DNA of 64,000 bases from Trichoplax adhaerens (GCF_000150275.1 NW_002060943.1:1416832-1480831), one strand, 5' to 3'. Counted from the first letter of the stretch, positions 1 to 64,000 are shown. Program-made: numbers and translations. Notes: generated by a model not told the origin, from the sequence alone.

Positions 1-641
1 GCACGAATGCTGGCAGTTCCTATCTAAGCGACATACTCGTACTTCACCGTGCGCTGTGGAATATGTGCCAACAGAAAGATGTAAATAACGCAAATCGATG
101 ATCGAATGTCAATCACGATAAAGGGTACAATCTTTATTCTGTGGATACCGCTGCTATGGTAGCCTTAATATTGCTTAAATAACCCTGAAGGAAAGAAATG
201 TAAGTTTAGTACCAATTAAAGCTCTGATCGAGAACACTGATATACTTTGAGAAGTAGTTCTGATGATTTTGGTTTGAAAGAAATCAATTGTTGTAGACTG
301 TTTTGACATTAAACGCAATATTATCAGATTCAATAGGACATTCACAAATCTTTAAAAATATTTACGATTGGGATATCTTGTTCGATTAAAGTAGTAGATC
401 CATGAAAATAGTGTTTTATGCCTTTACTATATATAAGCTTAATACATGTGAATTATAATGTTGACATCAGATAGAAGTACCATCAAGGCCTTAAGGGTGT
501 GCTAGCCGAGATATAATTTGCTCATCACATAAAAAGGCTTAATAAAAATAAGCACCATTGGTACATCGGTTTAGTCAAGTTACTCACTATTTCATATTTC
601 TTTTCCAATTCATTACACAAAATATAATTGCAGAAGGCGAT

Positions 642-2683
642 ATGGCTGAGTGGAATCAAAGACAAGAATTATCATATATGACTGATAGTATACCTATAAA
701 TACATCGATAATTTCCAGTAGCAGTAACAACGAAGATATAGGCAAGAGGTACCATAAAGTGTATGCATATTATCCAATTTTGTCTCGTTTATAAAAGTTG
801 CAATTTGCTCTTCCTAAATGTAATTATGGTTATACTATACTTCAATCGCTAGTCCTATTCAGAAAGACATCAATTCTCAGAATAAGACATCAGAAGTTGG
901 CAATCAGTATGTCTATTCTAGAACAAAACCAAAAAGTTACGCATTTATGCATATGAAAAAAAAATTAAAAGATAAAAATAATAAAACATGTAACGACACC
1001 AATAGTATCGATGGCAAAACACTCAATTCGCCAAAGAGGGAAATTCAATTCTCATCCAGAGCGAGCACTCTCTCTAATCAAGACATAATTCTTACTGATG
1101 ATAACGGTGAAAGAGAGTCTACATGGAATTATACAAGCCAACCCCCAACTCAAGTACCGGCACATATTAATCCGAAAGTTTACGAAGAATATGATAATGT
1201 ATACGACTTCGAGCCAAATAATGAATCATTTAATTATGATTATCATTTAGATGAATACCCTAATGAATATAACGATATGGAGAACAGCAACACACCAACA
1301 AATGCCGACTTAAATGTTAGCTATTCTTCCGTAGGTAGTAATATTAGAACATATCGATCAGATCATAGCACAGGGCAAGAATCCAACTACAAGCCATACA
1401 ATTTGCAAGATTATAAACGTATTGCTGACAAAAGTAACAAACTAGGAGGGTTAGGTCCAGATAAACTAAATAATGAATACCAAGAAAAGGTATATGAAGT
1501 GTTATCTAATGCTGAATTATAGCTCTTGTACATCACGCTGATCTTTGATCTATATAACATGTAGCAAGAACGGGCTTTCAAGCAACAAGAATATGCAAAA
1601 TTAATCCGTCAACAACATTTGAAGGAGAAAAAACGCTGGATTAGTAGAAACGCAAATAAGGAAGCTAATAATCAAAATCAACTATCAAGAGCGAAATTGG
1701 TATGGCAATATTGATCAATTATATATCATATGTTACTAAGGACTTTTAAATTGAATGAAAGCATACGTACAAACACATACCCGTATGATTGATTTTGTAC
1801 TATTACAAGCATATATTGCAATTGCAAATTATTTATAGATTATGTCTTATAGCTTTCTTGCATCTTTAGAAAATCCTCCGATCGTGCATTATCTAGTATT
1901 TCGAACTTCTGTAACTAAACCTATACTTTATAATGCTTACGACATGAATTTAGGTACTATTGAAAAGAGAACTATTACTGTAGTGCTGCAATTCATCGAA
2001 AAGGCCATTTAATTAAACGATACACAATTCAGGGACCTATATTGCTACACAACGGATTAGTGTTTAGTTTCGCTAGGCAGTTATCCTTTAAAATCGAAAT
2101 TTTTCTTTATAAAAGTACATGAAGATAATAAAGTAATACGTGTTTAGGATTTCGTATTAAGGAAATAACACGATGGATCTCTTTAAGCTACTATAGAAAG
2201 GTTCAATCAATGCTACCTCTATTATGAGAAATCTACTTACTAAAAACTCACCGAGTAGCTATTAACAGCCATTTGAATTACTCTTTCTGATGATTAATTT
2301 AGACATTTAATGCAATTAAATAATCATTATTGATTATCTAGGCAGCTGAATATGCTAAAAATATACCCCGACCAAAACCCGCTGCTAAGCCGAAGGAGAC
2401 TACCAATAACAAAGCATCACTAACAACAAAAAAAGGAAATCCTCAAACACAAAAAAAGTCGACAGAATTTAGCAACCGCAAGGTCGCGGTAAATTCGGCA
2501 GCTCGAAGCTTCACTTCAAAACATTCCATGACTATCTCCTCTGATAATTTGGCAAATTTCGTTCAAAATACAGAAAATGCTGATGCTGATGATACAAAAC
2601 TATCAGTAATTGAAATGCTAAAACAAAGACATGAGAGAGATAAATTAGCTGCAGCAAAAATAAAACAAAATCTAAAACTATAA
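642..2683 (+). CDS. JHY: JHY (C11orf63)-like ciliary protein, 4 coding exons (642-748, 853-1489, 1565-1699, 2342-2683), about 406 aa
   Basis: All junctions are GT-AG and phase-consistent. The spliced C-terminus contains YKPYNLQDY..KLGGLGPD..KQQEYAKLIR..AAEYAKNIPRPK..LKQRHERDK, which matches the conserved JHY C-terminal blocks as I recall them. Confidence 0.8.
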
Positions 2684-3981
2684 TAAGTTCATAATCGTTC
2701 AAACTCATTCAATATATCAAAGAGTACCTTACTAAGAAATTTCGCTTTATTTTTCTGGTAATTGAACGAAATTAACATGATACCTGCAGTATTTATAATG
2801 GCTAGATCCTTTAAAATCAACTCTGAACAATTTTAACCTATTGCGATGTACATTTGTAATATATTTCAAATTATTAGATATCCAAGGCTTAGTGTCAGAT
2901 TGTTATTTAGAATCGTTCGTATAAATTGACATAGTAGATGTTTATTACAGTTAACAAAATCTAATTTCAATGCAATGTAACTATTCAATATGTAATATAT
3001 ACTAAGCGTGTATATTTACTCTTGTAATTATATCAAATTACTTCTGCCTGCATCAATACTACTTGCAGCATGATGCTAACGCTATTATATTCACAAATAA
3101 AATAGATTTTATATCTATGAAGACTTGTATCTGGAGATAGAATTTCACTCTTACATTCTTAATGAAGTACCGTAATAGTTCAATAATACGTAACTGCTAA
3201 GTTTCATTTCTCATGATTTCACCAAGAAAACTATAAATAGGTTAGAATGCACATTTTGTATATGCCACAGAAGCGATTTCTGATGCTATTTCATTCCTTA
3301 ATTTTGCAAGTACCTTAACTTAGCTATGACGTGTGGAATATTACTACACTTATTATAAATTAAGTCTTTATTTAAAGCTTACAACTAAAATTAAGGCTTT
3401 AATATCTAAAAATAAGTTCATTAACACGATTACGGTAATATTCTCAAAGTTAACACTTGGCTAACTGAATATAGTAATGTCAAATAAGTCGTAAAGTGTT
3501 AGCTTCTTTTCTGATATACTAATAGATCAAAGCTGATCTTGTATACGGCACTTGATTTATTAGAGATTCGTAGCTTGTGGAAAAACCGACTATAAGTGCA
3601 CAAGGCTTGATTAATTAAATTTAATACCCCTTTGTATACCTTTGAGAAATCTGCTCTACAAAGACGATTATTATGAACAAAGTAGAAGGCTAGAAATAAA
3701 ATAAAATTTTTCGTCCACTTTAATTGCTCGTATTCTACTTGAATTAACACAAAGTATTCGATCAATACATATAATATACAATCATTTTATTTTTACATCA
3801 TAATCATGAAATCTGTATATCTCATAATATCTATAATGTTTCTGGCCTAGAATAATATCATCAAGCATCCCCCCAAAATATTATACAACTATATCAACCT
3901 ATTCATTATTTGTTAACAAAATACTTTGGTAGTATTTTTCAGTAATTTACATACGAGTATTTAGCAATGGAATTATTTAAT

Positions 3982-6900
3982 TCAAAAATCTTCATTGGTA
4001 CTTCTCCTATATTCGATATTAGATTGATGAAATATTGAGCGACGCCTTTTTCGAGTAATAGAAGGCCCAAATACTGAATCTGATATTTTTTGGCGATATT
4101 TACAGCAACATACAACTATTACAGTAATAATTACAAATGCCGCTAAGCAAGATATTAGAATAGGATAGAACAAATTATTATTTTCACTTGGTGGTATTGA
4201 AGATAAAGCGCTAGATTGCGTGGATGACGGTCCTTTATGATGTGATTGTGGTGTTGGTTGGTTAAGTGATTGTAACGAATGTTCCTTTGATGTAGATGTT
4301 GGTTTAATGGTGATTACTTTAGATGGTATTTGATCTAATAGCTTTGTTGACAATAATGAAGTTGTTGTCGACAAAGTTAATCGCCAATTCGATGATATTG
4401 AAGTTGAATATGAAGATGATGTAGTCATTAAAGTGGAAGATATGAACGATGATATTGACGTTGAATATGAAGATGATGTAGGCATTAAAGTGGAAGATAT
4501 GGACGATGATGCAGATGATGATGACTTTCGAAGATGCACTGGCAAAGTTGTTGTATAATAGGAAGTGCTACCTGATTTAACGGAAGAGCGTGAAGTTATT
4601 AATGATGAAGATTTTTCTGAAGGAGTTGATGACGAAGATAAAATTGTTAGCACTGATGAAGACTTTGCGGTTGGAATGGTTGATGAAAATGTCGTACTAA
4701 ATACCGAAGAAGAAGAAATCACAATGGAAGACGTTAGTAACGTAGTAGAAGCTATAGAGGTTAGCGAACTCTTTTGCGCAGAAGATACTACAGATGTTAA
4801 CGACGGAAACAAAGTTGTGGTAGCCTGTGTCGATGATTTAGTAGATACTGATGTAGGTATTGATGTAGACGATGATGCAATAACTTGTTTAGCAGTTCCG
4901 AAGCTATCAAGACTCCCACCATGACCTGTTGTATTGCAATAAGGAGGAGCGTAGCCATCATCGCAGTGGCAGTGACCCAAATTATTGCATATCTGTCGTA
5001 AAAATAATAGTCTTGTTACGATGAAGTTGGAATAAATAGATTATGCTGACTACAAATAGCATGAATTGTAATTTGAGTTGCATACATACCCCATGATTAG
5101 AGCAATGTTGTTCACTGCAATGATGAATATTAAGCGAGGATAACGATGTACATTTATGATTGAGGCAAATTTTATTTTCATCACATTTGGTGCCATCTGT
5201 AATTACGCCTGGATCTGGTACATCCGCTCCCATATCGATAACTGCACTAATGCATGTGAATTCTTTTCCTCCCTAGTTAAAACAACAAACACGCTTTCTG
5301 AGAACTAAAGCTACCCTTGATATATGCCTATCTTATAACTGCTTGTCAGTTTACCCCATAAAGTGTGGTTGATGTCCATACATAGGAAGAGCCAATAACA
5401 GGATGGCTAATATCTCCCTGGCACTGTAATTTACCACATCGAACATCTTGAGGAGCACATGCAATATAATTATCATTCACTTTATCACAATATCCTGCAC
5501 TATCTCCATTAGTATTCACGTAATACCAGCATACGCCATGGCCACTTTGAGCATTATCACCAAAGACAATTTTACACTGCTCATCATGTGTTAAACAAGC
5601 TCCATCGTAACAATATCCAGCTCCATTGGCGCAATCGATGCCAGTTTGCTTGACGATATTTGATGGACATTGGCTATCATGACCACTACAATATTCTGCT
5701 AAATCACAATCATTAACAGGCTCACGGCATAGTTCACCACGTTTTTGAAATTGACATTGATGACAGCAAGGTCCAGTACTGCAAGCAGCATGTGGCGCTA
5801 ACATACATGTGGAAGCATTACAGCAGTGATCTTGGCATTCAGAAACAGAGCCACAATCACATTGTTCACCTTCTTCAATAAATCCATTACCGCAGGATGG
5901 CTTAGTATATAGTTTTGTTGGAATATTAAATAAACACGAGCCTAAACCTTCAGAAAAGCTTTCTTCCAGATCTTGCTGACTACAACTGGAAAATTGGGTT
6001 GGTAATGGACCAGCAAGAACAGCAGACATAAAGCATCCCGTAGATGATATTTGACCATGGCAAGTACACTGTCGTACATCAGTATCATGCTGAAATCCCA
6101 AGTTATGCCCTAATTCATGGGCAGTAATTGCAGCTGTAAAATAAGGATTTTCTTGGGCCGCCATACTAATGCCAACCGAATTCGACATACATATAGTGGA
6201 AATAAATCCCATTCCTATGTAATTAGATGTTGCACCGTTAAAATGAGTTACAGCTAAAATCATTAAAGACTTGCATACACCATTTTCAAAACTGAACTTA
6301 AATAAATCTTAATGGAATTACCGACAGTCCCACCAGCGAGGTCTATACCAGTTAATAATTGCGCGTTATCATTAGGGTATTTTTCCAATTGACTAGAGCG
6401 ATAACCACTAAATCGATTCAATGTACCAAGTGTATCTGGTGTAACATCGATTTCGTCTTTAACATTCCATGTTATTAAGCCCGTGAGAGCAATTCGAACC
6501 TTTAATTGCTTAAATCCCATATCTAAAATATTAGCCACCTAAAGAGTAAGGTAAAATTTAATCTGGCTATAGTAGTCGACAATAAATTTCTGTAGAATAA
6601 CCGAATCCTAATCAATATAATTAATGAAATAAATCAATTACAATATGATATTACATTGCATACTGCCAACCTGTATAACATAATTTTTAATTAATTCATT
6701 TTCAAATTGAAATTGTCCAGCCAATCGGTTGTCTACTACTAGCAATAGCTCGATGTATTTCATATCACTATAAACATTACGTTTTTTACGAGCCATTTTA
6801 AGGAATTCCCTATAATAATCGTCACTGATTAAATCTGTTGGCATCTCATTAGATCTCTCATCTTCAAGTTCGCATCGATTAGAGCGCATCGTTCTACTAC

Positions 6901-8589
6901 TGTCTTTTGGATCGTACACGATATGATCATTATCATCCAAAATTTTTAAAGGCTCTATAATATAACTTTGATTCATCATCTGGACTAGTCCGTTCAAGCC
7001 ACGGCATGTACTGATGGCAGCTCCTGAATGATCGACAACCTATAACCCCAAAATAAAAATTTTAGAGCAGTTTATAGGATATCATCAATTATGGCACATA
7101 TGCATTTTCAAATAGCTACTGGCTTCAAATAGATGGCTTTCTTATAAATTGAGTTGATACACAGATTCTTTTTAGTATTTATCAAGCGAATTTAAAGATT
7201 ACATCGATTGAATTATGCTGTTTACGCTAATTGTATTCTGTTAACTGTGAGATCTGTTAATATCTAGAACTTTGAGGTTAGCCTTTGCGAATAAAACGTT
7301 CAACTTTTAGCTACAATATTGCAATCTTGATATTAGGGATCTTATGGCCATGATACAGATGAACAAAACTTATGCGTAATTCCGATATAATAATGTAGCT
7401 TGTGAACATAGCAAGAACGGTATCTATGGTAGTATAAATTTAATAGATAATAATCATTAATCGTATTAACTTAGTCATAATTATCATTTAATTATACATG
7501 TGAAATAAAATGGGCCCAAATAAAAGTGTCATTAAAAAAGAGATTCTATCTAGTCAGCAATCATCATTATTTCAATATAGTACACCCTTTATGTAAATAC
7601 GATTGAGTAAATATCAAGAATAATACAAGATTAGCAAGTGTAATCATACAGATATGATAGCAATAAATTCCAAAGTGTATTTTATATTCAGGGATAAACA
7701 AAAATTTGGATAAACTAATCCATGACCGCGTAAGAAATTAATTGTATTTCATCAGCAGTGCATGCTGGTAGTATATACCAGTTAGAACGATAGAGTTCAA
7801 ATTTTTCTCGATACTTTAACTCACTTTAATGCTCTGCAGGTTTTTTTTACTCTATTTTGTGCAAATGTCTTGCAACATCTAAGATTGACTATTACGACTT
7901 GGCGACAAGCTTACTTTATTTATTTTACCTTGCTCTGAAATATACTATTCATTTTTTTCTAATAAATGCATCGCAACAGCAACACACAGAGTACTATTAG
8001 ATAGTAGCATATATTATTTACTGGTAGTATAGATCATAAAGAGATTCTTCGTAGCGTTGAATACAGATGCGTGCTTTATGTAATAATTTATAAGGATATT
8101 CTATCTTTTAATCGGAAAAATCGATCTCTGTTTAATTCCGATATTAATACTACGATGGCAAATAACTTCTTTATCTACCTTTAAATTAAATATGAATACT
8201 ATTGCACTTTTTACATTGAGAATCGGAAAGCAAAAATAGCATTAACTAACCTTGCCATTAATTTTAACAACTCCATGATAAAAGCATCCGTCGATTTGAT
8301 GATCTAGGATAATTCCTCGGCCATCAGCGGCTTGAAGTTGATGAAAAAAATTAGCTGTCAGCAGTTCTTCATTGCGGCGTAAATCCAACACAATATCTTG
8401 ATCAAAAATAGACAAGCTATACTTGCGGCGGTTAAAATGATTAGTTGATGGATCAATCTGTCTTGGTCTAGTAACATGATATTTACCAGTTGCAATATGA
8501 GTAATTGATTTGCAGTGAACTAGTTTAAAATAGGTGATAGTTTGTTGGAAAAGAATATAATATAAAAGCCATGTAACAAGTTTCATCAT
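3982..8589 (-). CDS. ADAM-family (reprolysin/M12B) membrane metalloprotease, 6 exons (8589-8251, 7039-6671, 6538-6322, 6214-5355, 5272-5090, 4992-3982), about 992 aa
   Basis: Signal peptide, prodomain (CFYHG..AAISTCRGLNG), furin site RKKR, YIELLLVVD, zinc motif HELGHNLGFQHD with Met-turn CFM, disintegrin domain (CGNGFIEEGEQCDCG..CDLAEYC), Cys-rich and EGF domains, Ser/Thr stalk, TM helix (ILISCLAAFVIITVIVVCCC) and short basic tail. Splice phases check out. Confidence 0.93.
4391..4510 (-). repeat. 57-bp (19-aa) tandem duplication within the ADAM Ser/Thr stalk
   Basis: Two near-identical units of gatgatattgaagttgaatatgaagatgatgtagtcattaaagtggaagatatgaac, encoding ISSTLM(P/T)TSSSYSTSISS twice. 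Confidence 0.85.
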
Positions 8590-11500
8590 GGCCAAGTCAT
8601 GAACATTGTCAATGGTACCATAAAAAAATTTCTGGAAATGCCTTCATCGTCCAATAACAAGTGCTTATATTTCATTTCAAGCTTGTATCTAATTTACTTA
8701 GCGAATACGCAGGCCATAATTATAAAAAATAAATAGAAAATAAATCGGAGGGTAACATGATTGGAAAACATCATACACGATCTGGATATAGAACTCCATT
8801 AAAAGAGGATAATATGTAAGCCAAGTTATTGTTCATAGTATACAAGAACTGTTTAAAAATAATCTCCTCAATTTCAAAATAACAAATAACATGTCATTTC
8901 TTAACTCAATCAATTATTGGTGTATACGAAAGGTAGCCATGAACAAAAATAGAAGCGTTTAAATTTTCATTGAGGATATTAAAGACAGCCCTACGATTGC
9001 ATGGAATATGATATTTGAAAATCCCTGATCGCAACCGACTAACTTCAAATGAAATCTTCAGGGTATTCATGTTTGATTTTCAGATATCCAACTATTGCTT
9101 TAGATATTGTTAAAAGCGATTATCATTTAGATGGAAAACGGAGAAATTATCAAATCCAATGCGACCGAATACATCATTCGTTAGGTTAACTATTAAAATA
9201 GTTTGGAGTAGACAATACTATTTATGGACAGATACCGAAAAATATTTTTAGTAACAGTTATTTAATAGCAATAAAACATGCAATTTGCAATAACAATTCC
9301 ATATAAAACCTTTATAGCAAAATTGTTAACATCATCAATCAACAACCAGTATAGTGTAAAGTTATGCTTTTCATTCATATATGGTAATAGTAAAGAATTA
9401 CCATTCAAAATCGCAATCGCGAGTTCATAACCTTTGTAAAACGGAGACCGGGCCATTAGTCATGTTTTCATTTACCGTAATACTCTTTTGAGTCTCTTGG
9501 TAATAAAGTTGTTTTACATTTATTAAAAGCAATAAGTGTTTACTAGTGTTATCGAGTAAGCTAATCCCGGGACATCAAGACTAACTTGCCAAATAATATC
9601 TTATATTCTCTTCCGATGTTCTCGTAAAAACGTCGTGATTAAACCATGAATTCCAGTATAAAAGATATTTGAATTCATTTTATTAATAATGTCGAAATAA
9701 CACTTAAAAAGAAAATAATTGATGCCAAAGAATTGTGCCTCATTTCGTATTATAGTATGTACCTCTGGTAAGAAATAGTGAATTAATTTAAAATTGCTAA
9801 CAGCAAGTAATTGCTTAGTTCGCAAAATTTTCACAGAATTTGCATTGATAGCGTTGATTGCCTTTTCCTTTATTTCTAATACGGTAGTGGAAAAGCATCT
9901 CATATACGATACAATAGTAAAATCATCGATATGTTCAAGATATTATCAGAAAAATTTCCCAATAGACTTAAATTTCCAATAGATGAACATGATAAATCCC
10001 ATCCGACTGTCAAGTCATTCACGCCTAAATCATAACACAAGATTTTTCACGATAATCATTGTGCTATTTTGTTAAATGCAATGTTTAAGTGAATATCCTT
10101 GTTGAGTGGTGATAGAGCCAGTAGTGTTATAGTAATTACGACATTAATTAATTTAGAGTATTAGCTTTCAGAGTAGGTTATAGAATCAGATAATATCAGG
10201 TTAAATATACCTTAAAAGCAGATGGGTCGCGATTGAAAGATACCAATAGCCACCATGTTGTAATTTTTAACAACACTTCCGATTAATGACTTGTAAAGTG
10301 ATATTGCTCTGAAATGAAATTGTATGTACATTAAAAGAAAGTCTCCATTGCAGCATATTTAATTTATAGAAATCTTTATTCTTTTAGTTTAAAATCTCTC
10401 AATTTTGTTCATTTCCGTTAATTATAGCAAGTACATATTGGTTACATGTAAATATTATCATATTTGCGGGTACATGAAATCTTATCGGAATTATTCAACA
10501 TTTTCATGAAAATGAATCTTTTGACTGTATCTATTTTAGCCGAAACCTTTAAGTCTGACTGCTAAACATTGATTTATTGTCAATGATTCGGTTGCATTAA
10601 GTTAGATCTCGAATATATTATAATATTATAAGATAGAATGTGATTTAATCATACCGTAACTATTGAACGTTAAATTTTTTTTTGACACTCAAATAATTAT
10701 CATGTCCGCTTGCTTAGAAAAAGTCTGAGTTAACGTAAGGAATAAGCATCGGCTATCATACTTTTAACTCTGTGTAAATCCAGTATAAATTCTTTTAAGA
10801 TTGTCTAGAAAGTCCATAGAGATAAAAGCAAACTTCTAAGACAAGCGCTAATAGGATTTAGCGTTGAAAGATTGTCTATTACGGACTCGAACTAGGTGAT
10901 GAATCTTATCGACATTGCTTGTAACATTTTTATAAGATTTTAGCATGAGAAGAGACTCGTATGACTAAATTTAGTTAACCATTTCTATATTATAGCTTAT
11001 AATATTAGTAGTTAAGTTAACGATTATGTGACATCGTTGAACGAAATAGAAATTCTAAGGTGAACATTTTTCTTACTAGGTATCATATTTAATGCAAATA
11101 GTGCAGTAGAATAAAGCCATAACTTTTTGTTATATATTGCTTCTATCTTGCAGTAGCAAACGGCTAAATACAGTTATAATAGCGAAAATCATAGCATAAG
11201 TAACAATATTTATGATATCTAAATTAGATAAAAAGAATGAATAAATGTAATAAATTGCTCTGCAAATAGTGATTGATTGCATGCTCGTATATACTGTAAT
11301 TATTATTATCGCGATTTAATGCTAGCAAACTGAAAGTTCAAGTTCATAGCCCTGTGAATGAAACGAGGAGCTGATTCGTTCGAACAACAGAATATTTGAA
11401 ATAGTTCTATCGATGACGTATTCCAATCTAAATATTATCATTGCGATTACTATTATGATGTATTCAATTCAATCTATCTATCCAGGGTAGAATAATTTCC

Positions 11501-12987
11501 TCGATTTCTTATTTATTAATATGTTTAGCTTTAGTAAAAGATTTTGATGTATTGTATAATTCTACTGGAAGTAATCTAGGCTTATATTGAATGCCTTTTC
11601 ATTACTAAATAATTAGCGGACAAAATTCTTTTATGCTCTCACGCAATATCATCGATATGGCGAGAATAAAACACTCAGCTAAGGTGATTAGTTGCGATTT
11701 ATGATAATACTCACTAATTTCAGTTTTACGGTTCTGACAATAACAATAGTGTTTTATCCGATACATAAAAATGTCATATTAAACTCAGTTGATGAGTAAA
11801 GTTATTTCTCTTATTTCTTTTATTCTAATTAACCAGTATACGATAATAGTTTCATTTTCTTTTTCAAATAGCCTTTATTATTATAAAATTTACTATTTTA
11901 ATACAATTTTATCGATATATAACGTTATTATAATTGATTCAATTAAAGTTTATTTCCAAATTGTACAATAGGAGCGCATCTGTCCATCGACACAAAAAAA
12001 TACAATTATAGGCCATTTATGAAATCAATTTAAACAAGTATGATTAATTTGTATTAGAAAAATTACCATTTACTAACTAATAACCTTCAATAAACAATTC
12101 ATTGATACCACTAGTTATTCGATTGAAATCGATACTTAATATTAATAGGTATTCTTGTCTATCTTACTAATAATCTTTGTACAATAAGTATGATTGATGA
12201 TTATTTATAATAGGTGAAAATAAGCTACTGATTACAGCTGAATAATAAAGCCCGCAATAATATTTTAATAGTTTACAATAGAATATCAATTCAAAACCGT
12301 TCAACAATGGTTTAAATTATTCCTTTTACCGTAACCCTTAACCTTAATAGTTCTTAGTAATATTCCTAAAATTTTATTGCGCAGATCACCTTATGATAAT
12401 AATCGAATAAAGTTATAGTTAATATTAATGCTCACTTTTATATAATTTACAAAAATGTTAATACTATACTATCACTCTTGCTGTATATAGATCTATTACT
12501 GAGTACGGTTGTTATCCACCCAATGGCATGAAATACTGATATTAGCTAAAAGATAAATATAATATGGTACTGCTTATACAATTTTATGCTAAATGTTATA
12601 TTATCTAATCTCTACTACGCAATATGTTAGATTATATCTACAGATCACCAATGTATTTACCGTAAATACCAACTATTTATAATCTGTCCTTATTTATTTT
12701 TCATTTCTCAAATTAAAGATTGTTCCAATAGTTTAAATAAATCAATCTGTTAATTAACTACTAGCAATTAATTTTATCATGACAGGTGTTCCATAAGAGC
12801 GGAAGTAATGTCAGCAATGTAAAGTTTTTGAATATCATTAAGTACACTAATCCAATAAGAATTGTCTTTTTGGTAAAAGAGAGCTACACTATTAGATATT
12901 TAACATCCAGTCAGGTAGTTAGTCTTACTTACAGAAAGAGTGAAGGAAAGGCCTAGCTACAAATTCATTGAATAATGTAGTTTTTGC

Positions 12988-14136
12988 ATGTTATCGCAAA
13001 GTATGACAGCCTTGATGTTAAATTATCATTTCTACCGTTACAATACTTCTAATATCAGTGCTACCTCCATAGAGGTTACCAACATGTTTAATGCATCGGC
13101 TTTACCTACAGGAAACACCACAAATTCAATAACGATCGATTTGGCCTGGTTTACAATCGCCAATGCGACAATTTTAACCAACTTTGGTATGGCCCTAATT
13201 ATTTTATCAAAGCAACTTAACAAGACCGTTAATATAACTGTTTTAACTAGCATGTCATTTGTTGGTATGTTATTTGCTATTATTTACCTATATCCTCGAT
13301 TGGTTATACCTGATCTTAATGATATAAGTCCACTACTATGCAGTATTTTACCTCAAATTGGACATTTTACAATCATCAATTTAAATTTTCATGTCTGCCT
13401 TATTAGTTTAGATAAATTTTATTCTGTATCGGCACCATTTTCTTATCAAAAGCATGCTACTGTCAAGAAAGCTATTGTAGCTATCGTAGTAATATGGTTT
13501 ATCTCAGTTGTGATAACAACTTTACCATTATACACTTTTCGTAATATTCATGAGTCTCATAAATGCATATCTTACTCAAGCGATCTTCAAGCTGAACTTA
13601 TATTTCAACTATTCATTTATAGCACTTTCTTTTTCTTACCTCTGTTGATTATAATCGTGGTTTATGGTAGGTTAATTATGATATCCTGTAAAATAACAAG
13701 TAAATCAATGACTATTACAGTTGTTAGTCGTCAATGTAATCAATCTCATTCTAGACGAGCGATATCTACTAGAAACATTGTTAAAAATCGTAAAGCAATT
13801 GTACAAACAGCTGTTATAATCGGTATCTTCATAGTATTACAAACACCATTTGTTATAGCTTTCCTAGTTATTCAACTGGATTTACATCCTTCAGAATCAG
13901 ATGTACTAGCTATTAAAATAACACGATTTTTGGCATTTTCCTATCCAGGAATTAATCCTTTGGTATATGCCTACTATACAGCCGATATTAAGAGTGCGAT
14001 CACTAGAATATTTCATCGATCGTTGCTGCCATCACAACAGCAGCATCGTGTATCCAAAAGTTTTGCTATGACGCCGTCAACTACCCTTCAATTAATGGCG
14101 TCAATAGAGCACGGTCGTCAAGATAAGGCCCTCTAG
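12988..14136 (+). CDS. Single-exon class A (rhodopsin-like) orphan GPCR; true start may be a downstream ATG
   Basis: 382-aa ORF with seven hydrophobic segments, N-terminal N-glycosylation sequons, TM3 Cys, ISLDKFYSV (DRY variant), TM4 Trp, ECL2 Cys, FFLPL in TM5, QTPF in TM6 and NPLVY in TM7. Confidence 0.92.
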   Translation: MLSQSMTALMLNYHFYRYNTSNISATSIEVTNMFNASALPTGNTTNSITIDLAWFTIANATILTNFGMALIILSKQLNKTVNITVLTSMSFVGMLFAIIYLYPRLVIPDLNDISPLLCSILPQIGHFTIINLNFHVCLISLDKFYSVSAPFSYQKHATVKKAIVAIVVIWFISVVITTLPLYTFRNIHESHKCISYSSDLQAELIFQLFIYSTFFFLPLLIIIVVYGRLIMISCKITSKSMTITVVSRQCNQSHSRRAISTRNIVKNRKAIVQTAVIIGIFIVLQTPFVIAFLVIQLDLHPSESDVLAIKITRFLAFSYPGINPLVYAYYTADIKSAITRIFHRSLLPSQQQHRVSKSFAMTPSTTLQLMASIEHGRQDKAL

Positions 14137-15995
14137 GAATGAATATTATCCAATATATTTTAATGATATTAAAAAGATAATTATTTCGGCTATAAGGAAT
14201 ATTTTAAAACAATAGTTTTTAATTCAATACCATCGCATTTAAAAGTTTCCATAATGCGGTATGAATAATGTAAAGATAATTTTTGTTTACTACAGAGCAT
14301 TTATATGGGAAATGATGTAGTTAAGAGTGAATGAATAGATCACGATATCGCGGATAATTTATTTGTATTTTCCGGTTTACATTTTTTGAAGCATCACATT
14401 GCATTGGATATAGATGATGACAAAAATTGTAGTCAACACACTATCAGCTGAATATCGTCTCTAACCTGAATTCTCAATATCGTTATCTACGTATTTGCAA
14501 ATTTGAGCAATACTAGTAAATGAGATAAGATCAGATTCATTTTTGATTGCATATTGGCTGTACAAAATCAATCGTTATGAAATAAATGATAGGCTATCTA
14601 AATTACATAAGAATTAATTAATTTATTGCTTATTATAGTTCTGTCAAAATTTAACATATGTTTTTGATTTACAGATTATTGTCAAGTTATCGACATCGAT
14701 ATTGGAATCTCGGTATTTTTTATTTTATATTATATATCCTGAATAACATCTCACTTGCACTTGAGATGCTTTTTCACCTGGAGAATTCAATATGATTCAT
14801 GCATGAACTGCTAAAAAATGCAATTACTCCTACGGCATAAACGCCTATTCAGTCATGTAATTTAAATTGTTTATCTGGTACAGCTGATGTATACCGCCGA
14901 TTTTTTTTTCTACTTGCCGACAATTCGAGCGCACGCTGTTATCAGCAATAATATCGGTGATACGCTATATTATATCATGTATATACAGTCGATGAATTAT
15001 ATCATTATCTAAATAAATAATTCTTACCAACGAATACACTCTAAAGAAGGTCTCCATAATAATGATATAATTATTCACGCTATTGCATAGATAACGATAA
15101 TATTACGTTTCATCTTAATATCGAGCTAGTGTGCGATCGTTAATCATTCATAGCATCATACCATCCGCGGAATGGATTCATTATTTATAAGCCATGATAT
15201 AATTCTGTACAAAACTAGTAGGAAGGAAATAGAAATTACTTTAATTTACTAGCAAGGCAATTGAAATCGATCAAGAATTCAATATTGATGCAATTCAATC
15301 ATACTTTTCTTTGCCAGCGAGGGGAAATCAGTAACTGGTCTGCATGAGTGTTGCATTCAGTCAAGTTTACAGAACTGTTTCGCAAGATAATAATTAGATG
15401 GATTGATAGCTACGATAATTAATAGAGCAATATCGCTTTCTAACTAGCCATTAATTCGATATACAGTACAATAATCAATCAATCATTGACGAAATTTTTC
15501 GGTGCTTTAATTAAAATGCACAAAGGACTCCTGACCTGTACAGTGTACAGTCCATCTTTTACAGTACAATGTACAGTACAGTACATTTTACTATTACAGT
15601 ACTGTATTATTATTATTATTATTATTAACAGTACTGTACTTGCGTGGTGATGCAGTACTGCGCATGATAGTTTTCTCGGAACAGTGTGCTGTACACTGAG
15701 TACTATAGCTCGAAAACAGATGTCGCAGAAAAATTTCGAAAGTCTATATACTTTAATGCAATTTCCCTTTCATCGACGACATCTGTTTTACGTATTGACG
15801 CACTTGAAAAATGCGTTGATCACTATGACAGCGGACTATTTTCTATGGTTTTACTTTGAGTGTACAGTACTGCAATGAAACTACTTGGTTTGATGTTTTA
15901 TGGATTGAACTCGAGCCGGATTAATGTGGCGAATTCCAGTACTTGTACCGTATGACGTCAGTGAAAGCTTGCAGAAATGCAGCACTGTCATCACT

Positions 15996-16365
15996 AATTC
16001 ACCAACTAATCTCCAAGTTGACGTGAACTGAGATGATGGCCGAGTAATCCATGACTCGGTGTACAGTTTACTGCTTACTGAACTATGGTTGGTTAGGTCG
16101 TTAGTACTGTACCTTATTTTTGAATGCTGCACGTGCCGCCAAGCTGGCATGTATCATGGACGATGAATCATGGTAGTACAAAGTACTTTGACTGAGCGTA
16201 CTAAAAGAACAGAACTATTACAACTGTACAATGTACATACTGTACTTGAAAAATTTGAGGTTGCAATCGTCTGCTCTAGAGACAAATTCAACTTCAACTT
16301 AGTCAAGAACTATAATTCACCAACTAACCTCCAATTTGACGTGAACTGAGATGATGGCCGACTAA
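15996..16365 (+). repeat. About 50-bp direct repeat pair (about 15996-16048 and 16313-16365)
   Basis: taattcaccaactaa(t/c)ctccaa(g/t)ttgacgtgaactgagatgatggccga(g/c)taa occurs twice. Confidence 0.8.
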
Positions 16366-16585
16366 CTTTGGTGTGCTGACTACTGTCTACAGTACTGTAG
16401 ACTGTACAGTATTGTACAGTACTGTACAGTACTGTAAAATTGACTGTTCCTTTCAAGTTGACGAAGTGATTCATTCTCGTCCACTACAGTACAGTACTTT
16501 ACATTCTTACTGTAGAGTATTGCACTGTAAATATTTCCTGTTCGTTCCAAGTTGACCAAGGGGATTCATTATCGGCGTGATTCCA

Positions 16586-16710
16586 TGATTGGCTGCAGTA
16601 CTCACGTGATATAGTCGGCAAGAGCAACGGAGGTGGAACTCCGTTGTAGTGCATCATGTGACCCTTGCCGTCCATGATGTTTATTCTCCGGTGTAAGATG
16701 CGCCTGCGCG
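16586..16710 (+). promoter_or_regulatory. Putative SAP130 proximal promoter: inverted CCAAT box (16588), E-box TCACGTGA (16602), NRF1-like TGCGCCTGCGC (16699)
   Basis: Motif matches in a locally GC/CpG-richer patch within 150 bp upstream of the inferred ATG at 16735. Confidence 0.55.
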
Positions 16711-16734
16711 ACATTCAGTGAGAGTGGAGGCGCA

Positions 16735-19700
16735 ATGTCGGAACAGCGAAAGATTCAGGTAAGACTAGTCAATGAGGTATTTGCTGATTGTCATGTTGCT
16801 TTATGATCTGACGAAAATTACCTTATCCGTAATGCCATATTTTGTTGGATGGCTAAAGGGTTGATATCTGAGGCACAAATAGTCATGGTAGTGATTGTAA
16901 TATGTATAAATTTAGTTTCAAGTTTCAAGTTGCACTTCGACCATTGACATTACGATACATTCAAATTGCTGTTTAGAAGATAGCGTTTTGATGGGTCATT
17001 ACGCTTCATTGTTGACATCAGTTCTCTTCGTGTCTGCTGGCAGCCCCTTTGCTGTTCGTTTTTGAAAGAGCATCTCCCTTATGTTTATATTTCCTTGTAT
17101 ATCCGTTTCACTAATGTACTTCAATAGTAACGATGGAATGAGTTGTTTTCTTATTGCAATATGCACACTATTCTTTCTATTCTGGCTGTTTTGTTCCATC
17201 CTTTAATCCTTGATCACGTACTTGTGAACACCACTTTTCTATTTCAATTCATCAAAGTTAGATCTACATGATTGATTCATTACGTCTGTGCATTTTAACA
17301 CAATTTCATGGAATTAATCGGTTAGATACGCTCGCTGCCTGACTCTCTGTCAACCGATCGGTTTGAATGAATATTTAAAACATAGTTGGGTGCTTAGCGG
17401 ATGTAACCAAATCATGACGGTTTCCAATGCTTGGTTTTAGTGACTGAAATCGACCATGTGCTATACTGTAACTCTAACGCACCTTGTCACTGTTGGTACT
17501 TTAAAATGGTTGCATTGCAATGGATGAATTTTTACAACTAATTTTTGTTTTAAAATGTAGTCGATTGAAGCAGTGACGTTTACCCAACGTTTGGGTAAGC
17601 GTTCTTGTTAGTGTGCGTTACAGTACTGTAAGCAGGGGCAATCACAGTTTAACCGTACTGGCCAGTAAACTGTTTATGGTATGTCGGGGATTGCTAACAT
17701 GTTGGCTAAATACAGTAGTAGTTCGCTTCAACAAGTTTTGGTAAATTACATTGGGAACAATTGGGAAAGACCCTTCTACTCTTTAACGAGAATAGGATCT
17801 GGACAACTGGATAGCGTCCTGTGAATAGTTTATTCTAGCGGCCGGTTGAAAGGGAAACTTTACTTAATCGCGCTACCTATGTACAAATTACGACTCTCGG
17901 CACTGTATAATGCGTTGTACTGTAATCCAATGCCATCATACTACTACATGCGGTGGGATGTTGACTTTGATTCGATCATTTTGGAAGTATTGTTAGCCAG
18001 TTAGCGTAGAAGCAAAATGAATAGAGTTAATGATAAGAGGCTAGTTAGTATACGCTCGTATACAGTCATAAGAATGAGTTATTCAGCGCGAATTTCTGAA
18101 AAAAGGAATGATGGATGAATTGGTGAATCGTTGGATGAACGACTGTTGACGCTGCCTCCGTGGACTCTAGATTTCACTATGCTATACTATAGATTGGCAT
18201 TAAGAGACACATACATTGAAATGGGTTAGTCTTCCATGTGATCTTTTAGTGTATTACCCTCTCTCTCTCTCTCTCACTGTCAGTATCTCCTATAGTATAC
18301 ATCAACGTGGCTGTCTATTTCAATTTTTGTTGGATTTTATTTTATAGCATCAAATCACAATTCTTCCAACACAATCTGAGTTCAGTGTGCTCAAGCGCGG
18401 TAGTGTTTGAAAACTTGAGCATATTTTTCGCAAACGCCTAGACGATGTAGCCTATATACTATCCAGTGTAGACTGTATGCGTTGTTATGCTTCCAGTACG
18501 ACCGTGTAATATGCAACAGCGACAGTAGGATGGCAGTACTTTCCAGTAGTACTGTACTGTACAGTATACTACTATGTATGGTTGTCAGCTAGAACACTTT
18601 TCTCCTTCGCTATCTTTCTGCACGGACTCGTCCAGTCGTCCTATACAGTGTCCAGTACTACAGCAAGGTGTTTGGAAGCTTTAAATTAAAAGCCAGTGTT
18701 GTACGGTACTGTATAAAATAAAGTTGCTTTTCTGCTTTGGCCACGCCTACCGAATTCAATGACCTTTACTACCGTGCAATGTCATTGAAGGTACTGTACA
18801 CTGTAAGTACAGTATGGGTTACAGTCCTAACGAGAACATCAAGTACTGTACAGTACACTGAGTACACTACCGTGCAATGTCATTGAAGGTGCTGTACACT
18901 GTAGGTATAGTGTGGGTTACAGTCCTAACGAAAACATCAAGTACAGTACTGTACTGTACAGTACACTGAGTACAGTACCGTGCAATGTCTTTGAAGGTGC
19001 TGTACTGTACACTGTAGGTACAGTATGGGTTACAGTCCTAACGAGAACATCACTACCGTGCAATGTCATTGAAGGTACTGTACACTGTAGGTACAGTATG
19101 GGTTACAGTCCTAACGAGAACATCAAGTACTGTACACTGAGTTCAGTATGCAGCAAAACTCAGTTCAACTGTACTGTTCTCTCTGAACGCTATTTCGTCA
19201 TGACAGTCGAGTGTGTGTGTGTGTCAAGTGAAACTGTTTGTCAACACGCTCGTATACGTGTCACTTCGTTTCGACCGACTCCCATGTGGGTCGAAACGTT
19301 TACTGTCTGCGTTGTCCGCAATTTCTGATTGGTTCAAAATTCAAAACGTCTCTCCTCCATGATAGACAGTATAAATGCGATGCTGACTACGCTATACCTC
19401 ATATAGAGCCTTGATAGGCACAAGCAATCAGAATGTAATAAACTGGCTGCGTCACTAGATTAGAGGTCACACCACTAAATAACATGATGGGGTATAATAC
19501 TGATCATACCAAGTTAGACGACAAGAGGCTCAGTCTAATTGGCATAGATAATCTACGATATCATACTTAGTCAATGTCATCCATTAATCTGGGCTATCTA
19601 GTTTTGATGCTACTGCAATGCTTAACTTAATAGCGAAACTCTGAAATCACATGACTGATAGAGGCAATGCTAATCAAAATTCATCAACGTGATGATGGTA

Positions 19701-22700
19701 AAGATGCGACTAGATGGGAAAGCCTTCTAAAATAGGCTCTGAAATCACACTGCTGATACATGCATGGTAAAGATACGACTAGATGGGAAAGCCTTCTAAA
19801 ATAGGCTCTGAAATCACATTGCTGATACATGCAATGCTAATCAAAATTCATCAACCTGATGATGGTAAAGATACGACTAGATGGGAAAGCCTTCTAAAAT
19901 AGGCTCTGAAATCACATTGCTGATACATGCAATGCTAATCAAAATTCATCAACCTGATGATGGTAAAGATACGACTAGATGGGAAAGCCTTCTAAAATAG
20001 GCTCTGAAATAGACCTGACAGTCTGAAATCACATGACTGATGCATGCAATGCTAATCAAAATTCATCAACGTTATGATGGTAAAGATGCGACTAGATAGG
20101 AAAACCTTCTAAAATAGGCTACAGTAGAGATTAGCAGGTAGACTTTCGTACGTTTAAGCTACAGTTTACTGCAAATTTCTTGATTGATTGTATTCCATTG
20201 CTACTATGTTATTTGATGTCATCATTATCTTGACATATCGTTTAATTCCTACTATAATCTGTTTAATATCATGTCGACGTCAGGAAATTGTATATGGGAT
20301 ACTTGTATGTGTACGAACACTGACTAGTTTTGAAACACCAAATTTGAGGGGGTTGATGTTATTTAGGTACATTTTTGGCAAGTACCTTACAATATCGTGT
20401 TCTGTCTTTTCTAAGAATGGTTTCAAACTTGTAAATTATGTTAACGGATATTTTGTTAATGATACCATGAGTTACTCATTCAATTCTTGTGATTATTGTT
20501 ACAGTTTGGAGTTCGCGGTAAAACATCAACGGGTATTTTTACACCTGCGGATAATTTCAGCAGTACAGCTCCACGACAAACTCACCCTTTACCGTATGAT
20601 GTGCCATCGTCAGCGATACGGCCCATCGAAAATGTTTCACGTCCACAAGGAAGCATGCCGTCGGTGGATGTTGGCAGCAGTGGCGGACTTAAAACAAGCA
20701 AACCGATTTACCATAATCAAGCGACACATTTACTTCATCCATTAAATGTAGTTTCAGCAGAAGGAGATCCTACTTCTGGTAGTTCAAGTCATATGCACAA
20801 ACCAAATCGTACAAAATCTTCAGTAGCTCAAGCTATAACAAAGCCACAGTTTATATCTAGAACGCGTCGATCGGATTCCATCAAGGAGGCGTCTACCATA
20901 ACATCACTACCATACAGCGAGAGTATGTTCATTATTAAAAATAGACCACTTAATTTATCAATACTAAAAGTGCATTACATGGAAATTCTTTAAAATGCAT
21001 TCAGCTGCTGTATAGTAGTAAAGTAATTGATATAATTCAGGTCTTACAATCTTAGTTCATGGTAATCCTTCGTTACAATAGAGCTACAATTTTAATTAGC
21101 GATATCTAATTCTATGACAGGGCCAGAAATAAATGCAGCTGCGAAAGAAAGTCCTAAATTTGAACCTAAATCTGTGTCAAAAATCTTCAAAGAGAATAAA
21201 AGAAATATTGCCTTTACCAACATCATCAAGACTGAAAGCAAGTCTGATAGTCCATCAGCTTTTCGAGCCGTTGCTGACAATCAATCGAAAGTCAAGGCTG
21301 ATTCTAGAGCAGATTCCAGCTCAGACGACAGTGAACGTGAACTTCAGATTGTTGAAGAAGTAACCGATAATCAAGTTCAAAGTGTTCAAGTAAAGGAAGA
21401 AGAAGTATCTAAGTCGACTGCTATTAGAATTCCGCCGTCCAGTGCAGTACGTACTAATAGAAATTCTAGTGAAGTCAGACTAGAACCGATAAAGCACTCG
21501 ATATCTGCTATATCAGCAACTAATATTGGAGATACGCAAAACGTTAATAATAGCCCAGAGGTATCCGCTAATTCATTGTCAAGTAAATTTAGGGGTACAA
21601 CATCTAATGCTACTCTGCATGATAATAATAACCAAAATTCCTTAAGTACGAAAATGTCTACCTCTCATGTACCCCATTCCGTTCAGAACGTTATAACTTC
21701 AAATTCTGCATTTACTGCTGCTGGTAAGTCAAAAGTTCATATGCATTATAATTAATAGTACTTCAAGATACTTACTAAGTTATTGTCAATTAGGAGCTCA
21801 ATCTGCGTACCTATCTCGAACTGTGTCAAATTCAACAACAGTATGTATCGTTTGTAGTATAGCATTATAATGTAGAATGAAAACGAAAACGCCATAAACA
21901 TTATTATCTCAATTCTTACTCTTCTTATCAGCGGTCAAGCGATCGCAATGATAGTGCTTTAGTAATATCTGGATCTCAAAGTAGATCTGAAAATGAAAAT
22001 GCTGCCGCTACTTCTCCAATCGAGCGCGGGTAAGATCATAGCTTTGATACAAATAGCACTAATGAAAACTTCTACAGTAATTCTATCTATATAGATATAT
22101 ATTTTGTATACTAATATTAAATTATATGTATTATTTTTGAACGTTAAAACAGAAACCTCCAGGCTAGTGGTAATCAAGGGACCGGGACGACTTTATATCT
22201 GCAAGGATCTCCAATCTCAGGTACTATCGTGACTTGAAATGGATATAGGTATATAATTATCTATACTAATTTGATGTTGTTGTCGTGATCGATAGCTTTG
22301 CGCTATCCTGGCGCAAATATCGTACCTCCAGGATATCATTTAAATTCTAGTGGAGCGTATCCAACTGTACCAGGTACAACGTCACAAACGATTCCGTCGG
22401 CACCTCATATCGCTCCAGGCATGAACAATCTTGTTTTAGTAGATCGCAGAAACATTCCAGTCATTGCTGTTACCCTACCGCAAACAACTGATACTGCTAT
22501 TACAGGTACTATATTCTAGCTAATTTTTTTTATTTTGATAGTATCGTCTAATTATGAGTGTATTATAACGTATTTCTTTCTGTGTTGTATTGAAGGTCCT
22601 AAAGTCACCGTCTCTACTCTTTCATTTCAACCATCGATAACATCTGCAGCTGCAACTAGTACAGCCGTTAGTCCTTATGAAACGGAAGCTACTGCAGTTA

Positions 22701-24501
22701 CTGGTGTCTCTCCGGTCGAATCACCTCAGACGATTCGTCAACCGAATTTAGTTACTAATAGTTCTGTTTGTCCCTCTAGACCAAGCATTCTAAGGAAACG
22801 CTGTTCAGATGGGTCAGTTTTGATAAGTAGCTCTAATACTAGCGGTTTGCAATCTAGTTTACAATTTTAAGTTTCTTTCAGTTTTCTTCTAAAAAATATA
22901 TGCTAATGCATTTCTGTTTGAATATCCATACTTTAATAGAAGCAGAAAAACCACCCCTACGAAAGAATTAAGTACAGTAATATCTTCTAATTCAGATGCC
23001 CCTACCAGTAATACCTTACCATCCAGGTAAGCTGTAATGTTTTGTCTCTTACGATGATAGTTCATGTTCAATATTTCTCTGATAATTTAGTCCTGTAGGC
23101 TAATATACGCTCTTGTAAATAATATCTAAACAGAGCAACAGCTTGCGCTGTTAATCCAGCATCCGTAATAGTATCGAGTGAAAAAAGTGCTAAATCGAAT
23201 GTATCAGAAGTTGCAGAAGTTCAGACAATTACACCTAGAAAGAAACCAAGAAAACAAGCAGTGTAAGCATATCACACATATATTTCATTACGTACAGCTT
23301 AAAATAAATAGCTATCATCAATTGACGGTATATTTTCAGGGTGCCAACTGAAGACAAATATGCTAGCAATTTACCTTCCGATAGCAGCGATTCTTCGGAA
23401 ACTGATATTGGTGAAGAAATAACGGACCTAAACGATGATACAAGTGTGGCTGCTGCTATTGTCCAAACTGAGACTCCGCAAATTCAAAAAAGCGACAAAC
23501 CTCGTCTCGGTATTTTATACTTATTCCTAGCATAAAGTACATGCATCGTTAACAATTTACAAATTTTTACATGTAACGAAAATTCAGATATACTGTACAA
23601 GAGAACAAAAATCTAAAAATTCTTTAATTGAAATTATAGAGTACGAACAGCTAGTGATGCTAAGAAATAAGAAGAGAACGCCCATCTTGAATAGCTTTAA
23701 GTGTAATAGTAAAGCTGCTCATAACCATTTCCAAAGATATTCGGATGTCAAACGACGAGGTACATTCGCATACTAATAGTATATCTGTAAATGCAAAATT
23801 TATTTCCTTAGGTAGTAATCTACTTTAACGTACTATAATATAATCAATTTATGTTCTAATTATTTATAGACGAAAAACATACCAACTTATCTGAAATTTG
23901 TAGCCAGCGCGACATTCTCCGAAGGCTTCATGGTTGGAAAGTTTTGTATCTTACAGCGCAGTTAGAGGATATGGTTAGATACGCCCACTTAGAATGCTTG
24001 CTAAACTGAAAGTATATTGATCACACTTTATGCGACTTTTAATTGCTTTTTAACTTATTTATGGATAGGCTAAAGTGGAGCAGAGCATTCACTCGAAAAT
24101 ATACCGCTTACAGGAATGTTTGTCAACATATCGACATGGACGTAACAGCAAAGGTGAAGATTTCTCGATGATGTACGAACTACTACAGGTTAGTTCAAAT
24201 TAAACTATCTATCTCGTGAAAATTGAGGAAATATTTTAATGTAAAGTTATTCTGTATTGTATATATACTTATGTAAATTCTTATAAACAGGGTAATATAC
24301 AGAGGTGTCGGTTAGTTATTGAACAAGTAGAAGAAGTAAAGACATCGATGCTTAAGGTATTAGATAGTGCTGTTGTCTTTGACGTGGAACATTTCCAGAT
24401 AGTAATACTTTTTCGAATTGTAGATATTAGAACACGAAAATTTAGGTGTGGAATTACTGAAAAAGTACATGGAGAAACGACAAATGAAGAAGAAAGCTTA
24501 A
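16735..24501 (+). CDS. SAP130: Sin3A-associated protein 130 homolog, about 16 exons (exon 1 16735-16758; exon 2 20505-20922; exon 3 21100-21723; ... last exon 24424-24501)
   Basis: Low-complexity S/T/P N-terminus, then RPSILRKR, TPRKKPRKQ and the SAP130 C-terminal domain (KAAHNHFQRYSDVK..LSEICSQ..GWKVLYLTAQLEDM..ELLQGNIQRCRLVIEQVEEVKTSMLK|ILEHENLGVELLKK). The micro-exon 1 (MSEQRKIQ|gtaaga) is phase 0 and matches the acceptor at 20504; that link is inferred. Confidence 0.88.
18768..19142 (+). repeat. Tandem minisatellite, about 4 units of 78-108 bp, in SAP130 intron 1
   Basis: Core ccgtgcaatgtcattgaagg..gtacactgtaggtacagtatgggttacagtcctaacgagaacatca at about 18772, 18870, 18978 and 19056. Confidence 0.9.
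19643..20120 (+). repeat. 98-bp tandem repeat, about 5 copies (one with a 29-bp internal deletion), in SAP130 intron 1
   Basis: gaaatcaca..caatgctaatcaaaattcatcaac..gatggtaaagatacgactagatgggaaagccttctaaaataggctct starts at 19643, 19741, 19810, 19908 and 20025. Confidence 0.92.
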
Positions 24502-26987
24502 CGTTTTTAAATACAATTTTCTTACTCACGATTTTTGACCTCTTGTAATATATTCGGACATATCTTTGATAAAGTAACGTGCCAATGGTTACAATCTTTT
24601 CACATTTTTTAATTAACAATTTCTGCTAACCAAAGATATAAAGTTTTTCAATTGGATTGAATAACAGTACAGTTTCTACCGAATCTTTTATTCATAAAGA
24701 TATTGCTCTATTTAGTTCATTGTACAGGGTAGCAACGTTATGTTAATAGCACATGATAGTACGTGTGTTCTATGATCAATAGTGATAGCCGATTTTTGCA
24801 ATACTGAAACTTGCTAGTTATTAATATTCTATAGGCAATTATAGATATCGTTAGAATTGGAAAGAAATAATTTTAGTGAACAGATATTTTGGATAGATGC
24901 ATACATTGGTGTTTGCTTATCACTGAGCTGCACTTCACAACTATAGGATTTGCAATGATTACCTCGAGTGCGGGTAAAGTTTCAGTGTATCGTAAATTGT
25001 AAATATGGTCTAGTATCATCCTGAAATCCCCATTTCCTATCATTCTGTATTAATCACAACTTCTGTAATAAATTACTGTGATAGAGCTATAATAATGTAT
25101 AGACTGTACAATATATCATAAAGTTAATCTTAATATCTTCTACTGTGAAAAGACATAACGCAAATTTAATAAACTCATTTTTTTGCCTTTCAAATGACCG
25201 AATCGTACAAGCTTATGCTCAATTCTGTATAGACTATTGTTAGAGACTTTGTGTATCATGTTTTGTCGGCTTTCAGCATTTGCTCAAGAGTTGTATGGAC
25301 TAACAAACAACGATACTCAATAGTTATGTGGAACATTTCAAGATATCTACTAGCAGTTTCCAGTTAAATACTAGCATGGCGAACTTGTAGATTTGTATGA
25401 TTAAAACGTTCAAATAAACCCTGAACTCTAAGTGCAAGTTATTACAGCACTGAACTACAGTATTAAGAGATACAATACAGGGAGTTTATGTTGGAAATAA
25501 CTTACTAATCAAAGAATTTATAAATACTTTGCTAGGCGATGAACGAGTAATGTACATGTACGTCCTTCTAGCGTCTGTATAGCTGACTGTAGCTTGAAAT
25601 CAGTGAAGGATAGCTTTGAAATGATTACCGCGAAGACATAAACATTGCTCGCTTTCTATATATGATATAATAGTACTGTACATGACTAGATTCCGTTTAA
25701 ATAGCACACACTACTGTATAACAATTGATGAAGTTATACACTAGGTATCGTACATTGTAACAATGATGTTCATTCGTATGAAGGTTTTAAATTTTTCGTT
25801 ATGAATCATCTATTGCAACCTCTTATAGTTGATCCCTCCAGTATTCATTCATATCTATGATTAGTTAATGATCAATTTACATAAATAAGACGCTAAAATT
25901 TCAGTTTTGAGTTCATACTATGCTCTCCTACAGTTGATATTTTTTTTATTAGGATTCATTAATAAAATTAAAGATAAATATATGGATCTTATCGATTTGG
26001 TATTTCTTTTGGAGTCAACCTAAACTATTAACAACACAGCAGTAGTGATATTTCAAGAATTAAACTTTAGGTAAGAATATATATAGTAGATTAATTAACT
26101 AATTCTCAAAAATTCTCCAGTTCATCCGGTATTATGGCCGTATAAGAGTACATCAACGTATTGCAAGATATGTTTGTAGCAATGATGGGATACTTGCACT
26201 TCAATAAAGACCTCAATACTACCGTAAAAATTTTTACAAAAAAGATGCTTAGAAACCGTCATGGTAAAGCGGAGAAGATTCAACTTACTGAGATCGCTAT
26301 AAATAATTCAAGAATGTAAAAGTTAAATTATTATCTCCAAATGCAAACTGGCTAAATTAAACTTAAAACAGTGTTATTGAATCAGACTTAATGATTTATC
26401 AATTTAATAACATGCATTCAAGTTAGCTAAAATGGTTCCATCACAAAAGTAAGACCGACACAGAAACAAATTATTGTTGCAATCAACGGTTTACATTCAC
26501 TTTATTGGAGATTATAATGGTTGTTAATCAACAATGCAACAAATTCTTGAATGTCTCAGGGGCTAGTAACAGCTAGAAATTGGTTTGTATATTATCATTA
26601 CTTGGCTATAGATTACCTATAACATAAACTACGTAAAATGTTAGATTGATCAACAAATCCCAATCACATAAATGTTGGTCTTCATGCTATGAATACGGAA
26701 AGACTAATATCATTTCAGATACATTCTCCAAGCAAGGAAATAGAGATTGTATTCTGCTAAGATTAAGCTAATTCGATACTAAAAATTAAGATAACTATAA
26801 CGATAACTTATAATTAATCAAGATAAGTTAAAGGCCATCATCACTGGATTATCACATTTTAATTTACTTAGATTAGCTTTCATGATAGTTATGTTCATAA
26901 TGATTGGAATTGAGTTAAAGATTGCAGTATCCAATCCACTCGTCCGATGAGAGTTACGAATTAGTTACATATGTAATTATTTACTTG

Positions 26988-29900
26988 TTAGAAATCAGGT
27001 AGATCGCAATAGTGTGCACCTGCACAAAAGGAATAAGGACAAATTGATACACAGGCTGCATGGCTACTGCAGGGAGTATTCAGGAGTGTGTTACCATCAC
27101 AGGATTCCCTTTTCTGTTCGTAAATAAATTACAAATTGAAAAGAGAAAAATTAATATTTTGCCGTAGATTACAAATATATTATTAATATGCTTGTATCTA
27201 AAAATAAACATGTCATGTACAAGTCGATTTTACCTCCTATCATCATTATTAACAAGTCATAGATAAAAATAGTTATATTTGAATAGATTTATTGTATTTG
27301 ATTATAGGAACTTCCTTTATTTGATTTAAGCTAAACTTTCGTTATGACGTAAATTTCCTATATCATATAACATGGATCATATCAATGACCTTTATACTGT
27401 ACCCATAGCATCATCCTAATACCCTATAGTAGAGTAAACTATCCGTAAGAACAGCGATTTTAGTTGTGGAGACAAATGTATGTTCAAAAATAGTAAAACC
27501 ATTAAAAAGTAACGTCGATTGAGTATGATATAGAATTTCATTAGCTACTAGTTATTAAATTTTACAGTCATTAATCATCTATGAGCGGTTTACATAAATA
27601 GACCAAGTAATATTGGATCAGTATCCGTAATGATATAAAATTTTAGTCATACCCAGTAGCTTGCAATAATGGCTTTGGATATATTTAGAAATTGTGAGGT
27701 TGTTGTAATAGTCTAAGTTAGACGCTATTTCCAGTATAGATAATAGCATAGCGTAACAAATACTTTATAGAAAAGTATACTGTAATAATAACAGCGATAG
27801 TACTAGTTTGAAATAATAATTATATCATAGCTACATGTCGATTTTTGTAGGCACTGATATTTAATTTCTACATTAGTGTACGTGGTAGTATCAGAATTAG
27901 ATTATGTATGCACGATGTCATTAAATATACGAATTCATTAGCGCTTCTTGCTATTGATTAAATATTAATGTTTAAATTGTACACCGCGATAGTATCAAAT
28001 TGACTTTAATGAAAATACTGTAACTATATTTAAGTATAAATTGATAGCCAAAATACAGTAATATGATCTTATTTCCGCCAAAAATTCCTTAATTAATAGC
28101 TTTAAGGATTGAATCGTTTATTGTGACTAATAATAAGATTCATTTATACCAGGAAATGAAATTTTTTTGCAAATAATGCATTAGTGAGTATTTTAGACAC
28201 ATAATTTCCGCTTGTCAAGGGAATGACAACTTATGATAAAACTTCTTAATACTGCATGGTATGTTGTTGCTATCACTATAGTTCAGGACTAGTTTTAGAA
28301 AAATGATTAGTTCAGTACACCAGACTGTAGGAAATGTCTATTATTACAATAATTAAAAAGAATAGATAATGGTACTGCGTAATGAGTTATCTAACGCTAG
28401 TCACTATTTAAATGTTATATCTTACGCGCTTTTAATTTCAAATGGATCAACATACGTGCACATTTTATGATTGGCAATTAATTATTTCTATTCATAGCGA
28501 AGGGTGGTATTGTAATAACAAATTTAAATCAAGAGTAATTATAAGACACCATGTTGGACTTGATCCCTTACAACTAAATTATCAATTGAAGAATGCTAAT
28601 TGATTTTCCATCTGCTATTTTTTTATAAGTCCAATTCGATCATCTCCTAATCAGTGCTAAATTATTCGGAATACTAATTGGTATCCCACTTAAGCTATAT
28701 ATAATTCTATCTGACTGAAAAGTCGGCTGTAGCTTATCAACTCATTAATGAAAGCTAATTAAAATCTCAACTATAACATGTATCATATCTGCCTTAAAAT
28801 AAACTATACGAGTATCACAGAAGATAGGTATAATATTGAGCAAGTACAGGTATCACGCAAGATATTACTTTAATAATAACAAGCTACTAGCTTTTTTTAA
28901 GATAATGTTATTCCTACGATAACGAATATTACTATGCTCTGATAGTCTACTTCTTAAAATCATGATTTACAATGTATAGCAAAATTTTATATTTAATCAA
29001 AACCAGACATACTAGGCATATGATTAGCATCTACTAGTTCAGTAAGCTCAATAGAGTACTGGAGCAAAATAAAGCAATGCTACGAGCACAGAACATTGCT
29101 ATCAAAATACTATACAGTACTAGTACTCTATGTTTATCCTTATTCTGAATAAAATACAACACGAAAGATATTTATAGACTGCTGTGTGGTTATGATAGCT
29201 TTGTATTTCCCCACCAAATATATTATTAAATGTAAAATATTGACCAAAATTTAGTAAGAATAGAATAATGATATTTACTCCGGAAGATTGCATACAGAAT
29301 CAAATTATTCTGTTATTGCCATGTTATCAACTTTATACTGCTATGCTATGCTATAAAATCTTAGAAGACCGCATTGCATCAATATTAATTAGATAGGCTT
29401 TAGGTTCTACAAAGAATATATAGGGTCTTTTATAACAAATAATCAATAAACACGGCTGAAGAGAATTGGCGTAGAAAATAATTAATAAATAATAGTATAA
29501 GTATCAACTAGTCGATACAACTGAAATAATAGCTCTGAAAAAATAGGAGAAAAGCTGGTCAAAGTTAATAAAGTACACTGAAAGTCCTCAAGCTAATCTT
29601 GTACATCTAATGATTGAAATTGAAGGAATTATCTCGACATGCTTGGATAAAATAATAAAATATCTATTTACTCAAGTTGGTAATACATCACTGTGATTAG
29701 ATAGGCATACTAAAATAACCGGATACATAATGCAAAAACATTAAATTTTGAATGGCAATAGAAAATAAACCGTAAATCAATAACTTTTTTTATTTTGAGC
29801 GACAACTGAACGAGTAATAAGTTGATCATATTTATAATATGATAGACTACCATTTTAAACGCTGAATTAATTTCCCTATCTTATAATATTAATCTATATA

Positions 29901-30125
29901 GCTTTTAGCTGTGATCGTTTGAGGTTTTATTTTGAATATGGTGTAGTCTAATAATTCTCAGTTCATAATTTAAGTTATTTCTGTTTAACATACCAGAATT
30001 TCTTCGATTAAACTTCTGACGTAAAATCTCCTTAAATCTTTCATGGTACCTCCGTTGGCTTGATCGGCCATCATGACAAAGCATACCGCAACCAATAAGA
30101 TCAATGTAGCCGTTGAAGTTTTCAT
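26988..30125 (-). CDS. Secreted 6-Cys knottin-like prepropeptide, paralog A (exons 30125-29994 and 27113-26988): MKTSTATLILLVAVCFVMMADQANG-GTMKDLRRFYVRSLIEEIL|KR-ESCDGNTLLNTPCSSHAACVSICPYSFCAGAHYCDLPDF*
   Basis: Hand translation. Donor CTG|gtatgt, acceptor gaacag|AAA, phase-0 intron of 2880 bp. Signal peptide, KR site and Cys framework are shared with paralogs B and C. Confidence 0.85.
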
Positions 30126-33100
30126 GTTGAATTTTTTTGTAGTAAAGTCTATATGAACATTATTTCTTTTATTAATTAAAATTTTCGTTTAAAAATAAGA
30201 CAGCAGTAGGCATAATTGCCAAAATATACATAAGTCATAATAAAAAAAATGAGGGTAAGGACTCAATAGCCATAGCTATGTGAATAATTAGTCAATCTAT
30301 TAGACAATCACTGCAACGTCCAATGATTAAAATTTATTTTCCTTCAATCTTAATCATCACGACCTTCAACTATATCATTGATCAAGATATTAATGCTCCT
30401 CTTTTATTATTTTGAAAACAAAAAATTAATGACATTGAACATAGACATAAACTATTTTCTTTCACGCGAAAATAAAAAGATAAGCAGCACTTTGCCAAGG
30501 AAATTAATTTGGTCCCAATGTAATTGTCGACTGTCTGATGTATTATAAGTAGAGTATGTTCGTAATGCTATCATAAACATTAAGATATCATTTAATTATC
30601 AGCAACAGAAAGGGAAATCTCTAAATTAAACACCTCTCTCCCGCTCTCTCTCTTGTTGCCTTTCTTGCATTATTGAAACTACGGTATATTAATAATGAAA
30701 TGCAGACATAAAGAGAAGTAACAAAGACAGCAGGATCACATTTGTATTCTAGTCATTAATGGTAAATTAAAGCTAACTTGGCTGTTGTATCTGCTAATTT
30801 AGATCTTAATTAAAAGAGAAAAAAGAATAAAAGAGATCCAATTAGACTATTCAACGACTTTGAATCAGATATCAGCTTCTTTTACAAAGAAAAAGGAATA
30901 AAGACTATTTTTCTATTGGAACTGTCGCTATATATTAAAAAATGAACATTGTGTAGTTAGCAATGTAATCGCACAATATTTACTTTTCATGTCCAGATTT
31001 TTTAATTGAACAATAAATGATTAGATAAATAGGGAAAAGAAATAGAAACGATATTATAGATTGGTTTGAGTCAATAACTGTATCAACGAGCACAAGGTTA
31101 TTAGCGAGAGATGAAATTGAAATACTTCACAAGATTATAGTAATAAAAATATTTATATAAGTAAATACTATATCAAGGATACCATCGTGGAATTGGATTT
31201 ATTAGAAAACTGCTTGTCTAGTTCATTAGTAACATTACTTGGCTGATGTTGTAGTACTGTTTTTAAATCATTGGAATAACATTACTAAGTTAAATGTCGT
31301 ACAACAAGATCATAAAATTTGAATTAGTAAATAAATAATTGATAGCTAATATTTAAATTTTTGGATCAAACGGTCCTGCTAGATCTTAATTCGCATGTAC
31401 CATATATTCCATAGCTGTTGGTAAATGCTGCCGCCGATTTTTTTAAAGTCAATTTTAAATTAATAAGAACAAAAATCAATAGTACATTCTAGATAAGAAA
31501 AATGTGGATATGTTCTCAAGTTATTTTCTTAGATGACGCACTTAATAATCTCAGAATAATGGACAATCTATTTTTCTTTTGAACTTTTAACATGGGATAA
31601 TATTGTTTCTGGCTTTAATGTCCTTTTGTCTTTTCGATTTAGCTATGTAGGTATAATTACGGAAAGGCTTGAGAGAGTACGGTACAAGTAAGAAATTTGA
31701 TTTAATTGATCAGAGGATACAATCTACTGATATGTTCTGAGTCAATGATTACAAATATAGTAGGAATTATTTTGAATACGTCTAAGATATCATCAAATTA
31801 TTATCAAAGGCTATTAGGATTATTATAATTAATATCAACTAATGTTGTTTTTCTTTATAACTAATTCTTTTTAGTAGCAATAAGAATAACAAAATCGATA
31901 TTGAAACCATTTCTGTAATAGTGACGGTTAAACTTGACATATCATAGATCAAAATGGCAATAACCCTTAATAGAAAAGACTTTAAGATTGTAGTAATGAT
32001 TCCTTTGACTTCATAAATATTGCAAAATTTCTATCAAGCTTTCTACAAACTCTATGCAATCTCGACTTCAGTTTCATCTTAGATCATTTAAGTCATATAT
32101 TTCTGAATTATAAGACAATATAGCAGCTTTTAAGATCATAGGCCTATAAAATAGTGGCAAGTTTATAGTAGAAATGATAAACTCTATTTAATGCTACCAC
32201 GTTGTCTTTTACTATTTCTAGTATCCAAATCTTATTATATAAAAGCGTAAAATTTCATTTTATATGCACAATAATTATCCATTTGACGTGATCTATCGCA
32301 TCTTAAGTACATGTACTTTTAAGATCCTCTGTGATATCATTTTTAAAAATAATTTGATTAACTACTATATTAAAATAACTTATCTATCATGGTATATAGA
32401 AGAATTTCGTATCCTGATAATGTAAGTAATCAGTTCAATCTATCATCAGAATAATTTTAACATAGCTAAGAAGAAAATCATTTAACATGGATAATTTTTA
32501 CCTTATTTAAGATAGATAAGCTGGTAAAATTGAAGGGTAGCTGCTGCTAATTTGCAAGTCGGCAAATATTAATGAGCGAAATAGGCAGACGATGGGTAAT
32601 TTATAACATTTTGGCCGCTATTACTTCTACTATCTGTGCATATCAATAGTGATAGCAACAAAGGGGTAGGATATAGACAAACAATAAGTCCATAGAATTT
32701 TAAAGCCGTTGACTATTGAATAATCGGATTGTATTTCATTTTTATCATCATCATTCCTGCCCATATCCATATAATTTGATCGTTTTACACTCACATAAAT
32801 CAATCAAGACCTACGCACTAATATGGGCATACTCACACATGGAACAGGATAGAATTGATGATTCTGCCCGCCTACTCCTTCCTAGCTATTATGGTAAATG
32901 TTATTAATTTATTTTACATTCATTACCATATCATCATGGCGATAAATTTAACTAGGTAGTTTTTTTTATTCCTAGTAGTTAATAGAACTCTAATGCCTAA
33001 CGTGTCAATAGGTTTTGTCTAAGCAGATGGTCTACATCATCATTTACTGACACTCATTTGACCTTATTTTTATAAATTATCAAATCTATTATGCTACGCA

Positions 33101-36100
33101 ATAGTTTCTGATCGGTCATGATAGTCCATTCAAAAAACTAAAAATAACAAAATTTTACCAATATTAGTCAAGTGGTCAAGCATTTAAAGTTGTAAAAGCA
33201 CAGAATAGAAATTAGGAAAGGAAATCCAATAGGAGATTCTTAACGAACGGAAAAGGCTTATTAATAACTCTGTCAGTATTAATTTCCAGGAAGAGGGGGT
33301 TGTTGATTTCCATGATGCCACACGATATTATCGTGGAATAAAAATAACAAACAACAACAGAATTAATATCATTGAACAATTGTTCTTAATCAATAGGCAA
33401 ATGAATCAATGCCTATGATTGAGGATAATGGTTACTAAAATGGCAACTGTTAATTGCCTTTAATTTAAATGAAATATCAGTTGTCTGATTCCATTATCCA
33501 AGATATCAATAAAATGATTCTAACCTTGCATATAGTATCATTGCTATTGTCTATATTAACACCTTATTGTTCTATTCAATTTGCAAGATAAAATAGATCG
33601 TTTAGCTCTGACTTCTATGATCCAATTTCCTCCCCCTTCTACCTTAACAATATTTCCTTCATTTTGCCTCTATTTTTTATTCAAAAGCGTTAAAGTGATA
33701 TTGCAATAATTAATGTTTATATTAATCAGACAAGTTAAACGTGGGCATTTCTCTTGACATGGATATCTATAGATATAAATCTATACTAGTTATACCAAAG
33801 ATTACAAGAATACCTTTTATAGTGAATATTTTAATATTTTGTCATATTTTGAGTCAATTTTATTCCAATCAATCGTAAAAATAAATTATAGTAATATAAG
33901 ATAGGCCAACAATAATATCAATCAGAATATACATAATATTTATCACTATTATCATATACAAGTAATGAAAATTTTATCTCTCTTCTTAGGGCAATTTTGA
34001 TTATGAAATAGATACTCTGGCGATTGCTCGTGGCCTAAAACATTGAACTCGATTATCACAAGTTTCTAATTATATCATTCTGATGGCGCCAATAAGAGTA
34101 CGAATAAAACAATTGTTCCAACAGTCGCTGCAATATGTAATCAATTCAGCAAATGAAAATTCCTTCTTTAGTTTATTATTCTCCTATTAAGATAGTTTAG
34201 AAAGAATTCAATGAATTAATCAAAGCGACTAACAACGATATTGATAAGCCATAATCAAAAATAAAATTAGCTTTATCTTTAATCAACCGACAACAAATAA
34301 AAGAATAAAATTGCAGAAAAAAAATTTGTTTAAAGGATTGCCGATATTTGAATACACTAAGTCTGCAATACTAAAAGTTGAAATTACTACATGAACCATA
34401 ATCAACTACATTAAAATGAATATAAAGAATAAATACAGAAAATGAACAGTAAAGGTTATGATGACAGAAATTTATCAATAAATTGAGAGCAAATAAATTA
34501 ATAATACTATAAATATTGTCTTGTTTTATACATTATACATGATAATTATGAATTACGTCTGGAAGTAATTAAAATAAAACCTTTACTGTAAGTTTTAGTG
34601 ACAAATAGGCGAATAGGAAATTACTCCTACTTAACTTACTATTACTGTAAGTTAAATAATGCCTTGTAGAAAAATAGATTTTTAATTGATTGCAATATTA
34701 CTGTTATCATTATAGAACTTAATTAAAGTTTAACTTACATTATAGCAATTGTGTATAATAGATGTATTTATAGCCAAGAATAGTAGAATATCAATTAAGT
34801 ATCCTCCTAGCCTAGTTAATTTTAGTAATTTTTCTCTCTGATAATATACATGTAGATATTGTTGAATTAATATCTTCAACGTGATTAATTACGGTAGATA
34901 ACGATAATCATCCTGTAGTAGTAAGTATGCACTATAAAGCATTGATCATATGTTCTCTTTGTTCCCTCAAGAAAATGAGAGAGTTAATTTAGTAATAAAA
35001 GTAGATTTTAAATTGGATTAACATCAGTGACTATAATTAATGCAGGTAATGCTTCCTCTTTCTTTTCGATTAGATAACTTATCTTAATCAGTCGTACTGT
35101 ATATAGTTATTTATTTCTTTGTTCACAGTATCTTATTTAATCGACGGTTAAATGATAAAGTCTATTCTTTTTATTTTGAGAACACCTTGATTAAAATAGC
35201 AGTAATGTTTAGTGATGTTATTTTTATCCTAGTAGAAACAAAAATGAGTTGAAATATTGCCCTTGATAAAAGAATTAAATTTTTATGATCGTTGTATCAT
35301 ATCTGTTCACAAATACGACATCATTACATGCTACACTTCTGTAGTTTGTGATTAGCAGTTTTAAATCAGTAATGCCCTTTAAATTAATTATCTAATATCT
35401 AATTCTATTTGTTATCGTATCGATTTAACTCGATATTTGTACCTATGCGGTATGCAGAGGATAATCTACTCTACTAATTATAAATATTTCGCGTTCATAT
35501 AGTAGATATCTAAGATTTAGATATTCTTTATTTAACATAAGTAAATTATAATTTAGTGTCCATTTTGTAAATCATAAGACTGGAATAAGACTTCAAAATT
35601 TTAAATTTAATTTTTAAATTTAATTAAATAAAGCTATTTATAGTGATATCCAAAAGTATAACGCAATTGTCAAGTTTGATAATAAAAATTAGCATTCAAA
35701 CTACTTAAAAATATTATAATTCAGTGTCTGATTAATTAATTAGCAAATTAACTAATCACATATTACAGTTTCCTTTAATAGATTTTAAACTAATGAAAGA
35801 ATCAAATATTGAACAAAACTTGGACGATACTGAACTTTGAATCTACATCAGTTATAGCTAATTCAATGCACAATACAAATTTTTTCTCCTCTTAAGAAAG
35901 GGTAATGATAAATTTTTATTCTAGAAATGACAATGAAGATTATATATAACATCATTTTAAGCGTGACATAGTATGTAACTTCAAATTTTACTATTTACAC
36001 ATTTATCTGATCTGTCTACAGCTGAAGTTAAATCAAATCTAAGCATTGATTCAATTTTATTCATGATATGTGCCATTATGACAATGGTGATTAATTAAGT

Positions 36101-39100
36101 CTGCACCGGTGCATCTGCTTACGATATTAAACTGTAAAAGATGAGGCCTTTGAAATTTTAAATTAACATCAAATGCCAGTATATTCCCTATATATTCAAT
36201 TTGAATTTATCTTGCCAAATTTATAAATACCACATTAACATACAGCTTGGAAGAAATATAGATCTGTATTTACCTTTATCCTTTATTAGTAATACATCGT
36301 TGTATTATGTTTTAACCCTTAATTTAACCTTAGCAATTTTACTTGATAGACATGGAGATGGATATAATATATATATGTATATATATACATATATATCTTG
36401 AAAATTTAAAAGAATTTGAGTTAAAAATGACTCATTTATCTACGTGATATAATCATTAAAGTGATATATCGGTCAAACGTATGAAAACACCTTTGCTTGT
36501 TAGCCAATTACTCATTAAATATTCCATCTATAGCTTCACTACGGATAATAATTAATTCTATGATATATAATAAATAACCTACAAGGTCGTGTCATCCGTG
36601 CGATAATATCGTAATACTAGGAAAAGTTCTATGATACTATTTGCAATCAGATTCTATTTCGTACATTACTGACAACCAATCTTGGTATTAATAATAATTA
36701 AGTAGATTTAAAAGTTGATAGCGGTAAGAAAACTATTGGTAGATAAACAGCATTAAATGATAACAAGATAAAATTTAATTATAAGCTTGTTTACAATTTG
36801 TAGTTAAAAATTTGTCATGTAGAATAGCCTTTATAGAAGTCGTTGAATTTATTTTTTGCTTCCAAGTTCAATGATGATTATAATAAATTCTATAAAGACA
36901 GCCATCATTTTTATTGTAGTTCCGCCTACTGTTGGAAAGATTATGATATTATTCTGCCCTCTAAAGTTCTAGAAAATTCCATTTAACACATGTAACATTT
37001 ACTGTAATAGTAAATTAAATTTCTTACCATGGATCATGAAGTAATAACAATAGTTCTTGACTGCTTATGAAAAGTTAAAAATTTGCCATTTTAGAACATG
37101 AATTAAATGATCTATCACTATTCTATTACAACTTAGAGAAAAAAGTAAAAGTATTGAGGTTATTGAGTTGAATTGATGATGGAAACAAAAAAATTAAGAA
37201 ATGCATTTTATTAGAACTAAATTCTATCCATTGTAGAGTTATGAATCACCATAGGAGGTAGGTTTTAGAGGAAAGATATTGGCGAACTATAAATTAGCTT
37301 AATCATAATAGCTATTGATAGCTTATAAAATATATTATAGTCTAGTTGCAATATCAAAATTAAGTGATATTCCTCAGATAGTTATTATAACTAGCTCTGA
37401 TCAAATTGAAATACGATCAGTATTCCCAAGAAGGATTTCTTAAAGAAAGTCAAAGATTGCGTTGTTTTTTTTAAATATGGAGGAAAAACAAGAATCAATG
37501 GAGTTAGAATCAGTTAGAACAAAGACATATTTTTGAGAATATCATTTATATTGCATAAATTGTCTAAAATACAACAACCTTCATCTTAACTGACATGCTA
37601 TTAAATCTTGCATATCCCTTCTGCTTAATTGAAATCAATTCATCAAATTATCTCGATTTGGAAAATAAATCATCGCAAACACTGACAGTCTATCCAATTG
37701 CTAATATAAATATGACATCAATGGAATGATTGCTTATAAAGATAGTTTTTATTTTATTATTAATGTGTCAAAGTTTGTAGACATTTATTATGTAGAATTT
37801 TGAAGTTCCGATAAATAAAGCAACATTTCCAACGGTGTAATTTGAAACATATGCCTATTATGTTAGAGTCCCCAAAGATTAAAGTGAGCTGTTTAAATGC
37901 AAAATGATCTACAATTAGAATGGATTACAAGCAATAAAACAATTTTTGAGTAACAAGTACCGATTGTTATGATTGTAATATGCTCAATATAGGTTTAAAC
38001 TAGTAGATAAAAGGTATTTTATAATTAAAAAATCTAAAATGTTATACATATAGTTATAGTTTCATGTGTGGAATACATTACTAAATACATATCATTCAGA
38101 GATTTAAATATAAATGTATTTTAAATTCGGTAGATGGATGTTATACTATATAACTCGTATAATATGAGATGAGATTATCCCTTTAGATGCCAATAGTGAT
38201 AGAAGAGAGAATAAAAGTTTTGTATAACGGTATTTCCAGAATTTTATATGGTCATGGGCTTAATTAAACGCGCCATCGCGTGCAATGCTATAACTATGGC
38301 AGTTTCTAATAGCCAAGTTACTCATGCTGACATTCTGTATCATTTAGCTGACGTATTTTTATTCTATTTTCTTAATTTCATCTTAATAGTGTGCTAAGAA
38401 CTCACCAACGTATTTATCAGTTTTTACCTTTATTACCATGATAGTTCGTACCTATCAGCTACTAACTATTTGATGACTCAATCAAGCATTTCATTATTGA
38501 CTATATTCGGTATTGCTGCCTATAATAACGATGGAAATGATTCTTTCAACGCTTGAATAAGATCTTATTTTTCAAGTCGTAAACCATTTATTGTATTGCA
38601 ATGAAGTAAACTATCAAATAGCCTTTGATTATTAAAGGATTTGCTAATCGTGAATACCACTGGTGGACTTGTATTCTTCTTTATGCGATTTCAATTGTAC
38701 TGCATAGGAAGTGAATGATTCCGTCAAAACATATATCTTGACGTCCCGTTACAAAGCAATAGACAAATTCGAAAATTTGAATTGAAACGCTTATGACTAA
38801 TCTAAGATACATAGGCAATTTTTTCTTTGCAATTTAATATCTATTTTAGTAATAATGCGAGAGCTTCGTAATTTACACGCTCCAATACTGCCTATGTGCC
38901 GTAAAATAAAATATATATTCTTTTAATATTATTTCGGATAATCATTCAATCGCTGTTATAAAACACTTCAAATAGTGCAGTGTTGTTAAAAGCTCATCGT
39001 ATAATGCCAATTGGATACGAGGTACTATTAATATAGCTGTCTACTACTTTAATGAGATAACTATTGGATTATTATAGGAAAATCATGACTCCGTGACAGA

Positions 39101-42100
39101 ATGTATATCGATTATATGAATCTAAGCAACAATCTGGCATTGATAGTACAAATAAGAATTCTCTCTTATTATCAATATGTATATATTCTTGTGACAAAGA
39201 CTCACCAGAGATGTTTTTGGGTCTTCTTTCTTAAACTAATTATCAAGATTAGTTTCCCATGACTACCGTAAATTTCTTCCTTAAGTTTCATAAAGAAACG
39301 ATATAGACCTTCTCCTTACGCCTAAACGATAAAATAATGAACGCACTTTTATTCTTTCTATCTATATTTGCGAGCAGCAACAGAGCATATACATAGAAAT
39401 CAATTCTACTTGAAAATTAATGCTAATAGACGATATTGGCTCTTGCATATTCTTAGATGTAAATTGCACATATTTATGCTCTAGTTTAAAATACGTTAAA
39501 GCACGGATATAACACGTCATGGTCACAATACGATCTGACCTTTGAGCTCTCTTACAAATTAGATATCTAACTAATCCACTTGCCCTTACTGGAAAATGAA
39601 TTATTTTTATAATCTATAATCTGAACAGCAAGCTATCAACTTTTCAATGATCAATGTAACATACTTATACCTAACGATAATCCTTAGCAACCGTAACACA
39701 ATCATAAATTTTAATATTTAATCCTGCTTTCCATCTTTTTGTTTAGAAAGCTTAAATCTTATACTATCGTTGCTCTTTCATATTTGACTCTTGTATTCTC
39801 AAAATAAATTAAATCTGTAAATTTTTTGTCTTTTTAACGCCAAAAATACTGAGCTATAGACCGAAATATACATATCAATAACGTAGGAATAATTATAAAT
39901 TCTCCTTTGCTTCAATGTTTACAGCAATTAATCTTATATATTTTTTTTACAGTTTGTAATATGATTACAGTTAGGTAATTCTAAGCTAAATAGTTATTGA
40001 ATTCGGAGCATAGAAAAGCATCAGCCATTTACACATAAAGTATTAATAAAAATAGTTGACAAATGCATCAGCTTATCATGACATAATAATTCATAAAGTA
40101 TTCTTTAACGAATGAATGACTCCGAATCCAAAATTGATCTGCATGACTCTCATTTCTAAATATTTATTTAGAAACCTTGGATCTAAATTACCAAATATTA
40201 TCTTCAATCCTTATTCGAATCAAAATATTAAAATATCATCGTAGGATGGAGGTAAAAATGGTCTACAAAATACGGACATTCTTGCCATAAAGAAGGGCTT
40301 GATTGAGCATGACAATCCTATTTGCTATCTAAATAGCAGTCTGTCTCTAAACTAATACATCACTTTAATTTCGATCAACTTTACTTTCGACGTTAAGGGA
40401 CGAGGTTATTGTCAGTCTATAGCCTTTAGAAGTCATTATAAAATTGTTGACATTACGTGTAAGCAGTTCAATAAATAAGTGCATTAGATGCCGCAATTTT
40501 ATCAATTTATGATCTCATAGTAAATAGCGATTATCTTTATGTATTCTATTAATACAATTCTTCACATTTGTTGTATTATTAGATGTTAGTTGAACACTTA
40601 CTTTATTTTTGTTCCACTAACATTTTCCTCCTTTCTAATTTATGCATGTCTTAAATTTTTTTGATAGCATGGTGTAAACGATAGATATTCCAAATTTTAT
40701 GTAAAAAGAATCAAGTAATGAAAGGAAAGAAAATAAGAATAGATTATCTCCGCTGCTGTCATCGTTAAAATATGAGACAGTAGTTAAAAATAAAATCTAA
40801 TTATCATAGGAAGAGATAGTCTAATGGTACTGCACCATACTAACCTACTTATAGCTTTTCATCGACATTACTAGTTCAATTTCGAACCGATATGAACATA
40901 GCCTGATAAAAATTATACATTATTGATTGCAAGATAAAGTATAACCTATAGATTTTTCTCTTGTTTCAAAATTTCTCATATTGAAGTTTATAAATGCACA
41001 AAAAAAATTCGCAACATTATTAAATTTAAAATTAGCCTGTGTTGCAGAACAGGCAGCAGAGCGATGTTGTTGTTGTAGCGTAATTAAAAGTTGATTTACA
41101 TTATTAAAAAATAAGCAAAAATACAGATACATTGCTCTGTATAATATTTAATTAGATCTAGCAAGAAGTTAATAACAAACAAGGTCAATTTTTATCGTGA
41201 CTAATTATGGCTAATTATGACCAAATGTTTTTAAATGCAATTCTGATATTCCATTTTTCATTTTACAATAAATCGATTTTTGGTTGTTAATGTAATTCTA
41301 TATAGAAAAAAGAATTTCTATTAGTGCATATTCTGATCTATTGCATTTTATTGCGACTCTTATTTCCTATTCATGAATGATTTAATAACTAGCGCAATCG
41401 AAGACAGGATGTCTCAAAATAACATTGACAATGGTTTAAAGCTCTTATAGATCTTAGCTACTTACATAGATTGATGCTCTACTTAAGATATCAGCGCAAG
41501 TATTCTTAAAACAATCCTTCAAGTACTACAGGATGTACTAAAATATCCTTTATTTAATAGACAGTAATCACAATCATATGATGCATTATGCAAAATTGAT
41601 CACTATTAGGACTGTATTACATCATGATTATTAATATAGAACATAAATCATACAAAATGATGACATTCAAAGGATGATACAAATTTATGATTGAAAATTT
41701 GACGGGGTTGAAGAATTACGGCAGTTTTCCAACTCCATTTGTATACTCTTCTGAGCACGCGAAAGATTAGCTCAAAGGCCTTGAAGCTCTAGAATATTTT
41801 TACAAAGATTAATCAATAGCTAGGTCATACTATGCATTTTATATTATCATGCAACCTGAAGGGACTTGGACCATCGGCTGATATTGAATTCGAAAGGCCC
41901 GCCACTGCCTTACGTGATCAGATGTTAGCGTGATTGTAAGTTATCTACCATAATATCAAATGTTTATAAAAATGAGTACTTAATGTTTCATTTCTTAAAG
42001 ATTACGTTTATTCAAAGCAGAAAAATATTTTGGTTAAATTTTTCCTTTTGCTGAGTAAAATTTCATCAATTTTCAACGGGTTCAGAGTTTTACAAAATAG

Positions 42101-44442
42101 ACTGGAAGATTGTGCGAATAGTTGCCAATAGGAGTTTTAACAATCTCTGTTCAGGATATAAATAGTGCTCATGTAATGACAACAGCTAATTATGGTAGTT
42201 TTGTGTAGGCAATACAGTGATAGTATGTAGTGTAGAACTGTATGTCTTAATAAAGTATGTGCTCTATAAGGCCGTAGCTGATAGCCATATTTAAGTAATG
42301 TTATTAAGCAATGTACTAATGTGATCGATGACTTCTATGTAGAGGAGCAATGGATGATAATTTGTATGCGTTGTTGTTACAATTTCACTTCTGCGACAAG
42401 GTAACGTACAGTAAAAGTCTATAAGTAGCTACTGACTTAAACGCCCTTTTACTTAACGTTAAACACACTCAGCAAAATACTGTAAAGATAAAAGTTTTAT
42501 TAGCAAAGATACTGTACATCTACAACATTTTACCATACCAATCAACTCAAATGTTCCCGTTTATATAGGAACCGTCTAGTTTGTAAATAACAACAGTATT
42601 ATTATTATACCTTACTAGGAGAAACATCTCGATCTGAGATGTTCCTTACGTAGCTTTTCTATCGGTAAATATTTTGAATCTCTTACTCATACTTAATCTT
42701 AATCTAAGCACGTAGGTTGTCTAATTCAACGATCATCAACTAGAACTTGAATCATCTTACTCCTATCTATCACACAATAACAATCAATATCAAATATGTA
42801 TTGAACTATCACAAACAACATCCTCGTTAAGGCATTACTTATCTTACCTAGCACTACAAATATGGATATTCTCCATAGTAGCTACTACTGTACTTATTAA
42901 ACTATCCTAATGACAAGGCAACACCGTAACAGTAGTATAGAATTGTTATTGTGGAGGCTAAGTCGATTATCCGCTTTATCTTAGCTATTTTCGACCGTTA
43001 CTATGAGGATAAGAAATTGAAATTCTTCTACGACGGACGATACAATCATAGTTAAATTAAGTGATGAAGAACCTTGTAGAGATTTCAGCTAATTACAGTA
43101 GCAACATGAAGTGCAGTAGCGCCAAGATATAAAATGATTTCTAAGGTTAATAATGAAGTAATTGTATGATGCCTGGTATGGGGGTCCTGGTCCTATTAGT
43201 GCTATGTACATATAAGGCCGTCGCTGATAGCTATACAGATTTATATTTTCGTATTATGGGCTTATGTGATGCTTAACTAGGGAAGAAAAGTGAATTCTTC
43301 TTCGTCAGGCTTGCTATCAATAAACGATACTTTTAAGATTAAATATAATGTTGAGCTAATAGTGTCACGCTAGGGATTTGGTCAATTTTAAAGTCTTAAT
43401 TTTCACTTAGTGATTGTGAATCTAAACGGTTACCGAATCTAATCACTAAATAAGCTCGAATTACTTTACCTCTGTAAGAATCCAACAACTCTGTTACGAT
43501 GATCCAATTCCTATTGTTAACGGTCATCAAGACTATATCAACCTGATGTAATTGCAGTCTAAAGTCCTTTTCTAATACTTTAAAGATTAAATTTAGGCTA
43601 TTAGAGCACATGTATACACAATTAGGTGTAGGCAAATATAGCCAGTACTAGCATTCGATGAAAGAAACTTTAACCCACGCCAATCATATTATATGCAGAT
43701 AACAGTATAAATTATTCATGTGGGTCAAGGTCTCCTTTATTTTTTAATACAAATAAAGTTAATGAGTATCTCACTTTAGGAAATTATCTTGCAGCATTAT
43801 TTATCTAATTTGTCGAATTTTTCTAGGCCTACAAATAATTTAGCATGGCAAAATTATGAAGCATGCATTATAGCGAATCTATATTACATTGGAAGATAAA
43901 ATATCTGTTTATACTGCGTCAACTAGCGGCATTCCATCAGATACTCAATAGAAAATATCTACGAGAAAGTTTGCATACGATTGTAGACTTTATTCAATAA
44001 TATGGGAAATCAGTCGAAATTCATTCTGAAATCATTGATAATTTTAAACATTATAATTATACGAAAGGATTTCAGATAGCTTTACTCAATAGCTACTAGC
44101 TCTTGATGATCACCATGGCTCTATAGCTTATCAGAGCAGATACAGTGAGAGAAATAGTGCTGATCGAGTGTATATATTTGAATATAGTCTTATTGTATTG
44201 TATCAATTGGTAAAGGAATCAGCCTTTAGGCAGTGATATAGCTAATACTTATCCAAGTGTGAACGGTGTTTTACGTCTAATTAGAATATTTCGAAATTTG
44301 ATACTGTCGAACACATTTCTTCTTTTGTAGGCTACATTCTAACCAGTTTAAACTACAAATTATGAGGCTAACAAATCTACTAAATCGTTATGACGAAAAA
44401 TTTCAATCTTCTGGCAATTAGCTGCCGATAACGAAAACTTCA

Positions 44443-47295
44443 TTACCACGAAATGATATCGCAAAAGCCAACGGCGGCTTCGCAGTACGATACAACGCAA
44501 TGAGCTAAGCAATCATTATCAACACTGCAAGCTTGGTTACGTAGATAACTTTGATCGCATTGACCATATCTCTATAATTTTCAAAAAAAGTAAATAATAT
44601 GGTCAAATTAGTAACAACGCTTATACTGGAATAACTTCTATTTGCCTTTTTAAATGACTATAAAATGATCGAAATAAATGGTAAGTTTTATGCTGGATTT
44701 CTATCTGTCATTTTATTAATTAAATAAATGATCATAACATAATCAAACTAATAACAATGTTGATGGTGCAATGACTTCTATCTGCCATTTTGAATGATCA
44801 TAAAGTAGCCAAACCAGTATCAACGTTTATGTTAAAATGACTTTTATCAGCCAAATTAAATGGCCATAAAATAGTCAAATCAGTTATAATATTTAGGCCG
44901 AAAAGACTTGTATGTGCCTTTTTGTTCATAATAAAACCGATTGAATCAAAACTATATCAACTTTGAAATTAAATTAGTTTGTATCATATGGATAAAACTC
45001 TATTTATTCATTAATTCATACGTATCCTTAACGATGAATTGCTACAGTAGAGAAGCTATTTACAGACAGAATTCTATAACACTAATAAAGGGTTACAGTA
45101 TGAGATATATTAGCGACTTTATTATTGATATTGAAGATATTTAAAATAGAAAAACTCGATCTGAAATCGACGACATTATTTGCATAAAAGTAGGTATCAA
45201 TGAACCTATCAATTAATAATCACGATAGCTATTCAATAACTATCTTCAATTTACAAATGGAGTAATTAGATAATATTAAACTAATTTCAGCAAAAAAACT
45301 TTGCCTGCATTAAAGGTAATAGAGAATGATATCGTTTTCAGGTCCTCAATGGAGTTTATAAAGGCATATAATGTAGGCATAAGCCGTATTGACTTCGTTC
45401 ATGAAAGAATGCAAAAAAGAAAATACTAAATTCTTGTCGATTTCCTACTACTATATCACCAACAATATGGTCAGCATATAAGTCTACTTCACTGTCATCG
45501 CATATCCATTATTTTAAAATCAGTTTATTTTTTAGCTGTTATGGTAAGCTTATTTGTGGCCTAAGAGAAAGTATGCAACCGCCAGAACTATGTTGACGGA
45601 AGTCATTTTAAGGATCAAAATAAGCTACCGTTAAAGGTTTACTTCTTTGATTTACTGCTCTATAAGGCGATCTTATACGCAGTTCTTGATTCAAAAGGAG
45701 CTCTATATTAAGTTCAGTCAGTGAAAGTTCAAGTATCGGTAAAAAAGAGTACTAATTAAACTGAAAATTTCAATCTTATTAAATGGGTGAGATTAGGAGG
45801 AGAAATGGTCATCCAATATATAAAATCGAAAGTATTTACAGTAAATTATCTACATTATCCATCGCTAATAGCACTAATTATATTACTGTGCTGTTTGTTA
45901 TAACCATTGATTCAATAAACTTGTTAGCGAAAGAAGACATTTGGTTTTACAGGAGCGACCTAGAAATTTAATTGCATTCCATTCTAAGTAAAAGTGGAGC
46001 TCTAAGAGCTCTAGAGCTACTATTATTGAACACTACAGGAACAAAGAACAACGAGCATTTAATTTACCTCAATCAATTCCTTTTAATAATATATTAGGAA
46101 TGATAGACTGTTGTTGGTTTAAATAGCGATTGATAGTTAACAGAAAAGAAAAGACTATGATATCCTGCGGCTTGATTTTTTCAAAGTGTACAGTATTCTC
46201 AACATGGCTGTTATCGCCACTTCACAATTCCATCAGTAATCTACAGAACGATATTCTAGTGTTGACCATTAAATCAATATCATGTATCCCATTCTAACAG
46301 ATCCCATCTTGCATTTCTTGCCATAGCAGCAAATTGCAAGAAAATTGCTGGCTATAATGTCACTGTTATCAACGATTGAGCATTTCTAGTCCACTCAATA
46401 CATTTTATTAGACCAATTAGACTCTCATTAATTGATACCTAGAAACTAAGTTATGTTCAATTAAATCGCCATTTTAATACTAAATTCTCTTTGTCTCCAA
46501 TTCATATCAGGGCTCTTTCTAGCAGACTAATTGCCTTTATCGCTTGTGTTGTTTAAGGTATAAATTGCGTAAAAAGCAAGTCAGAAATTGTGACTATATA
46601 TCGTCGATGATATCAGAATGAAAAATTAGAATAGCTGCTCAGATTACCGACATTGCTTCAGATGTCAAGATTGAATTGTAGAGTAGTAGTAATAGAGAAA
46701 CTACTGCTTTACAATTCAATCGTAAAATAAAACTATCCTGCTGTCAGTCCTTCGACTTCCTATTATCCTGTCGTGCAGTAATTGATCTCCCAAAATTCTT
46801 CCTCATGATCAACAAGACTGAATTCAAATACTAACAGTTTTGTACTTAAAACTACTACACTGAATGTCTAACAATATACTTAAATGATCTTGTACACGAG
46901 CTAAAAGATCCGAGGCTTAATAAATCTAGCATATTTATAGCTCGCACATTTCATTATTGTCGATTTTGGATCAAAAGTAATCAGATCTACTGTATCACGT
47001 TAGAGCTCAAATTGAAGAGTAGGACACTCATTTATCCAGAAGAGAATGAGTTATAAATAGAGTATAAAAAGGGCAGTGGTGTATCATAAGGACAGTGCAT
47101 TGAATATACTTATTAGCCATAGGCTAAAATTGTAATAGAGAAGATGATCTAATTAATTTAAAAACATTATCCGCTTACACGTTGTTTTTCCAAGTAAAGC
47201 CTTGCCAAAGCATTATATCCATTGGCTTGGCTGTTAAGAATGACCAAGCAGAAAGCTAATGCGAAAAGTAATTGAAAGGTGACTGATGGCTTCAT
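44443..47295 (-). CDS. Secreted 6-Cys knottin-like prepropeptide, paralog B (exons 47295-47179 and 44571-44443): MKPSVTFQLLFALAFCLVILNSQANG-YNALARLYLEKQR|R-YGQCDQSYLRNQACSVDNDCLAHCVVSYCEAAVGFCDIISW*
   Basis: Donor CGT|gtaagc, acceptor ttatag|AGA, phase-0 intron of 2607 bp. The RR site is created across the splice junction. QANG is shared with paralog A; exon 2 is 21/42 aa identical to paralog C. Confidence 0.88.
44630..44940. repeat. Degenerate 66-bp-period minisatellite in the paralog B intron
   Basis: The motif gactt(c/t/g)tat(c/g)(t/a)gcc recurs at 44773, 44839 and 44905, with more diverged copies near 44633 and 44698. Confidence 0.65.
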
Positions 47296-47569
47296 AATTT
47301 CTCTTTACTTTTTCGAAGTAATTCTTCTAAGTAGCACTAAATGTAAGGAAATGAATTAAAATTGAGCTAGCATAATCTCATAACAGAGTTGAAATACCTT
47401 TGTATCAGCGTCTAAATAGGTAATAGCTATCGCTTAGTATGCTAACTCAGTCAAGCACTGATTGAAAATAATAATATATAAATTATCACAACTATCTATT
47501 TAAAGAAGTAGAGAAAGCTTCTATAGAGTGAAATAGGTCATTTGAAGATCAAACTGTGAACTAATCTAC

Positions 47570-48180
47570 CCTTTCTCCTATCTTTAACTGAGAAAATTAC
47601 TTTCAATTTCATAAAATAATATTCTACTTTGCTTTGTTAAGAAACAAGTACTCAATTAATTGGCAGCCAATGCTGTATAATACTCCTACTTATAAAATTA
47701 ATTTTTCCTTCTTCTTCTATCTTGAACTGGAAAAATTACTTTCAATTTCACAAAGCATCATTCTATTTTGCATGGTAGAGCACCAAATACTGAATTTACT
47801 GGCACTAATGCTGTATGAATCCAATAATACTAATCTTTCATTTCTTCTATTTTGAAGGAAGAAAAATACTTTCGATTTCAAAAATAGCACTAATTTTGGC
47901 TTAGTAAAGGATCAAATGCTCAATATACTCGAACTGTGTAAAGTACATTTCATTTCATAAACAGTGTTCAATTTTACTTCGTACAGGAACAAACACTTAA
48001 TTTGCTAGCAGCCAATATGGGGCTAATACTGGCAACCAATACTATACTGTACAATTCTGGAGTTATAATTCTAACCTTTGCTTACCCTATCTTTAACGGA
48101 GAAAAATACTTTCAATTTCTTAAAATAGCACTAAATTTTGCTTCGCAAAAGGATCGAGTGCTCAATTAGTTGGCAATAAA
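47570..48180. repeat. Degenerate tandem repeat of about 130 bp (4-5 copies) upstream of the paralog B coding exon
   Basis: The block gaaaa(t/a)tactttc(a/g)atttc, with similar flanks, recurs at about 47592, 47731, 47863 and 48101. Confidence 0.7.
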
Positions 48181-49244
48181 TACCGTATCAGACTTATAAA
48201 ATGGACTCATGATCGCATTGCATTCGTTCCATCTTTTTACTATTCTTAAGGCATTGCAGTATTTTTTCTCCGAGAAGAAAGAGTTGGAAAGAAAAGTAAT
48301 TCACTGATTTGTAAACATAGTGCATTGAAAGTAGTAAAGTATACAAGCCTAGTTGGTAAAAGTACATGATAGTGATATCTTAAATTCTTGTTATTCTATT
48401 AGAAAAATAAACAGAAACTGTTCTATGGAAAAAATGTCCGATCAGAATAAATTGCAAAGCAGGAAGTAATAGCATCGTAGTTATTGGCTATGGAAAGATA
48501 GAAAACTTCAATTTCACTTCATTGGATGAGAATATGACTCAAAATTTAATAATGTTCGATAGAAACTATTCTTCTACTAACCGGGAACAAGATGGCTCAA
48601 GTGTGGCAAGATCAACGATGCGGAGTGGAATGCTTGAAATCGGCTCTTTACTCGGCTATTTATCTATTTCAGCATGGTAAATACATTAAATTTTTTACTC
48701 TGAACTCTCAATTGAGCCAGCCCTCATCCTTCTATTTTAGTCCTTATTATGCTACTGCTCTATGTCTATTTTTAGTCATATTTTAAGGGGGCTGGTACGG
48801 GTCGATAAATGATTTTATGCCTTATATATAGAGATACACAGTAGATATATTTAACATTTTGCTCGGCTTTACTAAGCCATTACTGAATTTAATTAGTATA
48901 CTGTATTATTTACATGAGCCATTTTCCAATATTAGTCAACAGGAATAAATTACTAATTACAGACTGGTATTGTTGTAAAGTAAAATTAATAGGAATATAT
49001 AATGAACAATAGCATTGAAATTAATTTGACTATTTTATGAGAATCCATTTTTGCCTTAATTCTTAATTGATCGATCCTGTGATCAACAATACAACTTCAC
49101 TTTATGAAATAGCAATATTAATGAAGCGACAAATTGAATTAGAATCGTTTTGCAATTGTAAAGAAACAGCTGCTTGAAGCCAGTCTAATTTTCTCTTATT
49201 CCACATCATTTATACGTAGCAATTGGAGAAACTGACTAGATAGA

Positions 49245-49685
49245 ATGACGGAAAGGAACAACATTAATTCAGGTAGTATTGATAGACAACCGTGATTCGA
49301 GTCGACATTTTTCAATTAAAGGGATAGGATAGCAATCAAATCGTTTAACATCGTCGATAATGATCGATGGATGTTTGTGCATGTGGTAATATTTCTATCA
49401 CTTTCCATCGAGTGTATTCTAATTGGTCTCATTGCTGTCTTGTTAATATCACTCAATATCATCACAGTTATTATTTACTTGAATAAATCTCATCATGACA
49501 AAGGTAAGATCGATTATTACACCACATAAACACATTGTAATTTTTAATTTTAATTGTGATCCTATTTCAAAATAGGCAATGAAACAGTTACAATTTTAGA
49601 CAATTGAAAATTCAGTGATAAAACTATTATTAATTAATATAGGCCGAAGCGAGTTTAACCAGACATGGAATTACCTTCCTACTAG
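49245..49685 (+). pseudogene. Possible decayed 5' end of a type II membrane protein gene
   Basis: Frame from ATG 49245 has two stops, then a long hydrophobic segment (CILIGLIAVLLISLNIITVIIYL) ending at a strong donor AAAG|gtaaga (49503). The next apparent exon (49576-49685) has in-frame stops and RPKR. Confidence 0.3.
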
Positions 49686-52600
49686 GTAATTCTACTACAC
49701 TTTGATCTGGAGATTGTTGTCTTTGTATCTCTGTCGTAAAACTCAAAATCACTTTAGTCCTATCGATTTTGCTATTTGAACCGTTTTAGTTAATCTGTAT
49801 TTTAATGAATTGTTATAAATTGAATTATTAGCTTGTTATATTTCAATCGATCGTGAAACTCACTATAACTCTAGTCCTATCGAGTTTGCTATTTTAAACC
49901 ATTTTTTATGATTATCTTGATAAATTGTTCTAAATTGCATTAGATAAATAACAATAAATGTGAAGAGGTTTCAGATTCATAAGTCATAGTTAATGATTCC
50001 ATAATAAATAAAAAAGCATAAAATATTAATTAAATTAATAAAGAAAAAGCGTGAAAAGGATTCTAATCAAAGCAAAATAATGCAAGTTGATGTGATAATC
50101 AGTTGACGAAGCTATTATATTTAGACGGACGAGAGATATTTTAGTAAAGTTTGTTGAGATGGTAAAAATAGTTTGTTGTAATGGAAAAAGAATTTAAATA
50201 TATCATTCTGATTGGAACCAAGTACTTCCTCCCTCTAATGCACACTTCCAGATTGTAGAATAATATTCTATCTATATTAAGATCTCCAGTAATTGAATCC
50301 TACAAAGAGGAGTAGCACTATTGATTGATACTATGCAGTATTTATACGGTAAATAGCCAAAGAGCTAAAAATATGTTTTAGCCAAAGACAGAGACGGCAT
50401 TTTCGTTGCTATCCACGTGAGAATCTGCGTGAGAGGATAAACATCTTTTCTTTTGGTTTTATTACTTCCCTCACAGATGAGTCATTATCTGGAGGTGGAC
50501 CAGTTATCCGATTGTCTCTTAACACAATTTCCATCGCTTTGATTATCCATTTTCTATTAACAATATGAATTTATCGATTTAAAGCGAATCACTTTCGTGT
50601 CAATATCAAGCGCTAGTATCCATTACTTTATAATACCTGAGTTTGCCAAACGTATAAAAATAATTCATGTTCGATTAAAGTGAATTATTCTGGCTGTTTA
50701 ATAAAAAGAGCAAAATAGAAAATTTAGCAGTTTGAGCCTATCATACTCAAACTTAATGAAATTATTCTTCTTCATCTCTAACTTCCTTCTACATGTTCAT
50801 GTCTGGTTTTAAAGCGGATAATTTACACTGTCAACTTTGAACCTGCCGTATTGAATACGTGATGCATGATTCTTATATCAAAGCAGGCTATATCCTGGCC
50901 AATCAGCGCTCAAATTCCTAAGCTAAAATTTCATTTTTATATCCATAGAGTCGTTAACAGAGTCTTTAATTGTAAAAGAGCTATTTAATTAGAAAAGATT
51001 GAGTTGTTCTTAAATTTATAGCCAATATAGATTTCTCTGTTAAGCGATCAATACATAACGCATTTATATCCAATTCGTTCTCAGTATTGTTATTTTATTC
51101 CTGTCTAAAGGAAATATTTTTGTATAAAATGAGAAATTCTCTGCATTTAAAGATAATCGCCATTTCAGACCATTATCCTATTTCTTTACCACAGGATATC
51201 CTCTTTATAATATTACATAATTGAACCCTTACGCTCTTGTTTTATGAAATTAAAAAGCTACACATAATCAGCGTCTTATTTCACATTGTCTGCAAAGTAA
51301 TTCTAATAAAAATCTCGTTATTAAAATCTTTCCTAGTCTTGATGACTACTGAATCATGATTGAAAATACCATCCTTGATATGGTTGTCCTTTGGATTTGC
51401 ACTATTCTGCCAAATTTGTATTTATTTGTAACAATTTGGCCAAAGATGGAGTCAATATCGGATTTAATCTGTAACTTGAATAGCGATACTCCTTTTTTAG
51501 ACATGAAATCTCCAGAGAACCTGCTGTATGCATTGCTATCTGTATTTAAACGAAAGAACTGATTGCTAATAATAGTATTCTATATACACCATAAACATAG
51601 CTAGGAAAATGCAGTCTTTTTAGTGAGCTTAGAAAAGGACCAAAAAATACGTCCTATCGTCATAAAACTAATTTCCTTTTGTCTAGAAATGACAAACCGA
51701 TTACCCCATTATTCAATTTAAAATTGCGAACCTAAATTTCGATGTCATACATTACCAATAGGATCAATAAATATCAGATAAAAAAACTAGCTGATTCTTC
51801 GATAAGAGTATCAAAAGACTGCGAATTATTTTGGTTACCATTATTCGAGAAAAGAATTCTTACTGTGTATCCATGAACAATATTTGAAATTAAACGGAGG
51901 CATGATTTTTCTCCGACTTTTTATTAATAATAATTCTATTTGCCCTAAAATAATCTTTTACTACTTTTTAATAACTATTTAAACTATACTAATTGATCCA
52001 ACCTTAAAAAATTCAATTGGAAATTCTAACATTAAACGTAACCTATATTATAATTGTGAGCATAGAAGTAATAGTTTCAGCTAATTACATTGGTCAAGGG
52101 TATTAAAAGTTTTATTAAAACAGTAACTTAAAGTAGTGTATGGCATAGATTAGTTAGTCTATTATGCTTAAAAAGTGATTGTAGATAGTTTTTGAAATTT
52201 CTGTCATTTTTAATAACTCAAAGTTCGAGTTACTGGACAGTGAACCTAAAGAGTTCTCAACCCATTCACTACAGCAAGCCATTGCGGTAGGCCATAAATG
52301 AAGATCCAAAAATATCGTTGATGCAAACTCTGCACCTATGTAGTTTGCAGAAAGAAGTTAAGACTGCCTACGGGTCTAGATGGATTCACATATCTAGGTA
52401 TTTAATAAAGTAAATAATTTTTATGTGATAACAGTTTCAGAAGGGTATATCGTATGCAATAAAAACGGCTCCTTTTAGTGATTAAAATCTCATGACGTGC
52501 GCGAGTAAATTACAAATAAGGAAAAATTGATATATTATATTACCATTTAACTTTGCCACAGAGGCTATTCTACATTCTCCTTAAAATTTTACCATCACGG

Positions 52601-54305
52601 ATGCAATAAAGAATCTATTTTTATCGATATTGTCTTGTGTTAATCTCACTGATAGCTGATAAGTCTTCATAGATTAATTAAACCCTCTATCTTTCTAAAA
52701 TTGGATTCTTAAAGTCGTATTTAACGAATAAATTCTCGGATACTAGCCATTAGATCTATAAACATGTATGATCTTGAGATATGAAAATCTGTCGTGTGCT
52801 ATTCGCTCAGATACAAGCTTCCAAGTACAAGTTTTGATCTTAAATTTTTCTAGTTATATCAGAGCACTTTAGAATATTACTACAGCAACAATTAATGACT
52901 AAATAGCACTCTTTTGATCTGAACTCACCTTCATTTCTGTTATTTATCGTCTACAGTATAAAAGGTTACCAGGGAATAATATAAATTAATAATAATAGAC
53001 TGATGAGCTAACCATCGACCTTACTCAAACTTAAATTTCAATGTCATCTCTTTTTAATAATTGTTATATTACATATTTTGATGTTGTACTGTCTGTAACT
53101 ATGTTAAAGACCGCTACTAAGTATAAATATTTGTATTGATCGTTATACAATTGTTAGTTTATCGCTAGATTTATTGATTGTAAAACTAATTCATTTTCCA
53201 ATAAGGGCGATTGAATTAGTTTGATACCTAATTATGAGACAGCTCCAAGATCAATCATATTCGGATCATGACCATTTCGTCTTTATACGCGAACTCTAAC
53301 GTTTTTTAAATAGAACGTAAAGAGATCAAAATTTAGGTCTCAGAATAGACGACAGCAATATCGTTTATTAGTATTAATTTCCATGTATTTATATTCTGTA
53401 GCTGATTGAGAACATAGATAGAAGGTACATAAGTGAGTTGCTATTTTTTAACGAAGAGAATTGGTTATTTTATTTTTCGCGTAAAGAGAAGGTCATGTTA
53501 TTTATGCCCTGAGACTCGAAGAAAAGTTTCATACTTATCACGGAGAATTAGCTTTGATAGGTACTGTAGTTTGAGATAGAAGATCCAGAAAATATCTCTT
53601 ATAGATCTTTGTCACAAGAATATGATACAAATTAATGACATGCACTATGATCTAAATTAACACTTCATTGAATCAACACGATTGAATCTCTCCAGTCATA
53701 GCATCCATATTGCTATGTTAACATGTATTCCAATGCTAATAGCACATATTGAACTATTTATTAGTAATTTTAATTATATTATTAATTAATTAATTAATTA
53801 CATGTATTATCCTATCTTTCGTTAATGTCAAGAAAGAGCGAACAAACAATTTTTTTTGATTTTGCAGATCGGAAATTTATTTCATTGGATCGTTAGGAAT
53901 AACATAAATCTGATAACATCATCATTAGCAAGGGAACTGCTACAAATTACCGTATAGAATTTTCGCTAACCTAACAGTTCAGTAATAAAACCTAGCGGTG
54001 TAAATTTGTCAGGATTAAATATGTTAATAGTTTGTAGTTTGTACTATAGAATGATCACATTTCTATGTCACAGATAAGACCATCTTGCATCTCTATGTCG
54101 CTTATTTTGATCAATAAATTTAATAGGCAAAACATCATAGCTTACGCTATGTACAAAGCTATATTAATTTTAATTTAGTAGTTAATAATATATTTTCTGT
54201 TTATGAAGGCAATTTTGATGATTGATATTTATCTAAATCTAATAATGATGCTTCAAATTCAAGCTTCGTTTATATTTAACTTTGCTGATGCAAACGAAAT
54301 TTCAG

Positions 54306-56446
54306 TTACCATGATATGGTGGTGCAGTAGTTGTGAGATGTAATACAGTAGGACACGAAACATTTCAGAAGGCACTGAAGATGGTTAGTACAGTGTTGAG
54401 TTTGAAGCCAACTTTGATCACACTGGCCACTCCTCTATAAGTAGTTCAAATAGGTAATATAACATCGATCAGTGTTATATCCGACAGCTATTATCACATA
54501 AACATTTTTCTCTAGTTATCCGTGCATCATATCATGTTAGGTTTAATATAAAATACATATAGCAACTTTCAAATTGGGGGGTGGTGTCTATATGCGCTTA
54601 ATACTCCGCTTTCTATAGCTAATTTTGATCAATTGTCGCTATCGATAGATTTAATGCCATAAACGCCTATATCGCAAGCTTTTGTCAGTGCAGTTTTGTT
54701 AAATGATCCTGAAGTAGCATCTAGCTTTAATCTATTCCAATGGCATCCCTGCACGTAGTTCTTTAATAACTTGTTTTAAGCAATGCTTAGGTCGTAATCC
54801 TTTTTAAAATGGTAAATTATTGCTTGGTGAAGTTTGTTGTATTTTAAAACTAGCTTTAACTTTCTGTTCAGTTTTCAGCCAATGCATGTATGCATAAGCT
54901 ATATATTACGCTAACTTTTAACAATATATCTGCCTTGCTCATCTAGTGAGGAATAGAAATATGAAACCTATCCAGTAGCTAAAAAAGCAAGCAATCCTTA
55001 CTACAGCTTTAATACCGCTAGATTGACGGTACTTATTAACACATCTAACCAAATGACATCTATCATTACCATACACTCATCTAATATTTTCAGCTGCTGC
55101 AGTCTCGCAATTATTGTAATCTTTCAATATTTATTAGACAGGATTTAAATTAAAAAAAATATCAACTGTATTTACTAGCCTAGTTTCATTTAAAATTTTT
55201 AACTTTTAAATCTAATCGAGAAAATTTAAATTTGAAATTACAGCTGGTAAAGTTGGTAACAATGTACCTCAAAGGATAATATAACTTTACTTTCAGGTAG
55301 GCTTTTCCATCGATTAAGTTATATCATCATAGCTTATATAACAGACTATCCTTTTTTAATAAATTTCTAAGATATTATTAATGTTGAATGTCATGGAAGA
55401 AATACGAAGATTTTAGGCCAGATATTGTACCAATACTCAATTAAACTGTACGTATATTGCTATTTTAGTACCTTTCTGTCCTAAAGTCGATTTACACTTT
55501 ATTAATTTTTAATAGCTGAACCCTTACTACTCTGTACTACTATTGCAGTGTGCTAAATGCTGCTAATTTTGCATCGATAAAGTTAAGATTACAAATATCT
55601 GTAGTGTTTCGGGTTTCAATCAAAATAATGTTACATAACTGATCAGGAAGAATTTTATAGCAGGCATATAATTACTTAATTAATTGCTGTTTAATTAAAA
55701 TTTTTCAATTTTCACAACTGAAGAAATATTTGAATATCAAAGGATAAATATCATACATCAGTTCGAATTGTTAGCGACTAACCATTATTGTTTTGAATAC
55801 TTTATACTCTCTAGTGTTAACTTTCACTTTGCTGAAGTATGGTGCAATTTTTATTAATTAAAAGTTAATTAAATTGGCTCCAAGATGTCACTAACGAAAA
55901 CTATACCGCTGATTATAGTCTTTGAGATTGAATGTAAATCATCGTAATTGGACTGTTTTCGTAAATTGATCCAATATTATACCTTATCACCTCTACTGAT
56001 TATCTTTTTATAATTATCAATACTATTCTAGAACTCTGAGGTATAACCCTAACAAGATATTCAGTACTTCACAGAGTATCATTAGTGTAATCCTTATTCT
56101 GTTAAAACTTCTTTTAGAAGAAGCTAGATCCCTTTAAACGTGCATAATACCTACTTTCTATCCAGCTATCAGATGAATGGGTAAAAATGTGCACATTCAA
56201 TCTAATACTGATTAAAGAAAGTGAATTATACTGCTATAGCTCTGTATTACTTCTAGTATCGCTATACTGTTAATATCTTTTAACAGATATAGAAGTATAT
56301 TTAAATTCACGATTAAATCTTAAACTCACAACTTGCATATCCACGTATCGCTTCCATGGGTTACTTCTTACAACGTCGGCATGAGTAGTGAAAACAAACA
56401 TGCACATAGCAATAGCCAAGGCCAGAAAAATGGTTGCGTTCTTCAT
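54306..56446 (-). CDS. Secreted 6-Cys knottin-like prepropeptide, paralog C (exons 56446-56330 and 54434-54306): MKNATIFLALAIAMCMFVFTTHA-DVVRSNPWKRYVDMQV|R-SGQCDQSWLQTQHCTNHLQCLLKCFVSYCITSHNYCTTISW*
   Basis: Donor GTT|gtgagt, acceptor ttatag|AGG, phase-0 intron of 1895 bp. Exon sizes (117 and 129 nt) are identical to paralog B. Confidence 0.88.
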
Positions 56447-59400
56447 TCTCTTAATATTGTATACTTTTCCAGCTAAAACTGAAGGTAGTAAAAATAATTT
56501 AACGCACACAATTAATGAAAATTAGATTAAGTTTCGAATTCTTTATGAGTAATAACACTAACTTCTGCTAAGAAATATCATATTGAAGGTCTTATAATGT
56601 TTCAACTTGCTACAGTTGATAAAATCTAATGAAATTTCCATCGACAATTAAAATAAAAATTATAACAATCCACATTAACACTCGAACGCAAATGTCGAAA
56701 GAAAGAAATTAATGGAATTAAATTTGAATGCATTATCTTATTGTTTACTAGCGATTCTCACAATATTAGCTGTTTATTACGAATAAATAACATTGAAATG
56801 ATTTACTTTATGTTCTGTAGGACTTTCTGTAGTGATTTTATGCATAATTGCTTTGTTACTGATTTTTCTCCTATCAAAACAATATTGCATAACTTATTCG
56901 GCAGTGTAGCCATCTGCAGTTATTAAATTCTAAATTTGAAGCGGTATTTTCAACAATGATCTATATCCAGGATTGCGTTTACATTTGCAGATCAGTTTAC
57001 AAGACTGATTCACATGACTGAATCTGTTTATAATTACTGTGTGACTTACAACTATTCCGGTGTAACCAATCTCGCTAAAAATTTTAAATTTATTTCATTT
57101 GATTACGGACACCTACATATAAGAATGTATTCTGCCCACCCAAATATCTTAGCCATATTAACATATAACAAAGTCTAAGCCATTTGATGTAATTAAAATG
57201 CGATATGGTCTAAATATAGTATCCTGCAAGATCATTATCGCATTTAATTACATCAAATCAACTTAAATTTTTCTATACTGCATGTTGAAGTGTCGGAGAT
57301 TTTTGCGCTGACACAATACGAGTATACTCTAATTAACGGAAATTGAAAGATATTATATTTTTTAAACTCTATGATTTACGGTGATATAGCATGCCGTATA
57401 CTTTAATTTATTAATGGTATTAAACTTCATTTGTAATCCATTTTTAAAACAACTTCAGCAAAGTAAACTACCTTATTCGACATTTCGTACGGTAAAAATT
57501 GATATTTTGAAAATCATAAATGTTACGTCTACAGCTTTCAATTCAGAAATTATGTAAGTTCCTTGCAATAACTCTATTCAAGGAATTTATTCTTAAGATA
57601 CTAGGTAGCCTTCAGTTTCGTATTATAGTGCGAACTTATGGCTGTTCTCATAACTGTGCTTCTAACTATTCTTACAGTGAAGTAAGATAATATTAAACGG
57701 ATGGAAATTCACCGTTTACGTTACGATATATTAAGTATTATCAACTATTGATGTAATCTCTCATTCGAATATAAATCTGTAGTAATTTAAAAGTAAAGTA
57801 TAAATAAATTTTGGCAGTCTAGCAAACACGTAAATCCTGCAATCCAAAATCTTCTAAGTGTTCCTACTAGATCATCAGGTTGAAAAAGCACCATTTAATA
57901 ATTTTATTCTATGTATAAATGGTACTTATCGAGCAATTAAAATACGAAAATTGTATTGCTCAGAAAATAGACTGTATCTGTGCAGCCATATTTACTTTAC
58001 ATAAAAAATATTAGAATAGAACGCATATTCAGAATTCAAATAGCAATACTGCACTTTGTACCATCTCAGAAATCATATCGTTGTTTAGCCTAAACAAATT
58101 AATATTTCTTCGTCTATATCAGACTTAGATGGATTATTAATCCATATGTCTAGCTGCAAATATGTATAGGAGTAAATTAAAGGGACGGTTGTTTATGTCG
58201 TGAATTTTACCAGTTAGTCGTGCATAAAATTGAATATTAGCTTCACATCATTAATTTGCGATGGAGGTATTTTACTCACTTTGATTAAAATTTGCTCTGA
58301 TAAAAAAAGATATTTGGTCTAATGTAGAAATATATGGCATTATTTCTATTTAATTACAATCCATATCAAAAAATCGCAAGATTTATCGTTATTTTATTAG
58401 AATGGAATAAGATGTCTTACCAGAAACGAGATAAGCGATATTTTCTGTGAGGCAGAATAAAACTAAATTCAGATGATCAACCAATGGCAATAATTGATGT
58501 CTGGATGAATATTCCTACGGCTTATATAGACTTTTGTTGGCTACAGCTAAAACAGGAACTTACGTTGTTGTCACTCTCTCTATATTTTTGACTATTTATT
58601 GACTCTCTATTATACGTACAAATTTATTTATTTTGATTAGAATGAAAAGGGATAGATTATCGACGTAGTCAGTAATTAAAAATATGACAAATACCGTAAA
58701 TCAAAAGTAATACTTTATCTGATGACAATTACAGGATAATTAAGTTACGAAATGGGTGCCTGATTGGGGGAATAAATGATTAATACCTAAGTCAGCCTAC
58801 AAGATATTAAATTACTTTTTACTAGTAATTTTATGATTTTATCATCGAATCATATCGAATTCATCATTGTCATTCATCTTCGATTTGTCATTATTTAAGA
58901 ATGTTTCTGCTCAATGCAGCAACAATAATCCATTTTTAGCAACTAAAAGTTTGATTTAATTATAAAAATATTCAATAGATTCACTATGTAACATCTGTAG
59001 CTATTTGTTTTCTGTTCAATCAATTTAATACACTTTTATTCGATAATCGACCAATTGTGTGATAAGTCAGCATTCAGTATTTAGATTGGATATACGATAT
59101 TATCATTAGCTGAAGATCAACCTATCTATTTATAAAATACTAGAGTATTCTTAGTCATAGATATTTAGTTGTAATACATTTGGCGTCGTAATTGGATAAA
59201 CATTTAGGTCAATTAAATAGATAATTAAATTTTCTAACCCTAGTTTTCTAATTGCAATCAACAGTTTCATGAAAGACAATTCATTCAGTCACATTTTATA
59301 TAAAAACATTGTTTCATACCAACAATTATAACGTTCTTAAACCCAACCTGCCATAAAAATAAAGATCAAAATGACCACATTATTTGGTCAAGCACTATTT

Positions 59401-61812
59401 TGATTAGACGTAAGCTAAAGTATTATCACCCTTGAAAACAGTAGCTGTTTTCGTATCATAAAGAAATAGATTCCTTATAATACTTAATGACAATTAGATG
59501 CTGTTCGTAAATGATAGAGTAATTTTTGTAGCCAATTTACATTTTTTTAAAAGCTTTCAGGTATCGGTAGATAAAGATCACTTCATGACCTGTAATTTTC
59601 GGGAATATTTAAATTAACTTAAGTCAAAAATGGATACCTCCAATCACGTCGCTTCTTCTATATTGGATTAACCAATGTTCAAGTATCAGTTGCCAGCGCC
59701 AGTTAAAAATAGAGTAATTAGATAATCATGAGGGTAAAATAGGTCATTGATAATTTATGTTCTAAAATTAGGGCAATCTTCAGTGACAGCTGTTTCACTT
59801 TATTTCATTATATACCACTTTATGTCAGACCAATCTTGCAAGTATATTATTAACATCAATAATGGTGAAATAATGAAAATATAGTTAAGCAACTATCGAT
59901 TAATTCTACTGATGGCATGTAGATGCATTAAGGCAATATTAAATATTAACAGCTGATTTAAACAAAAAAGCAAAGAGGTTTTCTTTTATAGTTTGCGAGA
60001 TACTTAGTAAATAATTAATCAGATAACGCAATATAAAATAAAAGCAATTAGATAAGATGCAGAATACCTATGACGACTTATTTATATTTTCTTTCCTAGA
60101 TAATGTTTCACGCTAGAGGTTGAATTCAATGCTGATGTTACATTAGTTAATATTTTATAAAGCAGTACAAGGCAAATTTAGATCTAATAAGGTTATTAAA
60201 CTTTAATTTTCCATTACTTTGATTTATATTCTTTATCTAATATTCCATAATCAATTTAGAAAATTAGTAACTTTTACATGTTTATAGAGCGTAAATAAAA
60301 TATTTAAATAAATTTTTACTATAAATTTTTGGTTTTTGAGAGGTCCTGGATACTATGATAAGTTCGAATATGGTCGATAGATAATGTATGCCTATAAATA
60401 CTGTTCTCTATACATCACTATCTTTAGTTGAGTTAAATTAATATAAAAATGCTATGCTCGACAGTTCCCCAAATTCAATATTAATATATCTTTAAATGGG
60501 AAACTTTGTAGAAACATTTCTTTACTTATCGAAACGTAACTAGCAGTAAAAATATTTTATCATTACCTCATATTTCAACTTGCTTTGACTATCGTGGCTT
60601 CATGTATTTTGTAAAGATACTGAGGTTTTATATTAATTTCTAGCTTTACACGCCTCAAATATACCATTTCGGCTTGGCCATACGGCTATTTATTATACTT
60701 AGAGACTTCGTAAACTTGAAAAATATCTAGCAGTAATATGCTTTATTACTATTTCGATTTACTTTGGCTATCGCAGCTTAAGGATTTTGCGAAGATACCC
60801 AAGTTTTATACAAACTTCTAGATTTTTACACCTCGAACGTATTATTATATTTGTAGCTTGGCAATACGATTTTTATCAGATCCAGAGACTTTATGAGGTA
60901 TAATTAGCGATTTTTGCCATCTGGATAGCTGATCCGATATTAATATACTATTTTGACTACTCCAAATGTTATAAAATTTATAACATAATTTAATTCTAGG
61001 TATTAAAATCCATTAGTAAAACTAATTCTCAACTGTTTAGAAATATTTTGAATTAGCTTAGAGCGATTCGCTTCCAGTACTGATGATTCCTTCATAAATT
61101 TTTGAGCGGATATTATACTTTAGTATTCGTTAACGCCATCAATTTCATGCTAAGTTATAAAGCATGAAGAGAATAACTATATGCTTACAATTATACGTTA
61201 AGAACGCTCACGTTAGAATAAAGGCAAGACATCAATTGAATCTGCTAATACAAAGACTCTTTTAATTTAAGAACCGTATAAAAAATATGAAAATTGGTTC
61301 TTTAAATACCTTTTAATTAAGATTATTTCTGTTGAACTTTCCTAAGATTAATTTAGTGATAATTACATGCATTCGTGAAAAATAAATAACTGATTAAAAT
61401 TAGTCATCCGTTAAGTTACAAAGGACACCCGCCCGGCTTTTCTAGTCACACAGTGATACTTCCATATTTTAAAATTTTATTTGCATGTAGTTGCAACTTG
61501 CTAATAAATTGGAATACGTGCGAGTTCTCACTTAGAACTCAATGAATAATGTTCATCATGGAAAAGTGAAAGAAAATAACAGCAAGTCAATTTTTAAATT
61601 TATAGTTTGAAATGGCAGTAAACATCAACTTTAAATACTTGCTGATGGCATATTGTCTACTGTTTAGTTTTTAAAATTTCATAACAAAAACATTGAAAAT
61701 TCATTATGAACTAAATTTGAAATTCATTTAAATAATCCTATATAATTAGTTTAGCTTGAGTAAGTGTATTTAATGTATTTTAGACTTTTAGCAGGCATTT
61801 GATCTCTATAAT

Positions 61813-62400
61813 TGTCACAACCCTCACTTGTGGCAAAGGAAAGTAAAGAACTCTAGTGTAGTTACTTAAAACTTGGGCTATTTCTCCCAGTACTTTCAGT
61901 TTCTATGAGAGAAGTATTTGAGAACTCGATTTCTCGGCTGATCTCCACAGACAACTGACTAATTATTACACTATTCTTCACGATATGAGTCTTGCCGTTT
62001 CTTGAGCAATTACTTACTATATTCTACAAACACACGCGCTTAAATAGGTTTCTACAGTGAATTCCAATATTAACGAGTGAGAATTCATGCTTTACAAGTT
62101 ACATTAATTAGTATAATACCATTACTAAATATACATGTCGATATTCTCAGACTTAGATAGCTACAAGCTATCAGGTGTTAAGACGCTTAACCTTCGTTCA
62201 TATACAGCTCAATTTTTAGAGATTAACACACCTTATAAACCTACAGTAAATTAACTGCTAACAACTTCTATTTTTATCTCATTTCTACCATCCTATTATC
62301 AGCTACAAGCGCATTAAAACATAGCACATAACCTTATCTTATCTATTCATAAGCATTCATTAATTTACAGTTACTTAATTAGTAACGGCGTACCGTGACA
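61813..62400. mobile_element. 588-bp solo-LTR-like element, copy 1, TSD ATAAT
   Basis: Ends TGTCAC...GTGACA, flanked by ATAAT at 61808-61812 and 62401-62405; near-identical to copy 2. Confidence 0.85.
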
Positions 62401-62577
62401 ATAATATACGGACAGGAACTGCTAATTTCATTAATTTTAAGATTATTATATTACACTTTATAGAAATGCTACCTTACATAAATACACTTCAATAAATATT
62501 ACAGCAAACTGTAATATTTACATCAATTACTTATATCATTGCACTCAGTCTTTTGTTTAATTATAGCTAGAAAGATA

Positions 62578-62627
62578 NNNNNNNNNNNNNNNNNNNNNNN
62601 NNNNNNNNNNNNNNNNNNNNNNNNNNN
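62578..62627. other. Assembly gap (N run)
   Basis: Run of 50 N. Confidence 0.99.
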
Positions 62628-62743
62628 ATCATACTCAACATTACTAATAGTCTACAATCACAATACTAAGTTAATTTACAGATATTAAAGAAATATTCTT
62701 TGAAAATGCATAACTAATTAACAGATAATTTTGACTTTACTAG

Positions 62744-63331
62744 TGTCATAACCCTCACTTGTGGCAAAGGAAAGTAAAGAACTCTAGTGTAGTTACTTAA
62801 AACTTCGGCTATTTCTCCCAGTACTTTCAGTTTCTATGAGAGAAGTATTTGAAAACTCGATTTCTCGGCTAATCTCCACAGACAACTGACTAATTATTAC
62901 ACTATTCTTCACGATATGAGTCTTGCCGTTTCTTGAGCAATTACTTTTTTTATTCTACAAACACACGCGCTTAAATAGGTTTCTACAGTGAATTCCAATA
63001 TTAACGAGTGAGAATTCATGCTTTACAAGTTACATTAATTAGTATAATACCATTACTAAATATACATGTCGATATTCTCAGATTTAGATAGCTACAAGCT
63101 ATCAGGTGTTAAGACGCTTAACCTTCGTCCATATACAGCTCAATTTTTAGAGATTAACATACCTTATAAATCTACAGTAAATTAACTGTTAACAACTTCT
63201 ATTTTTATCTCATTTCTACCATCCTATTATCAGCTACAAGCGCATTAAAACATAGCACATAACCTTATCTTATCTATTCATAAGCATTCATTAATTTACA
63301 GTTACTTAATTAGTAACGGCGTACCGTGACA
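62744..63331. mobile_element. 588-bp solo-LTR-like element, copy 2, TSD ACTAG
   Basis: Ends TGTCAT...GTGACA, flanked by ACTAG at 62739-62743 and 63332-63336. The same flanks recur without the element around 63723-63727. Confidence 0.9.
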
Positions 63332-63430
63332 ACTAGTTTTAATATGATTCCATACTGTAGCCAATTCGACTTTAAATAAATATAATTTCAGTTACAGCAT
63401 ATTATATGAACTAATGATCATAGATATGAA

Positions 63431-63480
63431 NNNNNNNNNNNNNNNNNNNNNNNNNNNNNNNNNNNNNNNNNNNNNNNNNN
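63431..63480. other. Assembly gap (N run)
   Basis: Run of 50 N. Confidence 0.99.
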
Positions 63481-64000
63481 CTCTAACCTTATTAGTAGCT
63501 CAACGTCGAACTGTATATAGTCATAAGTGCTCTAGCATAGAGTCCATCCTTATAGTCTAGAATTATGGGCTACTAAATATATCATAAGATAAATATAGAG
63601 AAAAAAGCACCGTACATCATACTCAACATGACTAATAGTCTACAATCACAATACTAAGTTAATTTACAGATATTAAATATTCTTTGAAAATGCATAACTA
63701 GTTAACAGATAATTTTGACTTTACTAGTTTTAATATGATTCCATACTGTAGCCAATTCGACTTTAAATAAATATAATTTCAGTTGCAGCATATTATATGA
63801 ACTAATGATCATAGATATGAAAATTGAAACAGTAATGTATTCGATGTCATTAGTAAAAATACTAGTTAAAAGTATCTAGGAATAGCATGATTCAAAGTTC
63901 TATATAGGGCTTTTCATTGAGTAATTCATAAATGTTTCCTTGCAAAACTGTACGCAAATTAATGCTATTAAGCATACATTTCCAATGCTATATAATGAAG

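Follow-up and report, generated by a model that had tools for sequence, protein, structure and literature searches.

Candidate knottin prohormones in Trichoplax adhaerens: a family of small six-cysteine precursors with a probable paracrine role

A 64,000-nucleotide stretch of the Trichoplax adhaerens genome (GCF_000150275.1 NW_002060943.1:1416832-1480831, hereafter the window) carries three genes, A, B and C, each combining an exon for a signal peptide and pro-region with an exon for a six-cysteine peptide. With moderate confidence, these genes and a fourth, D, are taken to form a family of small prepropeptide genes that is specific to placozoans and numbers at least four in T. adhaerens, and whose products would be prohormone-like precursors of knottin peptides that probably act as paracrine signals. 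The features are given below, in window positions except for gene D.

29994..30125, minus strand: gene A exon 1, coding, signal peptide ending QANG and a 19-aa pro-region
28993..29058, minus strand: gene A exon 2a, an alternative terminal exon for 21 cysteine-free residues plus a stop, used by the Trichoplax sp. H2 model
26988..27113, minus strand: gene A candidate six-cysteine last exon, KR, then a 39-aa peptide and a stop
47179..47295, minus strand: gene B exon 1, signal peptide ending QANG and a 13-aa pro-region with a basic residue last
44443..44571, minus strand: gene B exon 2, basic residue, then a 41-aa six-cysteine peptide and a stop
58421..58495, minus strand: gene C non-coding 5′ exon, from one X6 contig, 3′ end firm, start estimated
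56330..56478, minus strand: gene C exon 1, a 32-nt part of the 5′ UTR, ATG at 56446, signal peptide and pro-region
54306..54434, minus strand: gene C exon 2, coding part, basic residue, then a 41-aa six-cysteine peptide and a stop
G000:C1414:1557017-1558179, plus strand: gene D, fourth member, 76 kb downstream

An initial annotation had described genes A, B and C as three co-oriented minus-strand genes with six exons. All these exons translate as described with intact ORFs, and each coding junction has a GT donor, an AG acceptor and phase 0. By inspection, each exon 1 codes for a hydrophobic core, with small residues in positions -3/-1. Alignment of A, B and C also bore out the common motif, as the spacing C-x9-C-x5-C-x3-C-x4-C-x5/6-C-x5-stop was found in 3/3 window genes, together with three invariant features, a D directly after Cys1, an L within loop 1 and the S-[YF]-C of Cys5. 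A loose regular expression for the cysteine pattern plus stop matched three times in the window and three times in 300 Markov-shuffled windows (0.01 per window), that is, the window lies about 300-fold above the shuffle expectation. The core observation of three signal/pro plus six-cysteine exon genes is confirmed.

Gene C is spliced and its RNA is abundant. The junction 54434/56330, which the initial annotation had proposed for checking against transcripts, was present in RNA contigs from three studies (runs X6, X10 and X7), and contig depth was 87–307, or more, over exon 2 (54000-54434) and 3–6 over the intron. The coding part of exon 1 spans 56446-56330, and the 3′ UTR extends below 54000. 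The contigs stop at 56479-56483, with an acceptor AG at 56480-56479, and one X6 contig (depth 139) has a loose end that aligns to 58426-58455, with a donor GT at 58420. This one contig from one run is the basis of the 5′ exon, whose start was estimated from a TATATAAG box near 58527 that would lie some 30 nt upstream of it. Hence the two coding exons and the junction of the earlier gene C model stand, but an additional non-coding 5′ exon ending at 58421 had been missed.

Gene B has a counterpart in Trichoplax sp. H2, the 81-aa hypothetical protein TrispH2_011556 (P0002), which is identical at 80/81 residues and has the same exon junction: exon 1 matches its residues 1–39 at 38/39 positions, and exon 2 its residues 40–81 at 42/42. 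None of A, B, C and D (0/4) has a model in the present gene set of T. adhaerens, and C and D are also missing from that of Trichoplax sp. H2. The description of the family as hidden from annotation is therefore accurate for T. adhaerens as well as for genes C and D, but not for the family as a whole, because the ortholog of B is correctly annotated in Trichoplax sp. H2. Exon 1 of gene A is annotated there as well, with a different last exon.

In detail, gene A exon 1 is 44/44 identical to the H2 protein TrispH2_011557 (P0004), and the translations, splice signals and phase given earlier for gene A are borne out by the sequence, but exon 1 has a second possible partner at 29058-28993. This exon 2a, which sits inside the intron previously proposed for gene A, encodes residues 45–65 of TrispH2_011557 (20/21 identical) and is preceded by a good pyrimidine-rich acceptor. 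It is thus conceivable, although we lean against it, that for gene A the six-cysteine exon (27113-26988) is out of use and the gene ends in exon 2a, giving a 65-aa cysteine-free precursor. The H2 annotation joins exon 1 to exon 2a in this way, and exon 2a has a better pyrimidine tract and a shorter intron (935 vs 2880 nt); the 0.12 share of sampled words in RNA-like runs is compatible with either isoform. Against this ending, the knottin exon retains an open frame, the KR site, six cysteines, S-F-C, an aromatic tail of five residues and an AG acceptor in phase 0 with exon 1, all despite an identity of only 29–32% to its paralogs, and its peptide has a predicted fold like that of B. It is 37% identical to B exon 2 (E = 3e-4, local tblastn), and exon 1 of A is homologous to exon 1 of B (46% identical over 26 aa), therefore the ancestral gene would have spliced exon 1 to the knottin exon. 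No other signal exon was found between the two candidate last exons, and neuropeptide genes commonly have alternative last exons (PMC4888303). The six-cysteine exon would then serve as an alternative last exon of gene A, and the H2 set may mis-model this gene.

The three genes proposed as a cluster are real, but the family is larger, with four or more members. Across the four paralogs the spacing is C-x7/9-C-x5-C-x3-C-x4-C-x4/5/6-C, with six cysteines and loop lengths compatible with a knot in each of them and a loop 1 toward the long end of the usual knottin range. The precursors are 68–85 aa long, with a C-terminal cysteine part of 36–41 residues directly preceded by KR, RR, R and RR, and the mature peptides have net charges of -4, -4, 0 and -4. 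The tail after the last Cys counts exactly five residues in 4/4 members and ends in F, W, W or L. The paralogs are 29–50% identical, with the six Cys, Ser and aromatic positions retained and the pro-regions (about 6 to 19 residues) as their least conserved part. When 1.8 billion representative proteins were searched by profile, the only matches were the H2 copy of B and two low-complexity artefacts, in agreement with the suggestion of a lineage-specific, secreted and disulfide-rich family of signal, pro and mature parts; genes C and D had no counterpart in the protein collections searched.

A cystine-knot (knottin) fold is predicted for the mature peptides. AlphaFold2 models of B and A (pLDDT 86.5 and 79.4) both have a helix-helix-hairpin layout, and a scan of 48,161 PDB chains gave 13 (B) and 11 (A) matches at Z ≥ 2, mostly knottins with a few plant defensins. 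The best match of both models was the squash inhibitor EETI-II (1w7z), with Z 3.3 (B) and 3.7 (A), rmsd 1.9 Å and 31/31 residues, and potato carboxypeptidase inhibitor 7eqz_I (Z 3.3, 34/35 residues aligned) and a Lycium carboxypeptidase inhibitor (6jic, Z 3.1) were also among the top matches. The similarity to solved knottins is weak (Z < 4), as usual at 40 residues, and Foldseek matches were nearly all knottins with E-values > 1. At this predicted-structure level, with low Z of 3.3–3.7, the earlier label "knottin-like" is upheld.

By sequence, Pfam gave nothing above a family threshold and a PDB search nothing significant, consistent with the initial statement that no named family has this spacing. 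The squash inhibitor family (PF00299) matched exon 2 of B at 13.4 bits vs a 22-bit cut-off (E = 0.084) and did not match A or C; the squash P1 position, two residues after Cys I, holds Q, Q, G and I and not Arg/Lys/Leu, in a loop 1 predicted to be helical. Potato-type metallocarboxypeptidase inhibitors gave no Pfam match at E ≤ 10, and a PDB profile search on the same question returned only a tomato fruit-specific peptide (E = 2.1). Cysteine-stabilised alpha-beta defensins were rejected since, although CxxxC is present, the last two cysteines are 4–6 residues apart and form no CxC; plant defensins gave a structural Z of 2.2–2.7, below the knottins, and a Pfam AtDEF-like score of 19.7 bits vs a 25-bit cut-off.

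Cell-type and processing data exist for relatives of A and B. Najle et al. 2023 place TrispH2_011556 with the Hoilungia gene Hhon_g01706 in orthogroup OG_467 (Table S4), and TrispH2_011557 with Hhon_g01705 in OG_4163, neither listing a T. adhaerens member (PMC10580291). According to Table S5, in which the orthologs are flagged "wSP", Hhon_g01706 has a signal peptide and peptidergic_epsilon as its top cell type (FC 550, 5 UMIs per 1000), TrispH2_011557, likewise with a signal peptide, has its maximum in peptidergic_eta (FC 62), and Hhon_g01705 peaks in peptidergic_other_1 (FC 385); TrispH2_011556 is absent from the Trichoplax sp. H2 rows of that table (PMC10580291). Mass spectrometry detected a 12-mer of Hhon_g01706, flanked by Y and K, plus its pyroGlu 8-mer, at high abundance percentiles of 0.77–0.95 (PMC10580291). 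By eye, the 12-mer agrees with the gene B pro-region at 6/12 residues and has the same flanking Tyr and basic residue. In this Hoilungia member of the B orthogroup a pro-peptide is released, ending just before a Lys, and a cysteine-rich domain is assumed for the gene from its orthogroup and pro-peptide similarity. By analogy with the orthologs, the Trichoplax genes are probably expressed in peptidergic cells too. The genes listed by Najle et al. are the same as B (P0002, 80/81) and A exon 1 (P0004, 44/44); in the parts of that paper covered here, the Hoilungia genes and TrispH2_011557 appear as signal-peptide-bearing and peptidergic-cell-specific but are left unnamed, with no mention of a cysteine-rich or knottin domain or of a paralogous family (PMC10580291).

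In the mechanism we propose, the signal peptide would route the precursor into the secretory pathway, the C-terminal residues would form three disulfides in a cystine knot, and a prohormone-convertase-type cut behind the basic site (one or two residues) where exon 1 meets exon 2 would yield a short linear pro-peptide and the knottin. Both products would be stored in and released by peptidergic neurosecretory-like cells, and the knottin would most likely signal in a paracrine manner, through a receptor or channel on other cells of the placozoan. Peptide charge and the cell type of the relatives both point to signalling, and this role is likelier than that of a toxin because related genes are active in neuron-like, peptide-secreting cells of sister placozoans.

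The initial annotation had instead suggested toxins, protease inhibitors or antimicrobials, all of which we consider less likely, given the peptidergic neurosecretory-like expression of the relatives in the tables cited (PMC10580291) and mature peptides that are acidic or neutral and not cationic. As defensive or predatory effectors released outside, either toxins against predators or prey or antimicrobials, the peptides would come from precursors laid out like those of spider and cone-snail toxins, with a signal, a pro-region and a knot of six cysteines, and the hypervariable inter-cysteine loops on a fixed scaffold and the abundance of gene C RNA would also be explained. The protein-language-model neighbours of TrispH2_011556 were all conotoxin or spider ICK precursor clusters, but their scores of 0.80–0.85 fall in the range below 0.9 that one third of shuffled proteins attain in this atlas. 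Such a function is nevertheless unlikely, as the only cell-type data for the relatives in those tables are peptidergic and not gland, lipophil or epithelial (PMC10580291), the charges differ from those of membrane-active (cationic) antimicrobial peptides, and only four members were detected, with no large venom-like expansion. Protease inhibition, whether of the potato metallocarboxypeptidase type with the tail plugging the enzyme or of the squash serine protease type, would control external digestion or pro-peptide processing, and it could account for the constant five-residue tail with its F, W, W or L end, the weak Squash match of B, the first rank of EETI-II in the PDB scan and the presence of the two carboxypeptidase inhibitors among the top matches. 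However, the knottin matches are all tied within one Z unit, therefore the fold does not single out a function; the Squash score is below its cut-off and the carboxypeptidase-inhibitor family does not match. Loop 1 (7–9 residues, predicted helical) has no conserved basic P1, and the penultimate tail residues are D, S, S and P, whereas known carboxypeptidase inhibitors have a hydrophobic pair at that place in the tail; overall, we consider inhibition quite unlikely.

We judge it very unlikely that the short linear N-terminal peptide is the bioactive product, with the cysteine-rich domain serving merely for carriage or sorting, or as a by-product released alongside. In favour of this reading, the only products of Hhon_g01706 that mass spectrometry detected in Hoilungia are linear peptides of the pro-region, including one with pyroGlu, and no mature knottin peptide is among them (PMC10580291); also, the H2 model of gene A omits the cysteine exon entirely. 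Conservation speaks against it, as the pro-regions diverge most while the six Cys, Ser and aromatic positions are kept at low paralog identity. Moreover, intact peptides of 40 residues with three disulfides seldom show up in standard peptidomics, so that a missing knottin is uninformative.

Placozoans have no neurons, and their behaviour is coordinated by about fourteen peptide-secreting cell types, for which the transmitters known to us are short linear peptides. That cystine-knot mini-proteins serve their neuron-like peptidergic cells as transmitters to other cells is a tentative and rather doubtful proposal. If true, folded disulfide-knotted peptides would be a new chemical class in an early signalling system, to our knowledge the first knottins reported from Placozoa, and the earliest-branching case of toxin-like neuropeptides; animals without nerves would have used the knottin scaffold for signals between cells in parallel with, or earlier than, its use in venoms, providing a test case for shared origins of toxin scaffolds and neuropeptides. 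Different paralogs would then mark different peptidergic cell types, and since the gene sets lack most of these genes, single-cell atlases built on those annotations are blind to most members.

Vertebrate agouti/AgRP has a disulfide-rich, toxin-type scaffold and is made by neurons or neuroendocrine cells as an endogenous signal. The same applies to ShK-like2 of Nematostella (bioRxiv 10.1101/2020.05.28.121442) and to the arthropod agatoxin-like peptide, the gene of which is reported to give different precursors from alternative transcripts (PMC4888303). Their cysteine motifs, ShKT in Nematostella and eight Cys in the agatoxin-like peptide, are unlike that of the placozoan family, there is no homology, and for the placozoan family signalling is a proposed role. 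The ICK toxin precursors of spiders and cone snails have the same build, with a basic site at the end of a short pro-region and equally hypervariable loops, and they are the closest neighbours in the language model and account for the main matches in Foldseek; in contrast, many ICK toxins have an adjacent CC pair that the placozoan family lacks, and the latter is small, acidic and not basic, with no venom apparatus and no sequence homology to them. The plant knottin inhibitors EETI-II, 7eqz_I and 6jic are the best structural matches (Z 3.1–3.7, rmsd 1.9–2.5 Å, 31–35 residues). The placozoan family has six Cys and the central C-x5-C-x3-C in common with squash inhibitors, whose reactive-site motif it lacks, and a short tail past the last Cys in common with carboxypeptidase inhibitors. 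It differs from these plant proteins in its animal source, its peptidergic relatives and the lack of significant sequence similarity, as well as in loop 1 (7–9 residues vs 6 or 3) and loop 4 (4 vs 1–2).

Genes A, B and C of the window and gene D beyond it belong to a family of knottin-like prepropeptide genes that is real, expressed and specific to placozoans; the family is new by sequence, while its structural and precursor kind is already known. The window (G000:C1414:1416832-1480831, within a 105.6-Mb assembly of 1414 contigs) has a G+C content of ~30% and holds no ORF of ≥90 aa between 24.6 kb and its end. The following features were placed in it or, for gene D, 76 kb beyond it.

3982-8595, minus strand: ADAM-type metalloprotease gene, whose ORF pieces match the reprolysin propeptide, reprolysin catalytic, disintegrin and ADAM cysteine-rich domains
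12988-14136, plus strand: rhodopsin-family GPCR, an intronless 382-aa ORF (7tm_1, E = 3.5e-24)
30125-29994 and 27113-26988, minus strand: gene A, exon 1 and candidate cysteine exon
47295-47179 and 44571-44443, minus strand: gene B, exon 1 and cysteine exon
44725-44884: tandem repeat, 66 nt x 2.4 copies, within the gene B intron
47559-47884: tandem repeat, 139 nt x 2.4 copies, directly upstream of gene B exon 1
56446-56330 and 54434-54306, minus strand: gene C, exon 1 and cysteine exon
~75 nt with its 3′ end at 58421, minus strand: non-coding first exon of gene C (one contig, one run)
G000:C1414:1557017-1558179 (2418-3580 of the fetched stretch L006), plus strand: gene D, a fourth, more divergent member predicted from sequence

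The ADAM-type and GPCR genes both lie in the left part of the window. Rhodopsin-type GPCR genes number hundreds in placozoans, so finding one next to the peptide genes is not informative.

The initial annotation had described A, B and C as two-exon genes, and this description held: the translations of the six-cysteine exons were identical to those proposed, each signal+pro exon starts with ATG and encodes a hydrophobic signal-like segment followed by a short pro-region, and the splice junctions have GT donors and AG acceptors, in phase 0 throughout. The alignment of A to C likewise reproduced the six Cys, the Asp after Cys1, the Leu in loop 1, and the Ser plus aromatic residue before Cys5, with exactly five residues following Cys6 in all three. 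A deliberately loose regular expression for the cysteine pattern plus stop matched 3 times in the window, compared with 3 times in 300 Markov-shuffled windows. The upstream regions of the three genes did not align to one another.

Splicing of gene C was assayed by placing Logan contigs of four RNA sequencing runs from four studies on 54000-56800. The predicted joint 56330/54434 was found in contigs of three of the four (X6, X7 and X10); the 1895-nt segment that it skips is bounded by CT..AC on the plus strand, hence by GT..AG in the gene orientation. One 241-nt contig spans the joint with 90 and 150 nt on either side. Contig depth was 87-307 in the exons and 3-6 in the intron, and reached thousands in the 3′ UTR for X10. 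Further, the unaligned end of one X6 contig mapped to 58426-58455. A donor GT (58420) and an acceptor AG (56480-56479) accompany this end, and a TATA box, TATATAAG, lies ~30 nt upstream of the likely start (feature span 58421-58530, minus strand). A non-coding first exon, absent from the initial annotation and seen in one contig from one run, therefore belongs to gene C; a 1942-nt intron separates it from 56478. No counterpart of this exon was found near A or B. In genes A, B and D, acceptor-like sequences immediately precede the ATG, so these genes may likewise carry 5′ exons.

In contigs from other strains, gene C departs from the reference at three coding positions, 54344, 56371 and 56394, all conservatively: loop 5 has one Ile to Val change, and exon 1 has two changes, Val to Ile and Val to Ala. 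In one run's contigs, ~3% of positions differed from the reference within the initial 840 nt of the intron. The coding vs. intron differences hint at constraint, although the numbers are small.

Among 1.84 billion representative proteins, a profile built from the three cysteine exons had a single true match, the 81-aa hypothetical protein TrispH2_011556 of Trichoplax sp. H2 (RDD36642.1, hereafter P0002). It is identical to gene B at 80 of 81 residues and has the junction exactly where predicted. Two long, high-scoring proteins from the same search, P0001 and P0003, were rejected as low-complexity repeats matching many unrelated Pfam families. Searching with P0002 or with a four-member alignment added no further homologous proteins, and the mature C peptide alone gave no usable match in a protein atlas search.

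Gene A has two candidate last exons. Its exon 1 is identical over 44 of 44 residues to the start of the 65-aa H2 protein TrispH2_011557 (P0004), which is encoded together with P0002 on one 44.7-kb H2 contig. The P0004 gene model leads from exon 1 into an exon at 29058-28993, inside the intron proposed initially, that has a good acceptor in front and encodes 21 cysteine-free residues and a stop. Because the H2 model uses this exon, the cysteine exon of gene A would be an alternative last exon at best. At ~30% identity to its paralogs, the cysteine exon nevertheless has kept its open frame, every conserved position and the KR site, and its acceptor is in phase; its predicted fold is like that of B. 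Exon 1 of A is homologous to exon 1 of B, QANG ending both signal peptides, and no other credible signal exon was found between the two candidate last exons. These features favour continued use of the cysteine exon, and we consider it fairly probable that the knottin isoform of gene A is made. RNA-like runs hold a ~0.12 fraction of the sampled words in 26900-30200, which is compatible with either isoform.

The genome-wide tBLASTn of each cysteine exon, as proposed in the initial annotation, retrieved B and C as sole mutual matches; two weak extra matches (stretches L003 and L005) were non-coding noise, as were the weak local matches in L020 and L022. Gene D (exons at L006 2418-2507 and 3464-3580, plus strand) was absent from every protein collection searched. 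Its predicted 30-aa signal exon is followed by a GTATGT donor and a 956-nt phase-0 intron, and the second exon encodes RR and then a 36-aa peptide, C-x7-C-x5-C-x3-C-x4-C-x4-C plus five residues and a stop, with S-F-C kept. A scan of 194 kb beyond the downstream end of the window gave no further members. Because BLAST-level searches miss members as divergent as gene D, the four genes are a lower bound, and the family in T. adhaerens comprises at least four.

In agreement with the initial annotation, the peptides fell into no named family: no Pfam family reached threshold (Squash on B scored 13.4 against a 22-bit cut-off, and AtDEF-like on P0002, signal peptide included, 19.7 against 25), and a PDB sequence search gave no significant match. 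For A, C and D, each exon was searched and folded separately; the whole precursors used were the database proteins P0002 and P0004. The AlphaFold2 models of B and A were confident (pLDDT 86.5 and 79.4), though only 3-4 aligned sequences served as input. Both show short helices in loop 1 and around CxxxC and end in a C-terminal hairpin. Foldseek E-values were all >1, with a match list almost purely of knottins; when these matches were re-aligned, potato carboxypeptidase inhibitor came first at Z 3.3, level with many toxins and engineered knots. With an independent aligner, just 13 and 11 of 48,161 representative chains reached Z ≥ 2 for the two models, mostly knottins and a few plant defensins. 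The top match was EETI-II (Z 3.3 and 3.7; all 31 residues aligned at rmsd 1.9 A), followed by Lycium carboxypeptidase inhibitor (Z 3.1). The label "knottin-like" is thus supported at the level of predicted structure by weak matches (Foldseek E >1, Z 3.1-3.7), and the prediction with the best support is a knottin fold, on evidence that is weak in absolute terms.

Cell-type evidence comes from the Hoilungia hongkongensis and H2 relatives rather than from the T. adhaerens genes. In Table S4 of Najle et al. (2023; PMC10580291), TrispH2_011556 and Hoilungia Hhon_g01706 form orthogroup OG_467, with no T. adhaerens member. In Table S5, Hhon_g01706 is unnamed, carries a signal peptide, and peaks in peptidergic_epsilon cells (fold change 550, 5 UMIs per 1000); TrispH2_011556 is not among the H2 rows of that table. 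TrispH2_011557, which carries the A exon 1, and its Hoilungia partner Hhon_g01705 are likewise signal-peptide genes and peak in other peptidergic types (fold changes 62 and 385). Peptidergic cells express a prohormone convertase, carboxypeptidases and vesicle-release machinery (PMC10580291). Two mass-spectrometry peptides are reported there for Hhon_g01706: a 12-mer, with Tyr and Lys as the flanking residues, together with its pyroGlu 8-mer. By eye, the 12-mer matches the B pro-region at 6 of 12 residues and shares the preceding Tyr and the following basic residue. This shows cleavage of the pro-peptide directly before the cysteine domain, which is presumed in Hoilungia. Besides Najle et al. 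(2023), no literature was found on the gene and protein accessions or on knottins in placozoans. Part of the family proposed as hidden is already in public data, where it is not recognized as a family.

The initial annotation had guessed that the peptides are toxins, protease inhibitors or antimicrobials. A toxin or antimicrobial function is possible, as is protease inhibition, for which the five-residue tail, constant and ending in an aromatic residue, is a genuine feature; no computed feature separated signalling, toxin, antimicrobial and inhibitor functions. A paracrine signalling role is favoured on three grounds: the cell type in which the relatives are expressed, processing of the prohormone kind, and mature peptides that are acidic or neutral. 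Toxin-like signalling peptides have precedents in the ShK-like neuropeptides of Nematostella (bioRxiv 10.1101/2020.05.28.121442) and the agatoxin-like peptide of arthropods (PMC4888303). A role of the placozoan peptides in pre-neuronal peptidergic signalling is plausible and testable.

Tadh_wf ids of the neighbouring genes did not appear in the supplements of PMC10580291. In its Tables S4 and S5, the numbering Hhon_g01704-g01709 suggests a series of genes for secreted peptides, specific to peptidergic cells, next to the SAP130 gene, with g01705, g01706 and g01709 ("hypothetical WTNamide") each peaking in a different peptidergic type.
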